Below are positions 1 through 64,000 of a stretch of 64,000 nt of DNA, one piece after another (within the stretch, counting starts at the first letter, position 1; every line of letters starts with the position of its first letter). The stretch spans positions 7,587-71,586 of the forward strand of contig CACZCH010000011.1 of assembly GCA_902779645.1 (NCBI GenBank), read 5' to 3'. Under the pieces are notes generated by a model that saw only the letters and a list, made by a program, of their open reading frames with translations, searched no databases and was not told where the DNA came from. Source of the DNA: an uncultured bacterium. GTDB taxonomy: Bacteria > Cyanobacteriota > Vampirovibrionia > Gastranaerophilales > Gastranaerophilaceae. The translations under genes were made by a program, and so were the position numbers.

Positions 1-2
1 AA

Positions 3-974
3 CCGTCCTTAGAAGTTGATTTGGAACTTTCAATTAATGAGGTTGACGTATCATTAATTGAAGAGATATCAAAGCTTGAACCATTTGGGATGTCAAATCC
101 CTCGCCAACATTTGTTGTTAACAACCTTACATTAAAAGAAAAGAAACTTATGGGTTCAACAAAAGAGCATCTAAAGCTTATAATTGAAGGGCCGAATGGT
201 ACTCTTGACTGTGTTTGGTGGTCAAGAGGAGATGTTCCCCTGCTTGCAGGTGACAAAATAGATATTGCTTTTGCTCCACAGCTTAATGTTTTCAACGGGA
301 TTACAAGTATTCAGCTTATATTAAAAGATGTTCACTCAGAAGGGCTGAACGCAGATGAGGAAGAATCTAAAATTAAGGTATATGACCACAGAAAAAAAAT
401 AAATATTTTAGCTCAAGTGAATGATTATATTAAAAACACAGACAAGACAGTTTCGGTTTTTGTTGAAAACAGAAACATATCTGAATATCTTAAGCCGTAC
501 AAATACATTTATGATTCAATAATAAATCGTTTAAACGTAAAAAAAAGCAACGTTTTAATGTTTTTTGATTATCCTGCTGATGATGATGTATTACAATACG
601 TTATGCAGATGGCCGGAGCTGATACAATTCATTATATGAATTATACACCGCAGAAAAATAATGAAGAAGATATTTTAAAAACTTTCTCCGGTATGATAAG
701 ATACACTTGCAATAACCTTAATGGGGAATTTAGTCTAAGCAGAGCTTCTTCCGCTATCGGAGTAACAAATATTGTAATAGAAACTCTTCTCGAAATGTTT
801 GAAGATGCCGGTATGATTAAAATTAAAGAACGCAAAGAAAACTCATTTGTTATTGAATTCATAAATACGGTAGAACTTTCAAAAGCAATTCAAACAATCA
901 AATATGCAGAATTTATCGAACTAATGAATACAATCAATGACTACAAAAATAAATTTATGACAGTCAGTCTTTAG
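3..974 (+). CDS. recJ: Single-stranded DNA exonuclease RecJ, C-terminal part (5' truncated by window edge)
   Basis: LEPFGMSNPSP motif, OB-fold segment (HLKL...LDCVWW...DIAF...N.FNG..SIQL) and RecJ C-terminal extension; frame is open to position 3. Confidence 0.9.
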   Translation, partial: PSLEVDLELSINEVDVSLIEEISKLEPFGMSNPSPTFVVNNLTLKEKKLMGSTKEHLKLIIEGPNGTLDCVWWSRGDVPLLAGDKIDIAFAPQLNVFNGITSIQLILKDVHSEGLNADEEESKIKVYDHRKKINILAQVNDYIKNTDKTVSVFVENRNISEYLKPYKYIYDSIINRLNVKKSNVLMFFDYPADDDVLQYVMQMAGADTIHYMNYTPQKNNEEDILKTFSGMIRYTCNNLNGEFSLSRASSAIGVTNIVIETLLEMFEDAGMIKIKERKENSFVIEFINTVELSKAIQTIKYAEFIELMNTINDYKNKFMTVSL

Positions 975-2050
975 AATTTTGAACAAGCATTAATCTTGCC
1001 GTATCCGTCTTTTATATACTCCATTTGATACATATATCTGCCGTCTGCATCGTATATTAGAGAACGCCCTATTGTCGGGTCGTAATAACCAAACCTCGTC
1101 ACTACATCATTATTTTTATCACTAAATTTTATATATTGAATATCTTCTGCTTTTGGATTTTTAACTTTCACACGTTCTGATAAGTGATTTAAAACATTTG
1201 GAACATTTTTTCTAAACTTATAATCAGGCTCGTTATTCCCGAATCTGAATGCTTCTGCCATTTCTACATTATTTCTGTAATCCACAACAGATTTCAATTT
1301 ATAACTCGGTTCCGATTGTTCCATATAAGTTTCTTCTACTATTTTTCTGAAATAAGGATTATAATGCTTTAATTTGTATCCAACAGCATTACCGTTCTTA
1401 TCAGTCAAAAAGAAACATTCTTCAACGATAGGCTTAACTCTTTTTAAATTATTATTATCAAAAGCAGTACTATATACCGTTCTTGTTTTTGGATTATAAT
1501 AGTATGCATTTGAATCAATAAAGAATATGTCTTTATATTCTATTTTTTGTTTTAAATATCTGGAAAGATTTTTTGCTCCAGCAAGCTTTTCTTCTAGGTT
1601 TAAATCCGTATTCATTTTATATGTATGAATCCCAAGACCCTTTTGTATCAAATCTTGACGTTTTAAATCCTGTACACAATTCTTATATTGCATTAAACCG
1701 CTAAATGAAGCAGGAAAATTCATCAATGCTCTTGCAACATATTCTTTCAATCCATATCTTGCAATATAATGGTTTAACTCTATTATAAAATGTCCGCCAT
1801 TATATCCGGCAGCAAGATTGAGTACATTATCATTTTCTGAACTGTATGTAAAACCTTGCGACAAGAGAAAATCATCCGCGTTAATGTTATTTTTTCTGCC
1901 AATAATATCCAAACGAGGCAAATCCGCTTTTTTTAGCTGCAATTCTTGTTGTTCGATTACTTTTTTGCTCATTTCACGAAGAGCCTTTTTTGTCATATGA
2001 GCTTGAAATGACTGATTAGAGTTTTGTCTGCCAACAGATAAAATTTTCAT
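971..2050 (-). CDS. Hypothetical protein (orphan, no Sec signal)
   Basis: Long ORF; ATG at 2050 preceded by AAAGGTG SD; N-terminus MKILSVGRQNSNQSFQA. Confidence 0.75.
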   Translation of the reverse strand: MKILSVGRQNSNQSFQAHMTKKALREMSKKVIEQQELQLKKADLPRLDIIGRKNNINADDFLLSQGFTYSSENDNVLNLAAGYNGGHFIIELNHYIARYGLKEYVARALMNFPASFSGLMQYKNCVQDLKRQDLIQKGLGIHTYKMNTDLNLEEKLAGAKNLSRYLKQKIEYKDIFFIDSNAYYYNPKTRTVYSTAFDNNNLKRVKPIVEECFFLTDKNGNAVGYKLKHYNPYFRKIVEETYMEQSEPSYKLKSVVDYRNNVEMAEAFRFGNNEPDYKFRKNVPNVLNHLSERVKVKNPKAEDIQYIKFSDKNNDVVTRFGYYDPTIGRSLIYDADGRYMYQMEYIKDGYGKINACSKF

Positions 2051-2143
2051 TAGAACACCTTTATTTAATATTTTCATGATATTAAAAGCCCCTAAAAAAA
2101 ATTTTTGCTAGTTAAAAATGAATATTGTTACAATTATAAAAAT

Positions 2144-2878
2144 TTAATTATAAATCTTAGTAATTTCTACTATTAATCCGTCTCCGTCAATATCAATTCT
2201 GGTTTTTTGCACACCGTTTTCCGCACCGTCATAAACAACTATTGATTGACCGTATTGATTTGTCAAAAGCATTTGAGATTTATTACCATTTACATAAGAA
2301 TATTCAACAATCATATCATAAACGCCATTTGGCTTTGTAATAATAGCAGACATAACTTTTCCGTTTAAATCTTTATATCTGTATTCTAAATTTCCGTTAA
2401 ATTGATTTACACCACCGTCTTCTATTATCCATTTGTTATAAAGCGCCATATTTTTGAGCTTCAAGGCAACCTGCTCCGGAGAAAAAACCTCTTGCTTTGG
2501 CAATATATCACCAAAATTTTGCATTCTTATTTTTTTATTTATCTTATCAATCTGTACTATCGCAACAATTGTACCTTTCCTATCTCTATACCTAATATTA
2601 CGAACAGGTTGTTCCGGATTTACGGTTCCGCCTATCGGCTGATAATCTCTTAGATAAAGTACTTCTTCATAATTATTAAGCGTTATTTCTGAATTAATAA
2701 TTTTATTTACCGCTTGGGAAGAATCTGATTTTTCTCGACTTAAAGACAAAAATCTAATTTCAGCGTCTGATAACTTGCCGTTTATCTGCAAATCCAATAA
2801 TACTTTTCTATTAATCTCGTCGTTTAATAAAAAGGTATTTATAGTATTATCTTTTTTTAAGTCTGCTGAGTCGACCAC
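2144..2878 (-). CDS. Hypothetical protein
   Basis: 244-aa ORF with SD-like GAGT upstream; beta-rich C-terminal half; no family recognised. Confidence 0.7.
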   Translation of the reverse strand: MVDSADLKKDNTINTFLLNDEINRKVLLDLQINGKLSDAEIRFLSLSREKSDSSQAVNKIINSEITLNNYEEVLYLRDYQPIGGTVNPEQPVRNIRYRDRKGTIVAIVQIDKINKKIRMQNFGDILPKQEVFSPEQVALKLKNMALYNKWIIEDGGVNQFNGNLEYRYKDLNGKVMSAIITKPNGVYDMIVEYSYVNGNKSQMLLTNQYGQSIVVYDGAENGVQKTRIDIDGDGLIVEITKIYN

Positions 2879-3051
2879 AGTAATACTCCTTAAACACTAT
2901 AAGCGTTTTATCCTTTTTTTTACTAATCAACTAATAAGACCAATGTTATACTTATATTATCGGCATATTTTTGTTAAACTTTAGCAATTTTTTGGAATTT
3001 GTTACAAAATTTTACATAAAAATTCCAAAGCAAACACTTTTTCTCAAAAAA

Positions 3052-5223
3052 CTATCCTTCAAAGTTACCTGCAAGTGTTCTTAAAGCTTTATTTTCTGCT
3101 CTATCAGCTCTGTTTAAAGCCGATTGCAGTCCTGAATTATCCCAAGTTTTTGAGATATTAGCCGCTCTTTGTGATGGTATATATGAACGTTTATTTGAAT
3201 TTTTTTCTGTATTTTGTTGTATTACGGAATTCTGCGACGGTATATATTGATAGCTGTCACGCTTACCTTTAGCATTTGATTTGATAACATTCTGCTGGTT
3301 AGGAACATAGGTATAATTATCTATTTTTTGCTGTAAATAGCTATTAAATTGAGCATTCTGAACATTTTGCGGTTGCGCTCCGTGATGTGCAATACCGTTT
3401 GCCTGAGAATTACTTTGCTGTGTTTGAACCGCTTTAGTTTGAGCTTCATTCTTTTTTCTCTGAGCTTCATACAATCTTTCAGTCAAATCTTCTTTCAAAA
3501 ACTTCTTTTGTTCTTTCTTTGCATCTTTAATCTCTTCTTCTTTCATAGAATCATAAGATTCACCGAAGATAAGTTTTATACACTTATTCAAAGCAGTATC
3601 GAGAACGCCCATGGTAAGCAAACCAAAAACAATTAACCTTGCGGGAACACCGAACAGGTTGCGCGGAAGATTTCTCATTTGAGAAAATTTAGTTGTTAAC
3701 CAATTACCTGTGTTATAAGCATCAACTCTGCCTAAATCAGGAGTGAGCCAGCCTGCAACTTTTCTTATTGCTCTTGTGTACCACTTTTGACCTTTTACTT
3801 CGCTATGCTTCTTTATGAAATTATTTACTTTATTTCTTTCCTCCAGCCAAGATTTATAATTTTTAAATCCTTCGCCTTCAATGCCGTTTTTCTTATTTTT
3901 ATCATTAATTTCTTTTAATTTATCTCTTATAGCCTGAATATCTGTATCTTTCATGCCTGCATATTTAGCACCGCCTATATGATGCATAATTTGTAATGCA
4001 AACGGGAATGTAAATACCCAAGAGATATGGTTAACAAGGTTGCTTACACCTGTGCCGACTTTTTGATTTGGTTCGGCTTTATGTACATTAATTGCTGTTT
4101 CAACAAATGCAGGTGCAATAAATAAAAGTACACCAAGCTTGCCTCCGCCAAAGGTCAAACCTCTGTGAACCATTTGCATAAAGCGTGACATAAATCTGCC
4201 AGTTGCAGTCTTTGCTCCTTCTTTTGTTAAACTGAATAACCTGTTAAATACACTGTCACAGCCAACTATACGTTTTGTCGGAGCTGTAAGAGGACCAATA
4301 TCAATTCCGAAAGGCTTGAATTCACCCATACCGACTCGAACTTTACTTCCGACTTTTCTGCAAGCCTCCTGAACTTCATTAATAATTTGAGTATTTCCAA
4401 TAGTATCTTTATGTACAGATTTAAGCCATTCAATATCTTTATTTCCAAAAGCTTTTAATACTTCTTTTTTAGTTCTTGCAACCCCTCCGTCTTCGGCTAG
4501 AATTATATTTTTGATTTCATCTTCTTTAAGACCGAGCCTTCTTAACTGAATATAACTTGATGCCTTTTCTTCTGAACTTAAAATATTCTTTAAGCTATTT
4601 AATTTATTCTTTTCTTCATTATCAAGTGCAAGTTTGTTAAGTTTAGCAAAGCCCTTGTCGTCTTCTAAGTGCAGTTCTTTTGTAATAAGGCTGAAGTCAT
4701 GCAAGATTCTTTGTCTTTGAGGTAGCATTTCTGACTTAACCAGTTCCATTTCAGGGTTTGTAGGAGTTTTCCATATAGCTTTTAAAACAGAGTTCTTTTC
4801 AATAAAACTTCCGCCTTTTTTGCCTGCAGATTTAAACCAGCCTAAAACCTTCTGCATGGGTTTTGATTGAACAAAATCTGAGTTTTCAATTTTATCACCA
4901 AAGTTTGTAACTTTTTTCAAAAGGCTCTTATCGTACTCTCCTCCGCATGAGGCAGTGTATTTATCGAGCAGCCAGCCGCACCCGAACCAAGTGAGAATAG
5001 AAGCTATCGGATGATCAATCAACGGTCCGAAGAAACCTTTTATTACCATTGAATACATTGGAGTTTCCTCGAGCATTTCTTTTATGCTTTTTCTTTCGCG
5101 AGGCTGATAATATTCAGGAATTCGAACAGCTTGAGCCTGGGGACGCAATGTAGTATTTGCGTTCCTTGGCGGAACACCATATCCGTTATTTCGATTATCA
5201 AAATTTTGAATACTTTGAGTCAC
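3052..5223 (-). CDS. Hypothetical multi-pass membrane protein with Q/N-rich C-terminus
   Basis: 723-aa ORF, several hydrophobic segments (ILTWFGCGWLL; LGVLLFIAPAF; WVFTFPFAL; LIVFGLLTMG), low-complexity tail. Confidence 0.75.
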   Translation of the reverse strand: MTQSIQNFDNRNNGYGVPPRNANTTLRPQAQAVRIPEYYQPRERKSIKEMLEETPMYSMVIKGFFGPLIDHPIASILTWFGCGWLLDKYTASCGGEYDKSLLKKVTNFGDKIENSDFVQSKPMQKVLGWFKSAGKKGGSFIEKNSVLKAIWKTPTNPEMELVKSEMLPQRQRILHDFSLITKELHLEDDKGFAKLNKLALDNEEKNKLNSLKNILSSEEKASSYIQLRRLGLKEDEIKNIILAEDGGVARTKKEVLKAFGNKDIEWLKSVHKDTIGNTQIINEVQEACRKVGSKVRVGMGEFKPFGIDIGPLTAPTKRIVGCDSVFNRLFSLTKEGAKTATGRFMSRFMQMVHRGLTFGGGKLGVLLFIAPAFVETAINVHKAEPNQKVGTGVSNLVNHISWVFTFPFALQIMHHIGGAKYAGMKDTDIQAIRDKLKEINDKNKKNGIEGEGFKNYKSWLEERNKVNNFIKKHSEVKGQKWYTRAIRKVAGWLTPDLGRVDAYNTGNWLTTKFSQMRNLPRNLFGVPARLIVFGLLTMGVLDTALNKCIKLIFGESYDSMKEEEIKDAKKEQKKFLKEDLTERLYEAQRKKNEAQTKAVQTQQSNSQANGIAHHGAQPQNVQNAQFNSYLQQKIDNYTYVPNQQNVIKSNAKGKRDSYQYIPSQNSVIQQNTEKNSNKRSYIPSQRAANISKTWDNSGLQSALNRADRAENKALRTLAGNFEG

Positions 5224-5362
5224 GATACAATAAACCTTTATAAACCTAACTATAAATATAAAGTCAATTTCTTCTCAAAAATTGCTTAAAAATCATGATT
5301 TGAAGGTTGTTTTGTAATAATTCTTAATATTTTTGTAATAAAAATAAATGACGATTTATTAA

Positions 5363-6580
5363 TTATTCTTCAACATCATCAAGCATTTTAACAAGTTTGT
5401 TTAATGAATTTTCGGTTGAATCTTTATTCAATAAAACAGATTGAACGGTCATGTTTACAGCATTATTTATATCTTTTTGATTCCTTCTCTGTTTCATTTG
5501 GGGGTAAATATTATTAACTTGCTTTGCACTGATTGAGCGAGCTTTCGATGCCATATCGGAATAATCGTTATAAAAACTGTTATTAAGAGCTGATGCATTA
5601 GTAGATATAATATTTGTCATTTTAGCAAGCTCAAGCTGGTTTTTAGCATTTGTTAAATACAAACAAAATTCTAATGCTTCTTTTTTCATTTTTGCTCTCT
5701 TAGGAATAACAAAATTCATAACAGAAACATCATTTTGACCAACAGGACCTTTAAATTGTTCCATAACATCTGTTTGTTCATAAACAGACGGTGCATTTTC
5801 TTTAATCATATTTAAGAAATTTGCTCCGCCCTGATAAAAAACAATTTTACCTGCCATATATTGTTCGAGAGCTTCTCTGTGTGTCATTGTGATTGATTCA
5901 GGCGGGATTAAATCTTTTTGATACAAGTTTTTAAACATATCAAAAACATTGATTGATGATTCGGAATTTAAATCGGAAAGTTCACTAACTCCGTATTTAT
6001 TAAGAATTTTCATCATCGTATCATTTTCTGTAATTGTGGGAAGATATGCATAAGCACCGGTGTTAGTCTTTATTTTTTCAGATATTGATGCTAATTCTTT
6101 ATAGGTTTTTGGAAGTCTGATTATGCCGGATTTGGCAAATAAATCTTTGTTATAAATTGTAATAGCACTTGTTGCGTACCAAGGAATTGAATACAATTTT
6201 TCTTTATACATCAGCGCTTTAATTATCTCAGGATTATAATCTTTAACAGCCTCGGGGTTTATTTCTTCAAGCGTACCTTTTTGAGCAAGAAGTGCCGAAA
6301 AATCCGGATTGAGATTGATTAAATCCGGCGGATTATCTGTCATAACAGCTGCAAGAGTTCTTTTTTCACCTTCGGAAAAAGGTACATCAACCCATTTTAT
6401 GTGCAAGTTAGGATGAGATTTTTCGTACTCTCGTATAACTTTGTACATATAATCAGAAAAATCACCCATTTGAAGTGTCCAAACAGTAATTTCTTTTAGG
6501 CTGTTTTCCTGTCTGATTGAACAGGCTGTTAGGCCTATAATTAAGATTGTAATAAGTACTAAAGTAAAAAATTTTTTCAT
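5363..6580 (-). CDS. ABC transporter extracellular solute-binding lipoprotein (sugar-binding family)
   Basis: Lipobox LTAC; PPDLI, LYSIPWY, IYNKDLF motifs typical of SBP_bac_1/8. Confidence 0.88.
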   Translation of the reverse strand: MKKFFTLVLITILIIGLTACSIRQENSLKEITVWTLQMGDFSDYMYKVIREYEKSHPNLHIKWVDVPFSEGEKRTLAAVMTDNPPDLINLNPDFSALLAQKGTLEEINPEAVKDYNPEIIKALMYKEKLYSIPWYATSAITIYNKDLFAKSGIIRLPKTYKELASISEKIKTNTGAYAYLPTITENDTMMKILNKYGVSELSDLNSESSINVFDMFKNLYQKDLIPPESITMTHREALEQYMAGKIVFYQGGANFLNMIKENAPSVYEQTDVMEQFKGPVGQNDVSVMNFVIPKRAKMKKEALEFCLYLTNAKNQLELAKMTNIISTNASALNNSFYNDYSDMASKARSISAKQVNNIYPQMKQRRNQKDINNAVNMTVQSVLLNKDSTENSLNKLVKMLDDVEE

Positions 6581-6611
6581 TATTATTCCCTTTTAAACTT
6601 ATTTACGTACT

Positions 6612-7013
6612 CTATATCTTTGCTGTCAGGTTTAAATCAATGTATTTAAATGTATTTAATAAAACTCCCGGCGGAAAGTTATATACATTATTGCATGGTG
6701 TTATTTTCAAAATCGCATTCGTTTTATCCACTTTTGAGATTGTTGCCAGATATTTGTTTCTGTTTGCGGAAAAAATTATATATCCGTTTGCACTCTGAAT
6801 TTCGTCTATGTTAAATCTGTTTGCAGATATTGAAGCTAATGTTAAATAAAATAGTTTCTCTTGATTAACTCCGAATATTTTTGTGCAGTTCTCAAACATA
6901 ATTTGTTGGGATACCGTAAGCGGATTTGGAGTCGGTTTTGGCTGTACTGCTATTTCTTCCGCCATAACATACGGAGTTATAAACAAGCTCAAAATTATTA
7001 AAAGTTCTCTCAT
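6612..7013 (-). CDS. Hypothetical exported protein
   Basis: 133-aa ORF with signal-peptide-like N-terminus. Confidence 0.7.
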   Translation of the reverse strand: MRELLIILSLFITPYVMAEEIAVQPKPTPNPLTVSQQIMFENCTKIFGVNQEKLFYLTLASISANRFNIDEIQSANGYIIFSANRNKYLATISKVDKTNAILKITPCNNVYNFPPGVLLNTFKYIDLNLTAKI

Positions 7014-7165
7014 TTTATACCTTCCTCTATTTTATAAGATAACATAATTGGCATTTCTTTTAATCCTATATAAGATGTAAAAGATTCTAAATACACAAAC
7101 TACACTATTTACATCATTTACGGAGGGTAAATAATATGGTATAATAGCCGTAATATATAAGTACA

Positions 7166-10100
7166 ATGGGAGAGAATATGTTACAAGAAGCTACAAGAGC
7201 GATTAATTCCGCATTTAATAACAGTTTTATAAAAAAACTCAGTCAATATTTGCACGACTGTGTAAGAGAAGAAGTTAAAAGTTCAACTTTCAGAAACCTT
7301 AAAGCCGATAAGGATAACAAGTGGATTTTCTTAAACGAAGAAGATACACTATTTACGCAAGGACTTGATTATTTGAAACTTGAAGGTTCAGATCCTAAAA
7401 TTACAGAACTTATGATTCAAGCCGATACAAGCCAAAAAGATAAATATTTGATATACGGGTATTTGTTTTTGACAGGCAAATCTAAATCAGGCAGAAAAAA
7501 TGAGTTTTTGACTCCGCTTCTTTATGCACCTTGCCACTTGGAAAGAAATGGCGTAAATATTAATTGCATGCTGACTGACGAATTCATTTCTCTAAACACA
7601 GGAGCTCTTACAGCTTTAATGAAAAAATCAGACGACGAAGACGAAACAGAATCACTTCTTGAAGGACTCTTGGATGTTGTACCATCTGTTCCGATTACAC
7701 AAGAAAAATTGGACATATTTTTGACCACTCTAAAATCAATAGTCCCTGATATAGATATCTCGCTTAATGCAGGCGGTAAGGTTGAAGAAGATAATATTAC
7801 AAAAGATTTCTACAATGAAAAAATTGATTCTCAAAATATTGACGAAATTATAGAAGAGGAAGAAAATTCAGCTAAAAAAGCGATAAAACTGGACAAGATA
7901 AACATTACAAATCAGTGTGCAATAATTCTTACAAAACGTCCTTCAGCTACCGCGGGTGTTTTGCATGAATTAACCCAGATTGCTGAAAAACCAAGCGGAG
8001 TATACAGAGAAACTGTTTTAAATATTATAAATGAAGAATATACTCAATCTAAGCCTGTTGATTCTCAGCAGAAAACATTGGAAAACTTTTACCCTGTGAC
8101 ACCTTTGTCACTATCTGATGCTCAGCTGAATGTAATAAAAAATGTCGAGAATTCAAGATTAGTTTCAGTTTTCGGCCCTCCGGGGACAGGTAAATCTCAA
8201 ACAATAGTAAACCTTGCCGCACACTTAATTTCTAACGGAAAAACCGTACTTATTGCATCTCGTATGGATAAAGCGGTTGATGTTGTTGCGGAAAGACTTA
8301 ATGAACTTGGCGCACCGTTTTTGGCACTAAGAGCGGGAAGATTGAATTACCAAAGAGAGCTTTCTATGCAATTGCAAGACTTGCTCGCAGAAAAAATCGA
8401 TCTCAATGAAGGTATGGAAAATTCTATGGTTTGCGATACTTCCGATATGGAAGAACTTTTAAAAACTATTTCCGATATGGAAAAGAAATCAGAAAAGATT
8501 ATTAAGCTTGAAGAAGAATGGACTGGGGTAAATGAAAGAATTAAGCTGGAAGAACCTCAACACCAAAATCATTTCTTCATAAAAAGAATTCTTAAAGGAG
8601 ACGAGATTCAAATTATTGAATCAACTATCAATTCTCTTTCTGTAAACCAAGAAAAATCAGGTTTTTGGGCAGGAATAAAAAATCATTCTTCACTTAATAA
8701 TCTTAAGAAAATTTTGAATATCAAAAACTTTGATGTTAATAACGAAAACCTTTCTATTCTTCAAACAGAACTTGAATTTGCAAAACTTGTTTATGAAGGA
8801 AGAAAAATCGAAACAGAAATCCAAAAAATCGGTAATATCCACGTATTATCAGAACAAATCAGAACCCTAAAACGCAAACAGAAAAAGCTTGCAATAGATA
8901 TTCTTAGAAATAAGCGCAGAGAAGCATTAAAAGGTTTAATGCAAGATCCTGTTAAGCGTCAAAGACTTTTTGTCCACTCAAAATCACTGACAGAGAGAAA
9001 GAAAAATCTCCAAAGCAGACTTCTTGAGCAAGAGGACTTTAAACCGCTTCTTGAAGCTTTCCCATGCTGGTGTGTCACAACTTACGCAGCATCAGGCTCG
9101 CTTCCGCTAAAGCCGGGGTTGTTTGATGTTGCAATTATTGATGAAGCTTCTCAATGCGATATAGCAAGCTGTTTTCCAATTCTTTTTAGGGCAAAACGTG
9201 CAGTAGTAGTAGGTGACGATAAGCAATTACCGCATTTATCATTCTTAGAAAAAGCAAAAGAACAGTCGTTTATGTCACAATACGGAATCGGTGACAGATA
9301 TCAGCTCATGTGGAGATTTAGGACAAATTCTATGTTTGACCTTGCAAATTATTATTCTATGCATCCGGTTCTTTTGGATGAACACTTCAGAAGCTTACCT
9401 CCGATTATAAACTATTCAAACAAAGAATTTTACGGCGGAAGAATAAAAGTAATGCGCAGAAACGACAATTCTAAAAAGGTTCTTGAAACTGTTGTAGTTC
9501 CTGACGGCAAAGTCGATTTTGATGCAACAAGAAACCTTCCTGAAATAGAAGCTCTTGTGAAACGACTCCACGAAATAGTAGTTGAAGATGAAAGAAAGGG
9601 GGTAAATGAAGGAAATCCTCCTGTTTCAATCGGTATAATATCACCGTTCAGAGCTCAAGTTGAACAATTAAAGATTTCAGTTTCAAAAGTTTTATCCGAA
9701 CATATGATGGAAAAGCATCAAATTGAAATTGGTACAGCACACACATTTCAAGGTGACGAAAGAGATATAATTCTTATATCTTGGGCTTATGCAAATAACA
9801 GTTACCCGCAAAGCTTAATATTCCTGCAAAAACCAAACCTGTTTAACGTAGCAATTACGCGTGCACGCTATCAGATGATTAATTTTATATCAAAAGACCC
9901 GAGAGAACTTCCGGAAGGGCTTTTGAGAAGTTATTTGGGATTCTGTTCCGAATATGAAAATAAATACGCACTTGCTCAGTCTGATGAATTTGATGAAAAT
10001 ATTTATAAAAACTCGTTTGAAAAAGAAGTAGCAGAAGCTTTTCGTGCGCTGGACCACAAAGTTACCTGCGGAGTAGATATTGCAGGACTTAGCGCAGACT

Positions 10101-10291
10101 TGCTTGTTGATGATAAATTCATTGTGGAATGCGACGGAGTTGAAGACAAAACTGTTTGCAGAGTTTCTAATATGAGAAAACAAGCTATTTTTGAGCGTTC
10201 AGGACTGAAAGTTTCCAGAATCTCAGCTCGTGAATGGCAATATTCACAAAAGGCGTGCATAGACAGAATTTTAAATTGTAATCAAATCTAA
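7166..10291 (+). CDS. SF1 (Upf1/DNA2/NAM7-like) helicase with C-terminal Vsr/DUF559-like nuclease domain
   Basis: Walker A GPPGTGKS, DEASQ, VGDDKQL, LDEHFRS, FQGDERD, NVAITRAR; C-terminal FE..V...D....VECDG. Confidence 0.88.
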   Translation: MGENMLQEATRAINSAFNNSFIKKLSQYLHDCVREEVKSSTFRNLKADKDNKWIFLNEEDTLFTQGLDYLKLEGSDPKITELMIQADTSQKDKYLIYGYLFLTGKSKSGRKNEFLTPLLYAPCHLERNGVNINCMLTDEFISLNTGALTALMKKSDDEDETESLLEGLLDVVPSVPITQEKLDIFLTTLKSIVPDIDISLNAGGKVEEDNITKDFYNEKIDSQNIDEIIEEEENSAKKAIKLDKINITNQCAIILTKRPSATAGVLHELTQIAEKPSGVYRETVLNIINEEYTQSKPVDSQQKTLENFYPVTPLSLSDAQLNVIKNVENSRLVSVFGPPGTGKSQTIVNLAAHLISNGKTVLIASRMDKAVDVVAERLNELGAPFLALRAGRLNYQRELSMQLQDLLAEKIDLNEGMENSMVCDTSDMEELLKTISDMEKKSEKIIKLEEEWTGVNERIKLEEPQHQNHFFIKRILKGDEIQIIESTINSLSVNQEKSGFWAGIKNHSSLNNLKKILNIKNFDVNNENLSILQTELEFAKLVYEGRKIETEIQKIGNIHVLSEQIRTLKRKQKKLAIDILRNKRREALKGLMQDPVKRQRLFVHSKSLTERKKNLQSRLLEQEDFKPLLEAFPCWCVTTYAASGSLPLKPGLFDVAIIDEASQCDIASCFPILFRAKRAVVVGDDKQLPHLSFLEKAKEQSFMSQYGIGDRYQLMWRFRTNSMFDLANYYSMHPVLLDEHFRSLPPIINYSNKEFYGGRIKVMRRNDNSKKVLETVVVPDGKVDFDATRNLPEIEALVKRLHEIVVEDERKGVNEGNPPVSIGIISPFRAQVEQLKISVSKVLSEHMMEKHQIEIGTAHTFQGDERDIILISWAYANNSYPQSLIFLQKPNLFNVAITRARYQMINFISKDPRELPEGLLRSYLGFCSEYENKYALAQSDEFDENIYKNSFEKEVAEAFRALDHKVTCGVDIAGLSADLLVDDKFIVECDGVEDKTVCRVSNMRKQAIFERSGLKVSRISAREWQYSQKACIDRILNCNQI

Positions 10292-10297
10292 AACATT

Positions 10298-11599
10298 CTA
10301 TGTTCTAACGGCATATCTGTTATTTTTATTAATAACAGAGTACATTTTTTTATCCATGCCGGAGTTTTGAAGCGACTTTTTGATTTTATTGAATAATTTG
10401 AGAGTTATTAATATGGAGTCAAAATCATATTTGTTAATATCATCCGGCTTTATAGCTTTAAGCCCCATAAAGTCAGTTTCCCCCGTTCGTTCAAATCGTT
10501 TATCGGAAATTCCTATAATATTAAGTTTTGATAAATCATAATTCTCTATAATTGTCTCTGTAATTATACCTGCGCCATATAAAAGAACTCGTTTGCCTTT
10601 CAATTTTCTTGCAAGTTTATCTAAATATTTTTGTTCTGATATTTTAGAAAAGTAATCTTTCCACTGCTCTTTTGAGCGGATTTCATAAAATGAATAATCT
10701 TTAAAAGATAAATTTATAATTAAAAAAGCAAATATAAATTTCAACTTCTGTCTAAAATTCAGCATTCTGAATATTTGAAGCAAATTTGAAGGATAATTTT
10801 TAAAAAGAACCTTGTTTTTAACCATGACAGTCTTAAATAAATCAAACAATGATTTATGAAAATGCCTCAATCCGTCAATTATTTCTGTTCTTTTTTTCTC
10901 ATCGTTTATAAGCCTAAGTGAATTAAAATATCCGACAGACCAGAAAATATTTTTTCTGTTTTCATTCAAATTACTAAGATTCATTCCTCTTATAAAAGAA
11001 CCGTCATGTCCGGGATTAATTCCGGCGTGAACAATATCTTTTGATACAATGTATACTGTTTTTTCATTATTAATTACATTAGCTATCGGTGCAAGGTGCG
11101 GGAAAAGGTATGGAATAAAGTCGTAAATATTTTCTGTCACAGCTTCATCTATCAAACCTGTTTTATAAATACACCCCGACACAAGAGTTGAATAATAGAA
11201 AATATCCGAAAGCTTATTTTCGCAATGTCTCGTAATAATTGCATCAACCCCATTTTCAACAGCGTTTTCTACCTCGCCCCAAGCAGACCAATCATAATCA
11301 TCATTATCACAAAGAACCCAAATGTATTCTTTTTTTGGAATTTCAACCAGAGCTTTTGAAATATTAGCATTCCCTCCAATATTTTTTGAATTAATAATAT
11401 GTTTAATATTAGAATAATTAGAGCAATACTCATTTATTAACTCTGTCGAGCCGTCTGTTGAAGAATTATTTAAAATAGTTATATTATAATCTCGTATGGG
11501 TGAATCTTCAGCAAAAATATGTTTGAAGGTACGCTCCAAACAATCTCTGCGGTTATATGTGATTAATACAATCTCTAGTTTATTTTCAATATTACACAT
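10298..11599 (-). CDS. Glycosyltransferase family 2 with C-terminal Rossmann-like domain
   Basis: IVLITYNR, NNSSTDGS, N.G...N, WVLCDNDD; C-terminal LLYGAG domain. Confidence 0.88.
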   Translation of the reverse strand: MCNIENKLEIVLITYNRRDCLERTFKHIFAEDSPIRDYNITILNNSSTDGSTELINEYCSNYSNIKHIINSKNIGGNANISKALVEIPKKEYIWVLCDNDDYDWSAWGEVENAVENGVDAIITRHCENKLSDIFYYSTLVSGCIYKTGLIDEAVTENIYDFIPYLFPHLAPIANVINNEKTVYIVSKDIVHAGINPGHDGSFIRGMNLSNLNENRKNIFWSVGYFNSLRLINDEKKRTEIIDGLRHFHKSLFDLFKTVMVKNKVLFKNYPSNLLQIFRMLNFRQKLKFIFAFLIINLSFKDYSFYEIRSKEQWKDYFSKISEQKYLDKLARKLKGKRVLLYGAGIITETIIENYDLSKLNIIGISDKRFERTGETDFMGLKAIKPDDINKYDFDSILITLKLFNKIKKSLQNSGMDKKMYSVINKNNRYAVRT

Positions 11600-12374
11600 T
11601 AATTTCTCTAAATAGTGTTAAAAAGGATTTATCAACAAGAGGTTTTATTTTAATTTTAGATTTTCTTAACAGATTATAATGCAAATCTTCTATTATATTA
11701 ATATAATATTTGGTCGCAACAATAACATAATCAGGATTAATCTCTCTTATCTTTTCCGGTGGAATTGTTTTATATCCCAAAAATTCAGCTTCAGCATCCT
11801 TTGAAGAAAATCTCTTATCCGAAATGCCAATAACATTCAATTCTGAAATATCAAAATATTTTTTTATTAACTCTAAAAAAACACCTGCACCATAAAAAAT
11901 CACTCTTTTATTTTTAACTTTTTTTAGCAATTTAGGAAGTGTTTTATCAAACTTATTCTTCATTAGAAAATTATAATTTGATATCTCATCTTTTATGGTT
12001 TCTTTAAATAGAATTATAATTCTATCTTTGCATATATTAAAATCATATTCCAACAACTCAGTAATAGGTTTTGTATGTTCATTTGTTACAAGAACTACAT
12101 CAAAATCCATACTTGGAATTTGGTCGGTTTTAATTGCTTTATATCCGCAAAAAGTATCTGTATTCGTTTTATTAAATTTTTTATCTGCAATACATACAAC
12201 ATTCAATCTTTCTTTTATATTGTAATTTTGATTTAAAAGATTAAAGCTTGCTCCTGCACCATAAATCAGAACCTTTTTCCCTTCTAAACTTTTTATTATT
12301 TCTTCTGTTTCTTGCTTAAATTCCTCTGTTGAGGTTTTCATCTCAAAATATTTACTGACCATTATATTCTCCAA
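11592..12374 (-). CDS. Hypothetical protein made of two tandem Rossmann-like (YGAG) domains
   Basis: Two repeats K.V.(I/F)YGAG...I(A/S)DK.F...F.GYK.I. Confidence 0.75.
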   Translation of the reverse strand: MENIMVSKYFEMKTSTEEFKQETEEIIKSLEGKKVLIYGAGASFNLLNQNYNIKERLNVVCIADKKFNKTNTDTFCGYKAIKTDQIPSMDFDVVLVTNEHTKPITELLEYDFNICKDRIIILFKETIKDEISNYNFLMKNKFDKTLPKLLKKVKNKRVIFYGAGVFLELIKKYFDISELNVIGISDKRFSSKDAEAEFLGYKTIPPEKIREINPDYVIVATKYYINIIEDLHYNLLRKSKIKIKPLVDKSFLTLFREINV

Positions 12375-13656
12375 TCACATTTAGTATATCATCAATTATG
12401 CGTTTTGCGCTATAATTATTTTTTAAATTAAGATTTTGTAATAATTGAATACGCTGTTCTTTTTTATAATCGTTTTTATTTAATAAAACAGTATTAAGAT
12501 GTTCATAAAGTTCATCAATATTTCGTGCAATATAACTTTCTTTATCAACTGCTTGAACGACACTATTTCCTTCAAATTGTTCAGATACAAGATGTATCAT
12601 AGGATTTTCCGATACAAAATACTCCATTATAAAAGATCCGCAATCAGTTATAAGGGCATTGGATTCTTTAAATAACCCGAGATAATCTCCGCCTTCGCTT
12701 ATAAAACCGATTTTTCTCCACTCGTCGTAGTAGTTATCCAGCTCTTCTTTGGACATATAATTTGAACTTATAATAAAATTATAAAAAAGCGGATGAGGTC
12801 TAAATACCCAGTTTAACTCAGGATGTGCCTTTGCAAATTCAAGGATTTTGTACCCGCTCCAATCAAAAGTTCCAAATCTGATATTATTTCCGCATACAGT
12901 CCAGTGCGGAGCATAAATTGTATATTTTTTTTCTTTTTCTTCCGAGTGTAAGTAATAATAATCCAAAATCGGGTGTCCGACAGCTTCCAAGTTCTTCCCT
13001 TTATTTGGCATTTTAGAGCCGTAGGATTGTTTTATGTCTTCGCTTAAAACGTAATGTTTAAACAAATATTTATGAAATCTCAAATCGTACTCAAACCATT
13101 TTTCCGCAATAACAATAAAGTATGGGATGTAGAATGTCAGAGCAAATTTTGAACAAACAACCGGTCCTTGAGTTTTATAAACATACCAAGGGTGAGAATA
13201 AATTATAATATCAGGCTTAAATTGCTCAAGAGGAATATACAAGTCCTCCCCTCGCCCTGCGGGAGAGGGGCAGGGGTGAGGGGACAATTCATACCCATAC
13301 TCAACATTCATCCCCTTTTTCTTAAAAAATTCATAACATCTTTTTACATCTTCTTTTGTTTGATAATTAGCATTACCTTCAACTGCGCAGTTTTTTGTAA
13401 CAACAATTTTAGGATTAAATCTTTCATCTTGAACCATCAAATCATACACGGATTGGGATTTCCATTTTGCTTCGTCATAAACATAAAAAATAACATTCAA
13501 CGGAAGTTTATGCTGAAGTTTTTTCAGCACTTTTTTTTGATTTTTTTCTATATATTTAAGGTTTTGTTTAACTTTTAAATTATAGAAAAAATCTTTTCCG
13601 AACCCTAAAATTTGGCCAATTTTTTCGTAATCTATGTACAATAACAACTCCCTCAC
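12352..13656 (-). CDS. CDP-glycerol:poly(glycerophosphate) glycerophosphotransferase-like protein
   Basis: VGHPILD, YAPHWT, WVFRPHP, ALITDCGSF motifs; start codon uncertain (GTG lies inside a repeat). Confidence 0.78.
   Translation of the reverse strand: MRELLLYIDYEKIGQILGFGKDFFYNLKVKQNLKYIEKNQKKVLKKLQHKLPLNVIFYVYDEAKWKSQSVYDLMVQDERFNPKIVVTKNCAVEGNANYQTKEDVKRCYEFFKKKGMNVEYGYELSPHPCPSPAGRGEDLYIPLEQFKPDIIIYSHPWYVYKTQGPVVCSKFALTFYIPYFIVIAEKWFEYDLRFHKYLFKHYVLSEDIKQSYGSKMPNKGKNLEAVGHPILDYYYLHSEEKEKKYTIYAPHWTVCGNNIRFGTFDWSGYKILEFAKAHPELNWVFRPHPLFYNFIISSNYMSKEELDNYYDEWRKIGFISEGGDYLGLFKESNALITDCGSFIMEYFVSENPMIHLVSEQFEGNSVVQAVDKESYIARNIDELYEHLNTVLLNKNDYKKEQRIQLLQNLNLKNNYSAKRIIDDILNVIGEYNGQ
13248..13283 (-). 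repeat. GC-rich REP-like palindromic element inserted in frame in a CDS
   Basis: CCCCTCACCCCTGCCCCTCTCCCGCAGGGCGAGGGG on the minus strand, encoding SPHPCPSPAGRG. Confidence 0.85.
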
Positions 13657-13684
13657 TCTTACCCCTCTCCCGCAGGGCGAGGGG
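13649..13684 (+). repeat. Second copy of the GC-rich REP-like element, inverted relative to the first
   Basis: TCCCTCACTCTTACCCCTCTCCCGCAGGGCGAGGGG; hairpin CCCCTC-TCCC-GCA-GGGC-GAGGGG. Confidence 0.85.
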
Positions 13685-13693
13685 CAAAAAACA

Positions 13694-14884
13694 TTACAGT
13701 TCTGATTTTTTGCTGTGTTTTTTAATCACTTTTGCCTGATATTTTTCGTCATACTGGAATTTATATCCATTTACAAAGCTCTTTACTATTGCATTTGAAA
13801 AAGTACCTCTTGCCGTCCAATAGGAAGTATGCGCAAGAGCAAACATTCTCTTGCTCCAAACACTTGAGTTATCATAAATTACACCTGTCGGATTTTCGAT
13901 TTCGAATCCTAGACGCTCCTCAATCTCTTTTGAAGTAAGGTTTCTGCTTGTCGGGAAACCTAATGGATCTTCTCTAAAGTTTACCGTAAGCATAAAAATT
14001 CCGTTTTCCATGATGTATTTAATCATCAGTTTGTTATAAAAATTCAACTCATAATTTGAGTCTGATATATCAGAATAAAATAATACAAGCGGACAAGCAA
14101 AGTTCACGACACCTTTAACTTTACCTTCCGGTGCACAAGCAAGCTCTGTCATATTGTCGATATTCAAATAATTTTTTTTGAGTTGTTCTTTGTTTTGATT
14201 TAAAATCAAATGTCCTGCACTTGATACATTTCCTATACCTGCATAATCATAAGAAAGAGCCGATATACAAGTATCTTTTCTCGGATTAGCTTTCACAAAA
14301 TCAACAACATCTTTGTCTGCATTTAATGCTTCAAACAATTTTTCCAAATTTATATAAGCCAGTTTGTTAAATAAGTATTCATATGTGACGAAAGTTCCTG
14401 CAGAATATCCGTACAAAATTACGTCATTACCATTTTCAGCTTCTTTTTTGACCGATTGATTAAGCTCATCTAAAATCGGAATCATATTATGTGGTTTCTG
14501 CACCCAAATAGCATCATGAAGATATTGAGCAATAAGGCTTCTTGCAAAATAAGCTCCGGATGAACTTATTGCCTTGGATAAATCAAGCTGGCCTTTTACG
14601 TAGTCTAAATCATTTTTACTTTTGTCGCCCCAAAAATATATTACAGGCTGCTCTTTAATATTTATCTCACTACCGAGAGCCTTATAGTAATGCTTGATAG
14701 CCAAGTTTTTTATAAACTTTTTTCTTAAAACGGGATGAAGTTTGTGTACTCCATTTTTATACCAAGTCTTCATTTTTTCGTCATTGTTATTTGAACCGTT
14801 AATGTATATAAAACTCAGCTCGTTTGACGCAAAAACAGAATTAAACCCCAATAATAATGCTAAAATTAAAACAATCTTCTTCAT
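13694..14884 (-). CDS. Exported hypothetical protein, probable alpha/beta-hydrolase fold
   Basis: Signal peptide; nucleophile elbow GYSAG; candidate D (EDPLG) and H (HTSYW). Confidence 0.65.
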   Translation of the reverse strand: MKKIVLILALLLGFNSVFASNELSFIYINGSNNNDEKMKTWYKNGVHKLHPVLRKKFIKNLAIKHYYKALGSEINIKEQPVIYFWGDKSKNDLDYVKGQLDLSKAISSSGAYFARSLIAQYLHDAIWVQKPHNMIPILDELNQSVKKEAENGNDVILYGYSAGTFVTYEYLFNKLAYINLEKLFEALNADKDVVDFVKANPRKDTCISALSYDYAGIGNVSSAGHLILNQNKEQLKKNYLNIDNMTELACAPEGKVKGVVNFACPLVLFYSDISDSNYELNFYNKLMIKYIMENGIFMLTVNFREDPLGFPTSRNLTSKEIEERLGFEIENPTGVIYDNSSVWSKRMFALAHTSYWTARGTFSNAIVKSFVNGYKFQYDEKYQAKVIKKHSKKSEL

Positions 14885-14920
14885 AAAAACAGTATAGCAT
14901 AAATTTATTATTTAAATTAT

Positions 14921-16033
14921 TTACACCTTATATTTATCCCATCGGCATTCGTATTCTTTTACGGCTTCTGCGGCTTCTTCTTCCGTATATTTGTATCTTC
15001 CCAGACTCACCATAATTCTACCGTTAGATTCTTCCATCAGTTTTTTCTTGATTTTATATGGATACGTTTCATTCCCTTGCAAACCGCCTTCGTGAATGTT
15101 TCTAATTACATCATCAATATACTGTTGTGCGTATATAGGTATATTAGGGTGTCTTTTTATGTATTCGGGAAGGGGCATATTTTCTCTGTATCGGTTTCCG
15201 TCGGCTGTTGTTAAAAGGAAGTTTCCGATAGTATTCATTCCTCCTAATGATTCGGGTGTAACGTGTTCAATCGAACCGACTGAACCTATGAACAAACGTC
15301 TTGCAGCTTCTTCCTGTTCACGGCGTGAATACTTTACAACAAAAGCATTTTTACTGCTCCCTGATGTCGGAAGAAACAGAGCTTTATTTTTGATATCGGC
15401 GAAAATTTCTCTTTCATTTTCATTTGGAATAATTTCATCTAAAGACGCTAAAAACGTTTTTCTTTTAAATGAATCTTGAAGTTTGTTATCCAAAATAATT
15501 TGCCTGCACCTTGTTGTTTTGTGTCTCAGTTTCAGTGCAGTGCCAGGTGAGAGTTTTCTTGACATGACATCTACATCATCCAAAACATTAAATTCTTCCA
15601 GTTTAAGTTTTGTAAGACAGTTTGTATAAAGCATTTGAAGGCAATTTTGTATATTGTCCTTAGGGTTCAGCATAGAAAAATCTTTAAAAATTGCATACAT
15701 TGATTTTTCAGTAGGAAGCAGGTTGTCATAATATTGAGCCAAAAGTGCAACTATATCTTCGGCGGAATTACATTTTGCAAGATTTTTTTCAAAACCACGA
15801 AGTGCAGATCCTGGGATAATTTTGATACCACGATACGGGCAAGTCATATCTTTAAGCCGTCTTAAAGGTTTTCCGGCGGAAGTTGAACCTTGAAATGGAA
15901 TATCATAGTAATAATAGAGGTAATTTTCTTCGGTAATTTTGGGTTTAGGCGGATGCGAAAGTTTGGACACAGATGAATTGCTCCTATATAATATGTATGG
16001 TTTATAAAAACTCGTGACCGACTGAATACGCAT
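14921..16033 (-). CDS. Hypothetical protein with degenerate HNH-like domain
   Basis: CPYRG near N-terminus; EHVTPESLGG...N.......N.YR near C-terminus. Confidence 0.6.
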   Translation of the reverse strand: MRIQSVTSFYKPYILYRSNSSVSKLSHPPKPKITEENYLYYYYDIPFQGSTSAGKPLRRLKDMTCPYRGIKIIPGSALRGFEKNLAKCNSAEDIVALLAQYYDNLLPTEKSMYAIFKDFSMLNPKDNIQNCLQMLYTNCLTKLKLEEFNVLDDVDVMSRKLSPGTALKLRHKTTRCRQIILDNKLQDSFKRKTFLASLDEIIPNENEREIFADIKNKALFLPTSGSSKNAFVVKYSRREQEEAARRLFIGSVGSIEHVTPESLGGMNTIGNFLLTTADGNRYRENMPLPEYIKRHPNIPIYAQQYIDDVIRNIHEGGLQGNETYPYKIKKKLMEESNGRIMVSLGRYKYTEEEAAEAVKEYECRWDKYKV

Positions 16034-16121
16034 AAAAACTAATCTTAATCTATATTCATGATATCAAATTTTTTGACTCGGTGCAATATTATTAACATGA
16101 TATAATTTTATTGAGGTTTTT

Positions 16122-16756
16122 ATGTCAAGATATATTGCAATAACAGATATTCACGGAGAATTAGAAAAGCTGGAAAGCGTTTTATCACAGATTGATACTC
16201 AACCTGATGATATTTTTGTGTTGTGTTTATGGGAGATTATATAGACCGCGGGGGTAAATCAAGAGAGGTCGTTGACAGAGTAATCGAACAATCAAATTAC
16301 AACAAATGTGTTTACCTCATCGGCTCTCATGAATACGCAATGCTTCATGCAAAAACGGATGAATACTACGGCTGGCTTTATGACAATTACGGAGGACCAG
16401 CTACAACAAGAAGTTACGGCGGGTTTGATAATATTATGAAAATCCACGGTGATTTTTACAGAAACCTAAGGTTTTATTATTTAACTGATAAATACCTCTT
16501 TGTCCACGCAGGAATCAATCCTGACTATTCTTTAGAAGAGCAAGATGAAGTGGATTTGGTTTATATTAGAGGAAAGTTTATTTATTCAAAACATAATTTA
16601 CCTCAAAAAATCATTTTCGGTCATACGGAATTTGATAAGCCATTTATTGATGAATGTAAAATAGGTATAGATTTAGGGTGCGGTAAATATAGAAATGCTC
16701 ACCTTTGTGCTTTAATTTTAGATGAAAACGGAAAACAAGAATTTATTTATTCATAA
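16122..16756 (+). pseudogene. Metallophosphoesterase (Ser/Thr phosphatase family) frameshifted by a 5-bp duplication
   Basis: ATG at 16122 gives MSRYIAITDIHG; GDYIDRG, GSHE, FVHAG, GHT follow in another frame; TTGTG is tandem at 16216-16225. Confidence 0.85.
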
Positions 16757-16771
16757 AAATAGGAGAAAACC

Positions 16772-17242
16772 ATGAAAAAGATTTTTTTATCAACAATTGC
16801 ATTAGCGCTTGGAGTTATAATGAGCGGAAGTTTTGTTTTTGCAGAAGAAGCCGTTCAAGAGCAATCCAAAGTAGAATCTGCTTGGGAAACAGTTTCCGTG
16901 ATGTCGCAAGCTGCCGCTGAAAAAACCGCAGAAAGTGTAAAATCCGGTTCTAAAAAAGCAGGTAAAGCAATAGCAGAAGGTTCAAAAAATGTTGCAGATA
17001 AAGCAAAACCGCATATTAGCGGAGCGGAGAAAGTTAAAACAGCAACTTGCAGAGGTGCAAACAAAGTTTCAAGAGCAACTGCAAAAGGAATTAAAAAAGC
17101 AGGTGCTAAAATGCAAAAATCAGCAGAAAAATCAATCGAAAAATCTGATAAGTACTTAGAAGAAACTGCACCAAAATGTAAATGCAAATGCTCCTGCGGT
17201 GATAATTGCAAGTGCGATGAAAATAAAGAATGTGAAAAATAA
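16772..17242 (+). CDS. Exported Ala/Lys-rich helical protein with Cys-rich C-terminal tail
   Basis: AGGAG SD, signal peptide, tail CKCKCSCGDNCKCDENKEC. Confidence 0.75.
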   Translation: MKKIFLSTIALALGVIMSGSFVFAEEAVQEQSKVESAWETVSVMSQAAAEKTAESVKSGSKKAGKAIAEGSKNVADKAKPHISGAEKVKTATCRGANKVSRATAKGIKKAGAKMQKSAEKSIEKSDKYLEETAPKCKCKCSCGDNCKCDENKECEK

Positions 17243-17256
17243 TTCATAATTAACAA

Positions 17257-17285
17257 CAAAAAGGGCTCTAAAAAGAGCTTTTTTG
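17257..17285 (+). terminator. Rho-independent terminator
   Basis: AAAAAGGGCTCT-AAAA-AGAGCTTTTTTG hairpin with T tract. Confidence 0.75.
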
Positions 17286-17352
17286 TTCTAAAAAATTAAA
17301 ATCTATGATACAATTTAAACGTGTTATTAGTTAGGAGAATTAGAGAGAGCTT

Positions 17353-18552
17353 ATGAAAATAGATTGGAAATCAAAACAAACTAAAATTACTGCAGGTATT
17401 TTAGCCGTAATTCTTATACCAATATTGTGGAATCAAGGTAAAACTGCAATTACCGGCGCTTTGACAGCTTATATGATGGCTCAGCCCAAAACGGTAGAAG
17501 TGGCAAATCCCATATCAAAAGAGATTAAACCTGCCTATGAAACAACAGGAAGAATAGAAGCTCAAAAATCCGTTGATATTATAGCACGTGTAAGCGGTTG
17601 GCTTCAGGAAAGATACTTCCAAGAAGGAGACAGGGTTAAAAAAGGTCAAAAACTATTTCTTATTGAGCCTGATGAATATGCACTGGCAGCAATGACTGCA
17701 AGAGCAAGAGTTAACGAAAATTCTGCCGTATACAAAAATTCAGAAATTGATTTACATCGTGCAGAGCAATTACTGAAAGAAGATTTGGTAAGCCGAGAAT
17801 ATTATGACAACGCACTTACGCAAAGAAATAAAAACAGAGCAACTTTAGACGGTGCTATTTCTGATATGAACAAGGCAAATCTGAATTTAAGCTATACAAA
17901 TATAACCTCTCCAATGGATGGAAGAATCGGTAAAAAGAATATTTCAGAAGGTAATTATGTAACACCTTCAAGCGGTGTTCTTGCACAAATTTATACAACA
18001 AACCCGATGAAAGTTACATTTCCGTTGAAAAGCGGCGATTTTATAGAACTGAAAAAATACTTTAAGGATAAAAAGAACGAAAATCCAAGCCTTGATAATA
18101 GTGTGTCTATTCTTTTGGGTCTTTCTGACGGTTCAACCTATGAACAGGAAGGTAAAATAGAATTTGTAGATAACAAAGTTGATGAAAACACCGGTACAGT
18201 TACAATGAGAGCTATTTTTGAAAATCCTGATGAACTGCTTGTCCCCGGAGATTACGTTAATGTAACAATAAGAATTAATAAACCTCAAAAAGTTATGCTA
18301 ATACCGCAATCCGCTACAAAAACTGACGTTGGAACTGGGTATTATGTTTGGGTAGTTAAAGACGGTAAAGCAGAAAAAAGAGATATTGTAGTAAATGAAA
18401 ACTACGAAAATAACTGGATTGTGGAAAAAGGACTGGATTACAATGATGTTGTTGTTATGAAAGGTATTCAAGACATCTATAAATCAGGTCAAAAGGTAAA
18501 AACAAAAGCTTATAAACCTGATAGCGCCGAAAAAAAAGAAGATAAAAAATAG
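17353..18552 (+). CDS. RND efflux membrane fusion protein (AcrA-like)
   Basis: ARVSGWL, FQEGDRVKKGQ.LF, I.SP.DGRIG, N.VD..TGT...RA.F.NP...L.PG motifs. Confidence 0.92.
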   Translation: MKIDWKSKQTKITAGILAVILIPILWNQGKTAITGALTAYMMAQPKTVEVANPISKEIKPAYETTGRIEAQKSVDIIARVSGWLQERYFQEGDRVKKGQKLFLIEPDEYALAAMTARARVNENSAVYKNSEIDLHRAEQLLKEDLVSREYYDNALTQRNKNRATLDGAISDMNKANLNLSYTNITSPMDGRIGKKNISEGNYVTPSSGVLAQIYTTNPMKVTFPLKSGDFIELKKYFKDKKNENPSLDNSVSILLGLSDGSTYEQEGKIEFVDNKVDENTGTVTMRAIFENPDELLVPGDYVNVTIRINKPQKVMLIPQSATKTDVGTGYYVWVVKDGKAEKRDIVVNENYENNWIVEKGLDYNDVVVMKGIQDIYKSGQKVKTKAYKPDSAEKKEDKK

Positions 18553-18556
18553 TTTT

Positions 18557-18578
18557 GTCGGGTTAAAACCCGACCTAT
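18557..18578 (-). repeat. GTAG-family-like REP palindrome
   Basis: Minus strand reads ATAG-GTCGGGTT-TT-AACCCGAC; perfect 8-bp stem. Confidence 0.6.
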
Positions 18579-18611
18579 ATGCTGATAATAAGATTTCTGA
18601 GGATAAAAAAA

Positions 18612-18893
18612 ATGAAAATAAATAAAATCTCAAATCAAAACTTTCAGGGAAAAGTTATTGGCTGTTCGCACCTAAAACCAAAACAAAAAGAAGTTTTTAG
18701 GCAAGTTATTCCTTGCCTTGAAAATATGATTAAAGATAAAAATTATGATTTATTTATAAATTTATCTTACGGAAATGAACTAAGAATTTCTACGGGGAAA
18801 ATACCTGCTTATTCCGTAATAGATTCAAATAGCCCTGCTATATGGATAGACAGAGCAAAAAATATTATTAAATTTACTGAAAATAACATATAG
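18612..18893 (+). CDS. Small hypothetical protein inside the RND operon
   Basis: ATG at 18612, MKINKISNQNFQG...; 93 aa. Confidence 0.6.
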   Translation: MKINKISNQNFQGKVIGCSHLKPKQKEVFRQVIPCLENMIKDKNYDLFINLSYGNELRISTGKIPAYSVIDSNSPAIWIDRAKNIIKFTENNI

Positions 18894-18969
18894 GTTAATA
18901 AAAAGCCTAATTGCTATGAGCTAATATTCATCGCAACGACAGATAGATAGAAGAAAAAGGAAAAAGAGA

Positions 18970-21900
18970 ATGGCGATTAATAAAGAAGATTTATATTTTT
19001 TCATTAAGAAACCGAGATTTGCGGTTGTAATATCAGTGATTATAGTAATCTTAGGTTTACTTTCACTATTTGGACTTCAACAGGAAAAGTATCCTAACAT
19101 TACACCTCCGCAGGTTACAATATCAGCTTATTATCCCGGTGCAAGTGCATCTGTTATTGAATCTTCTATAGCTTCGCTTCTTGAATCTCAGCTTAACGGT
19201 GTTAAGGATATGATTTATATGTCCTCAACCAGTTACGACGGAGCTTATAACTTAAATATATATTTTAAAACAGGTACTGATAATGATATCAACCTGATGA
19301 ATGTCCAAAATAAACTTCAACAGGTTCAATCACTTTTACCGCAAGAGGTTATGCAGCAAGGATTAACTGCGGAAAACAAAGTAGGCGGTGCGGGTGCCAT
19401 TATCTTAAACCTTGCATCTGATAACGAATCTTGGAATCAGCTTGATTTAACAAACTACGCTAATATTTACGTTAAAGATGCCATAAAAAGAATTAACGGT
19501 GTAGGTTCTGTTAACGTATTTGGTGCAGATGATTATTCTATGCGTATTTGGCTTGACCCTGCAAAACTGGCAAGTTACAAGGTTACAATTGCAGAAATCC
19601 AAAATGCAATAAGAACCCAAAATGTTCAACTTTCAGCAGGAGCTTTAGGTGACAAGCCGACAAACGCAAATCCAAGTTTAAAGCTTTCACTTCTTACAAA
19701 AGGAAGACTTCAGACACCTGAAGAATTCGGAAATATAATAATTCGGTCTAACAAAGACGGCTCAAAATTGAGACTAAAAGAATTATCCAGAGTTGAGTTG
19801 GGCGCAAAATCTTATTCTATGTTCGGTATAGTTGACGGTAAACCTGCTGCTTTAATTCAGGTTATGCCATTACCCGGTGCGAATACGGTTGAGATTTGTA
19901 ATAATATCTATAAAACGATGGATGAACTCTCTCAGACGCTTCCTGATTCATTAAAACTTGATATTATGATGGATAGCTCAGTATTTATTAATGAATCAAT
20001 GGATGAAGTTGAGTTTACAATTCTTTTAACTTCATTAATCGTAATATTAATTATATTTGTATTCTTAGGTGATTTTAAAGCAACTTTAATTCCTTGTGTA
20101 ACGATTCCGGTATCGTTAGTCGGTACATTTATTGCTTTAAAAGCATTAGGTATGTCATTGAACCTCCTAACCCTTTTCGCGTTAGTTCTTGCGGTTGCGG
20201 TTGTAGTAGATGATGCGATTGTTGTAATCGAAAACGTCAAACGGCATATTGAGGACGGAAAATCAGCGCTTGAGGCAACCCAAATTACAATGGGTGAAGT
20301 TGGCGGATCGCTTGTTGCAATGGCTGCCGTTCTTATGGCGGTATTTGTTCCGATGTGCTTTATGAGCGGTTTATCAGGTACTATGTATAAACAATTTGCT
20401 GTTTGTATCGCTGTATCAATTGCATTCTCTGCGGTTTGCGCTTTGTCACTTTCTCCTGCAATGTGCTCGATAATCTTAAAACCTGCTAAAAAGAAAGAAA
20501 ATGATAAATTAGCTTGGGTAAAAACTGCAAAAGAATACATAAATAAAGGACTTGAAATTTTCAATGAAAAGTTTGATAAACTAACTGATTATTATATAGA
20601 ACTTGTTAAAAAATTTGTTCACGATAAAAAACTTACAATAATTACGTACGTTGCAATAGTTCTTTTGATGCTTGGTTTATTCAAGGTTATTCCAACAGGA
20701 TTTATTCCTGATGAGGATCAGGGTATGTTAATCTCAGTTGTAACACTTCCTGACGGAGCTTCATTAAACAGAACAGAAGCTGTATGTAACAAATTTATCA
20801 GAGCCATAGATGGCATTGAAGGAATTGACAAAGACAGAGTAATTGCTTTTGGCGGGTTTGGACCGTCAAATCAGGCAACTATTGTTATTCAGCTAAAAGA
20901 ATGGGGTGAGCGCAAGGTAAATCCTATTGATTGGGTATTTCGTATAATTCAAGGCAGACAAACCGACCTTTCTCACAATGGAATTTTAACGGAAATATAT
21001 AAACGCACTGCTGATATTAATGAAGCTTCAATCTTTACACTTTCACCGCCGGCAATAGACGGTTTAGGTATGGCAGGCGGTTTTGAGTATCAGCTTATGT
21101 CAACAGGTAACGCAAGTGTTCAAGATCTTGCAGCTTTTGCAAATGAGTTTATTGCAAAAGCTAATCAAGATCCGGCTTTACAAAATGTTTATACACAATT
21201 CCAAGCTAACGTACCTCAGTATCAATTGGATATTGATTACGAAAAAGCTTTAGCTCAAGGCGTTGACTTAAATGAACTTCATAATACGCTTGCTTCAACC
21301 TTGTCATATTCATATATTAATGACTTTAACAAGCTGGGCAGGGTATTCAAAGTATTTATGCAGGCAGAGGGTGATTACAGAAACAAAATTGAAGATTTAC
21401 ATAAAATCTATGTTATGAATAAAAATGGACAACCTGTACCTATCATGACAATGATTACACCAAAACAAACCGTTGGCGCGGTTTCTATTACAAGGTTTAA
21501 CCAATTCCGTGCCGCTCAAATACAAGGTTCACCTGCAAATGGTAAATCCTCAGGTGATGCAATGAAGGCTATGGTTAATTTATCTAAAAAGAATTTACCA
21601 CACGACTACACTTTTGCATGGTCAGGAACATCTTTGCAAGAACTGGAATCATCGGGACAAACAGGTATTGTAGTCGGTTTTGCACTCTTATTTGTTTACT
21701 TATTCTTGGTAGCATTATATGAAAGCTGGATGATACCGGTTGCGGTACTTTTAATATCACCTGTCGCAATTGTAGGCGCATTAATATTCCAATTAATGAT
21801 GGGACAAGCGTTAGATTTGTATTCTCAAGTCGGTCTGATTACGTTAATCGGTCTTGCGGCTAAACAATCTATTTTGATTGTAGAGTTTGCAAAAGAAGAA

Positions 21901-22176
21901 CACGAAGCGCATGGTTTGAATATTTATGATGCGGCAATTAAGGCATCACTGTTGAGATTCAGAGCAATTATGATGACTGAAGCTGCATTTATCTTAGGTA
22001 TTTTACCATTACTGTTTGCTTCAGGCGCCGGTGCAAACAGCCGTATCTCAGTCGGTTCAACAGTAATCGGCGGTATGATTGTAGCAGCAACTTTAGGTAC
22101 TGTTTTAACTCCTGCTTTCTACGTAATAATACAAGATTTGGTTGATAAAAAATTTAATAACAGAAAAGAGGATTAA
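18970..22176 (+). CDS. RND multidrug efflux permease (HAE1/AcrB family)
   Basis: [47 protein letters not shown]. Confidence 0.95.
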
Positions 22177-22190
22177 CACAGCATAATACA

Positions 22191-22286
22191 TGTCATACTG
22201 AGCCATATATTCATTTTTGGCGAAGTATCTCGCCAAGGCTTGAAAAAGATTCTTCGGCTTTAAATAATTGTCACCTCAGAATGACA
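22191..22286. repeat. Palindromic intergenic element (TGTCAT.CTGAG ... CTCAGAATGACA type)
   Basis: Terminal inverted arms TGTCATACTGAG / CTCAGAATGACA and inner arms CGAAGTATCT / AGATTCTTCG. Confidence 0.75.
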
Positions 22287-22377
22287 CGCATAATAATAAA
22301 ACCAAACAAAAAGACGATATTAAGTAATTGATTTTTATGTATAATGAAGAAAATTACTAAGCATAGGAAAGAAGAGT

Positions 22378-23826
22378 ATGAGATTTAATAAAAAGATTTT
22401 AAGTTTAATAGTTTTGTCTTGCTTTGTATTAACCTCTGTTAGTACAGCAGAAGCTTTTTCTTTGAAGAAAAACAAAAATAATACGCAAGTTGTGACATTG
22501 CAAAAAAACAAAAAGAAACAGAAAAAAACGCAGGAAGAGCAGCCGCCTTATACAAACGAGGTTCACTCCGTATTTTCTTTGAATGACTGTATAGATAATG
22601 CTATTAAATATAATCCTGGCATTCAAGCTTCGATTTACAACGAAGATGTTTATAAATCACAAATCGGACAAGCCTGGGCTAATTATTTCCCTTCTTTAAG
22701 CGCAAGTTTGGAAGCTTCAAGAAGCGGTAATAAGTATATAGGAGGCAGTCCGTACGGCGGTTCTATGAGCCAATATACCACAATGGGATATGTACCGTCA
22801 GTTTCTGCCGATATGCTCCTGTTTGATTTTGGTAAGACAAAAGCAAGTGCTGATATGGCAAAAAGATATTATGAAGCTTCAAAAGAAAACACAAAAGAGA
22901 ATATAAACACAATAATCTACAACATTAAATCAACATACTATAATATTCTTTTTGCTCAAGCACAAGTTCATGTTTATGAAGATACCGTTGCTGATTATGA
23001 ACTCCAGTTGAATCAGGCATGGGGATTCTATCGCTACGGTACAAAACCGAAACTTGATGTTGTAACAGCTGAATACAACTTAGGTAAAGCAAAATTAAAT
23101 TTGGTTAAAGCAAAAAACGTCTTAGAAGTAGCAAAAGTTGAGTTATCTAAAATTATGGGTATGCCTGAATATACAAACTATGAACTTTCAGACCAGTTGA
23201 CTCTTAACCTTTTTGATATAACGGAAGAGGATGCCATAAAGATTGCTTTTGACGTTCGTCCTGAACTTATTTCAGCTCAAAAGAGCGCGGAAGCAGCAAA
23301 AATGAATCTAAGGGCAGCAAGAAGAGAATTCGCTCCTAACCTTGGTATATACGGAAGCTACGGTAACGGTATAGGAAACGAATACAATCTTCAATCGGGA
23401 CAAATCGGAGTCGGGCTTGCTTATAACGGCTTAAACCTTATGAGACTTAAAAAGCAGGTTGATGAGGCAAACGCTTCTTATAAAAAAGCAAAAGCTCAGT
23501 ATGAAGATACCAAACACGATGTTTATTTTAACGTTAAGAAAAACTACATGGATCTTGAAACAGACAGAGAAGCTATCGTGATTGCAAAACTTGCGCTTGA
23601 CCAAGCGAAAGAACAATACAGACAGGTAACAGGAAGATATAAAGCCGGAGTAGGTGATGCAATCGAACTTAAAGACGGTGAAAATACTTATTTGAATGCA
23701 CGTTTAGACTTTTATAATGCAATGCTAAATTACAATAACACAGCTGCAAGCTTAGAACGTGAAATCGGACTTCCTCTAAAACAAAAAGACGAAAAAGTCT
23801 TGAATGTTACAAAAGAAGATTTATAA
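22378..23826 (+). CDS. TolC-family outer membrane efflux protein
   Basis: Signal peptide, two OEP repeats, Y.AG.....EL motif; follows RND permease. Confidence 0.9.
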   Translation: MRFNKKILSLIVLSCFVLTSVSTAEAFSLKKNKNNTQVVTLQKNKKKQKKTQEEQPPYTNEVHSVFSLNDCIDNAIKYNPGIQASIYNEDVYKSQIGQAWANYFPSLSASLEASRSGNKYIGGSPYGGSMSQYTTMGYVPSVSADMLLFDFGKTKASADMAKRYYEASKENTKENINTIIYNIKSTYYNILFAQAQVHVYEDTVADYELQLNQAWGFYRYGTKPKLDVVTAEYNLGKAKLNLVKAKNVLEVAKVELSKIMGMPEYTNYELSDQLTLNLFDITEEDAIKIAFDVRPELISAQKSAEAAKMNLRAARREFAPNLGIYGSYGNGIGNEYNLQSGQIGVGLAYNGLNLMRLKKQVDEANASYKKAKAQYEDTKHDVYFNVKKNYMDLETDREAIVIAKLALDQAKEQYRQVTGRYKAGVGDAIELKDGENTYLNARLDFYNAMLNYNNTAASLEREIGLPLKQKDEKVLNVTKEDL

Positions 23827-23961
23827 GGGGGGTAAATATATTTTAGCCGGTTGAACACTTAAGGAGATTGGTGTAAGAAGTGTAGGGGTAAATGTATTTT
23901 AACCTGACGCTAGCCAGTAACGTGCATTTTAATGGAGAGAGGTCAACTATAAAGATTTTAC

Positions 23962-24032
23962 CGTCATTGCTGTACATGTCAAACAATTTGTACAAAAATG
24001 TAACTAATTATTTGACATGCAAAGCAATGACG
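23962..24032. repeat. Long imperfect palindrome (CGTCATTGC ... GCAATGACG type)
   Basis: Arms CGTCATTGC/GCAATGACG and CATGTCAAA/TTTGACATG. Confidence 0.65.
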
Positions 24033-24160
24033 TGATTTTTACAAGAGATTACCGTGTCACCTGTATTATCGCTTTTTACAATTACATGTAGAAAAATACT
24101 TTTTAGCTTAATATCTTTGCTCCCTATATACTTTATGTTATTATCAAATAGGAGGGACTT

Positions 24161-24520
24161 ATGTTTGAACTAAAAGCACAGATGTATTTTTCCGCAGCTC
24201 ATCACCTGCTTAATTATAATGGCAAGTGCGAAAATATGCACGGTCATAATTGGCTCGTTGAAGCCTTCGTTAGCGGAACAGAACTTGATAAAAGCAACAT
24301 CTTAGTTGATTATAAAGTTATTAAAAAACATCTTAAAGAGGTTTTGGATTATCTTGACCACAAAGATATAAATGAGCTTTCTGAATTCAAGGGTATCAGT
24401 CCGAGCAGTGAAGTTTTGGCTAAGTTTATTTACGAAAAGATGAAAGAAAGAATCCCTCAAACAAGCAAAGTTTCTGTTTGGGAAACTTCAACATCGTGTG
24501 CTTCATACTGGGAAGGGTAA
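24161..24520 (+). CDS. queD: 6-carboxytetrahydropterin synthase
   Basis: FSAAH.L..Y.GKC...HGHNW, LDH, PSSE.LA, VWET; strong GGAGG SD. Confidence 0.93.
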   Translation: MFELKAQMYFSAAHHLLNYNGKCENMHGHNWLVEAFVSGTELDKSNILVDYKVIKKHLKEVLDYLDHKDINELSEFKGISPSSEVLAKFIYEKMKERIPQTSKVSVWETSTSCASYWEG

Positions 24521-24526
24521 ATATAA

Positions 24527-25369
24527 ATGGATTTAATACAGTCAATTTTAATGGGTATAGTACAAGGATTGAGCGAATTTTTACCAATCTCCAGTTCTGC
24601 TCACCTTGTTTTTACATCCAATTTTTATAAAGTTTTTAAAGGAATCGAAATTGTTCAAGAATCAAACCAAGAAGTTTTTCTTGATATTATGCTCCATTTG
24701 GGAACACTAATTGCTGTTTTAATTTTCTTCAGAAAAGATATTATGGAGATTATAAAAGCGCTCTATTACGGTTTAAAGAACAAAGACTACGGTTCTAAAG
24801 AGTTTAAAACAGGATTATACATAATACTTGGTACGATTGTAACCGTTTTAATAGCTTTTCCTTTGAATGAAGTTGCTGAGTTTTTGGTATTTAAACCCGC
24901 AATTGTCGGAGGATTGTTAATATTCACAGGCTGTCTGCTTCTTTTCTCCGAATGGTGGGGGAAACGAATTCAAGATAAAAAAGATATAACCTTGAAAAGT
25001 TCTCTTCTAATAGCAATAGCGCAAGGTTTAGCTGCGCTTCCCGGGTTCTCTCGTTCGGGACTCACAATTGCAACAGGTCTTTTAAGCGGACACGACAGAA
25101 CAACAGCTGCAAGATATTCATTTTTGCTAAGTATACCGATTATCTTAGGTGCTTCTATGGTTTATCCGCTCGTTAAGCTCGATTTAGCCGAAGTTGTTAC
25201 GTATAATTGGATAGCAATAATTGTCGGGACAATAGTTTCAGGGATTGTCGGTTATCTTTGTATAAAATACTTCTTAAAATTTGTAGGCAGATTTTCTTTG
25301 GGTATTTTCGGATATTACTGTTTAATTATGGGTGTAGTAACCGCTGTATTTTTCAGCATAAATATGTAA
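24527..25369 (+). CDS. uppP: Undecaprenyl-diphosphate phosphatase
   Basis: GIVQGLSEFLPISSSAH, PGFSRSG, ARYSFLLSIP. Confidence 0.95.
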   Translation: MDLIQSILMGIVQGLSEFLPISSSAHLVFTSNFYKVFKGIEIVQESNQEVFLDIMLHLGTLIAVLIFFRKDIMEIIKALYYGLKNKDYGSKEFKTGLYIILGTIVTVLIAFPLNEVAEFLVFKPAIVGGLLIFTGCLLLFSEWWGKRIQDKKDITLKSSLLIAIAQGLAALPGFSRSGLTIATGLLSGHDRTTAARYSFLLSIPIILGASMVYPLVKLDLAEVVTYNWIAIIVGTIVSGIVGYLCIKYFLKFVGRFSLGIFGYYCLIMGVVTAVFFSINM

Positions 25370-25371
25370 TA

Positions 25372-26163
25372 TTAGATATGCTCAAATACAATATTGTTAT
25401 TTTTCCCGCTCAGAGGGCAGAAAAAGTCCTTTGCAAGCAGTTTTTTGTATAACTCTATTGCTTGATTATCAAATTCTCCGATAGCGAAAAGACTCCCTTT
25501 TTTTAGATTTCGATTTGCTGTGTAAATAACTTCATCAATATAATCATCACTTGTATACGGCAGTGCATTTCTGCTCATAACAATAGAATTACCGTTATCT
25601 TTAATGTTTTTTAACTCAGTTAAAATATCAGAACGTTTTATTATTAATTTTTCTTTTAATTCTTTTATAGGTTCGTAAGACGATATAGTATCAGATTCTG
25701 AAATATCATCTCCTTGAACCATTACAGAAACCTTCTTGTCTTTAAAATATTTTGTTAAATCATAACCGTAGAGTCTTAATGCTTCTGCAAATTCACTACT
25801 AAAAATATTAATTCTTCCGCTCCTTGCTGCAGCCAGTATTCTCTTATCTATATCAGAAGCAAAAACATTAGAAAACTTTGACTGTAACTCTTTCGGAACT
25901 TCTTCCATTACTGCTATTTTATATGAATAAGCTTCCGACAAATCCGAACACGCCAAAGAATAAGTGTTTACAACAGGTACATCTTTAAAATGAGGGACAG
26001 CATAACGTAATAAATCCCTCAAATCTATATCTTCTCTTAGAGTTTTGGAATATGTTTTTATAATCATTTTGCCGTAATGCTTGAAGTCTTTGTTAGCTTT
26101 TGGTGTATATTGTCTAAAACTGCTTTTAAAAACAGTCTGTTGATTTATCTTATGAATTTTCAT
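25372..26163 (-). CDS. CheR-like SAM-dependent methyltransferase-fold protein (degenerate)
   Basis: S.ACS..SEAYS, ASDID...L.AA..G, SRNALPY similar to CheR motifs; no chemotaxis genes nearby. Confidence 0.6.
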   Translation of the reverse strand: MKIHKINQQTVFKSSFRQYTPKANKDFKHYGKMIIKTYSKTLREDIDLRDLLRYAVPHFKDVPVVNTYSLACSDLSEAYSYKIAVMEEVPKELQSKFSNVFASDIDKRILAAARSGRINIFSSEFAEALRLYGYDLTKYFKDKKVSVMVQGDDISESDTISSYEPIKELKEKLIIKRSDILTELKNIKDNGNSIVMSRNALPYTSDDYIDEVIYTANRNLKKGSLFAIGEFDNQAIELYKKLLAKDFFCPLSGKNNNIVFEHI

Positions 26164-26214
26164 AATATTTATAAAAACAAAAAAATAAAAAAAATGCTAT
26201 GGTATAATTAATTT

Positions 26215-28890
26215 ATGCTTAAGGATTTATTGAAAGAGAGAATTCTTATATTAGACGGTGCTATGGGAACAAATATCCAAAAGTACGGTCTGGCAGAAAA
26301 GGATTATCGCGGAGAAATTTTTAAAAATCATTCTGTTGATTTAAAAGGAAACAACGATATTTTAGCTCTTACACGTCCTGATGTAATAAAGGATATTCAC
26401 AGACGCTTTTTGGAAGCAGGTGCTGATATTATTGAAGCAAACACTTTTGGCGCAAATAGAATTTCTCAGAGTGAATACAAATTAACAGATAAAATAAAAG
26501 AATTAAATCGTGCCTCCGTTCGTGTTGCGCGAGAAGCAGCCAAAGAATTCTCTACACCTGAGAAACCTCGTTTTGTAGTCGGTTCAATTGGTCCTACGGG
26601 GAAAACTGCTTCTATTTCTCCCGATGTGGAAAATCCGAGTTTTAGAAATATCACTTTTGATGAACTTGTAAATGCGTATGAAGAACAAGTTGAAGTTCTT
26701 ATAGAAGAAGGTGTTGACGGTTTTTTGGTTGAAACAATTTTTGATACTTTGAACGCTAAAGCTGCAATTTACGCAATAAATAGAGTGTCGGAAAAGAAAA
26801 AAGTTAACTTACCGCTTATGATATCCGTTACACTTACGGATAAGTCAGGCAGAACACTTTCGGGACAAAAATTGGAAGCATTTTATTACAGTATAGAATT
26901 CGCTAAACCTCTTTCTGTCGGTATAAATTGTGCAATGGGCATAAGCGATATGAAAGCACATATTATAGAACTATCCGATTACGTTAATTGTTATGTAAGT
27001 TTGTACGCTAACGCCGGACTGCCGGATGCTTTTGGCAACTACAAGGATTCTCCTGAAGTTATGGCAAAAGGATATGCCGATTTAGCAGAAAAAGGGTGCA
27101 TAAATATCGCAGGCGGATGCTGCGGTACAACTCCTGAGCATATAAAAGCAATTGCTGGAGCACTTAAGGATATTCCACCGAGACCGCTTCCGGCAAAAGT
27201 TAATAAATGTACTTTTTCAGGGCTTGAACCGTTTAGTTTTAAGCGCGGTAACAATAATTTTATTATGGTTGGAGAAAGAACAAACGTTACCGGTTCTCTA
27301 AAATTTGCTAAACTGATTGAAAATAACAATATTGAGGAAGCAATAAATGTTGCGCGCGAACAAATTGAGAAAGGCGCAAATATCATTGACATCAATATGG
27401 ACAAGGGTTTAATTGATTCAAAAAAAATGATGGTCGAATTTTTAAACTACGCCTCTACTGAACCTGAAGTTTCCAAAGTCCCGTTTATGGTTGATTCATC
27501 AAAGTTTGATGTTATTCAAGCTGGATTAAAATGTATTCAAGGGAAAGCTATTGTAAACTCAATAAGTCTTAAAGAAGGTGAAGAAAAATTCATTGAAAGA
27601 GCAAGAGAAATTAATAATCTTGGTGCTTCAATGATTATCATGGCATTCGATGAACAGGGGCAAGCTTCAACAACAGAGCGCAGAGTTGAAATAGTTGAAA
27701 GAGCGTATAAAATACTAAAAGAAAAAGTTTCTGTCCCCGATGAAAATATGATATTTGACTTGAATATTTTCCCCGTTGCAACAGGAATGAAAGAACATAA
27801 TATTAATGCAATCTCATTTATAGAAGCCACAAAAATTATCAAAACAAAATATCCGAGAGTTCTAATCTCCGGCGGAGTAAGTAATTTATCATTCTCGTTC
27901 AGAGGGCTTAACAAAATAAGAGAAGCTCTCCACAGCGTATTTCTTTATCACGCAATTAATGCAGGTATGGAAATGGGGATAGTTAATGCGGGAATGATTG
28001 AAATATATGACGAAATTGAAGAGCCTTTGAGAACTCTTTGCGAAAATGTAATTCTGAATAAATCCGATGATGCAGGAGAAAAATTGTTAGAATACGCTCA
28101 AAACCATACTGAAGAATTGAGCGGAAAAACAGATACAGATATTAAACATAGCGAATGGCGGGAAGCTTCTGTTGAAGAACGTTTACAATATGCTCTTCTT
28201 AAAGGAGACACAGAATATTTGGAAGAAGATGTCAAAGAAGCTCTAAATTTATACTCCCCGCTTGAACTCATTGAAAAACCGCTTATGGACGGTATGGATA
28301 AAATCGGAGTTCTTTTTGGAGAAGGGAAAATGTTTCTTCCTCAGGTTGTTAAAAGCGCCAGAGTAATGAAACAAGCCGTTGATTTAATAAAAATACATTT
28401 ACCGCAAAACAGCGAACAAAAACATATCGGCAAAATTGTACTGGCAACAGTAAAAGGTGATGTTCATGATATTGGCAAAAACATTTTGTCACTGATTCTA
28501 ACCTGCAACAATTTTGAGGTTATAGATTTGGGTGTAATGGTAAGCTGTAAAGATATTTTAGAAGCAGCTAAAGAATATAATGCTGACTTAATAGGACTTT
28601 CAGGGCTTATTACCCCTTCTTTAGATGAGATGATAATCGTAGCAGAGCAGATGGAAAAAGAAGGGCTAAACCTTCCCGGGCTTTTGATTGGCGGAGCAAC
28701 AACAAGCAAACTCCATACAGCCTTAAAGATTGCACCTAAATACCACGGAGTTGTTGTTCACACATCTAATGCCTCGGAGGTAGCTTCTGTTGCACAAAAA
28801 ATAATCAGCGGAGATAAAAATTTTATAAATTCAATAAAAACTGAACAACAAAGATTGGTTAAAGAGTATGAGCAGAATAAATATAATTGA
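26215..28890 (+). CDS. metH: B12-dependent methionine synthase lacking the C-terminal AdoMet reactivation domain
   Basis: [54 protein letters not shown]; ends just after the B12-binding domain. Confidence 0.92.
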
Positions 28891-30712
28891 TAAAATGAAT
28901 GAAACACCTCTTGTTTTTGATGGTGCTATGGGTACTGTTATATATGAAAAAGGGGTTTTTATAAACGCTTGTTTTGATGAACTAAACCTCACAAGACCGG
29001 ATTTAATTAAATCAATACACAAAGAATATATTGAAGCAGGTGCAGATGTTATTCTTACAAATACTTTCGGCGCAAATAAGTTTAAGCTGGAAAAATTCGG
29101 GCTGGGAAACAAAATCTATGACATTAATCTTGCAGGAGCAAAACTCGCAAGAGAAGAAGCGGGGGTAAATATTTACGTTTTGGGGAGCATAGGACCTTGT
29201 TTAAGTAAAGGTTCTTCTCTGACAATAGAAAATATTGATGAACTAAAAGAAAATTACAAAGCTCAAATTAAAGGTTTAGCGGACGGCGGAGTTGACGGAT
29301 TTATCATGGAAACTCATCATAATATGGATGAAATTAAATTCGGAGCAGAGCTTATAAAAAAGATTTGTCCGAATCAACCGTTAATAGTCTCTCTTGCTTG
29401 CAAAAAAGAAAAAGAAACCTTAAGCGGACTTGATATAAAAGAGGCTGTAAAACAGCTTGATAAAAACAATAACATTGATGCAATAGGACTAAATTGTATT
29501 ATCGGTCCTCACGCAATGTTATCAGTGCTGGAAGATGTTATTAATTTAACATCAAAACCTTTTATTGTTGAACCTAATGCGGGCCACCCTCAAAATGTTG
29601 ACGGAAGAATGATATATATGTCAACTCCCGAATATTTTACTACATATTCGCAAAACTATATCAGACTTGGTGTTAGAGGCGTTGGAGGCTGCTGTGGTAC
29701 AACACCAAAACACATTTCAGAAATGTCAAAAACAGTAAAAGCTCTTACCGGTGTAAAAAAACATGTCAAAATTGATAAGGTTGAAACATCTTCAGAACCT
29801 GATATAAAAATTACCCCAAAAGAAGAAAAAAGTGATTTTGCAAAAAAATTATTTTCAGGCAAAAAAGTTTTAACAATGGAGATTACTCCGCCGAGGTCAG
29901 TCGTTTTGGATTCCCTTTTAGATAAAGTAAGAGAATGCAAAAATGCAGGAGTCGATGCAATTAATATCCCCGACGGTCCGAGAGCAAGTTCAAGAATATC
30001 TTCACTTGTAACCGCTATTATGATTGAACGCGAAGTCGGTATTGAAACAATTCTACACTATTGCTGTCGTGACAGAAACTTAATAGGTATGCAATCCGAT
30101 TTGCTTGGAGGATACTCAGCAGGACTAAAAAATTATCTTATAATAACAGGCGACCCGCCTAAACTCGGAGACTACCCCGGAGCTACGGCAGTATTTGATA
30201 TTGATGCAGTCGGACTTACTAAAGTTGTACACAACTTAAACCACGGAGCAGATATTGCAGGCAACACTATTAATCCGCCCACATCTATTCTAATCGGAGT
30301 CGGTGCAAATCCTTGTGCTGTCGATATAGAAAAAGAAATTCAACATTTAAAAAATAAATATAATGCAGGGGCAGAATATGTAATAACACAACCCGTTTTT
30401 GATCAAAGTGCACTAATTTCATTTATTGAACGAGCAGAAAAAATCGGAATACATTTACCACTTGTAGCAGGTATTTGGCCTCTGATATCGCTTAAAAATG
30501 CTCTGTTTTTAAAAAACGAAGTCCCGGGAGTTTACGTACCTGATTCTATAATTGAAAGAATGGAAAAAGCAAAAACAAAAGAGGACGGCATTAAATACGG
30601 AATCGAAATTGCCCATGAAATAAAGGAACACATTAAATCATACGTAAACGGATACCAAATAAGCGCACCATTTGGGAAAGTAGATATTGCGCTTCAAGTT
30701 ACCAAAGATTAA
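28868..30712 (+). CDS. yitJ: Bifunctional homocysteine S-methyltransferase / 5,10-methylenetetrahydrofolate reductase
   Basis: [16 protein letters not shown]-terminal domain; C-terminal MTHFR (DRNLIG.QS.LLG, ITGDPP, ITQPVFD). Confidence 0.9.
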
Positions 30713-30721
30713 GAATCAGCT

Positions 30722-31009
30722 TTATGCAAAAATGCTGAAACGCTTAGCGTCTTCTTTTTGCTGTTTTTTGATATTTTCAAGCATTGCTTTCGCAAATTGA
30801 TATTGGATGCTGTTTGTAATTGAATCCAATTCCATTTGAGTATCCATAGCACAAAGCGCTTCTAAAGAATTACAGCCAATACCGCCGGTCGTATCACCCG
30901 GGTCGCATAACATATTCATGCGCGCATTGCTTATACGCATCATATTTAATGCTGCATTATTTTGCATATTGATATAGTGTGCAGCTGAAAAAGCTAGTAA
31001 TCCTGACAT
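30722..31009 (-). CDS. Small hypothetical protein
   Basis: 95-aa ORF with AGGAG SD. Confidence 0.7.
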   Translation of the reverse strand: MSGLLAFSAAHYINMQNNAALNMMRISNARMNMLCDPGDTTGGIGCNSLEALCAMDTQMELDSITNSIQYQFAKAMLENIKKQQKEDAKRFSIFA

Positions 31010-31127
31010 ATTTTCTCCTAACCTTAATACTCTATCATTATAACCTATTTTTCAGCATTGTCTAGTGTTTGTTTAATATAGGTTTAAAGAGAACATATTC
31101 GCCAATAATTATTTACCCCTTTGCCCT

Positions 31128-32684
31128 TTACCCCTTTTTCTTGTCTGCAAGTTCACTATCCATTCTTAAGAAAACAGGTTTTATATTCTCTTTGTCTATC
31201 AAATGTCCTGCCTTCATATTTGAACAAGTTAAATCATCCAGTTTCGTACTCAAATTATAACTCAATTGCTCAGCCATAGACTTTGAAATATTAGGACAGA
31301 ATGGGTAAATAAGAGATGTAATTACGCACATTACTTCAAGAACGTTAGTAAGAACCACTCCGCATTTTTCCATATTACCCTCTTTTGCAAGAGTCCAAGG
31401 AGCATTATCGGTTACATATTTGTTTGTAATATCTACAAGTTCAATAATCTTTTGACCAGCCTCTGCTATTTCAAAATAATCAAAGTGATGTTTTACAGCT
31501 TTAACGGTTTCCATAGCTTGTTCTGCCAGTTCATTTTTACCTAAAAATTCTGATTTGATATCTCCTTCAAAATATTTTACAAGCATTGAAAGAGTTCTGT
31601 TCAAAAGATTACCCATCGAATTTGCAAGATGAGCGTTAACTTTTTCTTTGAAATCATCATCCGAATAGTTTCCGTCTTTTCCGCAAGGCGCAGCAACTGC
31701 CATATAGTATCTGAGAGGGTCAGGAATTTCAAGATTAAAAGCTTCCAAAATTGAAGTAGGAGAAATTACATTCCCTAATGATTTTGACATTTTGGTTTGG
31801 TCAATTGTAATCCAGCCATGTGCAAAAATATGCTTGGGAAGAGGCAGACCGAGCGCCATCAATATTCCAATCCAATAAATACTATGGAATTTAAGAATGT
31901 CTTTACCGATAACATGAACATCACAAGGCCAGAATGTATTAAATTGTTCACTACTTCCGTCAGGGTCATATCCTATTGCTGTTATATAGTTTGAAAGAGC
32001 ATCTATCCAAACATAAATTCCCTGCTCATCATCATTCGGAACAGGAATATTCCAGCTTACATTTGATTTTGAACGAGAAACAGAAATGTCTTCAATGTGT
32101 TCAAGCTGATTAAGAACTTCTGTTGCCCTCCAAGACGGCATTATAAATTCAGGATGCGTTTGAATATGTTTTATTATCGCATCTTTGTATTTTGTAAGTT
32201 TAAAGAAATAGTTTTCTTCACTTACAACCTCAGGTTTTCTTTGGTGGTCAGGACAAAGCCCGTCTTCAGTTAAATCTTTTTCGCTTAAAAATGCTTCACA
32301 GCCTGAACAATAAAGCCCTGTATAAGCGTGTTTATAAATATCACCTTTATCCACAAGTTTTTGGAAAATCTTTTGTACAACTTTTTCATGCTCTTCATCA
32401 GTTGTTCTTATAAATTTTGAATATCCGATATCAAGAGCTTTCCAAGCATCTTTAAACTTAGATGCGTTCGCATCACAGAATTCTTTTGGAGAGATTCCTT
32501 TTTCTGCAGAAGTTTTTTGAATCTTAATACCGTGTTCGTCCGTTCCTGTTAAAAAAAACGTATTGTCGCATCTTTGGGTGTAGTGTCTATATATAACATC
32601 TGTCAAAATCTTTTCGTAAGCGTGACCGATATGCGGAGCGCCGTTTACATAATCTATTGCAGTCGTTGCATAAAATCTTTCCAT
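31128..32684 (-). CDS. metG: Methionyl-tRNA synthetase (short form)
   Basis: HIGH (PHIGHAY), GTDEHG, YVWIDAL, GKDI, KMSKS. Confidence 0.96.
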   Translation of the reverse strand: MERFYATTAIDYVNGAPHIGHAYEKILTDVIYRHYTQRCDNTFFLTGTDEHGIKIQKTSAEKGISPKEFCDANASKFKDAWKALDIGYSKFIRTTDEEHEKVVQKIFQKLVDKGDIYKHAYTGLYCSGCEAFLSEKDLTEDGLCPDHQRKPEVVSEENYFFKLTKYKDAIIKHIQTHPEFIMPSWRATEVLNQLEHIEDISVSRSKSNVSWNIPVPNDDEQGIYVWIDALSNYITAIGYDPDGSSEQFNTFWPCDVHVIGKDILKFHSIYWIGILMALGLPLPKHIFAHGWITIDQTKMSKSLGNVISPTSILEAFNLEIPDPLRYYMAVAAPCGKDGNYSDDDFKEKVNAHLANSMGNLLNRTLSMLVKYFEGDIKSEFLGKNELAEQAMETVKAVKHHFDYFEIAEAGQKIIELVDITNKYVTDNAPWTLAKEGNMEKCGVVLTNVLEVMCVITSLIYPFCPNISKSMAEQLSYNLSTKLDDLTCSNMKAGHLIDKENIKPVFLRMDSELADKKKG

Positions 32685-32759
32685 TATAAAATCCTCTTAC
32701 GTTAATAATAAAAATTTTAACATAAAGAAAAATAGGCGCCAAATTAGCTTTGGATTGAT

Positions 32760-34016
32760 TTATTCAGCAACGCGAATTAGACTGTTTACAGTGCAGTCAT
32801 CAAGTTCGTTTACAACTTCTTTAATCAATTTTTCCTGACATTTTTCTGTAATTACAACAATATCTGCGGTAGAATTTTCAGCAACTTCTTTTTGCATAAT
32901 ACTTGCTAAACTAATATTTTTATTAGCACAAATCGTACCGATTTTAGCAATTACACCAATTGCATTCGGAGCAGTAATTGAAATGTAGTATTTGTTAAAA
33001 GTATTATCTATATGAATCGGATTTGCAGTATTTTCATGATGGCATCTCATCATTGGAAGCATATAATCCGTTGTACCGAATTCTGCCTGTATAGCCAAAA
33101 TATCACCTATAACAGAGCTTGCTGTTGGGAATTCGCCTGCTCCGGGACCGGAAAGAACAATATTTCCAATCGGATGCCCGCTAAGCTCGACAGCGTTGGT
33201 AACATAATTTATATGAGCAAGTGTAGATGTTTTTTTGACAAGCATTGGGTGAACTCTAACATCTGCATTCCCATTGTCATCAATGTTAGCACTTGCAATA
33301 AGCTTAATTTTATATCCGAGTTCATTTGCATTTGCCATGTCTTCTTTTCTGACTTTTGTTATCCCTTCTCTGTATACGTTTTCAAGTTTAACTCTTTGTT
33401 TAAACGCAAGCGTAGCAAGCGTTGTAATCTTGTATGCAGCATCAAATCCTTCAACATCGCCTGTCGGGTCTGTTTCTGCGTAACCCAAAGATTGAGCCTC
33501 TTTAAGAACATCTTCATAAGAAGCGCCATCAGAATCCATTTTTGTAAGAATGTAGTTAGTTGTACCGTTTAAGATTGCTTGTATTTTATTAATTTTGTTA
33601 CCCGCAAGAATTGTTTTAATAGGCATAATTATCGGTATACCGCCTGCTATTGCTGCTTCATACAAACAGACTCTATTGTATTTTTCTGCAAGATTAAAAA
33701 GTTCTTCTCCTTTTTTTGCAAGAAGTTCTTTGTTTGCAGTTACAATGTGTTTTCCGTTTTTGATTGCAGTAGAGATGTACTCCCATGCCGGTTCAACACC
33801 GCCTATCAGTTCAACCAATACATCAATAGAAGAATCATTAACTATTTCCATCGGGTTGTCAATTAATATTCCGACTGGAGTTTCAACTGAACGCGGTTTA
33901 TTGATGTTTTTAACTGCTATTTTAACAATTTCAACATTTTGGAAATTTTGTAATGTTTTATAAACACCCGTGCCAACAGTACCGAAACCAATAAGACCGA
34001 TTCTTAGTTTACTCAT
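32760..34016 (-). CDS. hom: Homoserine dehydrogenase with C-terminal ACT domain
   Basis: G.GTVG, VTANK, EAAIAGGIP, NGTTNYIL, DPT.DVEG.DAA.K, GAG..PTAS. Confidence 0.95.
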   Translation of the reverse strand: MSKLRIGLIGFGTVGTGVYKTLQNFQNVEIVKIAVKNINKPRSVETPVGILIDNPMEIVNDSSIDVLVELIGGVEPAWEYISTAIKNGKHIVTANKELLAKKGEELFNLAEKYNRVCLYEAAIAGGIPIIMPIKTILAGNKINKIQAILNGTTNYILTKMDSDGASYEDVLKEAQSLGYAETDPTGDVEGFDAAYKITTLATLAFKQRVKLENVYREGITKVRKEDMANANELGYKIKLIASANIDDNGNADVRVHPMLVKKTSTLAHINYVTNAVELSGHPIGNIVLSGPGAGEFPTASSVIGDILAIQAEFGTTDYMLPMMRCHHENTANPIHIDNTFNKYYISITAPNAIGVIAKIGTICANKNISLASIMQKEVAENSTADIVVITEKCQEKLIKEVVNELDDCTVNSLIRVAE

Positions 34017-34145
34017 AATATTCTCCTGTTAAATAAATAATTTATATTATATAACAAAACTTAGTTCTAACAAAATAATTGACTACAAACTATGTCCATG
34101 ATAAATTGTATTTGCGGTTTAGGCTGTTTGAAAATTAAATAACTT

Positions 34146-34215
34146 GGGTGCGTGGCGCAGTTGGTAGCGCAGTTGACTCTTAATCTCAGGTTTTACAGGG
34201 TTCAAATGCACACCA
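34146..34215 (+). tRNA. tRNA-Lys(CTT), 5' half intact and 3' half degenerate; probable att site / pseudo-tRNA
   Basis: GGGTGCG-TG-GCGC-AGTTGGTA-GCGC-A-GTTGA-CTCTTAA-TC is canonical; downstream the anticodon and T stems no longer pair, only GGTTCAAAT and GCACACCA remain. Confidence 0.75.
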
Positions 34216-34467
34216 CATAAGGATTACAACCAACTTTAACACATTTTTGAAAATAGGGCTGAAACCCTTGATTTTTCGTTGTATTATGTTCAACCGTTAC
34301 ACAATTATTACACAAAAATTTTTAGGAATTTTTTAACATAATTGCAAAAAAATAATGGAAAAAATAGAAAGATTTTTAACTTTGGCAGATAAAAAAATTG
34401 GGTAATAAAAACTTTATTTTTTACTTTTACTTAATACTACATATAAAGAGAAAGTTGTAAAACTTCA

Positions 34468-34704
34468 CTAGTGTACATATTCTTGATTATCATTTGAACC
34501 TTCTGTATCAATAAAGAAGGCATTTATTAAGTCAGCATTTCGCCTGAGTAATTTAATTACAGGTGCTAAGTTGTAACACTCTTCTTTTTCTGGCTGAGTT
34601 TCGCAAAAGTAATCTACAACAACAGCTATGTTATATATGTCATTTGCTAATTTGCTTAGCTTTTTAAACTCTTTTAGTGTAAGATTATATCCAACTTCTT
34701 CCAT
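34468..34704 (-). CDS. Small hypothetical protein
   Basis: 78 aa with AGGAGG SD. Confidence 0.65.
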   Translation of the reverse strand: MEEVGYNLTLKEFKKLSKLANDIYNIAVVVDYFCETQPEKEECYNLAPVIKLLRRNADLINAFFIDTEGSNDNQEYVH

Positions 34705-34791
34705 AAAATGCCTCCTAACTCAAGAGACATCTTACCGCGCAGAATCCAAATTCGCCAACTACCCTATCCCAAATTTTTACATGGGGACATA

Positions 34792-37700
34792 TTATTCTAC
34801 TTCCATAACATTGTCAGTCCAAAGTTCACATTGTTTCATTACTGTTTCAACTGCACCTTGTTCTTCTTCTGGAGGGTAATTATATTTTTTAAGCAGTCTT
34901 TTTACCATCATCATCATTTTTGCTCTTGCAAACTGCTTATTCTGCCAGTCAACAGTTTTATTTCTTCGCAAAGTATCTGTTAATTCTTTCGTCATTGCAA
35001 CAAGTTCTTCATTCTTATAAAAATCTTTTACTGCTTGAGGTCTTGTTAAAGCATCATAGAAAGCAATCTCTTCGTTGTTAAGTCCTAATTCTTCACCTTC
35101 TTTTTGAGCTTCTGAGATTTGTTTAGCAATTTTCATTAACTCTTCAATAACTTCTGCGTTTGTGATTAGCCCGTTTATGTACTTATTCATTATTGCCTGA
35201 ATAATTTCACTAAATTTTTCACTCTTAACAAGGTTTGTTCTTTTGTATATAGAAACCTGTTCAGCAAGAAGTTTTTTCAAGATTTCAACTGCTATATTTT
35301 TCTCTTTCATTTTGGAAATTTCTTCCAAGAATTTAGGATCAAACAGAGAGAACTGTTCTTTTACATCCGAGAACAAATTAATTACACCATCACTCTTAAT
35401 ACTTTGCCTTAAAAGTTCATTGATTCTTTCATTCATTTCTTTTAATGAGATTTTCTTATTACTACCTGAGTTTAAATCTCTCATTACTAAAACTCTTATT
35501 GCTTCAAAGAATGCAGCTTCAATTCTATCATCTTCATCTACTATTGAGGAACAAAGAGATAAAGCTTGGTGTAACATCAACGCTTCTTTTAGGAATGTTT
35601 CTTTTTTATCTTTATAATTTGGTGCGATAATAAAGTTTATGGCTTCTTTTATTGCTCTTGATCTATCTAAATCAGAGCCTGTTTTGAATTTTGAATAATC
35701 GTGTCCGTGGAATAAATCCTGACAAACTGATAATTTTTCTTTGAATTTTGGATAAGCTTGTGTTGAAATATCAGGATTGCCGTAATTGTTTCTATCTCTT
35801 ACTGTGTAATCATTCATTGCTTGTTTTAGAGCAGTTGCTATTCCAACATAATCAACTACCAAACCGCCTTCTTTATCTGCATAAACTCTATTAACTCTTG
35901 CTATTGCCTGCATCAAGTTATGTCCTGCCATTGGTTTATATACATACATTGTAGCAAGAGAAGGAACGTCAAATCCTGTAAGCCACATGTCAACAACAAT
36001 GGCAATTTTTAGCGGACTATCTGCCTTTTTAAATTTGTTAGCAAGTTCTTCTTTATGTTTTTTGTTTCCGATAATTTCACGCCATTCTTCAGGGTCATCA
36101 TTCCCAGAAGTCATTACCACTGCAACTTTTTCTTTTCCTTTTTCGTTCCAATTTGGGCGAAGTTCTAATATCTTATGATAAATCTTTAATGCTATTGTTC
36201 TAGAGTAAGCAACAATCATCGCCTTGCCTGTTAGCAAATGTTCTCTGTTTTCTTCATAGTGCTTGATAATATCATTTACTAATGAATTTATTACATCATC
36301 ATCACCCAAAATTGTTTCCATTTGTCCAAGTTGTTTTTTGCTTTTTTCAACAACTTCAGGGTCAGCATTAAGAGCCATTAGGTCGTATTCTTTATCAATA
36401 AGTGCTAAGGTGTTTTGGTCAAGATTCAGCTTAACAACTCTGCTTTCGTAATATACAGGACGAGTTGCCCCATCTTCAACCGCTTGTGTCATATCGTAAA
36501 CATCAATGTATTCCCCAAAAACTTCTCTTGTGTTTTTATCTTTTTGAGAGATTGGAGTACCTGTAAAACCTATAAAAGTTGCATTAGGTAAACTATTTCT
36601 GATTACTCTTGCTGTGCCGATTTTGATTTTACCAGTTTTTGCATCGACTTTTTCAGTTAATCCGTATTGTCCCCTGTGTGCCTCATCAGCCATAACGATA
36701 ATGTTTCTTCGTTCTGTTAGCGGTTCTTCGGATTCTTCAAACTTTTGCATTGTGGTAAAGATTATGCCGTTTGCCTCTCTGCCGTCCAATAATTCTTTTA
36801 AGTTTTCTCTGCTTTCAGCCTGAACTGGTGTTTGACGGAGAAAGTCCTTGCATTTAGAAAATTGACTGTATAATTGATTATCTAAATCATTTCTATCAGT
36901 CAAAACAACTATTGTAGGACTGTTTAAGGCTTCTTGTAAGAGGTGAGCATAGAATACCATTGATAAAGATTTTCCACTTCCTTGAGTGTGCCAGAAAACA
37001 CCGCCTTTTCCGTCAGTTTCGGTTGCGTGTTTAGTTGATTCAATAGCTTTTCTTACTGCAAAATATTGGTGATAAGCAGCAAGTATTTTTATTCTGTCTA
37101 TGCCGTCTGAGGAAAAACAGATAAAGTTTTTAATAATATCAAGTAATCTCTCTTTCGGGAAAATTCCTTCAAAGAATGTTTCAAAATCTGCAATTTTAAT
37201 GGATTCAGACTTGCCGTCTTTAGTTTTCCATTCCATAAAACGTGACTCGTCAGAAGTAATTGTTCCAGCACAGCTTTTGATTAAATCACTCATAACACAT
37301 ATTGCGTTATAGGTAAACATTGTGGGAATCTCATGCATATAATTTCTGATTTGTCTGTATGCTTCACTTGCATCGGTTTCTTCTCTTGAGGGAGATTTTA
37401 GCTCCATTAAAACAACAGGAATTCCGTTTAAGAAAATTAGAATATCAGGACGTTTTTCGGAATTTTCGATGAAAGTCCATTGGTTAGCGATAATGAATGA
37501 GTTGTTGTTAATGTTTTTGTAATCTACAAGGTAGATAATTGTAGAACGGCTTTCCCCGTTTTCTAAATAAGTTGCGGTGATACCGTTTTGCAAGTAATCC
37601 ATAAATACGGTGTTTTGTTGTGGAATATCACTATTTTCAATATGTTTAAGCTTAAATATGGCATCTTCAATAGCTTCTTGCGGAGCTTTTGGGTTAATTC

Positions 37701-37848
37701 TATTGATAGAATCAAGCAAAATGTCTTCATACAGAGGGCTGTAATAATCATGTTCGACATCATAACCGCAAATGTGGTCATACCCCATTTTTTCAAAAAG
37801 TTCTATTATCGAATTTTCATAACTTTGTTCTGTATAAAGACTTTGCAT
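34792..37848 (-). CDS. hsdR: Type I restriction endonuclease subunit R
   Basis: RPDILIFLNGIP..LMELK, WHTQGSGKS, DEAHR, GFTGTP, VVDMWLTGFD, QAIARVNR; C-terminal DUF3387-like. Confidence 0.96.
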   Translation of the reverse strand: MQSLYTEQSYENSIIELFEKMGYDHICGYDVEHDYYSPLYEDILLDSINRINPKAPQEAIEDAIFKLKHIENSDIPQQNTVFMDYLQNGITATYLENGESRSTIIYLVDYKNINNNSFIIANQWTFIENSEKRPDILIFLNGIPVVLMELKSPSREETDASEAYRQIRNYMHEIPTMFTYNAICVMSDLIKSCAGTITSDESRFMEWKTKDGKSESIKIADFETFFEGIFPKERLLDIIKNFICFSSDGIDRIKILAAYHQYFAVRKAIESTKHATETDGKGGVFWHTQGSGKSLSMVFYAHLLQEALNSPTIVVLTDRNDLDNQLYSQFSKCKDFLRQTPVQAESRENLKELLDGREANGIIFTTMQKFEESEEPLTERRNIIVMADEAHRGQYGLTEKVDAKTGKIKIGTARVIRNSLPNATFIGFTGTPISQKDKNTREVFGEYIDVYDMTQAVEDGATRPVYYESRVVKLNLDQNTLALIDKEYDLMALNADPEVVEKSKKQLGQMETILGDDDVINSLVNDIIKHYEENREHLLTGKAMIVAYSRTIALKIYHKILELRPNWNEKGKEKVAVVMTSGNDDPEEWREIIGNKKHKEELANKFKKADSPLKIAIVVDMWLTGFDVPSLATMYVYKPMAGHNLMQAIARVNRVYADKEGGLVVDYVGIATALKQAMNDYTVRDRNNYGNPDISTQAYPKFKEKLSVCQDLFHGHDYSKFKTGSDLDRSRAIKEAINFIIAPNYKDKKETFLKEALMLHQALSLCSSIVDEDDRIEAAFFEAIRVLVMRDLNSGSNKKISLKEMNERINELLRQSIKSDGVINLFSDVKEQFSLFDPKFLEEISKMKEKNIAVEILKKLLAEQVSIYKRTNLVKSEKFSEIIQAIMNKYINGLITNAEVIEELMKIAKQISEAQKEGEELGLNNEEIAFYDALTRPQAVKDFYKNEELVAMTKELTDTLRRNKTVDWQNKQFARAKMMMMVKRLLKKYNYPPEEEQGAVETVMKQCELWTDNVMEVE

Positions 37849-39338
37849 TAGGCTTTTGCTCCTTTGATTACTTTTAGAGTACTTAATAATTTTGTATCAT
37901 AAACTTTTCTGTCATTTACATAAAAATCAACCTTTTCACCTTGTATAGTTAAATCTATTTTGTTTCTTTGTCCTAGTATGAAAGGATTTTTATTATATTT
38001 AAAAAATCTTAGTCTTCCGTCTATTATTATATCTATTGTAATAGTTCCATCATAAGATTTCCAAATTTTAAATTGAGTTTTAGCGGTTGAACTAGAAAGA
38101 CTGAAAATGAAAGAACCTAATGGGTACTTATCCCAATCTATTAAAGGTGTAAAGAATATATTATTTAATTCTATTTTTGGATTATTATATGGTAATTCTG
38201 GGATGTTATTTATATCTGTATAAACTGTCGGAAATTTAAAATCAAAATCAATATTTTTTCTTGTTTTGCAATTCGGTATTACAAAAAATTGCATGTTTGC
38301 AGTTTGATATATTGAATTTGATATTACAATTGCATTTATTCGTTTGGTAGATCTTTCTAACCAAATCTTTATCTTAGAATAGTTACTATGTATATACTGT
38401 TCATAATTCAAGTTATTATTACAAGGGAGTTGAATATGCAAAAGATTTAATTCATTTTTTATTAATTGCTTTCTTGCCTTATTGATTTCATTATATATTT
38501 GTTTATCAAAATTTATGTTTGGTTTAGATTCTGTTCCCATGAAAGTTAAATTAAAGAAGTTATTAGGTAACATTTCTAATGAGATATGCTGTTCTGAATT
38601 TCCAATATGTATCTCACTACAATTATTATCAATTTTATTAATTTCTACTTCTACATTGTAGTTTGTTATGTAATATTTACCAATGGAATCAAGCTTTATT
38701 AGGTCAATAATGTTTTTTACAACTTGATTAATATCACTTTGATAAAAATTTTCTCCTGTTTTAACCCAGATGCTATATGATTTATTATTCTCAATACAAA
38801 AATTTTGAACTTGTTCTGTTAAAATTTCACAAGCACAATGGTTTTGGATATCATAATCTTCTAAAGATTTACACTCAATATTTATTTTTTTTGTGTTGTT
38901 GTATTTATCATATATTGTGAAATCAGGAATTTTTCCTTTGTTTTGTTCTTCATTATTTATTTGAACTTCGTTTAAATCAGAATATAACCTTGCTGTTTGA
39001 ATCTCAAATGCCGCGGAATAGAATGTATTTTTTTGTAACAAACTATTAATCAACCTTTGTAGATTTGGAAGTTTTTCCATGTCTAATAAATTTAATATTA
39101 TAGTAATAATAAAATGTGTACCGAATGAACACTCTGCTATACCTGTTTCTTTGTTGCGTTCTACATCAAGATTATAAGAAATCCAATAATCAAAAAAAGG
39201 ATGATAATTTCTTCTTCTTTCTTCATTAGACATTGTACGATATGCATCTGCCTGTTGAATAAAATCTTCTCCCAAGAATTCTTCAAAAAGTTTTCTATAG
39301 TTTTCTAAACGCTTTGTATCAATATCAATAATTTCCAT
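37848..39338 (-). CDS. Hypothetical protein with PD-(D/E)xK-like nuclease motif and beta-rich C-terminal domain
   Basis: GKIPDF...NIECKS; TAATG overlap with hsdR. Confidence 0.6.
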   Translation of the reverse strand: MEIIDIDTKRLENYRKLFEEFLGEDFIQQADAYRTMSNEERRRNYHPFFDYWISYNLDVERNKETGIAECSFGTHFIITIILNLLDMEKLPNLQRLINSLLQKNTFYSAAFEIQTARLYSDLNEVQINNEEQNKGKIPDFTIYDKYNNTKKINIECKSLEDYDIQNHCACEILTEQVQNFCIENNKSYSIWVKTGENFYQSDINQVVKNIIDLIKLDSIGKYYITNYNVEVEINKIDNNCSEIHIGNSEQHISLEMLPNNFFNLTFMGTESKPNINFDKQIYNEINKARKQLIKNELNLLHIQLPCNNNLNYEQYIHSNYSKIKIWLERSTKRINAIVISNSIYQTANMQFFVIPNCKTRKNIDFDFKFPTVYTDINNIPELPYNNPKIELNNIFFTPLIDWDKYPLGSFIFSLSSSTAKTQFKIWKSYDGTITIDIIIDGRLRFFKYNKNPFILGQRNKIDLTIQGEKVDFYVNDRKVYDTKLLSTLKVIKGAKA

Positions 39339-39357
39339 TTGTCTGCATCCACTTTGT

Positions 39358-40236
39358 TTAAATTAATTCTTCCGCTTTTCCTTTTGTCCCTTTTATCGTT
39401 TTTAAAAACTCATCTACATTACTTTTTCGTTCTAGGTTGTCTTTTATTAAGACACAGAAAAGCATAAGTTGATACAATTCATCATACCATTTTTCTAATT
39501 CTTTTTCATCAAGGTTAATTATTGTATTTTTATTATCTTTTTTAGTTTTATTGTTATGTCTAATGTGTAAATTATTAAATAGAGCATTTGTTTTATTTAA
39601 AAAGTCATTATATCCTTCAAGTGAAGATGTAAATAGAGGTTCATATTCTCTATATATACTGTTTAATAGATTTCTCTTTTGTTCTAAATCACCTTTTAGC
39701 GATAAGTGGTTGTACATTAAAATAGCAAGAGCTGTTTCTTCTGAAGATATTTCAGCAACTGCTGTTGCAACAGGATTTTTAGGAATTAATAGTACTTTTT
39801 CTTCTTTTTCATTAACATGAATATCGTGATTTATATAATCTAACAATTTTTTCATATTTTCCATTAATATATAAAAATCATCTTTTACATCACAGTCGGA
39901 TTGTTGATAAATGTTGTACTTCTTAACTACCAAATATATTAAATTATTATAATATTCTAAGAGTTTTATACAGTCATCAAAAGAATCTTCTTTAGTATAT
40001 TTAAATTTTATTCCTAAATCTTGTTTAATCTCATCACAATTAAAATAAAAACCTCTTTGTTTCCATGATTTGAACAACATTTCGTCTACAAATTCTTCTA
40101 TTGTATAATTTGTAGAAACAGTGTAACTATCATGATATTCTATTAGATTTATACTAAATAAAAGAATAATTTTATTAACTTCTTTGTATATATCAAACTT
40201 ATTCTTCATTAATGTAAAAATATCTTGTCTAGACAT
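39358..40236 (-). CDS. Hypothetical protein, possible AbiJ/HEPN-like
   Basis: Helical C-terminal domain with FNNLHIRHN; AGGAGG SD. Confidence 0.5.
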   Translation of the reverse strand: MSRQDIFTLMKNKFDIYKEVNKIILLFSINLIEYHDSYTVSTNYTIEEFVDEMLFKSWKQRGFYFNCDEIKQDLGIKFKYTKEDSFDDCIKLLEYYNNLIYLVVKKYNIYQQSDCDVKDDFYILMENMKKLLDYINHDIHVNEKEEKVLLIPKNPVATAVAEISSEETALAILMYNHLSLKGDLEQKRNLLNSIYREYEPLFTSSLEGYNDFLNKTNALFNNLHIRHNNKTKKDNKNTIINLDEKELEKWYDELYQLMLFCVLIKDNLERKSNVDEFLKTIKGTKGKAEELI

Positions 40237-40250
40237 TTATACAAATCCTC

Positions 40251-41516
40251 CTAACTGTTTTTTACATATAATTGAACGGCCTTTTCAACAATATCTTTTG
40301 CAATAATTCTTGAAGAATCTCTATTAATACCTGATAGATAGAGTTCTCTAATTATTAAAGTTAGCATTTTACTTAATATAAATTCTTTTTTATACCAATC
40401 AATACATAAATTATTGAATATACATTGTGCTATTCTTTTGGCCAACACTTTGTCTTCAGACTTAGAAACTATATAGTCAAATAATTCATCTTTAAAATTA
40501 GGATTACCTTCGTTTTCTACCATAATATTTGTATAATAATCCTTATGGTTAGACTGTTTTTCATATCTTTCAAAATCAGGTGCATCAAAAGTCTGTTTCA
40601 TATTTACAGTTTTAATATACCTTAATTGATGCTCTAATTCTGGGAATAGTGTTGATTCATTTATATTGCATAAATTAAGCTCATCCAAAATTTTTTGTTT
40701 ATTTTCACCTGAAACATAGAAAAATTCTTTTTCAAATTCGTCTTTCAAACTTCCTTTACATTTTGTTATAACCCCTTTTTCATCTTCTCCTTTATACGAA
40801 AACATGCTTGGCAATAAGAAGGCACCACTTTGTGCCATTAAACGAATATTATTATTTGTTGGCTGTACAACATATGTAGATTGGATTATGTTTATAAATC
40901 TCTCAAATCCATCTCCAAGCCAATCATTTTTTTCTCTTTCTGTTATTAAATCACTATTATATAGCCGATTTATTACATTTTCCAACGAGTTCTCGTTTTG
41001 TAAATTATACTTTGCTAATTCTGTTACAATTTTTACATACTTATCATCTGAATATACAGGATATGCTTTTTTATAATAAATTAGCCCCCAAGGCTCAAGT
41101 AATTCAATATTATTTTCTTCATCTTCATTTTCTTCTTTCTCTTTAAAATATTCTTCCTCCCCATTAATTTGACAAGCAAAATATAATGCTACTAGTGGAT
41201 TCGTTGTTAAATCTAACAACCTAGTACAAAGCCCATAATGTTGACATTTTGTCATAAGGTCAAAAGTATTGTTAATGGAATTAAATTCTTCAGGGAATTT
41301 TTCTATAGGTTCTTTGAGCAATTGGTGTTCTGAATTAAGCAAGCCCATTCTAAAAATACTTGAATAAATACCCCAATATTCGACTTGTTGTCCTCTAAAA
41401 AAATATTTCAAGGCATAATCTTCATCGTTTTCCCTTATCTCATTAATTTTTTTTAAAAATGACCAAACGGAATCAATTTCATAACCTTCTGACATATCTA
41501 AAGTTTTATGAGCCAT
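40251..41516 (-). CDS. FRG-domain protein
   Basis: FFRGQ, QHYGL.TRLLD.T.NPLVALYFAC, N.RL.AQSG.F, LFPELE. Confidence 0.92.
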   Translation of the reverse strand: MAHKTLDMSEGYEIDSVWSFLKKINEIRENDEDYALKYFFRGQQVEYWGIYSSIFRMGLLNSEHQLLKEPIEKFPEEFNSINNTFDLMTKCQHYGLCTRLLDLTTNPLVALYFACQINGEEEYFKEKEENEDEENNIELLEPWGLIYYKKAYPVYSDDKYVKIVTELAKYNLQNENSLENVINRLYNSDLITEREKNDWLGDGFERFINIIQSTYVVQPTNNNIRLMAQSGAFLLPSMFSYKGEDEKGVITKCKGSLKDEFEKEFFYVSGENKQKILDELNLCNINESTLFPELEHQLRYIKTVNMKQTFDAPDFERYEKQSNHKDYYTNIMVENEGNPNFKDELFDYIVSKSEDKVLAKRIAQCIFNNLCIDWYKKEFILSKMLTLIIRELYLSGINRDSSRIIAKDIVEKAVQLYVKNS

Positions 41517-41518
41517 AA

Positions 41519-42550
41519 TTACACCTCGACCTTATCTATATCTGTTTCATTATTAGACGCGTGCCTTTGGATTTCTAAAATATCACCAATTAGCATATAA
41601 ACGTGCATAAAGCATCTTTCTGCTTCTTCTTTATCTACATTCGCATGAGTTCCTTTGCATGTTTCGTCTAATATATTATCTAATCTTGTTCCTATATATT
41701 CAATATTAGAATTAGTTATTTTATCTAATGTCTTATGCGTAGAATTTTCTTCAATGTAGCATACCAACCTATTAATAAACTGTTCCTCTCCCAAATTTAT
41801 TTCTACTTTTCCTTTTTTAATAGTTTTGTCAGTGGGAGGATATAATTTATCAGCAACTGCCTTTAACATTCTGCGACAAGTCGTTAAAGCATTTGACCAT
41901 TTTTCTGGATTATCATCATTTAAACTATCATATATGGCCGTTAGTTTTTGAGTTTCTTCTGGAAGTATGCTACTTATATAAGAATCTATTCTGCTTTTCA
42001 TTTTTAACCAAATTGATTCAGTTAATGAACTAAATTTTAAATCCATGTATATTTTTTTTACATTGCTATATATAAATCTAGTTCTTTCTGCTAAAAGTAT
42101 TGTATCCTCATTTATACTTGTTAAACGGACTTTTCTTTCACCAGCATTTGTAGGTGGTAATGTTATACTTTGATAAGGATTTGCAGATGATATTGATATA
42201 TTACGGTCATGTGCTTGTTCTAATGCTATCTTATTCGCTTCAATCCTATGTTCAATAGTAGTAATTGCGTAGCAACTCATAACTTCTTTATCATCTGAAT
42301 TAGTACTAACTCTGCCTGCTTTTACACCTAATCGCCATATATCTGGAGCAATTCCGTTTTTACCCTTTGTATATCCACCTGCTTCATATTCAAATATTTT
42401 TTCTAAATCAAATTCATTTACAAGTCTTGCTAACCTACTTGCTTTTAATGCAACGTTTGCCATAGGAAGTCTTGATAATTCAATATCGTCAAGCGTTTCC
42501 TTGGCTAATAGAAAAGCCTCTTCTTTTATTTCTTGATTATCAATATTCAT
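41519..42550 (-). CDS. AbiTii-like N-terminal domain protein with helical (HEPN-like) C-terminus
   Basis: DIEL.......ALKA.RLA.L......E..GY resembles AbiTii; C-terminal A....RR.L..VAD ... KGTH. Confidence 0.65.
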   Translation of the reverse strand: MNIDNQEIKEEAFLLAKETLDDIELSRLPMANVALKASRLARLVNEFDLEKIFEYEAGGYTKGKNGIAPDIWRLGVKAGRVSTNSDDKEVMSCYAITTIEHRIEANKIALEQAHDRNISISSANPYQSITLPPTNAGERKVRLTSINEDTILLAERTRFIYSNVKKIYMDLKFSSLTESIWLKMKSRIDSYISSILPEETQKLTAIYDSLNDDNPEKWSNALTTCRRMLKAVADKLYPPTDKTIKKGKVEINLGEEQFINRLVCYIEENSTHKTLDKITNSNIEYIGTRLDNILDETCKGTHANVDKEEAERCFMHVYMLIGDILEIQRHASNNETDIDKVEV

Positions 42551-42552
42551 AT

Positions 42553-43719
42553 CTACACCTCCACCTTATCTACATCGATTTCACCATTCATGAGTTTGGG
42601 CAAAAGTGTGTCACGGAGTTGGGTTAAACGTGAGTTTTCTATGTCGTTTGCAAATATTTGTTCAAAGAATGGTTCAACAATATTGTTAAATTTTATATTT
42701 ATATCTTTTGTTGCTATTACTACTTCAGAATTTTTTATTTCTGTTGATGACAAATTTACTTGAACACCACTATTAGCTCTTTTCCTTAAGTCGGTAAGGA
42801 AATCTATACTATTAGTAAGTAAATATATGTAAGGATATGATATGCCATAATCATTCTTACAACGCAATAAGCCTACACGCTGGTTTACAATATATTTATT
42901 ATCTACTTCCATCAGTGCAGTATTCCCCAAAATAGCGACATTATCCTTCATGTCAGTCATAGCCATTAATACATCACCTTTTTTGAGAATATATTTTTCT
43001 AAACCTTGAGTTTTATCTATAGGATACCAACTTTTTGTCCCAGTTGGATTAAACCCACCACCTCTGTTGATATGACCTTGTTTAAAAACATCAAAGCAAT
43101 CGCCCTCTGGACTATTTAATAGTTCACTACTCTTGAAAGCGTAGCCATTTGAAAATTCAACAATATCATCAAGTATCCCAACCTGCCAATCTTCAGGCAT
43201 GGTGCCGCCGAAAGATTCAAAGTCTATAAACCAAGATTTAAATATTGCCTGTGCTTGTTGTTCAAGGTTTTTGTTTATGGAGTTGTTTAATTCGATTTTG
43301 TCATCAATCGAACTCAACACCCTCGCAATCTTCCGCTGTGTTTCTAATGGTGGAAGATTTATTTTTATATTATTTAGTATTTCTTGTGTTAAAAGAGGTT
43401 GCCCCGTACCGATACTTCTTTGATTTAGCCTTAATGATTTCAACAAATAGTATATAAATACTATGTCAGACTCAATTTTATTTTTTGCAACTATAGCATT
43501 ATCTGATACCCAACATTTACCTTTTGAATAATATACACTTCCACAATATGCACCTACACGCCCTATGATAGCACATTCTTCATAATTAGTTTCATTAGTA
43601 TAATTTAATATCCCATTACCACCATATACAGGAATAGCACCTTTTTTATCAGGACGTTTTTTACCATTTTTGAAATCTACATATTTTTCTAATTTACACT
43701 CTTTCCAATCAGAGGTCAT
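42553..43719 (-). CDS. hsdS: Type I restriction-modification specificity subunit
   Basis: Two TRDs with conserved PPLETQRKIA..L..IDDKIELN and L.QLRDTLLPKLM.GEI. Confidence 0.95.
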   Translation of the reverse strand: MTSDWKECKLEKYVDFKNGKKRPDKKGAIPVYGGNGILNYTNETNYEECAIIGRVGAYCGSVYYSKGKCWVSDNAIVAKNKIESDIVFIYYLLKSLRLNQRSIGTGQPLLTQEILNNIKINLPPLETQRKIARVLSSIDDKIELNNSINKNLEQQAQAIFKSWFIDFESFGGTMPEDWQVGILDDIVEFSNGYAFKSSELLNSPEGDCFDVFKQGHINRGGGFNPTGTKSWYPIDKTQGLEKYILKKGDVLMAMTDMKDNVAILGNTALMEVDNKYIVNQRVGLLRCKNDYGISYPYIYLLTNSIDFLTDLRKRANSGVQVNLSSTEIKNSEVVIATKDINIKFNNIVEPFFEQIFANDIENSRLTQLRDTLLPKLMNGEIDVDKVEV

Positions 43720-43721
43720 AA

Positions 43722-44423
43722 TTACACCACCATATCTAATTCTTTTGCTGAAAAGTAAGCCCCATCCAATACAACTGATTCCGTATTAGGTTGTTTTTGG
43801 ATAGTTCTAATTATAGTTCTTTTTGCTTCTTGTGATTTTTTCATATCTATATATTTAATTTTTTCGTTATCATCAGGTATTTTCTTCGTTAGATAGCCAG
43901 TGATACAATCTTTTAGCAATTGCAGGGGCCTATCTTGATATGATTCAGTGGTCTTATTTGTTAAAAATTCTACTATCGGAGTAATTAAATCTACTTCAGC
44001 ACTAGGAAATTTTACTATATTAAATTCCTTTACATTTAAATTGATTCCAAAATTTATGTTAAAACAACCTGGTGTTGCAGATAAGATATGTATTTGTAAA
44101 TTATCAGTATCAAATTTAAACAGGTCACAAAAGTTTTCTGCAATTATTCTAAAACTTTGCACAATACTTATAAAATCTTCATCAGACAAACAATTTGCAC
44201 TTGTGTTTATTTTGAAAGAATAAACATTATCTTTAGTAGAATTCTTTTGATTTTGTATTATATGAAATAATCTTTTTACCGCACGAACTAGATTTGTATC
44301 TTCTTCTGATACATGTACAGTAACCATCCTCATACCGTCTAAATAGTCTTGACTATATATGTTAGGTTCTAAATCACTTTGTGAATTCTTTTTTATAATT
44401 TTATTGAATAAATCTTTTAACAT
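43722..44423 (-). CDS. Hypothetical protein embedded in R-M operon
   Basis: 233-aa ORF, AAGGA SD, 2 bp from hsdS start. Confidence 0.7.
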   Translation of the reverse strand: MLKDLFNKIIKKNSQSDLEPNIYSQDYLDGMRMVTVHVSEEDTNLVRAVKRLFHIIQNQKNSTKDNVYSFKINTSANCLSDEDFISIVQSFRIIAENFCDLFKFDTDNLQIHILSATPGCFNINFGINLNVKEFNIVKFPSAEVDLITPIVEFLTNKTTESYQDRPLQLLKDCITGYLTKKIPDDNEKIKYIDMKKSQEAKRTIIRTIQKQPNTESVVLDGAYFSAKELDMVV

Positions 44424-44450
44424 ACTGATTCCTTTGATAATAAGGCTACT

Positions 44451-45242
44451 TTAGAGGTCATTTTCTTCTACCTCCCATTTCTTTTGTACTTGTTCTTTTA
44501 TCTCTATTTCTAATAATGCTTTTTGTTTTCTTTTTAAACCGAAGTCTATAATCCAAGTATTCAGAATCTCATTTATATATTTTAAATCCACTCTTATTGT
44601 TTTTATTTCCTCTACATCATACTTTTCATTAACCTGTGGATCATTCAACATCTCTAAATAATCTTTTTGTGTTTCATCAAAAATCTTTTTAGCACGAATA
44701 TATCCATTAACGACTTCATCCTTGATTAAATTTTCACATTTATAATATTTTACAAGTGCATTATTTATGTTTATCAGGCTTACAAATAGTTTTGCTAAAA
44801 GTTTTACAGTAGATACTTCTATATGTTCTAATTTTTCTATATAAAGTTTTATCGGGTGATCATAATTTGAAATAATATCCTGTTGCTCACAAATGTAATT
44901 TATATCACTATGAACATAAGTTAATATTTCATAAAGCAAGGGGGAATATTGAGTTAAAAACCCATACTCATCAATATTAAAATTTGAGTCGTTTATAGTA
45001 ATAGGAACCATTGATTTTACTTCTGATTCAGTTAAATTATTTATCTCAGCAACTATATTCTCGTGGTGGTATACAAAAACTTTTATCAATACATTGATAT
45101 CGTAGAAAAGTTTAAGTAATTTTGCTTTTTCAATTTCTTTTTGTTGTTTTTCTGCTTGCTTTAGATTAAAGCAATAGGCGCCCCCAGCACCTGCAAAGGC
45201 ACCCGCTAAAGTTGATATGAAGTTACTCCAATCTATACACAT
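44451..45242 (-). CDS. Hypothetical protein with N-terminal TM helix embedded in R-M operon
   Basis: FISTLAGAFAGAGGAYCF segment then coiled coil; ATG directly follows the hsdM stop. Confidence 0.72.
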   Translation of the reverse strand: MCIDWSNFISTLAGAFAGAGGAYCFNLKQAEKQQKEIEKAKLLKLFYDINVLIKVFVYHHENIVAEINNLTESEVKSMVPITINDSNFNIDEYGFLTQYSPLLYEILTYVHSDINYICEQQDIISNYDHPIKLYIEKLEHIEVSTVKLLAKLFVSLININNALVKYYKCENLIKDEVVNGYIRAKKIFDETQKDYLEMLNDPQVNEKYDVEEIKTIRVDLKYINEILNTWIIDFGLKRKQKALLEIEIKEQVQKKWEVEENDL

Positions 45243-46754
45243 CTACTTCACCTCAAAACCTATTACTGAAAGATTCTTCTTTATTTCATCTTGAAGTTCA
45301 TTCGATTTAGCAAACATTTCTGAAAGTTCAGAGGTTAATCGTTTCATTTTATCTTCAAATGGTTCCCCGTCATCTTCCTGATCTTCTATACCAACATATC
45401 TTCCAGGAGTTAGGATATAATCTTGTTTTGCGATATCTTCTGTAGAAACAACAGCACAGAAACCTTTTACATCCTCTAAAGTTCCCTCTTGAAAAGCCGT
45501 AAAAGTATCAGCTAGTTTATTTATATCATCTTCTGTAAAATCTCTATGCTTTCTATCTACCATATAGCCCATTTTACGAGCGTCTATAAACAGAGTTTTT
45601 CCTTTTTGCTTCTTACCCTTTGTGATAAACCATAGAGTTACTGGTATTGTTACACTATAAAAAAGTTGTGTCGGCAAAGCAACAATACCTTCTATCAAAT
45701 CATCTTCTATAATGCGTTTTCTTATCTCACCTTCACCGCTTGTTTGACTTGATAATGCACCATTAGCCAAAACCAATCCAATCTTTCCATTCGGTGCTAA
45801 ATGGTGTATCATGTGCTGGATCCATGCAAAGTTAGCATTCCCTGCTGGTGGTATGCCATACTTCCAGCGAACATCATCTTGTAACTTATCTTGCCCCCAG
45901 TTTGAAAGATTGAATGGAGGGTTAGCCATAATGAAATCAGCTTTCAATGTTGGGTGAAGATCATTAAAGAAAGTATCAGCATGGCTCGGTCCAAAATTAG
46001 CATCAATACCACGAATAGCCATGTTCATTTTTGCCATTTTCCAAGTATCAGCATTGGATTCCTGACCGTAAACAGAAATTCTATCTCTGTTTCCACTATG
46101 CGCCTGCAAGAATTTTACAGACTGAACAAACATACCTCCTGAACCACAACAAGGGTCGTAAACCCTACAATTATCAAATGGTTTCAAAATAGAAACTAGA
46201 GTTTTAACTATGCTTGACGGAGTATAAAATTCACCGCCCTTTGTTCCTTCATAAGCAGCAAACTGTGCTATACAGTATTCATAAGTTCTGCCCAGCAAGT
46301 CCTTGCTTTCTTCTGTATCGTCCATTTTTACATTATTAGTGAACAAGTCCACAACTTCACCTAAAACTCTTTTATCTAAATCAGGCGAGCCATAATTTTT
46401 AGGTAAAACACCTTTAAGAGATTTATTTTCTCTTTCAATAGCAAGCATGGCTTCGTCAATGACTTTGCCAATCTCAGGAGTATGAGCAGATTCAGAAATC
46501 TTGTTCCACCTTGCTTCTTCTGGCACAAAGAAAATGTTTTCTGCCAAATATGCAATCGGATCGTTTTCAAAACCATCACCCTCTGCCAAAAGTTCTTGAT
46601 ATCTTTTATCGAAAACACTTGAAATATATCTAAGGAAAATCAACCCTACAATAACTTTTCTGTATTCGGCTGCAGGAATATGTCCCCAAAGTACACATGC
46701 AGCATCCCACAATTGCTTTTCAAAACCGATATTAGCATTATTTTTCTCTGCCAT
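45243..46754 (-). CDS. hsdM: Type I restriction-modification methyltransferase subunit
   Basis: GEFYTP, YDPCCGSGGM, ANPPFN, NFAWIQH, LTPGRYVG. Confidence 0.97.
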   Translation of the reverse strand: MAEKNNANIGFEKQLWDAACVLWGHIPAAEYRKVIVGLIFLRYISSVFDKRYQELLAEGDGFENDPIAYLAENIFFVPEEARWNKISESAHTPEIGKVIDEAMLAIERENKSLKGVLPKNYGSPDLDKRVLGEVVDLFTNNVKMDDTEESKDLLGRTYEYCIAQFAAYEGTKGGEFYTPSSIVKTLVSILKPFDNCRVYDPCCGSGGMFVQSVKFLQAHSGNRDRISVYGQESNADTWKMAKMNMAIRGIDANFGPSHADTFFNDLHPTLKADFIMANPPFNLSNWGQDKLQDDVRWKYGIPPAGNANFAWIQHMIHHLAPNGKIGLVLANGALSSQTSGEGEIRKRIIEDDLIEGIVALPTQLFYSVTIPVTLWFITKGKKQKGKTLFIDARKMGYMVDRKHRDFTEDDINKLADTFTAFQEGTLEDVKGFCAVVSTEDIAKQDYILTPGRYVGIEDQEDDGEPFEDKMKRLTSELSEMFAKSNELQDEIKKNLSVIGFEVK

Positions 46755-46912
46755 TTTTAACTCCTTAGATAAAATCCCTGGATTTATTCTAGCATGAAAT
46801 AAGCTTATATTGTAGGATTTGTTTAAGCATTAAATAAAAGCAAAACTTGCATTTTGAATTGTTTTAAAAATTTAGTACTAAATAAGCAGTTTAGGCTTGG
46901 GGGATTTTGGTG

Positions 46913-47263
46913 CTAACATTTTTTCTGACTTAGGATTTTCATCTTACAAAGTATAGAACTAAGTTCAGGGGTTGAGTTGGATTTTAATGTTTGTATAGCG
47001 GAGATCTCGGAGTCGGTAAATTCTACTATCTCCTTCATAGAATAGTTTATAAATCCCCAGCGTTTGATTTTTGAGCCTTCATTAACTACATCAACCTGCG
47101 GAAATGCATCTCTTATTGCTGATATCATTCTTTGAGCTGTGCGGACGCAAACGTTAAATTCTACACAAATATCTTTAATACAGATACCTCTTGGTTCTGC
47201 AAGTAACATATGCAATAATTGCATGAAATCGGTCATTCTTGAATATCTAATAGTATCACTCAT
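46913..47263 (-). CDS. Winged HTH protein resembling the N-terminus of WYL-family regulators, WYL domain absent
   Basis: I.DIC.EF.V..RT.QR.I..I HTH_11/DeoR-like; 116 aa. Confidence 0.65.
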   Translation of the reverse strand: MSDTIRYSRMTDFMQLLHMLLAEPRGICIKDICVEFNVCVRTAQRMISAIRDAFPQVDVVNEGSKIKRWGFINYSMKEIVEFTDSEISAIQTLKSNSTPELSSILCKMKILSQKKC

Positions 47264-47270
47264 TTTTCAC

Positions 47271-47897
47271 CTATAAATTCTCTTTATACATTTTTACTAA
47301 TTTATAGAAAGAAGTTGGCTTTAGTTTTAGTTCTGCCATAGCTTTTCTTGCTGTAATCAAACCATTTTGCCATACTTCATAAATATTTTTCCAATCCTCA
47401 GGATATTTTATCTTTGGTCTGCCTAAGTGTTTACCTTTTTCTTTTGCAATCTTAATTCCTTCTGCTTGTCTTTGTTTGATAAAAGCTCTTTCCTGTTCTG
47501 CTACATAACTCAACAGTTGCAAGACGATATCAGAAATTACTTCGCCGATAAGCCCATCTGTCTTTGTAGTATCAAGGATTGGCATATCAATTACTCTAAT
47601 GTGAGCTTTTATGTCTTTTACTATCTCACGCCATTCTTCACAAATTTGTTTGTAGTTTCTGCCAAGACGGTCAATAGACTTGATTACAAGGATATCTCCT
47701 TCTCTAAGTTGAACCTTTAGAGCTTGATACTGCGGACGGTCAAAATTTTTACCTGAGCACTTATCAACAAAAATATCTCTTTCGTTAATTCCCATATCCA
47801 ACATAGCTTCAAGCTGTCTGTCTTCGTTTTGATCGGTCGTGGATACTCTACAGTATCCAAAAGTTTTTATGTTCGTATTAGCCAAGATTGTCTCCAT
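47271..47897 (-). CDS. Serine recombinase (resolvase/invertase family)
   Basis: GYCRVST.DQN..RQ, SGK...RP, V.SIDRLGRN, R.RQ.EGI..AK..G...GRP, C-terminal HTH. Confidence 0.95.
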   Translation of the reverse strand: METILANTNIKTFGYCRVSTTDQNEDRQLEAMLDMGINERDIFVDKCSGKNFDRPQYQALKVQLREGDILVIKSIDRLGRNYKQICEEWREIVKDIKAHIRVIDMPILDTTKTDGLIGEVISDIVLQLLSYVAEQERAFIKQRQAEGIKIAKEKGKHLGRPKIKYPEDWKNIYEVWQNGLITARKAMAELKLKPTSFYKLVKMYKENL

Positions 47898-48120
47898 ACT
47901 TGAGTTTTAGTCTTTTTATTGCTTACTGTCTTGACACTCTCGCATTAAACGGATATCGCTCACGCTTTCATCCTCTGCTCGAGTGTCGCTCTCAAGTATA
48001 ACGCGCTATTCGTAAAACTCAAGTCTCTTTGTGAACATTCGCAAAATTTTGTAGCAAAACTTTACGAACAGTTTTGGGGGTAAAAATTTAATGTTCTTAA
48101 AGGTACGCTTTTACGAAGAA
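47896..48120. promoter_or_regulatory. Resolvase promoter / putative res site
   Basis: Repeated TTCG(T/C)AAAA and TTTACGAA half-sites; TTGAGT-16-TATACT on the minus strand; three ACTCAAG motifs. Confidence 0.55.
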
Positions 48121-48169
48121 TGATTTGCGGATTTTCTTTAGATTTTTTAATTAAAATAAAGGAGGGCTT

Positions 48170-48397
48170 ATGGAATTAGAATTAATCTATGCTGAAATTC
48201 AGTATGAAAATGCACGATATGACATGGAGTTACACCGATTGGATTTTTGTAAACTAAAAGAAAAATTCCAACACGTACAGAAACTCCAAAAACTTGAACA
48301 GCGGAAGAAAGAGATACTAAAAGAGCAGCTATCCAAATCTGATAAATTATTTTCCTATAAGCCTTTAGAAATTAGTGATTGTAAATGTAATAGGTAA
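48170..48397 (+). CDS. Small coiled-coil hypothetical protein
   Basis: 75 aa, AAGGAGG SD. Confidence 0.65.
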   Translation: MELELIYAEIQYENARYDMELHRLDFCKLKEKFQHVQKLQKLEQRKKEILKEQLSKSDKLFSYKPLEISDCKCNR

Positions 48398-51300
48398 TTA
48401 TCTCAAACGATACATTTCTATTTCAGCTTGTTCTCCTTCTCCTACAACATGCCTGTCTGCATCGTAATCAACATAAACTTCTTGTTCACCCGAGTTTCCG
48501 ATAATCTCCATTGTGTGCGTAGATTTATCGTAAATATCCATGTTCAGCTTATGTCTATTTGGTCCAGCGAAGATTGGTAAATCTGGTTGTCCTATTTCGG
48601 CACAGAGCTTTTTAGCATAATCGACAAATGTATCTCTAATCTTATCGTTGTTTTGATATTTAGTTTTTAGCTCAATATTATCAAGGACAAGAGCTGGTTT
48701 ACCATCAACGTATGCGAGATATATCATTGTATTGCCAACAAAGCTGCCTTTATCAGTAAGTTCTATTGCACCGATACACTTATTCATTATGTATGTAGGA
48801 GCAGACCATTCGTTGAAGTTTCTACCTAAAGCCGTACAACATTGAGCATCGTTACCCAAACCCAATGCTTTCTTTATATCATACATATCGGTTTTTCTAA
48901 CTTCAATTTCTGCCGTTTCACCATCTTTAATACTTGAAGCGTTATCGACTTCTTGTGTTCTCATTTTAATAAGGTGAGTGTACATAGTACCTCTTGCATT
49001 ATCAATTTGAGGGTCATAGTGTTTTTTCGTCCAAAAATCGTTACTTATAACTTCTTTCTTGATTAACGAAACTATATCGTCCATATCTTCAAAAATGATT
49101 GGTTTACCATTTTTATATAAACGATAGTATTCTGTAGAGCCAGCACTAAAGCCATCACCTTCCCAATTATCTTTTTGAGATTTTTCAAACGTAACACCAA
49201 GTTGTTCTTTCAAGTGTTTAAAGATGGGTTCGGTAACCTCTTTGGGTAAAGATTGGAAAAGAGCATCATTCAAGTCTTCTTCTAAGTTATGAATAGCTGC
49301 TTGTTTAGCTTCTTCTGCGTTAAGTTCAATTTCTACTGTTGTATAAGAGTTTTTATCAACCTTAGTAAACTTTTCATAATCAAAACCAAGTTCTTCAAAT
49401 ATGCGTTTTGTTTCTACGTTTTGTGGCATTTGGTCGATTGCTTGTTCAATCGTTAGATTTTGATTATCTCTTACGATTTCAACAAGAGTTTTCATGTTAT
49501 CAAAGAATTCATCACTTGATATGAATAATTTTGATATGTATTTACAATGTATCAAATCTAATTTTTGAGATAGAGCTTCATCATACTCAACACCGAGTTT
49601 CTGATAAATCTTTTTGTTTACAGCCTCATTCCAAATAGCATCATTCTCTGGAGTAGAAGGTTTAATCATATTAATAAAATCTGTTATTTCTTCTTCTGTA
49701 GAGATTTCTGCTAATGCTGAAAGCACACGAAGTTTTGTAACAACTTCTTGTGGTTCAAGACCAGAGTTTTGAAGTAAAAATTCTTTTAATTCTTTCTGCT
49801 TGTTACTTATGTCTTTCATTATTTCTTTTACTTGAGCAGCATTTTCACCTTGATAGTATATAGACTGAGCTTGACTACCAAGAGTTTTTGATTGTTTTTG
49901 AAGTTCTTTTACTTGTTGTTTTACTTCTGGTGTTTCAGCGTTTTCTCCCTGTTTTAATTGCTTAATCTGCTCATCGATTTGAGCCTTTTGAGCTTGCAAC
50001 TCTTTTATACGAGCCAGATTATCAGCTCCGACTACTTCATTGAGCTTTTTCTTTAGTCCTGTAATCTCATTATTAAGTTCTTGGTATCTTTGGCTTGATT
50101 GAGGATTTATTTTTTGTCGTAACAGTTCTTTGTTACCTTCGGATAGAAGTTGTCTATCAAGATTTGCTACTTCTATCATAAATTCTCCAAACTCTTCTAA
50201 CATAAGAGGAAATGCTGCTTCGGTGTTGCCTAAACCAATCAAATCTATCGTGTAAACTGCATCACGTCTGGTCGTAGTGCCTTCAATTTCACCATCTGTA
50301 ATATCTTCAAGTCCAGATTTTAACAAATCTTTGTTCGCAAGTGCATCTTGAATTAATTGTTTATGCAATTCTAAGATATTATCATTTTTTGCCCTTGCAT
50401 ATGATTCTATCATTTCGATACGATTTATTGCTGGTATAGATTTTACATCTTCGTTATTCAGTAATCCACGTTTTATAATATTATCCCAGCAATCAGCAGA
50501 ATAATTAACTAAGTCTGGGTATTTATCAAGTAATCCCTCTTTTAAAGCATTTATAATAGTATCTTCATAACCTATTTTTAGATTTGATATAAGTCGCTTT
50601 ATAAGCAAAGGTGGACAATTTAGTGAGGTATCTGTACATAGTCTTATAGCAAATTTAGCTTTATCTTTATTGCTAGACTCATATTGGCTACTATTATCGT
50701 CTTCTCCTATTTCAAATCCATCTAACCATGAATTTTCATCAGATTTTATAGCTTGTAAAACGTCTGAAATTAGATATTTAGGGAATTTATCATTAGTAAT
50801 TAACACTTTTGCAAGTTCTATATTATTATCATTTATATAGTCAATTACATTCATTACAACATCAAACTCTGTTTCTTGATGGGGGTTTAGTTTGTGTTCT
50901 ATGTAACCCATTATTTTAGTCTTAACATTTGTTCCGTCTAAAGTAGATAGGAAGCTTCTATTGTTTGATAAAGACGATAAAATATTATTATCTATCAAGA
51001 ATTGAGCAAATTCTATTTTTGTATTTCGAGCTTTTCTTGAATTCATACTATTTGTAATTTTATTTAAAAGAGTTTGAAATCTTGAACTGTCTATTCTTTT
51101 ATTTTTATTTTTTAAGTAGAACAGAATACTTGAAGGGTCAATATATGGATTAGAATTTTCGCAAGCGAATTCTACTATTTTAGAAAAATCAATAGGACTT
51201 TTTTCATCTATCTCTTTTAGCTTATTAATAGCAATAACTGCTTGTTCACTCAAATCATATTCTATATCTAAATCTATTCCTTGGCTTTTAGCTTTTTCTT

Positions 51301-60162: not shown

Positions 60163-60504
60163 ATGGATATTTTGGATAGGTTAGCAAGGTCAAATTTTAG
60201 GAGTAGGTTTAAGCTACGTACTAAAGAAATTGAATATATAAAGGATAAAGGTATAGAGAAGATAGAATCTCATGCAAGAGATTTTATCAGAGATAGAATT
60301 GCTCCTGCGGAACCAGTTAATGATGGAAAGCAAACTCCAATGCGAGGACACCCTGTATTTATCGCTCAACACGCAACTGCAACATGTTGTCGTGGGTGTA
60401 TAGAAAAATGGCACAAGTTTCCTAAAGGGAAACAACTTTCTGAAGAACAACAAGAATATCTTGTGAATGTAATTATGGAGTGGATAAGCAAACAAATGAT
60501 TTAA
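60163..60504 (+). CDS. DUF4186 family protein
   Basis: L..S.FRSRF.L, NDGKQTPMRGHPVFIAQHATATCCRGC. Confidence 0.9.
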   Translation: MDILDRLARSNFRSRFKLRTKEIEYIKDKGIEKIESHARDFIRDRIAPAEPVNDGKQTPMRGHPVFIAQHATATCCRGCIEKWHKFPKGKQLSEEQQEYLVNVIMEWISKQMI

Positions 60505-60510
60505 AGATTT

Positions 60511-60690
60511 TTATTACTTTATTACTTTTTATTACTAAATTATTACTTCTTGAAAATAAGTAAATACAGATATTTTAGATATATTTATCTTAAAAAGTAA
60601 TTTTATAATATTTAAATACTTAAAATATGTTTTTTAAGTAAAAAAAATAAATGATTAAATAGTAGGATTACAAAATTACCAAAAATATAA
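60511..60690. repeat. AT-rich region with TATTACT direct repeats and opposed AAGTAA copies; candidate replication origin
   Basis: TATTACT at ~60512, 60520, 60530, 60541; AAGTAA at ~60558, 60595, 60636; lies downstream of the helicase gene. Confidence 0.45.
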
Positions 60691-60691
60691 A

Positions 60692-60729
60692 ACCACCTCT
60701 GAAGTAGTAATAATGACAATAGAGGTGGT
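60692..60729 (-). terminator. Hairpin, probable terminator of the replication operon
   Basis: ACCACCTCT ... AGAGGTGGT 9-bp stem followed by a T-rich run on the minus strand. Confidence 0.5.
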
Positions 60730-60755
60730 AATATAGGTATAATTAAGGTTTACAC

Positions 60756-62648
60756 TTAAAAAGGATTGTTAGGATCAATTTCCTTTTTAGGTGGTTCTTC
60801 CTCCGTTAAATCAGAATATTCACTTAATCCAGTAACATTAAAGCATATAGAATAGGCTTTTTTTCCACAGTAATCTACTGCTTTATAATCTCTGTTTCGA
60901 GGATGATTTTTGGCATAACGAGTAAACTGGTCATCATCAATCTGTTTTGACCTATCGTAAGCCAAGTATTTGTTAATGATTGAGAGCACAACTCCCTTTT
61001 TGAAACAGACCCAAGTTTCTCCTAAAAATTCCGATTTTGTCTGAGTTTGAATTTTGAAATGTTCTCCTTCTACTATCTGACCGACATCAGATAAAGTTTG
61101 GATTAAAATCAACACTCTGTCTACAACATTTTTGGTTTCAGAATACTCATCTCCTTGTTTCTGAACATATTTAACAAATTGCTCTTGCAAGCCCTCAACA
61201 TTCATACCTGCAATTTTCAACAACAATAGAGTCCCCGTATAAGCATATGCCAAATTGTTTATGATTCTGCCCTCTTTGAGTGTTGTTCTATCTTTGATTA
61301 GCGTAGTTATCTCATTGTAAATTTTCAGAACTTCATCAAATGGAATTTTCAACAATTCGGGTAAAATTAAAGACAATTCCTTTAACTTCTGGCCGCTGCT
61401 TACGTGGTATTTGAACTTTTCCGCAACAAAGCTCTTACCAAAGATTTGAACAACATTAAGCCTATTAAGAACTTCCTGAAGGTTGGGGAGGCTTTCATTT
61501 GTTGAATATATAACAGGCGAACAGGTCTGAATATATTCAATGGCTTTTCTGTATGCTTTCATTACAGTTCTCGGGCTTGCAGAATACAACTCTTTGGCAA
61601 GAGAAGTAAAATTACTTGCCGTAAGCGTTGTACCTTTCACATCATCAACGCAGATAGCAACACCATTGTAATTAGCACTTAGATATTCATTGCTTTTGGC
61701 TGTAGAGCCGCCTGATATCAAAAAGTTTTCAGAAAAACCAAAAAAGGATATTCCTAAATACTGCAAAGTAGATTTACCCGAAGCAGTATTACCATATATT
61801 ATCATAGTAGGTACCCCGATTTTCTTTGCAAATTTTTCAAAGAAAATCGACATTATCATATGTCCTAAAGTAAACAACGGCAACAGTATGTTCTGATTCC
61901 AACATTCCATGAGATTCTCAATTAACTCATGTGCAACTTCTTGTCCTGATTTTTCGCTCTTTAAAAGCATAGGAACGCATTTATTGCTTTCAGCAAGCTT
62001 AATAAACTTTCCTGATTCAACTTCAATATACCCTTCAGAATTTGTCCAAACTACACCCAAAGGCGTAGCAAGGGCATTCCCGTATAAGAAAGTTCCCTCC
62101 GCAATAATACCTGCATTTTCGTATATTGTTACTTTTGAAGTTACTTTTTGTGCAATCATTTCAGAGAAAAAACATTTGAACACATCGTCTTTCATATTAA
62201 TAAAAAATTCATGACAACTGTTACTAATCGATTCCTGAAACTTCTTTGCATCCGATTTTGATATTCCTGCAACCTTGATATTGCTCTCTATTTTATTTTG
62301 AGCATTCTGCAAAGTTAGCAGGTAATACTTTATCGGCTGCATATTGCTTTTGTTATTGAATACATGAGTGCATTCCTTGACTTCTTTAACAAAAAAATCT
62401 GCAACCACGGATACTTTTATCTTCTCTTTCAATACACTAATCATATATGTTTGGTTATGTGCACAAAAGAAAAATTTTTTTCTATAAGGCATTTGATATT
62501 CTTCGGCTGAAAAAGAAATATCCATAGAGTCCATCAAAGTGAGATTATTTATGCGATTGCTAAAAGTCTCTAATACTTCACTAATATCCTTTTTCCCAAG
62601 GTCAGTAGGTGATTTAACCATTGGTATTAATTTATCTTCTTCCATCAC
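60756..62648 (-). CDS. Superfamily 3 helicase / DUF927-like replication protein
   Basis: Walker A GNTASGKST, Walker B ICVDD, motif C STN; coupled to Prim-Pol. Confidence 0.75.
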   Translation of the reverse strand: MMEEDKLIPMVKSPTDLGKKDISEVLETFSNRINNLTLMDSMDISFSAEEYQMPYRKKFFFCAHNQTYMISVLKEKIKVSVVADFFVKEVKECTHVFNNKSNMQPIKYYLLTLQNAQNKIESNIKVAGISKSDAKKFQESISNSCHEFFINMKDDVFKCFFSEMIAQKVTSKVTIYENAGIIAEGTFLYGNALATPLGVVWTNSEGYIEVESGKFIKLAESNKCVPMLLKSEKSGQEVAHELIENLMECWNQNILLPLFTLGHMIMSIFFEKFAKKIGVPTMIIYGNTASGKSTLQYLGISFFGFSENFLISGGSTAKSNEYLSANYNGVAICVDDVKGTTLTASNFTSLAKELYSASPRTVMKAYRKAIEYIQTCSPVIYSTNESLPNLQEVLNRLNVVQIFGKSFVAEKFKYHVSSGQKLKELSLILPELLKIPFDEVLKIYNEITTLIKDRTTLKEGRIINNLAYAYTGTLLLLKIAGMNVEGLQEQFVKYVQKQGDEYSETKNVVDRVLILIQTLSDVGQIVEGEHFKIQTQTKSEFLGETWVCFKKGVVLSIINKYLAYDRSKQIDDDQFTRYAKNHPRNRDYKAVDYCGKKAYSICFNVTGLSEYSDLTEEEPPKKEIDPNNPF

Positions 62649-63509
62649 CTATTTTCCTCCTTTCATAAATTGACATTTACAACATATATGAGGAAAACAT
62701 CCTGATATAAAGGTACAACTATGTCCTCGTCCGAATTTCCTTGCATTATCAATTTTCTTTTGTGTTTCCAGAAAACTATATTTCTCATATGGTTGTGAAA
62801 GCTCATGAATCAACTCATCTGAATCCTCAATAGTTGCCAAAACTGATACCATTGAAAACCACTCTGGTTCGCTTAACGTTACCGCATTATCTCTACAATG
62901 AGCAAGAAATGCACAGTTTTTAAACATAGCATTAATGTTGATATTTTTATATTTTTTAGGTGGTGCAGAAAAGCATTCATTTTTATATTTTGCCTGTCTG
63001 TTATACAAACCTTTATTTATATAATTGACCCAAGGTTCGGGCAATTCAGCAATTACAAAGTTTCCATTGTTATTTATACCATTAATAATTTCATATCGCC
63101 TGCCGTTTATAATGGATGGTGCAAACATTATGTAAGCGTTATAACGGATGTCAACATTTTTCGTTAATTTTCCCTTGGGTTCAATAATACCTTTATCGGA
63201 AAAAATTAAGTGATAGCCATTTCCTGTTGCTGACGATTGAGTCAATGTATCAGGCAACGGGCAATTTAACTCTTCTTGTAATGCCAATAATTCTTCTGCT
63301 GCTTTGGAATCAGGATTGTGATAATCAAGATCAAATGCAATCACGCCTGATTTTGCACAACCAACTGCAATGTTGTAGCCTTTCTTAATTAATCCTTCTA
63401 CATCTACATTGAAACGAGCATCATTCAACCCGTGCTTTGTTGCAGGAATTTTAGAATTACTAACACAAGCAACAACAGCAAAGTTTTTTAAATTTTTATA
63501 TAAATCCAT
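62649..63509 (-). CDS. Bifunctional DNA primase/polymerase (Prim-Pol) with Cys-rich C-terminal domain
   Basis: K.P...HG..DA, YNIAV, AFDLDYH, GNGYHLIF, VDIR.....M.APS..NG..Y; C-terminal CAFL.HC...EPEW...C...C. Confidence 0.88.
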   Translation of the reverse strand: MDLYKNLKNFAVVACVSNSKIPATKHGLNDARFNVDVEGLIKKGYNIAVGCAKSGVIAFDLDYHNPDSKAAEELLALQEELNCPLPDTLTQSSATGNGYHLIFSDKGIIEPKGKLTKNVDIRYNAYIMFAPSIINGRRYEIINGINNNGNFVIAELPEPWVNYINKGLYNRQAKYKNECFSAPPKKYKNININAMFKNCAFLAHCRDNAVTLSEPEWFSMVSVLATIEDSDELIHELSQPYEKYSFLETQKKIDNARKFGRGHSCTFISGCFPHICCKCQFMKGGK

Positions 63510-63782
63510 TTTTTGTCTCCTTTCTCTTTAAACGGATTTGTCTACAATCTTTACTAAAAACAAAAAAACAAGCCCTAAAGCTTTGTTTTGACTGTTTTAG
63601 AACTTGTTTTTTCTATTATTATCTTTTATATACTTGTTTTTTTGCGTGTTGTTTACTTGTTAGAACTCGTTAGAACTTGATTTTCAACAGCTTATTCTGA
63701 CTTAATGCTTGATTTTGTTTTAATTTGACCCTAATCACTCATGTCTACCACCCCCCTTGATTTATTTCCCTTATATTTCTAT

Positions 63783-63936
63783 TATACTTTAGTTTTTCTT
63801 TGAACTTAATTTTTAAACTAAAGTTTAAGAGATTCATGCTCTACTTTTATTATACTTTAGTTTCACCGAATCGAAAAAAGCGATTGACTTTTTATAACTG
63901 CGCGATACACTTGAGTCGCTAAAACTCAAGTATATC
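63783..63936. promoter_or_regulatory. Divergent control region with TATACTT(G/T)AGTTT motifs and a 13-bp inverted-repeat operator
   Basis: GATACACTTGAGT-cgctaaa-ACTCAAGTATATC at 63904-63936 overlaps + strand TTGACT-16-TACACT; SD GAGGTGG at ~63990. Confidence 0.65.
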
Positions 63937-64000
63937 AACAAAAAAGGCCAATGAAATTTTATGTCAGTTTATTACATAAAAAAATCTAAGAGGTGGTATT

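Follow-up and report, generated by a model that had tools for sequence, protein, structure and literature searches.

An apparent, so far undescribed protein address label in Gastranaerophilales: an N-terminal tag with its own promoter regulon

The type III effectors of the Pseudomonas syringae hrp-box (HrpL) regulon number in the dozens and are unrelated to one another and often enzyme-like, and the intracellular Chlamydia, which has an injectisome, secretes enzymes of glycogen metabolism by a type III route. To our knowledge, injectisome effectors share no fixed sequence box. Other N-terminal signals have a recognisable anatomy. A Sec type I signal peptide consists of a basic N-region, a hydrophobic core of about 10-15 residues and a small-x-small cleavage site; a Tat signal reads S/T-R-R-x-F-L-K and continues into a hydrophobic region; the class III type IV prepilin signal is a short basic leader and a Gly, then Phe/Met-Thr-Leu-Ile-Glu and about 20 hydrophobic residues; and the double-glycine leaders of peptidase C39 ABC exporters have Gly-Gly/Ala/Ser at -2/-1 and are hydrophobic at -4, -7 and -12. 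In Firmicutes, the protease Prp cleaves an N-terminal extension of L27 and phage capsid proteins at the motif LNLQFFA/S (cut at the slash). Early flagellar subunits carry a two-part export signal, for example 2-SIAV-5 together with the gate recognition motif 36-FLTLL-40 in Salmonella FlgD (PMC8983047). In that account of Salmonella early substrates, at least 19 and optimally 24-26 residues separate the two signals, the motif comes no earlier than 30 residues into the protein, and shortened variants stall (PMC8983047).

The DNA considered here, called the window, is the whole 64,000-nt stretch GCA_902779645.1 CACZCH010000011.1:7587-71586, in which positions below are counted. It belongs to a 2.06-Mb genome (99.9% complete, 33.5% G+C) of an uncultured member of the Gastranaerophilales, gut relatives of cyanobacteria, and that genome was searched as a whole. 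A preliminary description had proposed that four otherwise unrelated proteins of the window begin alike, and translation places all four N-termini where it had put them. The features needed below are as follows, the last two being given in contig coordinates.

971..1999, minus strand: body of a 359-aa orphan (gene 971..2050), with no Pfam or NCBIfam family
2000..2050, minus strand: tag MKILSVGRQNSNQSFQA of the 359-aa orphan, from translation; profile 19.5 bits
2079..2110, minus strand: regulon promoter TAGCAAAAATTTTTTTTAGGGGCTTTTAATATC, 5' of gene 971..2050; matrix 34.2 bits, fifth best of 83 sites
15998..16033, minus strand: variant tag MRIQSVTSFYKP of a 370-aa protein (gene 14921..16033), from translation; profile only 2.7 bits
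18612..18650, plus strand: tag MKINKISNQNFQG of a 93-aa orphan (gene 18612..18893), from translation; 25.9 bits, the best profile score in the window
26122..26163, minus strand: tag MKIHKINQQTVFKS of a 263-aa CheR-like methyltransferase (gene 25372..26163; Pfam CheR); profile 7.6 bits
26168..26199, minus strand: weak copy of the regulon promoter; matrix 14.6 bits
C2:134540-135382: SigB/SigF/SigG-type sigma factor encoded in this genome
C3:78224-79690: soluble paralogue of the FlhA C-terminal domain

The fourth N-terminus (16033, minus strand) had been called weaker, as its score bears out, and the first 40 residues of all four proteins contain no hydrophobic stretch, in keeping with the claimed absence of a Sec or Tat peptide. 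The relatives of the 359-aa orphan are unnamed metagenome proteins only, and the same kind of tag opens 18 of its 18 homologues. A Shine-Dalgarno-like AAAGGTG lies 5' of its ATG; an in-frame ATG farther upstream, at 2077, falls within the -10 region of the promoter, so the true start is probably 2050. The 93-aa orphan, which has only 2 homologues among 5.8 billion proteins, is without a promoter site of its own and starts 59 nt after gene 17353..18552. The CheR-like body was rightly recognised (Pfam CheR, E 2.4e-11). Within its family (26 homologues, 37-66% identity) F12 is invariant and S14 nearly so, while insertions and deletions vary the length of the spacer, and in an AlphaFold2 model of the protein pLDDT is below 50 at residues 6-12 against 86 overall. 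Its ATG lies 36 nt from the start of the weak promoter motif, so its mRNA is probably leaderless. The HNH-like body assigned to the 370-aa protein is not supported, HNH_5 reaching only E 0.025, under the family cut-off; that body is homologous to a tagged 460-aa protein elsewhere in the genome, MKILGIGLENPYRNKIQKTNNYAGQ (BLAST 3e-15).

The tag is two-part and restricted to its lineage. It begins M-x-I/V-x-x-I/V, runs through a flexible, almost acid-free spacer of varying length that is rich in N/Q/S/T, and ends in a Phe box, N/S/T-F-K/Q/R-G/A/S, which often continues with Lys and then a hydrophobic residue; MKINKISNQNFQGK and MKILSVGRQNSNQSFQAH are examples, and MINFKG is of the shortest kind. 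All told, about 70-85 otherwise unrelated proteins share it, or 3-4% of genes. The preliminary description had suggested a genome-wide check of first residues, and the signature proves far commoner than it had noted: an anchored profile finds 68 N-termini at 12 bits or more where 1.7 are expected, with internal segments genome-wide as the control, and 101 at 8 bits or more where internal segments predict 16. A strict regular expression matches 31 of 2652 start-proximal ATGs against 6 of 11582 internal ones (odds ratio 23, p 1.5e-17).

Composition and position are equally characteristic. From Met to Phe, acidic residues make up 3% of the tags against 13% of protein bodies, and N/Q/S/T 49% against 21%. 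Among 66 tags, 50 have Ile, Val or Leu at position 3, 28 have Ile or Val at position 6, and 61 have Gly, Ala or Ser at +2 after Phe. The Phe stands at a median position of 14, at or before 20 in 76% of tags and before 30 in 89%. Its codons (TTT 54, TTC 12) match whole-genome usage, and at least 10 different codons encode the small residue at +2; since the box codons vary, selection acts at the protein level, and AT-rich codon bias does not explain the box.

That the bodies are otherwise unrelated is upheld by an all-against-all BLAST of 37 of them, which gives just two small paralogous groups, one of them joining the 370-aa window protein to the 460-aa protein. Orthologues at 35-66% identity retain the tag; the tagged GH77 and M16 enzymes have orthologues in other genera, and these too retain it. 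Enriched at N-termini, conserved between orthologues and free of lipoprotein as well as Sec and Tat signals, the lineage-specific leader claimed in the preliminary description is real. No Pfam-A or NCBIfam model matches the isolated leaders or the protein N-termini at E up to 10, and a description of the tag is absent from Pfam, NCBIfam and the literature searched.

Many of the tagged genes also share a promoter, a 32-nt element of the form TAGCAAA-N12-GGGTTTTATA. It occurs at 83 sites genome-wide against 4 in a reversed-genome control, and 28 of the 77 genes downstream are tagged, compared with 2.7% of other genes (odds ratio 21, p 6e-22). Two other genomes of the order also have this promoter in front of tagged genes. 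At 27 of the 77 sites the motif and the start codon are 33-38 nt apart, and the mRNAs of these genes, about a third of those linked to the promoter, are therefore probably leaderless; genes with a normal Shine-Dalgarno leader carry the tag equally. Control by sigma-28 (FliA) was rejected: promoters of the sigma-28 form TAAA-N15-GCCGATAA precede FliD, FliE2 and the second rod gene set, whereas the tagged genes have the TAGCAAA element instead. The regulon motif is absent from the pilin genes of the genome.

Cyanobacterial SigF-type promoters have TAGGC at -32 and GGGTAA at -12. The regulon promoter resembles this SigB/SigF class in layout, with two blocks starting about 20 nt apart, TAGC-type upstream and GGGT-type downstream, but departs from it in detail in a comparison by sequence alone. 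The gene that follows the SigF-like sigma gene (C2:134540-135382) encodes prepilin peptidase, which was rejected as a processing enzyme for the tags, as these are without prepilin features.

The bodies behind the tags are diverse. They include an AAA ATPase, two GNAT acetyltransferases, a SAM methyltransferase and a multi-HTH protein; M16 and M3 peptidases and a small DSP-type phosphatase; and the alpha-glucan enzymes GH77, an amylase-like protein, a GT1 glycosyltransferase and a dikinase-like protein. The majority, however, are small orphan proteins unconnected with glucans, and in some a glycine-zipper membrane segment directly follows the tag. The suggestion that the tag marks degenerate enzymes is not general, for the tagged M16 peptidase retains its HFLEH zinc site intact and the tagged GH77 scores 192 bits. 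Both of these have paralogues. That of the M16 peptidase bears a classical Sec signal peptide, here and in relatives, and that of GH77 is untagged; the tag therefore marks a second, differently handled copy. The AAA ATPase, the acetyltransferases, the methyltransferase, the GT1 enzyme, the dikinase-like protein and the multi-HTH protein should function only where ATP, acetyl-CoA, SAM, nucleotide sugars or DNA are available, and because many tagged enzymes have such needs, plain release into the gut lumen is disfavoured.

The tag does not fit several known classes of N-terminal signal. A Sec peptide is contradicted by the lack of a hydrophobic stretch in the window proteins and by a hydrophobic content in the tags of 29% against a background of 35%, a Tat signal by the absence of both Arg-Arg before the Phe and a hydrophobic region (-1 is Asn/Ser/Thr and +1 Lys/Gln/Arg). 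Nor is it a prepilin signal: its Phe precedes a small residue and no hydrophobic segment follows, and the genome has six true pilin-like genes with G-F-T/S-L-x-E that are distinct from the tags. Nor does it match a double-glycine leader, for cleavage of the tag after its small residue would put Lys/Gln/Arg at -2 and Asn/Ser/Thr at -4. Prp-cleaved extensions are alike in being short N-terminal peptides that end in Phe and a small residue and are common to unrelated proteins. Cleavage of the Prp/L27 type was rejected: PF04327 has no match in the genome at E up to 1, and L27 matches from profile position 1 in a 90-aa frame, with no extension. A ClpS-dependent N-degron, with an exposed N-terminal Phe, was likewise discarded, PF02617 being unmatched at E up to 0.1 in this 99.9% complete genome and matched in control genomes.

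The systems with which we began offer further parallels. As in the hrp-box regulon, one dedicated promoter motif goes with an N-terminal signal of biased composition on unrelated proteins, but the promoter sequence is unrelated and an injectisome was not found in this genome. With the Chlamydia glycogen enzymes the tagged set shares a spare alpha-glucan enzyme copy with a non-Sec N-terminal signal. Like early flagellar type III signals, the tags open with small hydrophobic residues among their first 3-7 positions, continue with a disordered polar stretch, and have no cleavable hydrophobic signal peptide. Their Phe-centred motif may be a counterpart of the gate recognition motif: a hydrophobic residue stands at Phe +4 in 58% of tags against a background of 35%, and in this genome FliK carries LDFGKIF, with F-x-x-x-hydrophobic motifs also present in FlgD, FlgE and FlgG. 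There are differences as well: Lys/Gln/Arg at +1 and Gly/Ala/Ser at +2 are fixed in the tags but not in the rod and hook proteins that this genome encodes, the tag Phe sits at a median of 14 rather than at 30 or beyond, with a spacing under the 19-26 residues of Salmonella, and the tagged genes lie outside the sigma-28 regulon.

According to a 2026 preprint, most Gastranaerophilales retain just part of the flagellar genes, for which a secretion role is postulated there. The present genome encodes two FlhA proteins and the soluble paralogue of the FlhA C-terminal domain (C3:78224-79690). The preliminary description had suggested looking for co-occurrence of the motif with flagellar loci, and this did not discriminate: FlhA is present in 81 of 81 sampled genomes of the order and also in sister families with few or no tags, so the presence or absence of flagella is uninformative as a test. 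One family without FlhA is missing the tags too. The distribution of the soluble paralogue, the order plus family f11, coincides with that of the tag, a match that follows phylogeny; in a sample of family f15, with weaker matches to the paralogue, clear tags were not seen. Only in some genera does the paralogue adjoin a tagged GH77 gene; of 10 genomes sampled from the same family, 7 have this arrangement. At 80 other loci, 8 of 56 downstream neighbours are tagged, and neighbours are not tag-enriched. As a candidate reader of the tag the soluble paralogue is a lead only. A 95-aa gene of the flg cluster with a tag-like start, MEIIKSQTSGVNSVQQFSA, was considered as FlgM and set aside, a Pfam FlgM match being absent.

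Our tentative preference, held as a possibility somewhat ahead of the others, is that the tag is a non-Sec label by which co-regulated proteins are passed to a single machine for sorting or export. One promoter would drive many tagged genes together, the N-terminal tag would serve as an address label on unrelated bodies, and a single machine would take the tagged proteins over, its likeliest reader being a component of the export gate in the flagellar-type III family. The tag with its conservation and position, the regulon, and the pairing of a tagged with a Sec-signal M16 paralogue are observed; the role in sorting or export and the machine that reads the tag are what we infer. Several observations weigh against such a label: the dependence of many tagged proteins on cytoplasmic cofactors or DNA, a Phe position and spacing too short for the Salmonella early-substrate rule, a promoter not of sigma-28 type, the FlhA-bearing sister families that have few or no tags, and neighbours of the soluble paralogue that are not tag-enriched at 80 other loci. 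A more specific version, which we regard as rather unlikely, is a dedicated, undescribed sorting pathway of the Gastranaerophilales that moves a few percent of the proteome outside the cytoplasm of the producer cell. Its promoter would perhaps be read by the SigF-like sigma factor and its Phe-box tag by an FlhA-derived protein, either the second FlhA or the soluble paralogue; the cargo, cofactor-dependent enzymes included, would go outside the producer's cytoplasm and possibly into another cell.

It is likewise unlikely that the tag serves processing or turnover, as a propeptide cut at the Phe box or a degron for a cytoplasmic protease such as ClpXP, Lon or FtsH, with products that are activated or short-lived inside the cell. 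With a basic residue at +1 and a small one at +2 the box resembles a cleavage site, the tagged M16 and M3 peptidases belong to families that degrade or process leader peptides elsewhere, the tag, modelled with low confidence by AlphaFold2 in the CheR-like protein, looks disordered, and the enzymes depend on cytoplasmic cofactors; yet the two best-known systems, Prp with an L27 extension and ClpS, are missing from this nearly complete genome, signal peptidase I is incompatible with Phe at -3, and the M16 pair, with a Sec signal on one copy and a tag on the other, indicates location over turnover. Quite doubtful is an intracellular role in which the tag recruits its carriers to one structure, such as a polysaccharide granule, a condensate, the cell pole or a protein compartment. 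A site inside the cell would suit the cofactor-dependent enzymes, several tagged enzymes act on alpha-glucans (the DSP-type phosphatase is tagged too), and Asn/Gln-rich low-complexity stretches like the spacer can drive self-association, but most tagged proteins are the small orphans, the tag shows no amphipathic helix like that of bacterial microcompartment encapsulation peptides, and a membrane segment directly follows some tags.

We think it very improbable that the peptide is a by-product of A-rich, unstructured first codons selected for translation initiation, mainly on leaderless mRNAs. The probably leaderless messages of 27 of the 77 promoter-linked genes would agree with this, as would the A/U-rich codons of Asn, Lys, Ile, Gln and Phe; those of Asp and Glu are A/U-rich too, however, and these residues are fourfold depleted, while the box is constant as amino acids despite many codons, the tag is just as present behind a Shine-Dalgarno leader, and orthologues keep an invariant Phe as spacer length drifts. 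Chance or AT-rich codon bias at N-termini, which the preliminary description had named as grounds for abandoning its motif and which the low G+C content and the many N-termini beginning MK(I) might suggest, is ruled out by the excess over internal segments and internal ATGs, the varied box codons, the conservation of the tag in orthologues and its coupling to a specific promoter.

Gastranaerophilales are common in the gut and rumen, we know of no cultured member, and the function of most of their proteins is not known. Conserved throughout the order and coupled to a single promoter, the tag offers one handle on some 80 orphan genes, and it predicts a common fate for its carriers: the same location, route or timing. 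If it is a true export signal for a reduced flagellar apparatus, this would explain why flagellar export genes are retained without complete flagella, and it would add a sequence-defined type III-like signal, a rare thing. The tag has the look of a protein address label not described before, and tag and promoter alike are directly usable as annotation rules for Gastranaerophilales genomes.

The N-termini that the preliminary description had found to start alike in four window genes are all present on translation, and the reported absence of a hydrophobic signal peptide holds for all four products:

971..2050, minus strand: tagged orphan of 359 aa, no Pfam or NCBIfam match
18612..18893, plus strand: tagged orphan of 93 aa, no Pfam or NCBIfam match
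25372..26163, minus strand: CheR-like protein, a label backed by Pfam (E 2.4e-11)
14921..16033, minus strand: protein earlier labelled HNH-like, a label under the Pfam cut-off (HNH, E 0.025)

The shared leader, or tag, is acid-poor and carries a fixed Phe. The same kind of tag opens 18 of 18 homologues of the 359-aa orphan. The CheR-like protein has 26 homologues (37-66% identity), and the tag Phe is among the 28 invariant columns of their alignment, the spacer varying in length by gains and losses of residues; homologues of the 93-aa protein number only two. The CheR-like tag is probably flexible, as the protein's AlphaFold2 model falls below pLDDT 50 at residues 6-12 despite being confident overall (pLDDT 86).

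The assembly containing the window (2.06 Mb, 40 contigs, 33.5% G+C, 99.9% complete) carries many more such leaders. A strict pattern matched 31 of 2652 start-proximal ATGs vs 6 of 11582 internal ones (odds ratio 23, p 1.5e-17). When the first 62 residues of each gene were scored with a Phe-anchored profile spanning positions -8 to +5, 68 genes reached at least 12 bits and 101 at least 8 bits, against 1.7 and 16 expected from internal segments. About 70-85 genes, or 3-4% of the total, therefore carry the tag, in most cases with a Shine-Dalgarno sequence ahead of the proposed start. When the bodies (the protein remainder after the tag) were compared by all-against-all BLAST, just two small groups were linked. 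The earlier observation of a shared N-terminal signature is confirmed and extended.

At position 2 the tag mostly has Lys, Gln, Asn or Arg; Ile or Val occupies position 3 and, often, position 6. Asn, Gln, Ser and Thr make up 49% of the spacer vs 21% of bodies, and Asp plus Glu 3% vs 13%. The box around the Phe (position 0) reads Ile/Thr at -2, Asn/Ser/Thr at -1, Lys/Gln/Arg at +1, Gly/Ser/Ala at +2 and Lys at +3, with a hydrophobic residue at +4 in 58% of tags vs 35% of the background. The Phe lies at a median position of 14, and some tags are very short, for example MINFKGK. Codon usage varies freely at the conserved positions, so it is the peptide and not the RNA that is under selection.

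Among the 37 largest tagged proteins other than those of the window, a Pfam scan recognized a GT1 glycosyltransferase, an M16 peptidase (HFLEH site retained), a GH77 4-alpha-glucanotransferase, an amylase-like protein, an M3 peptidase, a dikinase-like protein, an AAA ATPase, an amidohydrolase, a DSP-type phosphatase, two GNAT acetyltransferases and a multi-HTH protein; a Pfam-matched histidine kinase whose tag score was borderline (11.1 bits) was left out of the tag statistics, and the remainder had no Pfam match. Two pairs of paralogues are telling: alongside the tagged GH77 there is a paralogue without the tag, and the paralogue of the tagged M16 bears a textbook Sec signal peptide, both here and in related genera. 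Tagged orthologues in other genera retain the leader, as MKVLGINNxxTF(E/Q)RRP in GH77 and (M/V)xRINSINSVNNY...FKG in M16. About six tagged proteins, 215-265 aa long, form a paralogous family (contig coordinates C6:49278, C1:158838, C13:20807, C1:153318, C1:153952 and C2:177463) with very short tags (MINFKGK, MITFQGR, MISFKGR) followed by the conserved stretch (K/R)xxxIRxADxIxRxxxxxYPxISxS; neither of the two members scanned had a Pfam match.

New in this analysis is a regulon behind a shared promoter. Tagged genes are enriched for the k-mer TAGCAAA in their upstream sequence (19/88 vs 51/1693), and the full 32-nt motif consists of TAGCAAA, a T-rich run and ACGGGTTTTATA. At 14 bits or more there are 83 sites vs 4 in the reversed genome. 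The downstream gene is tagged by profile at 28 of the 77 sites that have one, vs 2.7% of other genes (odds ratio 21, p 6e-22), and by eye many more of these genes have tags that are short or variant. Distances between the motif start and the ATG form a bimodal distribution: 27 sites fall at 33-38 nt (mode 35), no site falls at 39-46 nt, and the others, at 47 nt or more, have a Shine-Dalgarno sequence; from this we infer that transcription would start near +35, leaving about a third of the mRNAs leaderless. The window contains three matches, the last probably a chance hit within an A/T-rich stretch:

2079-2110: regulon promoter copy, 34.2 bits
26168-26199: regulon promoter copy, 14.6 bits
11849-11880, plus strand: weak match, 14.5 bits, no suitable downstream gene

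The genome has eight sigma-70-type genes, including one of FliA/WhiG and one of SigB/SigF/SigG type. The latter is a candidate reader of the regulon promoter, whose two-block layout we take to resemble that of SigF-class promoters; its gene is followed on the same strand by those for an A24 prepilin peptidase and a 136-aa tagged orphan (C2:134540-136708). The motif is not present at pilin genes. Sigma-28 promoters (TAAA-N15-GCCGATA), which differ from it in sequence, precede FliD, FliE2 and the second rod gene set.

Relatives were scanned as samples of about 200 kb each. Another genus of the same family gave about 4 tags and another family of the order 2-3. Family f11 had at least 3 tags, including a tagged GH77 copy, and families f12 (without FlhA), f14, f15, f16 and f18 had none or one doubtful. 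The promoter motif likewise stands before tagged genes in a genome from another genus (6 hits in 200 kb) and in one from another family of the order (3 hits in 200 kb vs 2 in its own reversed-sequence control), whereas samples from six further families of the class lack it. With about 6.6 tags per 200 kb by the same profile, the set is expanded in this genome.

The genome holds two flagellar-type gene sets, two FlhA proteins and a conserved soluble FlhA C-domain paralogue of 488 aa (C3:78224-79690), whose residues 136-479 match PF00771 positions 321-655, the cytoplasmic domain of FlhA. Its best 80 Gastranaerophilales loci are mostly 74-92% identical, about a dozen being near 50%, and its spread matches that of the tag. 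In some genera, and in seven sampled genomes of the family though not in this one, the paralogue adjoins a tagged GH77 gene; across 80 further loci the linkage is not seen. The second flagellar-type cluster (C1:216581-222547, outside the window) reads fliE-fliF-(346-aa gene)-fliH-flhA2 behind a sigma-28-like promoter; the canonical fliPQR-flhB-flhA cluster lies separately on contig C9, and other genera of the family retain the FlhA2 type alone. An SLT lytic transglycosylase without signal peptide (C7:102666-103220) is the first gene of a flg cluster. Its start reads (GTG) M-N-F-S-G, and residues 36-40, where a gate recognition motif canonically sits, are FQKIL; the flagellar export gate probably takes this protein as a FlgJ-like substrate. 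A 95-aa gene between those for the rod-binding protein and flgH/flgN (C7:107237-107524) has a tag-like start, MEIIKSQTSGVNSVQQFSA; flgM often sits at such a place, but a Pfam FlgM match is absent.

No description of the tag or promoter was found in Pfam, NCBIfam or the literature searched. The tags do not fit Sec, Tat, lipoprotein, prepilin or double-glycine signals. The nearest signal described is that of early flagellar subunits (PMC8983047), which has two parts; the tags share its hydrophobic N-terminal residues and, only partly, F-x-x-x-hydrophobic. Most tags do not follow its spacing rule, and shortened substrates of Salmonella stall at the gate. The genome lacks the genes for Prp/L27-type cleavage and for a ClpS N-degron, which excludes both. 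A tag for processing or turnover is unlikely, and one for intracellular localisation is less probable still. Against simple secretion, many tagged enzymes require ATP, acetyl-CoA, SAM, nucleotide sugars or DNA. According to a 2026 preprint, most Gastranaerophilales retain no more than part of the flagellar genes, for which it postulates a secretion role. Likeliest, if tentatively so, is that the tag would act as a non-Sec sorting or export signal for a co-regulated set of proteins; within that reading, a flagellar-type reader of the signal has a rather low probability.

Follow-up and report, generated by a model that had tools for sequence, protein, structure and literature searches.

To our knowledge, the BoxC/PIT/TM repeats have been without a known origin for ~30 years. 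The unit of 34-37 nt consists of one C-rich and two G-rich blocks and may form a hairpin, an intrastrand triplex or a G-quadruplex; hairpin energies are the ones computed in the present work. The repeat has been named in succession BoxC, PIT (potential intrastrand triplex) elements and TM_ECO, the last standing for 'triplex motif' (PMC4666352). In E. coli K-12, 23 copies of 34-37 nt were tabulated by Holder et al. 2015 (Table 1, PMC4666352), and the same repeat was redescribed by Kaplan et al. 2016 as a G-quadruplex/hairpin switch (PMC5100583). It is present in E. coli and in >260 other genomes (PMC4666352; PMC5100583). The E. coli copies are all intergenic, with 'none within ORFs', and their distance to genes displays no trend; promoter or terminator activity and a transposase were not found, local rearrangement was raised, and neither study saw a sign of mobility (PMC4666352; PMC5100583).

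Two elements assigned here to this family are found in a 64,000-nt stretch of DNA, termed the window, from an AT-rich gut bacterium of the Gastranaerophilales (Melainabacteria). The window is C11:7587-71586 of an assembly of 40 contigs, 2.06 Mb and 33.5% GC. Very probably both elements are solo BoxC/PIT/TM_ECO copies that were inserted separately, one tolerated inside an enzyme gene, the other serving as the putative ribosome-binding site of that gene; both may be related to a gene cassette found elsewhere in the genome. The repeat family is thus a known one; the Melainabacteria host is new, and the in-frame residence in genes and the placement at ribosome-binding sites go beyond what the two E. 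coli studies describe. A search of the available literature for repeats in Melainabacteria or for coding insertions of BoxC found none.

The two copies appeared in a repeat search as inverted arms at 13248-13282 (+) and 13650-13684 (-), each 35 nt long, identical at 32/35 positions (91% complementary) and 367 nt apart. This bears out the first-pass annotation of the same DNA, which had claimed a near-identical copy in opposite orientation ~370 bp away. The first 23 nt are common to both, and the core, CCCCTCGCCCTGCGGGAGAGGGG, has exactly two occurrences in the window and 0 in 100 shuffles. GC content is 0.44-0.48 at both copies and 0.2-0.35 in the surroundings. The internal solo copy (13248-13282) carries its G-rich strand on the plus strand as CCCCTCGCCC-TGC-GGGAGAGGGG-CA-GGGGTGAGGG, and the enzyme mRNA bears the C-rich strand. 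The upstream solo copy (13650-13684, minus strand) is situated in an intercistronic spacer; its blocks 1 and 2 are perfect, and block 3 has decayed to GTAAGAGTGAGGG.

Neither copy comes near any gathering score in Rfam. The family was traced by a full-text literature search with the two G-rich blocks, which led to Holder et al. 2015 (PMC4666352). The window copy, CCCTCGCCC-TGC-GGGAGAGGG-GCA-GGGGTGAGGGG, can be set, for example, against E. coli copy no. 10, CCCTCGCCCTTTCAGGGAGAGGGCCGGGGTGAGGGT (Table 1, PMC4666352); blocks CCCTCGCCC, GGGAGAGGG and GGGGTGAGGG and the length of 34-37 nt equal those of the 23 published E. coli copies. The block order, C-rich, short loop, G-rich, short spacer and second G-rich, is the layout of a purine-motif triplex. 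Judged by its blocks, the window element is a BoxC/PIT/TM_ECO three-block repeat of the form CCCTCGCCC-loop-GGGAGAGGG-spacer-GGGGTGAGGGG. The strictly intergenic location reported for E. coli, which describes that species and is not a definition of the family, does not hold here, as ~7 copies are inside ORFs.

The genome has ~26-28 full copies of 34-37 nt on 14 contigs. The first-pass annotation had proposed a genome-wide copy count and had held that an element with no other copies would speak against its reading; the count gave ~26. All 26 copies fit the pattern CCCTC[GT]CCC-N3-6-GGGAGAGGG-N1-5-GGG(G)TGAGGG(GG), and a reversed control pattern gave 0 matches in 242 genomes. The repeat is found in 19/41 relatives and, over the class, in 35/201 genomes and 15/97 genera, with 0 to 98 copies each. 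The dominant loop variant differs from genome to genome, the TGC loop being present in 12/26 copies here. The patchy distribution and the genome-specific loops fit multiplication within genomes. Copies inside long ORFs are found in other genomes of the class as well. The flanks of the 26 copies display weak YT / NAAWTT preferences; no direct target duplication, such as a MITE would have next to its terminal inverted repeats, is visible in the 26 flank pairs, and the assemblies include no same-species empty site.

Two further observations concern the genomic surroundings of the repeat. The sequence GGGGTAAA occurs 427 times in the genome, against ~40 expected from base composition, and is within 60 nt of 6/28 TM copies, against 0.75 for random places; both elements may simply favour spacers. 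In the assembly of a different genome (G100), which has many contigs, about a dozen TM copies are <500 nt from contig ends, which suggests either that TM is contained in longer repeats or that the assembly was broken at TM.

The gene that hosts the internal copy (12352..13641, minus strand) encodes a protein of 429 aa with a predicted GT-B fold. It has a weak match to Pfam PF04464 (24.9 bits, cut-off 22.1), and Foldseek retrieved UDP-GlcNAc 2-epimerases, TarL 8va1 and TagF 3l7k, with probability 1.00 to TarL, TagF and GT-B epimerases. With a Pfam score above the cut-off and the GT-B fold of the model, the product is classed as a putative TagF/TarL-like glycerophosphotransferase (CDP-glycerol glycerophosphotransferase family), a cell-envelope enzyme. 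By tblastn the gene is single copy in the genome, with neither a paralogue nor a second copy of the 367-nt interior between the arms. A related protein, P0003, is a 413-aa form of the enzyme that is without the 21 residues directly before the repeat-coded peptide; the gap reflects a 63-nt deletion adjoining the repeat or else an artefact of the gene model.

The enzyme gene reads the internal copy in frame. The 36 nt at 13249..13284 (minus strand) are translated as SPHPCPSPAGRG, and the net gain relative to empty orthologues is 33 nt (11 codons). The first-pass annotation had described a 36-bp in-frame hairpin that adds a Pro/Gly-rich peptide; the in-frame gain stands, and the net size has to be reduced to 33 nt. 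It had also proposed that the peptide is an indel, to be checked by alignment of orthologues, and that an equivalent peptide in orthologues without the DNA repeat would count against this. In the alignment, 98/118 orthologues have a 6-residue DIEKDD-type loop at the site, those closest to the species from outside it and the outgroups included, and ~20 have longer inserts, so that the peptide is indeed an indel and those without the repeat have no equivalent of it. At the DNA level, a single clean 33-nt gap distinguishes the gene from those of L001 and L002, whose proteins are 88% and 73% identical, respectively.

In a gene tree from which the insert columns had been left out, the window protein groups with its two near-identical relatives (98-99%) in one clade, which is nested among the empty proteins P0004, P0005, P0014 and P0015 (97-98% support), and over the tree the insert state undergoes at least six changes on well-supported branches. 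This places the internal copy, as far as comparative data can tell, as a gain within the species lineage, in DNA for a surface loop of the enzyme's N-terminal domain. The same pattern could arise from an old insertion that was repeatedly and exactly lost, or from recombination between species, and the gene tree is compatible with recurrent insertion, exact loss and between-species recombination alike. In ~20 orthologues the same loop contains other or decayed copies. Several of these filled orthologues, L034 for example, have recognisable copies in the same orientation and frame and in varied states of decay, and L033 has three tandem copies in the same loop. On this evidence, insertions into the loop, or losses from it, have occurred repeatedly.

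The structural context was predicted with an AlphaFold2 model of the enzyme from 72 sequences (pLDDT 91.8 overall, pTM 0.90). The pLDDT falls below 50 only at residues 122-131, which are within the insert; in the N-terminal domain they are preceded by a strand (113-115) and followed by a helix (138-141). Modelling of the loop position, as had been proposed, thus gives the insert as a predicted disordered surface loop, and the 11 extra Pro/Ser/Gly-rich residues are predicted to be disordered. The internal copy is without a stop codon in 5/6 frames. The insert is probably tolerated because of this scarcity of stops, a gain that is a multiple of three and the disordered state of the loop.

In-frame residence is not confined to the enzyme. 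In-frame copies are present in at least six other genes, for MurF, LdcA, MnmE (a decayed copy), an ABC ATPase, a CMP-sugar cytidylyltransferase and a 1109-aa protein; in the five genes scanned, Pfam domains flank the insert on both sides. The MurF insert is absent from other orthologues of the same genus, and MurF of another genome (G007) has an independent copy in the same loop in opposite orientation. For LdcA (LD-carboxypeptidase), the closest orthologues, in G016 and G008, are empty, and the same linker has different or decayed copies in six other species. The site-1 copy of the ABC ATPase is common to G017 and absent from G008. These comparisons indicate that the same protein loops are hit repeatedly across species.

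Additional features are seen at two loci. The G007 MurF copy (L014:1501-2148) has a 37-nt insert between blocks 2 and 3, which makes it a long-spacer variant or a nested insertion. At C1:34812-36355 (L179 / L193) a 37-nt TM copy is situated in the inter-domain linker of a two-domain ABC ATPase, which in relatives is one fused protein of 466-548 aa. The TM spacer contains a TAG that terminates ORF1, and the coding sequence resumes in a different frame as ORF2, for which block 3 contains a GTG. Either a frameshift accounts for this split, or the gene underwent fission and took its new start from the repeat.

The upstream copy has a different relation to the enzyme gene. The first-pass annotation had placed a GTG start at 13656, within this copy, which would thus overlap the start of the gene. 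Orthologues, however, begin at the codon that corresponds to TTG 13641: their N-termini (M-YIDYEK) and start codons point to the TTG at 13639..13641 (minus strand) as the probable true start, and the matching codon is ATG, GTG or TTG in 80 named orthologue loci. The start is very probably TTG 13641 and not GTG 13656, and with this start the upstream copy falls in the spacer and not over the start. The spacer (13642..13693, minus strand) comprises 52 nt between the stop codon of the 396-aa gene (13694-13696) and the TTG, of which 35 nt are the repeat. The GGAGAGG sequence formerly proposed as SD-like is replaced by GAGGGAG (13648..13654, minus strand), the tail of block 3, which ends 6 nt upstream of the start and is by position the likely Shine-Dalgarno sequence. 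The 16S rRNA gene, for the anti-SD, is not present in the assembly.

In a promoter/terminator scan, nothing resembling a terminator turned up at the repeat, nor anything like a promoter on the gene's strand of the spacer. The genes on either side of the spacer are probably co-transcribed, and the upstream copy was inserted between them as a separate event. In the computed fold, its blocks 1 and 2 form a local hairpin of -22.8 kcal/mol and the decayed block 3 is unpaired. Blocks 1 and 2 would then fold locally in the transcript, and the GAGGGAG of block 3 would serve as ribosome-binding site; given its position, the upstream copy very likely supplies that site to the enzyme gene. The arrangement recurs in the genome. 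At least six other genes have a sense-oriented G-block of the repeat 3-9 nt ahead of a credible start, namely those for isocitrate/isopropylmalate dehydrogenase, an AMIN-amidase, a response regulator, a PLP enzyme and dihydrouridine synthase, and a DUF559 gene in a cassette on C8; copies facing the opposite way at start codons number only one to three.

The genome has two strong DUF559 genes. The one on C8 (56610-56936, 112 aa, PF04480, E 1.4e-40) is enclosed in a cassette of ~430 bp (C8:56561-56990; L157:1440-1890) by inverted TGC-loop copies at 56561-56595 (+) and 56956-56990 (-), and the G-block of the left copy is 8 nt before the DUF559 ATG. The second (C18:9644-9970) forms part of the reading frame of a 469-aa PrmA-like ORF and has variant three-block repeats on its two sides. 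The variant repeat of that region (C18:9560-10060), CCCTCCCC-TTGC-GGGAGGG ... GGGGTGGGG, has an extra small hairpin in its spacer.

The association extends to other genomes. GC-rich inverted repeats are found on both sides of 11/12 DUF559 loci elsewhere, and by coordinates at least 12 strong DUF559 matches are <100 nt from strict repeat matches. Over 201 genomes, DUF559 and the repeat co-occur with counts of 22/13/15/151 (odds ratio 17, p = 3.6e-11), a ratio that rises to 58 when the window's own family is taken by itself; none of the co-occurrence statistics is corrected for phylogeny. DUF559 genes are, however, absent from the four copy-richest genomes (98, 49, 47 and 36 copies), and none was matched in the E. 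coli control; the DUF559 nuclease may be a passenger. The solo copies of the window could be non-autonomous relatives of the ~430-bp cassette, of the same subfamily as the repeats that bracket its DUF559 (Vsr-like) nuclease gene, and the ribosome-binding role of block 3 would then derive from that cassette. It can be proposed, tentatively, that BoxC/PIT/TM repeats represent the terminal repeats and gene-less offspring of minimal selfish cassettes with DUF559 as their sole gene, that solo copies act as portable translation-start modules, and that repeated hits to the same loops reflect a target preference and not only tolerance. A cassette origin of the solo copies is plausible, although on balance it is more probably wrong than right.

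Other explanations have been considered for the two copies, several of which treat them as a unit. One is that the copies act jointly in the mRNA, with a ~34-bp duplex of leader and internal copy that buries the ribosome-binding site and controls translation. The minimum-energy fold of the 521-nt 5' region does pair the copies (-147 kcal/mol against -106 for shuffles, z = -8), so that the pairing formerly suggested is thermodynamically favoured; the same result is nevertheless expected of any inverted GC-rich repeat, the local hairpin (-22.8 kcal/mol) would be the first to form during transcription, and the differences between the window and L003, the relative that has both copies, are not compensatory. 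Comparison of relatives separates the copies further. In L116, whose protein is 98% identical, the internal copy is the same to the letter, but a different gene precedes the enzyme and an intact upstream copy is missing; only the upstream copy is present in L117 and L002, and L001 has neither. As each copy is found without the other in close relatives, the pair is not considered functional, the idea that the copies act as a pair is not sustained, and joint control of translation is very unlikely. Recombination of the arms (35 bp, 91% identical, inverted) that inverts the 5' 367 nt and so silences the gene would accord with published work that ties such repeats to local rearrangement (PMC4666352; PMC5100583), but no recombinase-like family is present among the neighbouring ORFs checked, the 5' part of the gene has the same orientation in the window, L003 and L116, the three assemblies with the internal copy, and the copies were gained separately; an invertible segment is thus improbable in the extreme. 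The inward-facing geometry, with 367 nt against 360 nt, matches the TM-DUF559-TM cassette of C8, and the genome has three copy pairs within 500 nt against 0.16 expected, so that a nuclease might treat the 5' part of the enzyme gene as the cargo of a pseudo-cassette. The interior, on the other hand, is the enzyme's own N-terminus, which sets the pair apart from a TM-DUF559-TM cassette; it is single copy and is ordinary conserved coding sequence in orthologues without both copies, and the two copies differ in age, which makes this proposal highly improbable as well. Comparative sequence data instead favour the pair as a coincidence of two separate insertions, not a switch or device. The three pairs (C1:35559-36004, C8:56561-56990 and C11:20835-21270) have TM copies 360-373 nt apart and only one encloses DUF559; at L116:1380-1520 there is a synteny break at the position of the upstream TM, where an HTH gene replaces the 396-aa gene, and this break fits the rearrangement-prone behaviour reported for E. 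coli.

Two other alternatives concern the peptide and the nature of the element. The inserted peptide might have been taken over for a function, such as a flexible linker or binding site, and be kept by selection: inserts at the loop persist in many lineages while their DNA decays, and the insert is retained in all three same-species assemblies. This is decidedly unlikely, since most orthologues, those closest to the species from outside it included, function without an insert, the loop is predicted to be disordered, and the insert changes faster than the rest of the protein in the comparison with P0002, one of two same-species proteins (2/12 residues against 4/417, p = 0.01), a weak point given that the other, P0001, gives no such difference. 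The other alternative would make the element a REP/REPIN moved by resident RAYT-type Y1 transposases, or a palindromic element of the Rickettsia type; the first-pass annotation had spoken of a REP-like palindrome and of a resemblance to the Rickettsia elements. The genome has four Y1_Tnp matches, and in-frame insertion recalls the Rickettsia palindromic elements (RPEs). The RAYT genes, however, are flanked by a GTAG-tagged hairpin of their own, GGTAGAC-N4-GTCTACC, and not by the window repeat, and Y1_Tnp and the repeat do not co-occur across 201 genomes (odds ratio 1.3, p = 0.53); RPEs are ~150 bp and confined to Rickettsia. On these grounds, the RAYT hairpins, the missing co-occurrence and the mismatch in length and host, both identities were rejected and have next to no probability. 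The likeness to RPEs holds as a functional analogy, that of in-frame insertion, and fails as family membership (35 nt against ~150 bp); nor is the element a REP tied to a RAYT transposase, its blocks being those of BoxC/PIT/TM_ECO. Two intact RAYT-like Y1 transposase genes are present (C2:105932-106521, L004, and C15:34190-34779, L005), each flanked by GTAG hairpins, and GGTAGAC-N4-GTCTACC hairpins number only five in the genome.

With two separate insertions as the preferred reading, the locus has several implications. Conserved genes whose loops were ancestrally empty indicate that copies are newly inserted in DNA and can be carried as protein sequence, and copies can also occupy positions where a ribosome-binding site is needed. 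The window copies thereby add to the evidence for mobility of a BoxC-type repeat. The link to DUF559, which has no counterpart for RAYT transposases, offers a candidate for the missing mobility function. With respect to annotation, the repeat accounts for odd Pro/Gly-rich loops, over-long N-termini such as that of the GTG call, and split genes in genomes of this kind. If a cassette origin is true, the filled and empty sites of Melainabacteria, together with the two resident cassettes, represent natural test material.

Compared with known systems, the window repeat has a functional parallel in the RPEs: both are palindromic, are found in frame in unrelated housekeeping genes and encode a peptide compatible with the fold. 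The RPEs, however, are found in Rickettsia alone, measure ~100-150 bp, specify a conserved peptide of greater length and have no sequence relationship to the present element, which is 35 nt and is found in Gastranaerophilales. With the RAYT-mobilised REP / REPIN sequences it has in common that both are short GC-rich palindromes with many copies and genome-specific variants; it differs in that it does not display a GTAG or CGTC tag and in that the resident RAYT genes have another flanking hairpin. The closest likeness is to BoxC/PIT/TM_ECO of E. coli, in the three blocks, the block sequences and the 34-37 nt length, in the tens of dispersed copies with occasional inverted pairs, and in the link to local rearrangement with no transposase known. 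Unlike the E. coli repeats, which are intergenic throughout, ~7 of the 26-28 copies here are read in frame as part of conserved genes, a sense-oriented copy precedes a start codon by 3-9 nt in at least seven cases, and the host is an AT-rich Melainabacterium in which copies bracket a DUF559 gene.

Follow-up and report, generated by a model that had tools for sequence, protein, structure and literature searches.

The window, a stretch of 64,000 nucleotides of DNA from a cattle-gut bacterium, contains an intact type I restriction-modification operon whose HsdR is EcoR124-like and which holds six extra genes. Defence genes within type I operons are an arrangement already known; here it is unusually crowded. 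The explanation favoured, with somewhat better than even confidence, is that six independent single-gene cassettes of defence type have accumulated in two slots of the operon, and that the six passengers are autonomous rather than the parts of one six-part system.

All nine genes of the operon are co-oriented. One passenger slot is between hsdM and hsdS (g2 and g3) and the other between hsdS and hsdR (g5, g6, g7 and g8). The features, in the direction of reading, are:

46913..47263, minus strand: winged-helix protein, 116 aa, just upstream of hsdM
45243..46754, minus strand: hsdM, type I N6-adenine DNA methyltransferase, 503 aa
44451..45242, minus strand: g2, 263-aa passenger of no known family
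43722..44423, minus strand: g3, 233-aa passenger
42553..43719, minus strand: hsdS, specificity subunit, 388 aa, two target-recognition domains
42548..42583, minus strand: 36-nt direct repeat, left copy, with the hsdS 3′ end, stop codon and next ATG; TGAAATCGATGTAGATAAGGTGGAGGTGTAGATATG
41519..42550, minus strand: g5, 343 aa, AbiTii N-terminal domain
41514..41549, minus strand: 36-nt direct repeat, right copy, with the g5 3′ end, stop codon and g6 ATG; TGAAACAGATATAGATAAGGTCGAGGTGTAATTATG
40251..41516, minus strand: g6, 421 aa, FRG-domain protein
39358..40236, minus strand: g7, 292 aa, unnamed family tied to restriction-modification operons
37848..39338, minus strand: g8, 496 aa, N-terminal helical region, PD-(D/E)xK-type core and C-terminal beta-sandwich
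34792..37848, minus strand: hsdR, restriction/translocase subunit, 1018 aa

From hsdM to hsdR the intergenic gaps are 0, 27, 2, 2, 2, 14, 19 and −1 nt. This gene order, with gaps of −1 to 27 bp, had been given in an earlier note on this DNA, and the ORFs lie exactly where it placed them. As it also stated, the passengers are more AT-rich than hsdM and hsdR (GC.235–.307 versus.370 and.338, with hsdS at.328); their GC3 is.16–.22, while the hsd genes, like the housekeeping genes hom and metG, are at.25–.27. The close packing of the nine genes suggests a single transcript, in which case the passengers would be produced every time together with the restriction enzyme. The ribosome-binding sites of operon genes fall within the ORF before them, and promoter-like and terminator-like sites are not over-represented in the operon. 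The public runs containing the operon sequence are DNA metagenomes only. The winged-helix protein, of which the N-terminal HTH part alone matches the PADLOC WYL model (6.5e-5), is a possible regulator of the operon. The island around the operon includes a serine recombinase and Prim-Pol/DUF927 replication genes.

The restriction-modification genes themselves are complete. HsdM matches Pfam N6_Mtase (7.7e-110) and HsdM_N (8.3e-24) and PADLOC MTase_I (4.2e-205), with its NPPF motif at residue 278. HsdS matches Pfam Methylase_S in two stretches (1.3e-37) and PADLOC Specificity_I (2.3e-70), and ends in GEIDVDKVEV, a C-terminal tail typical of this hsd backbone. HsdR has the Pfam domains HSDR_N, SWI2_SNF2, T1R_D3-like and T1RH-like_C, a PADLOC REase_I match of 3.1e-302, and intact motifs (PD134..ELK153, GSGKS290, DEAH388, QAIARVNR647); the closest solved structure is EcoR124I HsdR (1.5e-36). 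The intact motifs suggest a first line of defence in which HsdM2S would methylate host DNA and HsdR would cut incoming unmethylated DNA. The earlier description, of defence-type genes lying inside a type I operon that is intact, holds.

The same backbone occurs elsewhere. HsdM proteins 82–94% identical to the one here occur in 80 genomes of several phyla, and 53 complete loci with HsdM in that range hold 0–7 passengers each, so that the cargo turnover which had been predicted for this backbone was indeed found. The median distance from hsdM to hsdR in these loci is 3.7 kb, versus 7.4 kb here, and 3 of the 53 have at least six passengers. At the DNA level the operon is mosaic, with hsd genes ~88% identical in 54–94 loci and cargo 64–78% identical in only 1–11. 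Among the slot cargo of related loci are Fic/RhuM, NTase-HEPN pairs, FRG, AAA_15/21, PIN_12, TIR, Schlafen, DUF3644, DUF4145, SocA and RVT, a repertoire typical of defence and toxin genes.

The relatives of the present passengers are spread through the same two slots in other combinations. In the slot between hsdS and hsdR, a 66%-identical g5 homologue is the sole passenger in three loci (L096–L098), g7 in four (L001, L003, L023, L085) and g8 in one (L008; g8 is also present in L025 and L026). In two loci, L090 and L091, g6 is alone. Homologues of g2 occupy the slot between hsdM and hsdS in L026, L027 and L028, each time without g3, and in L099 a 47%-identical relative of g3 directly follows hsdM, without g2. 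No mutual relationship between the passenger families was detected by profile comparison. Because each passenger's relatives occur alone or with other neighbours in these slots, the locus is read as six separate single-gene cassettes, and the proposal that the six genes form one coordinated system is not sustained.

Another reading makes the passengers selfish: genes of addiction or toxin type, or mobile-element leftovers, exploiting a well-expressed operon that is hard to lose and giving little or no protection from phage. The toxin-antitoxin parts (YafQ, HepT/MNT pairs, SocA, Fic) and recombinases in related slots are in keeping with this, as are the recombinase and replication genes of the surrounding island and an AT-richness like that of recently acquired DNA. 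It is nevertheless unlikely: none of the six has beside it a small gene that might serve as its antitoxin, mobilome families gave no match to any of them, g5 and g6 are from families recurrently tied to defence, and embedded genes have repeatedly been positive in defence tests.

On the favoured explanation of independent cassettes, every passenger would act alone, as a second line against phages that escape restriction. The effector activities proposed below are read from motifs or family names. The stack would have arisen by recombination between related operons with different cargo, with joints at the hsdS 3′ end and the hsdR ribosome-binding site, and this is in part directly visible as sequence scars. 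The two copies of the 36-nt repeat that flank g5 are identical at 30 of 36 positions, and the right copy encodes an HsdS-like tail, DIDKVEV, on g5. In a reading of g5 homologue C-termini, only P0021 had a DIDKVEV-like tail, which was present in 0 of 1682 other ORFs. The last ~8 codons of g5 are copied from an hsdS 3′ end, a scar of recombination, and the 36-nt copy marks one stacking event. At the other joint, the C-terminal tail of g8 is translated hsdR leader.

The AbiTii label that g5 had been given holds, with a Pfam AbiTii match (1.9e-6) of 28.7 bits for a cut-off of 27.6 and a PADLOC AbiTii match of 1e-8. There are at least 357 homologues, every one with PF18864, and AbiTii was matched in all 33 family members sampled (best 4.7e-14). 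In Collimonas a g5 relative adjoins other defence-like genes. K299, G300 and H302 are invariant in the family. Proteins with an AbiTii domain followed by a c2405 domain have been described (Anantharaman et al. 2013, PMC3710099), and g5 shares with them its N-terminus, its length (~340 aa) and, in its C-terminal half, an invariant His without the Rx4-6H arginine. That half is thus probably a c2405-type HEPN-like domain, and g5 would be an RNA-targeting abortive-infection protein with AbiTii as its sensor. The likeness of the C-terminal halves is one of sequence features, and g5 differs in that its final codons are the hsdS-derived scar. Lactococcal AbiT requires abiTi as a second gene, and the g5 locus has none.

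For g6 the FRG label also proved right. It matches Pfam FRG (3e-18), has the FRG motif at residues 40–42, and is alike over its full length to PADLOC PDLC04927, candidate family PDC-S15 (2e-132). The Frg domain has been assigned to the ART superfamily and predicted to be an NADase effector (PMC9503650), and g6 may likewise be an NAD+-consuming effector through its FRG domain of the ADP-ribosyltransferase superfamily. Biochemical validation of the FRG/PDC-S15 and AbiTii + c2405 families was not found in the literature. A feature additional to the description of PDC-S15 is a weakly HsdR-like C-terminus: its ~60 residues match Pfam T1RH-like_C at 1.3e-3 and the HsdR C-terminus at 8e-5 by BLASTP, and HsdR here matches another PDC-S15 model, PDLC04934, at 2.2e-8. 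The likeness is weak by hhalign (9.6e-4, probability 22%). An HMM made from the C-termini of 48 HsdR proteins did not detect g6. The tail may, on this slight support, be a docking module that brings g6 onto the methyltransferase core.

The family of g7, of 457 clusters, is widespread and almost confined to restriction operons. No cluster has a Pfam domain or functional name, and no match was found in Pfam, NCBIfam or PADLOC. Members are ~50% identical with 37 invariant columns, among them WKxR 58–61, E162, Y175, H177, N221, H227, N229 and R270/K271, with R226 and D252 also among the invariant polar residues. The earlier description of g7 as HEPN-like is not supported, as no HEPN signature was detected. 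Foldseek searches with its confident AF2 model (pLDDT 84.9, pTM 0.74) gave no match, the best E values being 0.31 in PDB and 0.064 in BFVD. From the published AbiTii + c2405 architecture, g5 is the more likely HEPN-related passenger. In the slot between hsdS and hsdR g7 is present in nine loci (L015, L028, L045, L093 and L094 besides the four where it is alone). Among 36 close relatives from metagenomes with enough flanking sequence, hsdR is downstream in about 32 and hsdS upstream in about 29, mostly 0–40 nt away; about 90% of close relatives are between the two. A distant relative is between hsdS and an EcoEI-type HsdR in another type I operon (L167), and others are in a type III-like cluster with a SNF2 helicase and Mod and Res genes (L148, L152). 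No g7 relative was found in plasmid, phage or IMG/VR collections. This distribution suggests that g7 works with the restriction enzyme itself, and argues against its full independence.

Alternatively, dependence on the restriction enzyme, of the kind known for PrrC, could make guards of some passengers, first of all g7 and perhaps also g6. The Hsd complex would hold them inactive, and a phage anti-restriction protein that disables the enzyme would release or activate them. The near-confinement of g7 to restriction operons, type I and type III-like, and the aligning C-termini of g6 and HsdR would fit, and PrrC, which is sequestered in a type I complex (PMC3874165), is also almost always embedded. 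Yet g7 has no detectable module in common with HsdM, HsdS or HsdR, a few of its relatives are outside restriction-modification operons (L111, L125, L146), the g6 likeness is slight, and g5, g6 and g8 are each also found outside type I operons. Nor was an ABC ATPase or HEPN match, as in PrrC, found for any of the six in Pfam, PADLOC or NCBIfam. Guards of this kind are accordingly considered a doubtful, if reasonable, possibility. A further alternative makes g7 an accessory or regulatory subunit, controlling for example assembly, restriction alleviation or HsdR activity, and not a separate immune effector. Its fixed place between hsdS and hsdR, directly behind hsdS, recurs in two type I families and a type III-like cluster and is what such a subunit might show; its conservation is more like that of a housekeeping partner than of a fast-evolving effector. 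In about 45 of the 53 same-backbone loci hsdMSR is intact although g7 is missing, and the invariant H177, R226, H227, N229, E162 and D252 look catalytic rather than adaptor-like; a subunit role is very improbable. Even under the favoured explanation, of autonomous cassettes, g7 would be a passenger that works with the enzyme; signs of coupling to it are confined to two passengers, g7 in its distribution and g6 in its tail.

The relatives of g8 are few (14 in 5.8 billion proteins), and two loci, L010 and L012, have them outside restriction-modification operons. An invariant motif (E112, K136 P138 D139, E155 C156 K157) and the order of elements in its AF2 model (pLDDT 79.4; alpha103-120, beta124-127, beta140-143, beta151-158, alpha160-183, beta188-194) support a PD-(D/E)xK core, as had been proposed. 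No database match for this assignment is significant: the best PDB profile match is a nicking endonuclease (E 0.1), and hhalign with the HsdR nuclease motif gives E 0.094. Residues 389–483 resemble galectin/CBM66 folds (E 3.6e-3). g8 could then be a DNase with its beta-sandwich domain as sensor.

Of the two passengers of the other slot, g2 has a conserved Gly/Ala-rich hydrophobic N-terminal helix, with W5, L12, F16, G18, A19 and A22 invariant in alignment A3, followed by a helical domain; relatives were not found in IMG/VR. Its designation as a TM protein is plausible for the family (KD19 of 1.8–1.9 in homologues) and marginal in this copy (<1.21); g2 may be a membrane-anchored effector. g3 is a near-orphan, with 12 relatives among 1.84 billion cluster representatives, and no mechanism is proposed for it. 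Where at least three passengers had been thought to be without a recognisable family, there are four: g2, g3, g7 and g8 have no match in Pfam, NCBIfam, PADLOC or PHROGs.

Of the earlier interpretation overall, the nested defence-type cluster, the turnover of its cargo and the family-less passengers stand; the single system and the HEPN assignment of g7 do not. That defence genes are embedded in type I operons is an established and not a new idea (PMC3710099, PMC3874165, PMC11411939, PMC12255303, bioRxiv 10.1101/2024.01.29.577857), PrrC, TgvAB, DarTG2 and a ‘guilt-by-embedding’ study being documented cases. The parallel drawn with PrrC of the type IC system EcoprrI is apt in position and logic: a passenger co-oriented with hsd inside a type I operon, a second line behind restriction, and, for g7, near-exclusive embedding; HsdR here is nearest the type IC enzyme EcoR124I. 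It does not extend to architecture, since PrrC joins an ABC ATPase and a HEPN domain bearing the Rx4-6H motif in one protein, and none of the six passengers is built so. EcoprrI has one passenger, versus six unrelated ones in two slots here, and sequestration by the enzyme and triggering by Stp are features of PrrC.

The guilt-by-embedding study (Payne et al. 2024, bioRxiv 10.1101/2024.01.29.577857), whose hosts were type I R-M, BREX, DISARM and Hma systems, deals with the same phenomenon of co-oriented nested genes, many of them family-less. One passenger here, g6, matches a PADLOC candidate family, and g2, g3, g7 and g8 are unmatched in PADLOC-DB v2.0.0, to which 145 newer candidates are additional. 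Six stacked passengers place the locus at the upper end of what this backbone carries. TgvAB of Vibrio cholerae VPI-2 and DarTG2 of EPEC are experimentally validated defence modules lying within type I operons, DarTG2 in the slot between hsdS and hsdR, which its authors consider a likely recombination hotspot (PMC12255303), and TgvAB in a comparable position of its T1RM operon (PMC11411939). Both modules are gene pairs of a type already known (GmrSD-like, and DarT with DarG), while the passengers here are single genes of different and mostly uncharacterised families.

The ORF list bears out the nine consecutive minus-strand reading frames that the earlier note had placed at 34792-46754, in the order hsdM, g2, g3, hsdS, g5, g6, g7, g8 and hsdR, and equally the tight spacing claimed for them, the gaps being 0, 27, 2, 2, 2, 14, 19 and -1 nt. 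The six non-hsd genes, the passengers, lie in two slots, one between hsdM and hsdS (g2, g3) and one between hsdS and hsdR (g5 to g8), and are, as had been supposed, more AT-rich than the hsd genes (GC.235-.307 vs.328-.370). Their GC3 is.16-.22 vs.25-.27 both in the hsd genes and in hom and metG, the housekeeping genes next to the operon. HsdM (Pfam N6_Mtase, 7.7e-110) has an intact NPPF catalytic motif at residue 278, and the 388-aa HsdS matches Methylase_S (1.3e-37) in two stretches that correspond to two target-recognition domains. HsdR has the Pfam domains HSDR_N, SWI2_SNF2, T1R_D3-like and, at a C-terminus of HindI-like type, T1RH-like_C; it matches PADLOC REase_I at 3.1e-302 and retains the motifs of a PD-(D/E)xK nuclease (PD134..ELK153) and of an SF2 translocase (GSGKS290, DEAH388). 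Its nearest solved structure is the HsdR of type IC EcoR124I, aligned (E 1.5e-36) over residues 100-460 only, which comprise the nuclease and motor. Judged by sequence, the three proteins qualify as a type I restriction-modification enzyme.

Because the ribosome-binding sites are placed within the 3′ ends of the preceding ORFs, and a promoter and terminator scan gave no meaningful excess of promoter-like or terminator-like sites, the simplest reading is that all nine genes are probably co-transcribed as one operon. A search of RNA runs for the operon sequence returned DNA metagenomes alone; the full passenger region was found in only four bovine-gut DNA metagenomes (public sequencing runs), all from one study.

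The earlier note had treated the six passengers as one multi-part system. This does not hold, for each passenger occurs elsewhere without the others. Several stand alone in the hsdS-hsdR slot of loci from other genomes and metagenomes (L-numbers): g7 in L001, L003, L023 and L085, a 66%-identical homologue of g5 in L096-L098 (where the other slot varies), and a homologue of g8 in L008; g6 is alone in L090 and L091. Two-gene modules also fail, as g2 is found without g3 in L026-L028 and g3 without g2 in L099, and each of g6 and g7 is found without the other. Comparison of the same hsd backbone in other genomes, which that note had proposed, revealed turnover of the cargo: loci whose HsdM is >90% identical have quite different genes at the same two positions, namely RhuM/Fic and then TIR, PIN_12, DUF4917 or unknown proteins after hsdM, and a 285-aa unknown protein, an AAA_15/21 ATPase or SocA after hsdS. 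The DNA is correspondingly a mosaic in which hsdM and hsdR are ~88% identical in 54-94 loci, with the hsdS core conserved, and each passenger matches 1-11 loci only, at 64-78% identity. Profile comparison among the six passenger families found no relation. When the families were compared with HsdM, HsdS, HsdR and each other, a match between g6 and HsdR was the only one, so that a shared docking domain and a common origin of the passengers are both rejected. Since the passengers are found separately and their families are unrelated in these comparisons, we conclude that they are six autonomous cassettes of one gene each, stacked in one locus, and not a six-component machine. Some of this stacking predates the present genome, as the Gastranaerophilales locus L028 has the order g2, hsdS, g6, g7 in common with the window.

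Among 53 complete loci, 3 have no passenger of at least 90 aa, 13 have one, 14 two, 11 three, 6 four, 3 five, 1 six and 2 seven (counts that include the recombinases of phase-variable hsdS loci), and the 7.4 kb from hsdM to hsdR in the window is the second largest such distance, the median being 3.7 kb. In close relatives (L001-L007, L013, L019, L093) a 325-334-aa RhuM/Fic protein (PADLOC PDC-S23/PDC-S05) is almost always first after hsdM, and one variable gene comes next, e.g. TIR, PIN_12 or DUF4917; the window has g2 and g3 in its place.

How the stack grew has left marks at two junctions of the hsdS-hsdR slot:

42548-42583 and 41514-41549, minus strand: 36-nt imperfect direct repeat flanking g5
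37848-37870, minus strand: last five codons of g8 (tail KGAKA*), encoded in the hsdR leader with its ribosome-binding site AAAGGAGCAAAAGCCTAATG

The repeated 36 nt comprise the 3′ end of hsdS, its stop codon and the ATG that follows, and the two copies are 30/36 identical and in the same register. Because the hsdS 3′ end is copied at the end of g5, the g5 product ends HsdS-like (...DIDKVEV; HsdS itself ends ...EIDVDKVEV). Among the g5 homologues with C-termini examined, only the closest relative, P0021, shares such a tail; the other close ones have tails of the ...ILEIERxx type (e.g. ...ILEIERLKNKEVV in the homologues P0163-P0166). In the compared loci the HsdS-like tail is present in 56 of 129 HsdS ORFs and 0 of 1682 other ORFs. 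We infer that the repeat is the scar of an unequal recombination that joined the g5 3′ end to an hsdS 3′ end preceding g6. At the other junction, the hsdR leader that encodes the end of g8 lies between genes in L008; where a g7 homologue abuts hsdR, the leader forms its tail, ...KSIKGAKA. These two scars put the borders of the slot at the hsdS 3′ end and the hsdR ribosome-binding site, and new cassettes enter it with translational coupling kept.

We lean, by a little, towards a reading in which an active type I enzyme would be the first line of defence and the six passengers, co-transcribed with it and accumulated through recombination at the borders of the two slots, would each act independently as a second line. 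In that arrangement g5 would be RNase-like, g6 NAD+-consuming, g8 a DNase and g2 membrane-acting; g3 and g7 are given no named role.

The match of g5 to AbiTii (PF18864) is 28.7 bits, with a Pfam gathering threshold of 27.6, and covers profile positions 2-52 only. The same domain is matched in 33 of 33 sampled homologues (best 4.7e-14), and the family, of at least 357 proteins of ~340 aa, has it throughout. The C-terminal half has no Pfam or PDB profile match, and PDB sequence and profile searches with g5, g6, g7 and g8 gave nothing significant. An AbiTii N-terminal domain has been described as fused to a c2405-type HEPN in which the His is kept and the Arg absent (PMC3710099); g5, with an invariant K299-G300-x-H302 and no Rx4-6H, fits that description. 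Lactococcal AbiT differs in being a two-gene system, whereas no abiTi partner lies beside g5 or in L096-L098. A Collimonas homologue is beside HNH, HATPase_c_3 and methylase genes.

By its matches to FRG (3e-18) and to the PADLOC PDC-S15 model PDLC04927 (2e-132, residues 5-418), with the FRG motif at residues 40-42, g6 is a full-length PDC-S15 protein. It also matches FRG-type PHROGs, beyond which NCBIfam and PHROGs searches of the passengers yielded nothing useful. Published work assigns the Frg domain to the ADP-ribosyltransferase superfamily and predicts that it is an NADase effector (PMC9503650).

At least three passengers had been thought to lack a recognisable family, and four are in fact unannotated: g2, g3, g7 and g8. 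The last is rare (14 relatives in 5.8 billion proteins), and its invariant residues E112, P138-D139 and E155-C-K157 fall, in an AF2 model (pLDDT 79), on the elements expected of the alpha-beta-beta-beta-alpha-beta core of a putative PD-(D/E)xK nuclease. Database searches, Pfam and PDB included, gave no significant match that would identify g8 as a nuclease, and hhalign against the HsdR nuclease motif gave E 0.094. A fold search of the model matches the C-terminal 95 residues to a galectin/CBM-like beta-sandwich (E 3.6e-3), and among the best 50 PDB matches listed all are galectin-like, to this sandwich, with no nuclease fold. Other g8 homologues are beside an AAA_15/21 ATPase and a PLD protein (L010) or between obg and groEL (L012). 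A 26%-identical g8-like gene (L180, 245-1615) is near the end of a predicted viral contig of 61 kb in IMG/VR, the sole viral-contig relative of any unannotated passenger. In g2 a conserved Gly/Ala-rich N-terminal helix is hydrophobic enough for a membrane anchor in homologues and marginally so in the window copy; g3, for which 12 relatives exist among 1.84 billion representatives, is almost an orphan.

Cargo pooled from the compared loci (131 proteins) includes Fic/RhuM, NTase-HEPN pairs, FRG, AAA_15/21, PIN_12, Schlafen, DUF3644, DUF4145, TIR, SocA, HepT, YafQ and RVT, and tyrosine recombinases that belong to phase-variable hsdS loci; by its families this is typical defence and toxin material. 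The toxin share of that material could be cited for the passengers being selfish, addiction-type or toxin genes, a reading to which we give a low probability. Between the nine genes there are no small partner ORFs, the passengers have no toxin or antitoxin family match in Pfam, PADLOC or NCBIfam, and a type II toxin-antitoxin pair is rejected in the absence of a small antitoxin gene beside a toxin gene. All six are nested in one defence system on the same strand and are not mobilome or metabolic genes, which makes them embedded defence candidates in the ‘guilt-by-embedding’ sense.

The most interesting passenger is g7, tied as it is to restriction operons and having no fold relative. Its family of 457 clusters includes none with a functional name, and it has no Pfam, NCBIfam or PADLOC match. 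The earlier note called it HEPN-like. However, no HEPN family is matched, and the AF2 model, a confident one (pLDDT 84.9, pTM 0.74), has no counterpart by Foldseek, with a best E of 0.31 in PDB and 0.064 in BFVD. Nor is there an Rx4-6H motif, for the conserved R226 and H227 are adjacent loop residues; there are 37 invariant columns, rich in polar residues. Among 36 metagenome relatives of at least 42% identity with enough flanking sequence, hsdS is upstream in ~29, mostly 0-40 nt away, and hsdR downstream in ~32. One distant relative is between hsdS and an EcoEI-type HsdR. Others, 30-32% identical, are within a different restriction cluster (L148, 1704-12720, and L152), whose order is SNF2 helicase (1082 aa), 123 aa, 210 aa, g7-like, N6_N4 methylase (640 aa), 265 aa and type III Res + RE_endonuc (1041 aa). 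Searches of plasmids and phages (tblastn) and of IMG/VR found no g7 relatives. It could also be that g7 serves the restriction enzyme as an accessory or regulatory subunit, which we think very improbable.

The last ~60 residues of g6 align to the extreme C-terminus of HsdR (Pfam 1.3e-3, BLASTP 8e-5, hhalign 9.6e-4), and reciprocally HsdR matches a PDC-S15 model at 2.2e-8, so the signal for an HsdR-like tail is weak but consistent. With an HMM of 48 HsdR C-termini, g6 was missed at an E cut-off of 0.01, which weakens the evidence for a docking tail. The C-terminal region of EcoR124I HsdR contributes to assembly with the methyltransferase, and by this analogy it is plausible that the g6 tail would be a docking module on the methyltransferase core.

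It is these two features, the distribution of g7 and the tail of g6, and only these, that are suggestive of guarding by effectors kept inactive by the Hsd complex and triggered by anti-restriction. That g7, and possibly g6, are guards dependent on the restriction enzyme, as PrrC is, we regard as unlikely while taking it seriously. PrrC and RloC have an N-terminal ABC/Rad50-like ATPase and a C-terminal HEPN with Rx4-6H, an architecture that the window passengers do not have; Pfam, PADLOC and NCBIfam gave no ATPase or HEPN family match for any of the six. A fuller version joins both features, and as a whole it is doubtful: g7 would found a new family dedicated to restriction-modification operons, its fold being one with no solved or viral relative; it would guard, or partner, restriction complexes of type I (two families or more) and of a type III-like kind, and would sense inhibition or engagement of the restriction enzyme; independently of this, the HsdR-like C-terminal tail of the FRG protein g6 would attach it to the methyltransferase core. 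If true, coupling of effectors to type I enzymes by a borrowed HsdR docking domain would be a general strategy.

The operon that we prefer to see as first-line enzyme plus independent effectors is at the edge of a possible island, adjoining hom and metG, with these features on its other side:

46913-47263, minus strand: 116-aa winged-helix protein directly upstream of hsdM (PADLOC WYL 6.5e-5)
47271-47897, minus strand: serine recombinase (Resolvase 2e-28), co-oriented with the operon, upstream of hsdM
48398-54463, minus strand: 2021-aa ORF (TTG start) that separates the R-M operon from other defence candidates
54984-58437, minus strand: two defence-type genes, a PDC-S01 candidate and an IetA-like AAA ATPase
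60756-63509, minus strand: replication genes further upstream, Prim-Pol (8.5e-17) and a DUF927/DUF5906 protein

The 116-aa protein is similar to WYL regulators (BrxR/CapW, for example) in their N-terminal, DNA-binding part, has no WYL domain, and may regulate the operon. For the serine recombinase a role as hsdS invertase is rejected, and so is a phase-variable hsdS shufflon at this locus, as hsdS is single-copy here and the search for inverted repeats gave none that is significant; phase-variable hsdS arrangements are present in many related Firmicutes loci. The related locus L093 has a 75%-identical serine recombinase gene downstream of hsdR and, upstream of hsdM, an AAA ATPase similar to the IetA-like one. 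The latter is a double AAA ATPase of 667 aa (5.6e-32), and the PDC-S01 candidate is AAA_14/DUF4143 (PADLOC 4.9e-181). For the 2021-aa ORF neither Pfam nor PADLOC gave a significant match, and the protein collection searched has no identical sequence. Prim-Pol with the DUF927/DUF5906 protein is a replication module typical of integrative mobile elements, and 34.8 to 63.5 kb may be a single genomic island beside hom/metG. By megablast the whole region has no match in plasmids. Proteins 82-94% identical to HsdM occur in 80 genomes, the closest being Gastranaerophilales (Melainabacteria) gut MAGs and the others Firmicutes, Helicobacter, Elusimicrobia, Alphaproteobacteria, Treponema and a Methanomethylophilaceae archaeon MAG (L013-L092). 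Such identity across distant lineages implies that the backbone has been widely transferred, probably recently between phyla; the archaeal case is possibly inter-domain transfer or a binning error.

Defence genes nested in type I operons are already documented as an overall arrangement: PrrC is embedded in the EcoprrI operon (PMC3874165, PMC12707154), HEPN proteins in R-M operons have been termed ‘multi-layer defence’ (PMC3710099), TgvAB is nested in a type I operon (PMC11411939), DarTG2 occupies an hsdS-hsdR slot that its authors consider a likely recombination hotspot (PMC12255303), and embedded defence genes have been surveyed systematically as ‘guilt-by-embedding’ (bioRxiv 10.1101/2024.01.29.577857). 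What is of interest here is the degree of stacking, the four unannotated families, the g7 family, the HsdR-like tail of g6 and the junction scars. Embedded genes are a productive source of new phage-defence proteins, and one operon here offers four unannotated candidates. The scars give a sequence-level picture of how cargo is stacked in an operon with translational coupling unbroken, which bears on the growth of defence islands. As for g7, it makes concrete the question of how failing restriction is sensed by second-line effectors, and its distribution resembles that reported for PrrC, with a tie to restriction operons that is just as tight.

Follow-up and report, generated by a model that had tools for sequence, protein, structure and literature searches.

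The AbiTii-like gene of this type I restriction-modification (R-M) operon terminates in a repeat of the hsdS 3′ end, and this tail repeat is probably a recombination scar, left by an out-of-register join between two variants from a single type I R-M operon family. In the window (the whole 64-kb stretch of DNA analysed), hsdM, hsdS and hsdR are co-oriented, and six non-hsd passengers lie on the same strand with gaps of -1 to 27 nt (Table 1). Matches to defence models among these passengers include the AbiTii-like gene and PDC-S15 (FRG), and the locus is a type I R-M operon with embedded defence genes.

Table 1. Features of the type I R-M operon and its junctions (positions in the window).
Feature	Position	Strand	Matches and remarks
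hsdR	34792..37848	-	PF04313, PF18766, PF11867
o292 + o496, passengers	37848..40236	-	
FRG-domain / PDC-S15 gene, 421 aa	40251..41516	-	PF08867 3e-18; PDC-S15 2e-132 (PDLC04927)
AbiTii-like gene, 343 aa, probable inserted passenger	41519..42550	-	PF18864 1.9e-6; PADLOC AbiTii 1e-8 (PDLC02334)
Repeat copy 2, apparently hsdS-derived tail in frame with AbiTii	41519..41554	-	core 41519-41548
Repeat copy 1, native hsdS 3′ end	42553..42588	-	30-nt core 42553-42582 + AAT 42586-42588
hsdS, 388 aa, type I specificity subunit	42553..43719	-	Pfam PF01420 1.3e-37; PADLOC Specificity_I 2e-70
Functional hsdS start ATGACCTCTGA	43709..43719	-	second copy of 9-11-nt repeat flanking o233
o233, 233 aa	43722..44423	-	function not assigned
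ATGACCTCTAA at o263 3′ end	44451..44461	-	apparent leftover copy of hsdS start
o263, 263 aa, passenger between hsdM and hsdS	44451..45242	-	function not assigned
hsdM	45243..46754	-	PF02384 7.7e-110
Serine recombinase (resolvase family), upstream of hsdM	47271..47897	-	PF00239 2e-28

The initial annotation had reported similar C termini for the two genes, and the translations from the minus strand agree: hsdS ends in ...GEIDVDKVEV and the AbiTii-like gene in ...NETDIDKVEV (tails are given here and below up to the stop). Positions 41519-41542 and 42553-42576 are identical at 21/24 nt, as had been claimed, and the similarity is longer than that. The last 30 nt of the AbiTii-like gene match four hsdS tails at 24-26/30 positions, and the 12 nt preceding this 30-nt core match them at just 2-4/12. 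Copy 1 contains the SD GGAGGTG and the stop TAG and lies 2 nt ahead of the AbiTii ATG; copy 2 contains the SD GAGGTG and the stop TAA, 2 nt ahead of the FRG ATG, and its AATAAT at 41549-41554 is microhomology or the breakpoint zone. This C-terminal hsdS tail (type 1, ...LLPKLMNGEIDVDKVEV) also terminates hsdS in the related loci L003, L009, L034 and L039, whichever gene comes next. A 20-mer of the tail was found at ≤3 mismatches at these two sites alone in the 64-kb window, and two matches were obtained in 0/100 shuffles; an 18-mer at ≤1 mismatch hit the same two sites alone in the 2.06-Mb genome. Scored against other operon junctions, SD motifs included, the tail repeat had p ~0.003. The similarity is thus not limited to the SD core, since it extends over 30 nt, above chance and above SD likeness.

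Comparison with 120 AbiTii homologues indicates that the native AbiTii 3′ end was replaced by the hsdS tail. These relatives have ~336 aa and a common core ending in GDILEIER, followed by short, variable and unrelated tails; ~118 of the 120 have no hsdS tail. The hsdS-like end N.E.D.DKVEV was present only in the window and in P0001 (92% identical; L003/L004), and the tail was therefore acquired. In L003, the 5′ half of the tail (GAAATTGATGTAG) is identical to L003's own hsdS.

Both parental arrangements exist among the relatives. In L039/L040, hsdS (...LLPKLMNEEIDVDKVEV) lies directly 5′ of AbiTii (84% DNA identity), which has the native tail ERQINNEEQ and is followed by hsdR. The order hsdS-AbiTii-hsdR with native tails was also found in L005, L007 and L041, the tails seen being ERQINNEEQ, ERLKNKEVV or EEQTEEKEN. 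The other arrangement, hsdS adjacent to FRG, occurs in L017, L023 and L034. The L034 hsdS is 91% DNA-identical to that of the window, and its FRG begins 1 nt past the hsdS stop. Ahead of FRG the hsdS tail is single-copy in L034 and L023, and in two copies in the window; o292 recurs beside FRG in L023, and also, truncated, in L034. No donor-recipient pair close in time was found among the related loci. Since the FRG of the nearest "empty" locus, L034, is just 66% identical in protein, the event is old, and these loci stand in for the true parental forms. Unrelated families were lumped together by single-linkage protein clustering, which was used for gene order alone, not for family counts.

We infer the following course of events, together with a recombination pathway and selection for coupling. 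Variant 1 would have been hsdS-AbiTii-hsdR, like L039/L040, and variant 2 hsdS-FRG-o292..., like L034 and L023. On the left side, exchange would have passed through homologous hsdS sequence, in which the junction position is not mappable. On the right side, the AbiTii 3′ end, 2-3 codons before its own stop, may have been joined illegitimately to the resident hsdS ~30 nt before the hsdS stop, via short microhomology at the switch point (AbiTii AATAATGA vs hsdS AATGGTGA), and the product would be hsdS-tail-AbiTii-tail-FRG. Native AbiTii homology extends to AATAATGA; with so short a microhomology between diverged sequences, the exact joining base cannot be fixed. Such a process, homologous on one side and illegitimate on the other, would be homology-facilitated illegitimate recombination (HFIR), alias insertion with target duplication.

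Selection would then retain the ribosome-binding site of the downstream gene and its translational coupling, and in-frame joins retaining that piece would be the only ones to leave the downstream genes coupled. The second tail copy may survive because the FRG SD and the stop 2 nt before the FRG ATG lie in it. The expectation that insertion keeps coupling intact was borne out for FRG, whose coupling is preserved because the hsdS-like AbiTii end retains the stop codon and the FRG SD. This selection is drawn from 2/2 in-frame events, for which chance gives 1 in 9.

A duplication in L034 represents a second, independent event. Here a direct repeat of the hsdS 3′ end (86/97 nt) brackets FRG. Its second copy forms a 56-aa ORF that opens with the initial ~25 codons from an o292-family gene and continues, in frame, into the final ~30 codons of hsdS. 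The join connects o292 codon ~25 to hsdS 88 nt before the stop, and the chimera o292′::′hsdS ends in frame at the hsdS stop. The breakpoints of the two events differ (30-36 nt vs 88 nt of hsdS; AbiTii end vs o292 codon ~25), so there is no fixed site. From the cassette-insertion footprint proposed in the initial annotation we keep the insertion, the hsdS-like AbiTii end reading as a real footprint, but not a dedicated cassette mechanism, since breakpoints vary; and one passenger alone in the window has an hsdS tail, instead of several.

The same recombination logic seems to hold at the 5′ side of hsdS, where copies of the hsdS start are retained ahead of other genes. In L005, L007 and L009 the o263 tail overlaps the hsdS ATG (o263...GAAAATGACCTCTRA is the hsdS start), unlike in the window, where o233 separates o263 from hsdS. 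The hsdS start ATGACCTCTRA is kept by the window o263 and by a 200-aa gene of L034, though another gene now follows, and a 177-aa gene of L009 is bracketed by 24/27-nt copies. As a third scar candidate, the o292 tail (LKTIKGTKGKA) was compared with the o496 tail (LKVIKGAKA); they matched by eye at 13/17 nt, were not among the top-scoring flanks, and the candidate was rejected.

On this reading, the scar is a well-documented case of an already known kind of recombination. A target-derived direct repeat flanks the insert (24-26/30 nt), the donor arrangement with the insert's own, different end is found in L039/L040, L005, L007 and L041, and microhomology at the join and breakpoints varying between events were seen in the window and L034. 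In 2000, Nobusato et al. reportedly described how R-M-linked DNA had inserted with long target duplication. Furuta et al. 2010 (PMC2853133) document such insertion for R-M genes. As in those cases, the insert is bracketed by direct repeats that are single-copy in the uninserted relative, no transposase or integrase is implied, and the repeats have tens of bp (46 bp in the Haemophilus cases). There, however, a whole R-M system enters, and the chromosomal target site is unrelated; here it would be a single passenger that entered an R-M operon, and the duplicated target is the coding hsdS 3′ end, with its second copy fused in frame to the passenger. HFIR was proposed for T6SS effector-immunity arrays and for Rhs C-terminal displacement (Kirchberger et al. 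2017, PMC5361080). There also, a conserved upstream gene is the homologous anchor, the other end joins illegitimately, and successive events stack modules, leaving orphaned gene ends. However, in T6SS and Rhs loci the old effector end is displaced and immunity genes accumulate, whereas here nothing is displaced, and the piece retained is the tail of the upstream gene carrying the ribosome-binding site of the next gene.

Cargo had also been suggested to enter and leave at short junction repeats, but a defined repeat of this kind is not supported. Breakpoints differ, and most cargo in 22 related operons is without flanking repeats; in a flank-repeat scan of these operons, 3-4 of ~95 operon genes were above the 99th percentile of the null. 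Two tail copies at ≤3 mismatches were present in the genome of the window alone among 401 genomes of the order, so this search gave no further species-level examples. A 24-nt degenerate tail pattern, which was too narrow, had one match in the genome contigs, at the ordinary hsdS end of L009. Ongoing exit was likewise not observed: 17-18 contigs of the strain, found in metagenomes of other samples by exact look-up of the FRG and hsdS proteins, all retain the insert with the same gene order, and there was no empty site among them.

These surveys bear on a recombinase-free cassette exchange, in which the hsdS tail with its built-in SD serves as a portable homology arm for AbiTii plus tail; RecA crossover within the 30-nt repeat would move units, and recombination between copies would cause precise loss. 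The 30-nt direct repeats are able to support deletion. The window and L003 share hsdS-tail-AbiTii-tail, followed by FRG in the window vs a 251-aa gene in L003, and because they diverge directly after the second tail, there must have been one or more later exchanges ending at or beside it. However, both second tails have a derived GTC codon in common, so any crossover would have to fall outside the tail or within its final ~11 nt, and ~11 nt are too short for homologous exchange. Considering also that two tail copies occur in 1/401 genomes of the order (that of the window), that all 17-18 strain contigs contain the insert and that repeats are absent at most cargo, we regard such exchange as rather doubtful.

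An in-frame deletion is a still less likely origin. The ancestor would have had a second hsdS downstream of AbiTii, e.g. from stacked operons, and the deletion would begin at the AbiTii 3′ end and finish 30 nt short of the second hsdS stop. Its product is identical to that seen, loci with two hsdS-like ORFs exist (e.g. L012), and the L034 chimera is equally explicable as a deletion product; but the order hsdS-AbiTii-...-hsdS-FRG was not found among ~30 loci, and an extra step is needed, stacking and then deletion.

A site-specific, integron-like system, in which a serine recombinase or other enzyme moves passengers at a defined site, is largely refuted and very improbable. The window has a resolvase gene upstream of hsdM, and L034, where an hsdS tail is also duplicated, has an 81% identical resolvase next to it. 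By tblastn, though, L034 alone among ~25 related loci has a homologue, and the other ~23 loci are equally variable without it; the window resolvase, which the initial annotation had named for testing on these sites, is not linked to cargo variability across the ~25 loci. Breakpoints vary between events, other cargo borders share no common site and the right join of L034 is inside a gene. The junctions are without dyad symmetry or hairpin: in 81-nt junction windows on both strands, MFE was -1.0 to -2.3 kcal/mol, with z of +0.9 to +1.3. Integrons also have promoterless passengers of the same orientation behind a fixed gene and repeats at a cassette border, but here we found no IntI, attC-like hairpin or common border site, breakpoints vary, and a small serine resolvase alone is nearby. 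For a serine-recombinase switch, the resolvase is not conserved beside variable loci and the sites are not dyad-symmetric. A phase-variable hsdS shufflon was also rejected: inverted hsdS repeats are absent from 34000-48000, and the sole extra hsdS piece there is the 30-36-nt direct copy.

Weakest is convergence or chance, the ends being alike since a strong SD must be encoded ahead of the next start: many junctions in these operons do encode SD motifs in the last codons of the upstream gene, but for the 24-36-nt repeat this idea, with next to no probability, is refuted, as the 30-nt similarity far exceeds an SD, none of the 100 shuffles reproduces it, it has p ~0.003 against the SD-bearing junctions, AbiTii relatives lack the tail, and the L003 tail matches its own hsdS through its 5′ half (GAAATTGATGTAG). 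Convergence is accepted for the 12-mer GGTGTAATTATG, which is of the SD-driven kind. The sequence CATAATTACACC is exact at 41514-41525 and 43717-43728, as had been stated, but it is not a scar. It consists of SD core, stop, 2-nt spacer and ATG, nothing else, and is statistically weak (at least 2 matches at ≤1 mismatch in 8/100 shuffles). The o233 tail ...ELDMVV is present in 8/8 homologues, and the o233-family tail also occurs in L036, before a different hsdS start; because this tail is native to the o233 family, the 12-mer at 43717-43728 is not derived from hsdS.

PrrC in EcoprrI is a defence gene embedded in a type I R-M operon. TgvAB of V. cholerae VPI-2 are defence genes embedded in the same way (PMC11411939), and "guilt by embedding" was presented by Payne et al. 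2024 (bioRxiv 10.1101/2024.01.29.577857). The window is alike in its hsdM...hsdS...hsdR order with co-oriented passengers, including the PADLOC candidate PDC-S15 (FRG) and the AbiTii-like gene; the papers on PrrC, TgvAB and embedding cover content and function, and the window locus adds a readable insertion junction. In Payne et al. 2024, a term search found neither "recombination" nor "hsdS", and a single passage on origin gives the "genomic sink" idea alone.

Embedded defence genes in type I R-M operons now serve immune-system discovery, and their entry route is barely discussed. In the window locus, one entry event may be readable almost to the base, and the scar would account both for the operon function surviving insertion and for passengers with foreign C-terminal tails. 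For annotation, caution is needed with the last 9-11 residues of the AbiTii-like protein, which are foreign to its family. Non-hsdS genes with hsdS tails and chimeric mini-ORFs may serve as markers for cargo flow between operons. We offer only tentatively, as an unlikely extension, that portable adaptors are provided by the conserved gene ends, those of hsdS but also of hsdM and hsdR, in which the ribosome-binding site of the next gene is encoded. If so, a passenger with its tail would be a self-contained, translationally coupled cassette, such cassettes would move between operons and be lost precisely with no dedicated recombinase, and type I R-M operons would be integrase-free, integron-like defence arrays across phyla.

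The genes from hsdM to hsdR lie on the minus strand as a single tightly packed operon. The locus is a type I R-M operon with six passengers embedded, some of them named here by length in amino acids (such as o263), and this arrangement is already known (PMC11411939; bioRxiv 10.1101/2024.01.29.577857).

Genes of the type I R-M operon and the neighbouring resolvase
Feature	Position	Strand	Evidence
hsdM	45243-46754	minus	Pfam
o263	44451-45242	minus	
o233	43722-44423	minus	
hsdS	42553-43719	minus	Pfam + PADLOC
AbiTii-like gene	41519-42550	minus	Pfam + PADLOC
FRG-domain / PDC-S15 gene	40251-41516	minus	Pfam + PADLOC
o292	39358-40236	minus	
o496	37848-39338	minus	
hsdR	34792-37848	minus	Pfam
resolvase (serine)	47271-47897		

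The hsdS product ended in GEIDVDKVEV and the AbiTii-like protein in NETDIDKVEV, and the identity of 21/24 nt claimed between 41519-41542 and 42553-42576 was confirmed. With the alignment anchored on the stop, the AbiTii-like gene matched the hsdS ends of the window and of related loci in other genomes (L003, L034 and L039) at 24-26 of its final 30 positions, and the 12 nt ahead of this tail matched the same four ends at only 2-4. Allowing up to 3 mismatches, a 20-mer taken from the tail matched the window at these two places and nowhere else, and 0/100 shuffles produced two hits; genome-wide, an 18-mer gave no matches beyond the hsdS and AbiTii-like ends. A scan of 22 related loci also compared, for each operon gene, the stop-anchored windows on its two sides; relative to junction pairs from unrelated genes, SD motifs included, the hsdS/AbiTii-like pair reached p ~0.003. 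By these comparisons, the repeat evidently exceeds chance.

In the 120 AbiTii-like homologues listed, the conserved core ended in GDILEIER, and the short tail beyond it varied; close relatives were 336 aa long. Among them, only the window protein and P0001 (92% identical, contigs L003/L004) had the hsdS-like N.E.D.DKVEV end; this tail is an acquired one. On the P0001 contigs, the tail was identical over its first half (GAAATTGATGTAG) to the immediately upstream hsdS end. Both tailed genes share an RH.SN linker and a GTC valine codon (GTG in hsdS), and these derived characters point to one ancestral event as the probable source of both tails.

In L039 and L040, an hsdS end of the same type (LLPKLMNEEIDVDKVEV, then stop) was followed directly by AbiTii (84% DNA identity, native end ERQINNEEQ) and then hsdR; L005, L007 and L041 also had the order hsdS-AbiTii-hsdR with native AbiTii tails. 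The L034 hsdS showed 91% DNA identity to that of the window, with FRG beginning 1 nt past its stop, and the hsdS-FRG order also occurred in L023 and L017. Both orders are found in relatives, and therefore the window combines them. AbiTii-type sequence gives way to hsdS-type at AATAATGA(A), a stretch that resembles the native AbiTii end ATTAATAATGAGGAG as well as the hsdS end ATGAATGGTGAAAT, indicating a short microhomology.

The best-supported explanation is that two operon variants were joined out of register; the left side of the exchange would be homologous, in hsdS, and the right side illegitimate, at the microhomology. This class of event is known as homology-facilitated illegitimate recombination or insertion with target duplication (PMC5361080, PMC2853133). 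The repeat had been said to include the stop codon and the SD of the next gene, and indeed the second copy holds that of FRG (GAGGTG); the duplicated hsdS piece would persist because this SD and the stop-start spacing lie on it. The window arrangement could also have arisen by an in-frame deletion that removed a stacked second hsdS, since the outcome would be identical. The tail may later have served as a homology arm, a reading not favoured because divergence between the window and L003 begins no earlier than its last ~11 nt.

In L034, FRG lies between two direct copies of the hsdS 3' end (86/97 nt), the second being the end of a 56-aa ORF (9285-9455) between FRG and a 280-aa gene. This ORF begins with ~25 residues (MTRQDIFTLTQSKYNIEKEFNKIVL) from the N-terminus of the o292 family, which usually partners FRG, and closes with ~30 from the hsdS C-terminus, fused in frame, so the right-hand join lies inside o292 on one side and 88 nt short of the hsdS stop on the other. 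Neither position is that used in the window. The L034 arrangement evidently shows a second, independent event and no fixed site.

The initial annotation proposed cargo exchange at short junction repeats; its acquired hsdS tail and real repeat stood, and general cargo repeats and a fixed site did not. Only ~3 of ~95 genes had flanks above the null 99th percentile, namely the AbiTii case, the L009 177-aa gene and a 13-nt match in L021. No second genome with two tail copies was found among 401 genomes of the order. A resolvase homologue was present beside L034 only among ~25 equally variable loci, no hairpin potential was found at the junctions, and 17-18 contigs from other samples encoding identical FRG or hsdS revealed no loss of the insert.

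In relatives, the end of o263 (WEAPENDL) and the start of hsdS (GAAAATGACCTCTRA) overlap. The window o263 retains ATGACCTCTAA at 44451-44461, the old hsdS start, as its last codons and stop; its present downstream neighbour is o233, and the hsdS start now in use is 700 nt downstream from the leftover. The 9-11-nt repeat ATGACCTCTRA (44451-44461 and 43709-43719) flanks o233. An L034 200-aa gene retains the same leftover ahead of an inserted PIN_12 gene, and the L009 177-aa gene lies between 24/27-nt copies of the o263/hsdS-start junction. Whichever gene precedes hsdS or hsdR, its terminal codons are really the next gene's SD and start (NDL from ATGACCTCTAA, KCKD from ATGCAAGGACTAA), thus placing module borders upstream of the next gene's ribosome-binding site.

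The 12-mer CATAATTACACC, also taken as a junction repeat, is exact at 41514-41525 and 43717-43728. It is weak evidence because at least 2 matches with up to 1 mismatch arose in 8/100 shuffles. An hsdS origin of the copy at the o233/hsdS junction was ruled out: 8/8 o233 homologues end natively in E[LM]D[MLV][VM]V, and L036/L037 have an identical 21-nt o233 tail ahead of a different hsdS start.

Across 22 related Gastranaerophilales type I loci (L010-L026, L034, L036, L041), the cargo set differed in nearly every genome; recurrent modules were Fic/RhuM right after hsdM, PIN_12, o263, o496, FRG + o292, and NTase_sub_bind + NTP_transf_2 pairs (tandem twice in L024). Comparison of hsdS 3' ends (L005, L007, L011, L014, L017 and L018 versus the window, L003, L009, L034 and L039) revealed that the C-terminal tails within one operon family fall into two unrelated types, LLPKLMxGEIDVDKVEV and the longer STDKLLFxxE, with AbiTii and FRG behind both. 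In L012 (G144:C5, operon region 956-4700), hsdS is split or duplicated (198 aa + 390 aa), the FRG fragment is truncated (154 aa) and no hsdR lies within 17 kb; the locus probably represents a decayed copy.

The resolvase is 81% identical to its L034 homologue (14564-15175). That gene lies downstream of hsdR, versus upstream of hsdM in the window, with the cyclic order preserved, and the R-M island might be a mobile unit that has been circularly permuted. The FRG protein C-terminus (aa 356-415) weakly matched PF11867, the HsdR C-terminal domain (E 1.3e-3), and a PDC-S15 model matched HsdR aa 903-1007. Like HsdR, the FRG protein might bind to the methylase core.

In both the window and L034, the reading frame continues across the join to the original hsdS stop, which lies 1-2 nt ahead of the following start codon. 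The in-frame chimera of L034 fits selection for termination beside the next start, two events being too few for proof. The repeat is a clear scar, left by an event of known kind inside a locus of known kind.

Follow-up and report, generated by a model that had tools for sequence, protein, structure and literature searches.

A repeated, island-specific box in the control regions of a mobile defence island from a gut melainabacterium, and a small winged-helix protein as its candidate regulator

Stl of SaPIs is the master repressor of a phage satellite, Tn3-family resolvases autoregulate via sites in front of their own gene, and the controller (C) proteins of restriction-modification (R-M) systems use an Xre-type HTH to bind GACT-N3-AGTC C-boxes upstream of the C/R genes. 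Two WYL regulators also bear on the locus described here: BrxR, which controls defence islands, recognises 11-bp inverted repeats situated between the -10 and its gene, a single repeat being sufficient (PMC9122601), and DriD of Caulobacter crescentus (PDB 8TP8/8TPK), a 327-aa activator of DNA-damage genes that is itself activated by ssDNA, binds ATACGAC-N7-GTCGTAT (PMC10853764).

The window analysed, by which we mean the whole stretch of 64,000 nt, comes from a gut melainabacterium of the Gastranaerophilales and carries a mobile defence island of about 31 kb (34145 to about 65398), bordered on both sides by a 41-bp repeat of tRNA-Lys(CTT): the left att repeat (34145-34185, plus strand) repeats the 5'-terminal 41 nt of this gene, and the right att copy, with the intact tRNA-Lys(CTT), lies at 65358-65434, beyond the window end. 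A small serine recombinase of the resolvase/invertase type (47271-47897, minus, 208 aa; start ATG at 47897, or an alternative GGAG-N6-TTG start at 47885-47883) heads a minus-strand gene string that continues just downstream with a 116-aa winged helix-turn-helix (wHTH) protein (46913-47263, minus) and then with type I R-M and other defence genes down to 34792, Abi-like genes being embedded in the R-M system. Further along are a 57-aa ORF and a 667-aa, IetA-like double-AAA ATPase (56434-58594, minus), which are followed by a DUF4143 ATPase (PDC-S01, 54984-56294), and a replication module made up of a Prim-Pol gene (62649-63509, minus) and then a DUF927 helicase (60756-62648), with iteron-like repeats (TTAGAACT, three copies) that adjoin prim-pol and are separate from the boxes described below. 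No packaging or interference genes were identified on the island. The plus-strand gene at its right end, which an earlier note on this DNA had placed just past the window and suggested as a possible regulator, to be inspected for an HTH, LexA or WYL domain, most likely starts inside, at ATG 63961 (63961-64000, and on to about 64980 past the window), and encodes a 339-aa tyrosine integrase (int; MSVYYIKKSKRWYYSF..., PF00589).

Four control regions of the island share a box with the consensus (T)A(T/C)ACTT(G/T)AGT(TTT), present in nine copies, each of which contains the pseudo-palindrome AnACT-TK-AGTnT. This motif is a non-random, island-specific box. Its core, ACTTKAGT, has 13 matches in the 64-kb window, although 5.5 would be expected and none of 100 shuffles gave as many, and 8 of these 13 fall in three intergenic stretches, which hold the four control regions and amount to about 1.15 kb or 1.8% of the window, where some 0.1 would be expected. 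The 15-mer CTAAAACTCAAGTAT is identical at 47896-47910 (minus) and 63919-63933 (plus), with 0.01 expected at up to 1 mismatch, and the 13-mer CTCAAGTATAACG at 47991-48003 and 58622-58634 (0.07 expected); TATACTTKAGTTTT has 5 matches at up to 1 mismatch against 0.28 expected (0 of 100 shuffles reach 5) and further matches, at up to 2 mismatches, at 48014 and 63814. A repeat search also returned an inverted repeat at 63904-63916 and 63924-63936 (13 nt, 12/13 matching, 7-nt gap). All coordinates in the earlier note, those of the further single copies included, proved correct. With a weight matrix made from the boxes, a score of at least 14 is reached at 8 places within the island, nowhere in about 40 kb of host DNA (window plus extension) and at about 6 places in about 430 kb of related loci; in this matrix the register of box 3 was off by 2 nt, and its own score is only -3.8. 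We ruled out that the boxes are lambda-type integrase arm sites, which lie in both arms within about 200 bp of the att core: boxes 5-9, the nearest, are more than 1.4 kb from attR, and the other boxes are much further from either att core. The arm-type sites of the island's tyrosine integrase are probably the tandem TTACACA pairs that adjoin both att ends (34297/34308, 64996/65007 and 65309/65320).

Every control region has boxes that cover or adjoin the -10 hexamers and start regions of promoter-like sites: those for int, for prim-pol (two), for the resolvase/wHTH/type I R-M operon and for the 57-aa/AAA operon. Upstream of the resolvase, the promoter-like site TTGAGT-16-TATACT (48022-47995, minus) takes its -35-like TTGAGT from box 2 (48014-48027, minus, GAGACTTGAGTTTT) and its -10 TATACT from box 3 (47990-48003, minus, GTTATACTTGAGA), while box 1 (47895-47908, plus, CATACTTGAGTTTT; AAAACTCAAGTATG on the resolvase strand) abuts or overlaps the resolvase start and forms a 12-nt perfect inverted repeat with box 2. 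Box 9 (63905-63918, plus, ATACACTTGAGTCG) contains the -10 of the int promoter-like site, TTGACT-16-TACACT (63884-63911), whose hexamers are conserved in the related locus L034 as TTGACT-17-TATACT; with box 8 (63921-63934, minus, TATACTTGAGTTTT) it forms ACTTGAGT-N7-ACTCAAGT (63909-63931), a candidate int operator that spans the predicted int transcription start. At both recombinase genes, the overlap of boxes with predicted -35/-10 elements had been pointed out by the earlier note. Box 4 (58618-58631, minus, TATACTTGAGTTGT) has a -10-like TATACT, read by eye, 25-30 nt upstream of the 57-aa ORF, and it is the only box that ties the AAA operon to the motif. Box 5 (63783-63796, plus, TATACTTTAGTTTT) reads AAAACTAAAGTATAAT on the minus strand, a perfect TATAAT -10 towards a mini-ORF, the iterons and prim-pol; box 7 (63851-63864, plus, TATACTTTAGTTTC) provides a second minus-strand TATAAT towards prim-pol, and box 6 (63814-63827, minus, TAAACTTTAGTTTA) is the inverted partner of both. 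The direction of TATAAT here is fixed because AGTATAATA, the SD and a 3-codon ORF are conserved in L032, with nothing the other way.

Between boxes 3 and 1 we found, separately from the boxes, a 63-nt hairpin module (47927-47989, minus) that belongs to no Rfam family and is absent at this place in L084. It lies outside the box motif, but alters box spacing: the 8-mers upstream of the resolvase are 22-23 bp apart in relatives without the insert. Those of the prim-pol region are 23-29 bp apart.

Boxes in such positions might need no dedicated regulator, and could be a shared promoter core (-10 TATACT/TATAAT plus flanks) that duplication or convergence has distributed over the island and that host RNA polymerase reads. 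A -10-like nAnACT is indeed present in all boxes, five coincide with the best promoter-like hexamers, a gene lies downstream of every box in the TATACT direction, the int and resolvase promoters have GCGCG(A/T)TAYACTTGAG in common, and conservation is no stronger in the boxes than in the flanks. We nevertheless consider this explanation unlikely, though worth keeping in view: the invariant ACTT.AGT positions differ from those of a sigma-70 -10, no such box occurs in the host intergenic DNA of the window, and placement varies, since at three promoters (those of int, the resolvase and AAA) the -10 is part of the box, which extends further downstream, whereas at the prim-pol promoters the box lies upstream of a perfect TATAAT. 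Boxes 1, 6 and 8 occupy places that call for no promoter (box 1 the resolvase RBS, box 6 the interval between promoters, box 8 the DNA past the int start), and it is these boxes without a promoter role, together with the non-uniform orientation, that make an operator the better fit.

The inverted 15-mers (47896/63919), identical and each directly upstream of a recombinase gene, could alternatively be sites of inversion by the serine recombinase, and the direct 13-mers (47991/58622) sites of deletion; the enzyme resembles those of the invertase type (Mpi family, E 4e-11, below cut-off), and in phage-like contigs its relatives have tail-fibre-like and R-M cassettes as neighbours. Logan contigs from runs of four metagenomes, which drop rare variants, are however collinear across all boxes, with no inverted or deleted junctions at them. 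Moreover, the only dyad measures 13+7+13 bp, not two half-sites of ~12 bp around a 2-bp crossover, and boxes of this kind also occur beside a tyrosine recombinase or with no recombinase nearby, so that we hold this account to be highly improbable. Hardly more probable is an action at the RNA level, in which inverted copies pair in leaders or CUAAAACUCAAGUAU, beside the resolvase and int ribosome-binding sites, is the target of an antisense or trans RNA. The 15-mer stands in front of both recombinase start codons, and minus-strand RNA from 48000 to 47880 is predicted to pair box 3 with box 1 (10-bp stem closing around the hairpin module, -31.9 kcal/mol, z = -3.7); but if TATACT or TACACT serves as the -10, no inverted repeat has its upstream arm transcribed, and the arms are kept in L084 though the module that they enclose is missing.

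We tentatively favour the reading that the boxes are operators for one island-encoded DNA-binding protein, most likely the 116-aa wHTH protein. A single element-encoded regulator, as the earlier note had proposed, is still the most economical explanation, although the gene it had in mind, that of the tyrosine integrase, was the wrong one; the island does encode a WYL-family winged-helix protein, but at 46913-47263 and without the WYL domain. Judged by profile and fold comparison, this protein is homologous to the N-terminal wHTH domain of WYL regulators such as DriD and BrxR: it matches the PADLOC WYL model in the N-terminal part (positions 7-92, E 6.5e-5) and, over residues 3-62 (E 3e-11), the PDB profiles 8tp8 (DriD) and 9pfq (WYL protein), and DriD is its top match in Foldseek. 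An AF2 model of moderate confidence (pLDDT 72) contains the wHTH fold plus two helices only. The protein ends at residue 116, with neither the WYL (Sm-like SH3) ligand-sensing domain (no Pfam WYL match) nor the C-terminal WCX dimerisation domain, and its ~115-aa family is full-length at that size. Relatives of two sizes, long (310-350 aa) and short (~115-130 aa), can be aligned with query positions 1-116, and a full-length relative in L012 (ORF 7954-9021, ~325 aa from the wHTH Met), whose C-terminal domains were read by eye, extends well past the shared region.

Related loci show how far boxes and wHTH genes go together. In L034 and L035 boxes persist around int and prim-pol, and both loci have a gene for a homologue of the 116-aa protein; the L034 homologue, with 77 aa and only 37% identity, may be defective. 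L084 has resolvase and wHTH with boxes 1 and 3 intact (14/14 for box 1, which is conserved also in sheep-gut variants; GCGCGTTATACTTGAGA identical for box 3), and L085, L086 and L088 combine a tyrosine recombinase and wHTH with three AAAACTCAT boxes, a sequence related to box 3, GCGCGTTATATTGAGAC, being found in L085 and L086. Neither box nor wHTH was found in L032 and L036, and the wHTH occurs with no such box in L087 and L093. Of 23 related genomic loci, 10 have a full-length WYL regulator, homologous to the 116-aa protein over the first ~110 residues, at a distance of 1.6-2 kb upstream of prim-pol. The boxes match L034, which is 82% identical to the window overall, at 14, 12, 9, 11 and 11 of 14 positions, box 5 in full and box 6 at only 9, and the int inverted repeat is degenerate in L034. 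In both available homologous regions (L034 and L084) conservation of the boxes does not exceed that of their flanks, and because the co-occurring regions are homologous DNA, co-occurrence there is not independent evidence.

The same operators might be bound by another protein, which we think rather unlikely: the serine recombinase through its C-terminal HTH, a Prim-Pol/DUF927 initiator for which the boxes would be iteron-like and autoregulatory, the product of a 75-aa divergent ORF, or a host factor. Autoregulation in the Tn3 family is a precedent for the recombinase, yet box-like sequences persist where a tyrosine recombinase takes its place, and in L034, where no resolvase was seen. No proteins are better conserved between the window and L034, in which boxes persist, than Int, Prim-Pol and DUF927; against a replication protein, L032 is without a box despite a 69%-identical helicase and a 60%-identical Prim-Pol, and separate iteron-like repeats are already present beside prim-pol. 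The small ORF (70-75 aa) is conserved and kept divergent from the recombinase-wHTH pair, and a host factor is hard to reconcile with the lack of boxes in about 40 kb of host DNA.

If the 116-aa protein is the binder, a dimer would occupy ACTTGAGT-N7-ACTCAAGT at the int start site, and the protein would also bind lone or more widely spaced boxes, as at prim-pol and upstream of the resolvase in relatives without the hairpin insert. That only one of the nine boxes has a partner at DriD-like spacing counts against this reading. Because the boxes sit on -10 and start regions, we infer repression: RNA polymerase would be occluded, integration/excision, replication and part of the cargo would be kept low and coupled, and the protein would autoregulate its own operon. 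Since the WYL sensor domain is missing, release would come by dilution, proteolysis or a partner protein and not by a bound ligand. A repeated operator in the control regions of a mobile element is, taken alone, ordinary, and repeated-box control by a small winged-helix repressor would be an ordinary kind of circuit. Binding of these boxes by the 116-aa protein would nonetheless place it among the WYL regulators as a minimal member without a sensor, would wire the integration, replication and anti-phage cargo of a mobile element into one regulon, and would offer a handle on how Melainabacteria, a gut lineage without genetics, silence and switch on defence islands. In the fullest version, which as a whole we regard as speculative and unlikely, non-photosynthetic cyanobacteria would harbour a satellite-like integrative defence island whose single master repressor is a WYL-less "mini-BrxR" (winged helix plus linker only), one box coupling the integrase, replication and defence-cargo promoters; the same protein would move as a cassette behind interchangeable serine and tyrosine recombinases beside R-M cassettes in gut phages, and the mobile 63-nt hairpin, placed precisely between two operator boxes, might modulate the resolvase/R-M leader.

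Compared with known systems, the boxes resemble resolvase res and invertase hix/gix sites in being repeats that immediately precede the gene of a small serine recombinase, with identical inverted copies, but their geometry does not fit, rearranged forms were not seen in the Logan contigs and they persist with other recombinase types; at the spacing of a small serine recombinase site (res site I, hix/gix; 26-30 bp in all), box 1 lacks a dyad partner. An R-M C protein with its C-box was rejected, the 116-aa protein being a winged HTH of the WYL family and the box ACT-N2-AGT. Like phage satellites and integrative elements, the island combines int, primase/helicase and cargo and is inserted in a tRNA gene, and as with Stl-type repressors one repressor is proposed to silence int and replication from a divergent region beside int. 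It differs from satellites in having no identified packaging or interference genes and no known helper phage, and from Stl-type systems in that the candidate gene lies ~16 kb from the int/prim-pol control region and belongs to a different fold family. DriD is the best sequence and fold match of the island wHTH, and its site shares the 7-bp gap with ACTTGAGT-N7-ACTCAAGT, a likeness of geometry only: the half-site sequences are unrelated, and DriD activates, whereas the island protein would repress. In comparison with BrxR and CapW, the island protein is shorter, 116 aa, and ends after the helical linker without WYL and WCX, its gene follows a small recombinase, and the boxes lie also on the integrase and replication promoters. 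In common with them, it has a homologous N-terminal winged HTH, a gene that directly precedes a defence system, type I R-M in this case, and a candidate inverted-repeat operator at or just past the -10, and the other island sites, with one good half-site, recall the second site of BrxR, R-BOX2 (PMC9122601).

The motif with the core ACTTKAGT recurs in the control regions of the integrase gene (int), the prim-pol gene, the resolvase gene and the operon of a 57-aa ORF and an AAA protein, and the coordinates that the earlier note had assigned to its copies all proved correct on re-checking. Within the window, one 15-mer, CTAAAACTCAAGTAT, has copies at 47896-47910 (-) and 63919-63933 (+) (0.01 expected at up to one mismatch), a 13-mer, CTCAAGTATAACG, is present at both 47991-48003 and 58622-58634 (0.07 expected), and TATACTTKAGTTTT has five matches with at most one mismatch versus 0.28 expected, with additional copies at 48014 (-) and 63814 (-) when two mismatches are allowed. 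A repeat search also returned an inverted repeat (63904-63916 and 63924-63936, gap of 7 nt) that pairs at 12 of 13 positions. Aligned in register, these copies yield nine boxes that share the core, at 47895 (box 1), 47990 (box 3), 48014 (box 2), 58618 (box 4), 63783 (box 5), 63814 (box 6), 63851 (box 7), 63905 (box 9) and 63921 (box 8), every one of them a pseudo-palindrome of the form AnACT-TK-AGTnT. The 8-mer ACTTKAGT alone has 13 matches in the window (5.5 expected), and three intergenic stretches, together 1.8% of its length, contain eight of the 13. A weight matrix built from the boxes reaches a score of at least 14 at eight places in the island and at about six in 430 kb of related loci; a scan of host intergenic DNA, which the earlier note had named as a refutation test, found the motif not to be common in the ~40 kb of host DNA examined, none of which reached that score.

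The boxes occupy different positions relative to the predicted promoters. At int, TTGACT-16-TACACT (63884-63911, +), returned by a simple promoter scan, has its -10 within box 9, and box 8 lies inverted 7 bp beyond, across the expected start; in L034, a related element whose int is 87% identical, the promoter reads TTGACT-17-TATACT. The resolvase promoter, TTGAGT-16-TATACT (48022-47995, -), has box 2 as its -35 and box 3 as its -10, with box 1 inverted and abutting the ribosome-binding site and start; GCGCGTTATACTTGAGA from this region is identical in the related contig L084 and recognisable as GCGCGTTATATTGAGAC in two others, L085 and L086. Two starts are possible for the resolvase gene: the called ATG (47897) falls within box 1 and lacks a Shine-Dalgarno sequence, and an alternative TTG (47885-47883) has GGAG ahead of it at 6-nt spacing. 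In the AAA operon, box 4 supplies a TATACT 25-30 nt ahead of the 57-aa ORF. Read on the minus strand, boxes 5 and 7 give AAACTAAAGTATAAT with a perfect TATAAT, and the order of AGTATAATA, Shine-Dalgarno sequence, three-codon ORF, iterons and prim-pol is kept in L034 and in the related loci L036 and L032. Because of this conserved order, and because the counterpart promoter in L032, just within the boundary of the element, has no gene on its other side, these promoters point at prim-pol, with the box upstream of the -10. At int, the resolvase and the AAA operon, in contrast, the box includes the -10 and reaches downstream of it, and boxes 1, 6 and 8 have no promoter role; this inconsistent placement, together with the three role-less boxes, favours an operator superimposed on promoters over a promoter element. 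The alternative of a special promoter read by an island-encoded RNA polymerase, for which the 2021-aa ORF (48398-54463, -) was considered, found nothing in its support, since that protein matches no Pfam or PADLOC family (a faint EF-hand match aside) and has a hydrophobic central stretch at about residues 520-700.

Between promoter and prim-pol lie three TTAGAACT iterons (63597-63681, -) and the three-codon ORF (M-S-D-stop; 63731-63742, -) with its strong GGGGGGTGG Shine-Dalgarno sequence, and the combination of a Shine-Dalgarno sequence with M-[S/N]-x-stop is kept in L032, L034 and L036. The exact box is absent from distant prim-pol elements, some of which have a repeat of their own, TGTCGCTAA(A/T), upstream of prim-pol; that repeat resembles GAGTCGCTAAAAC of the int operator, perhaps by coincidence.

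Recombination at the boxes was weighed as another explanation of their recurrence. Metagenome contigs (eight runs compared over 46800-48800 and four over 58300-64000) contain no joint at any box, a weak test because contigs hide rare variants, and their only recurrent joint is a 63-nt indel; those of four bovine-gut runs are collinear across both intervals. These observations speak, if weakly, against inversion or deletion at the boxes. Similar boxes also remain in elements where a tyrosine recombinase replaces the serine one, which argues that they are not crossover sites of the serine recombinase. As arm sites of the integrase the boxes would be in the wrong position: even the nearest, boxes 5-9 by int, are over 1.4 kb away from attR, and it is tandem TTACACA pairs with an 11-bp step that flank both att ends, at 34297/34308, 64996/65007 and 65309/65320 (spans 34297-34314, 64996-65013 and 65309-65326), which are probably the arm-type sites. 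The earlier note had proposed a single element-encoded regulator across these control regions, possibly the product of a plus-strand gene starting just past the window. The shared motif is confirmed and this interpretation is partly supported: the reading as an operator is the most likely one, and the choice of regulator does not hold. Inspected through contig L001, which is identical to the window over 52649-64000 and extends 7.8 kb beyond it, that gene encodes a 339-aa tyrosine integrase, its start is most likely at 63961, inside the window, and it is unlikely that the integrase binds the boxes.

After the integrase gene, L001 carries a tRNA-Lys(CTT) (65359-65434), and a 41-bp direct repeat of its 5' half stands at 34145-34185 and, past the window, at 65358-65398; with the first 41 nt of the tRNA thus repeated, the island extends from 34145 to about 65398 (~31 kb). 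The same tRNA is the insertion site of L034. Relatives of the island Prim-Pol occur in Gastranaerophilales/Melainabacteria MAGs from animal guts, the element itself is present in bovine gut metagenomes (two rumen runs, X3 and X4, contain the organism at 24-52x), and megablast returned no plasmid relatives. From right to left, the island encodes int (+), Prim-Pol and a DUF927 helicase (-), DUF4186 (+), a flavin-reductase-like membrane protein, the 57-aa ORF with a 667-aa double-AAA protein (IetA-like) and a DUF4143 ATPase (PADLOC PDC-S01), a 103-aa ORF (+), the 2021-aa protein, a 75-aa ORF (+), and a long minus-strand string of serine recombinase, 116-aa protein, hsdM, two unknowns, hsdS, AbiTii-like, FRG-domain and further ORFs, the last of which (1018 aa; 34792-37848, -) we take to be a putative hsdR. 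Other repeats accompany these genes. A second operator-like repeat, unrelated to the boxes, is TTCGTT(A/G)GAAAAAATG, present in three copies with a 33-bp step (56308-56390, -), the middle copy forming the spacer of a perfect TTGACT-17-TATAAT promoter before the DUF4143 ATPase gene; AAAATTGTTACA occurs twice, 20 bp apart, at 54569-54600, where the 2021-aa gene and the 103-aa ORF diverge; and four GTAATAA repeats with a step of ~10 bp (60511-60546), just past the DUF927 helicase terminator and kept in L034 (6425-6465), may be an origin or partition site. Beyond the tRNA, a Mu-type transposase (PF09299), a TniB-like AAA protein and a third gene (L001 2573-5912) form a Tn7/Tn552-like unit adjoining the island.

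Judged by homology and predicted fold, the best candidate for the box binder is the 116-aa winged-helix (wHTH) protein (46913-47263, -) encoded next to the resolvase. Its Pfam matches (HTH_11/HTH_23) are weak, it aligns to the N-terminal part of the PADLOC WYL model, and its family profile matches DriD and another WYL protein in PDB (E 3e-11, residues 3-62); an AlphaFold model (pLDDT 72) consists of a winged HTH and two helices, with DriD as the best structural match. A profile search of 1.8 billion representatives returned 176 relatives at E<=1e-10, some of ~115-130 aa and others of 310-350 aa, the match covering the first ~120 residues of the long ones; a separate search of viral contigs found no relative. 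In 10 of 23 related genomic loci a gene for the long form (wHTH + WYL + WCX) lies upstream of prim-pol at a distance of 1.6-2 kb, and the 116-aa protein is thus a sensor-less short form of the element family's usual regulator. DriD binds as a dimer to ATACGAC-N7-GTCGTAT (PMC10853764), and its 7-bp gap recurs in the int site, ACTTGAGT-N7-ACTCAAGT; when DriD-like partners were sought at distances of 12-18 bp from the boxes, boxes 8 and 9 alone had a full one.

Similar boxes accompany relatives of the short protein in other elements. In L034/L035 a 77-aa homologue is encoded after the helicase, and the int/prim-pol region contains all the boxes, two of them perfect and three degenerate; L084 has resolvase and wHTH genes with boxes 1 and 3 intact; and L085, L086 and L088 pair a 211-aa tyrosine recombinase with the wHTH protein and have three AAAACTCAT boxes within 120 bp upstream. 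Neither the protein nor a box was found in the DNA examined of L032 and L036, and two further loci, L087 and L093, have the protein and no box. The box regions of L034 and L084 are DNA homologous to the window rather than independent occurrences. When the window is aligned to L034 (82% identity), the boxes match at 14, 12, 9, 11 and 11 of 14 positions, no better than their flanks, and the L034 wHTH protein is strongly diverged. The pair of small recombinase and ~115-aa wHTH genes belongs to a conserved module that adjoins R-M cassettes in phage-like contigs (46913-48397 here; L084 8942-10345; L085/L086/L088 9354-10474), and in three cases (the window, L084 and a contig from NCBI) it includes a divergent 70-75-aa ORF; its recombinase is of the serine type in some and the 211-aa tyrosine type in others, and a second tyrosine recombinase (187 aa) often stands at the far side of the cassette.

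The 63-nt indel in the resolvase leader (47927-47989, -), between boxes 3 and 1, is an insertion: it is missing from L084 and from sheep-gut variants (47926 joined to 47990 with one A between), and without it boxes 3 and 1 lie 22-23 bp apart, the spacing of boxes 5 and 6. Many more contigs from these metagenomes have its 43-nt core (47939-47981), with unrelated flanks and at ~2-15x local depth. The core is also found ahead of a capsid-like gene, in its leader, in viral contig L049 (10870-10947; the only real one of 46 matches to a 16-mer of the core in viral contigs, where a second hairpin pattern gave two matches, both chance), and in four further metagenome contigs (L089 589-625, L090 202-237, L091 6956-6992 and L092 1309-1345), for example after dnaJ. 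The predicted fold of the minus-strand RNA is a bulged hairpin that has a GNRA loop and tandem G-A pairs, and across six copies the outer stem changes in sequence yet keeps its pairing. Rfam scans of the island, the resolvase leader and four other copies returned no family; the module may be either a mobile hairpin of the REP/MITE kind or a new structured RNA motif.

Taken together, we consider it reasonably probable that the boxes are protein operators, and more tentatively propose that the 116-aa protein binds them; most likely, they would constitute the operator regulon of a small island-encoded winged-helix repressor. BrxR, a repressor of defence islands, binds 11-bp inverted repeats, spaced by 5 bp, that lie between its own -10 and gene, and a single repeat suffices (PMC9122601). 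The proposed circuit is a variant of this BrxR-type control of defence islands, to which it adds the int and replication promoters.
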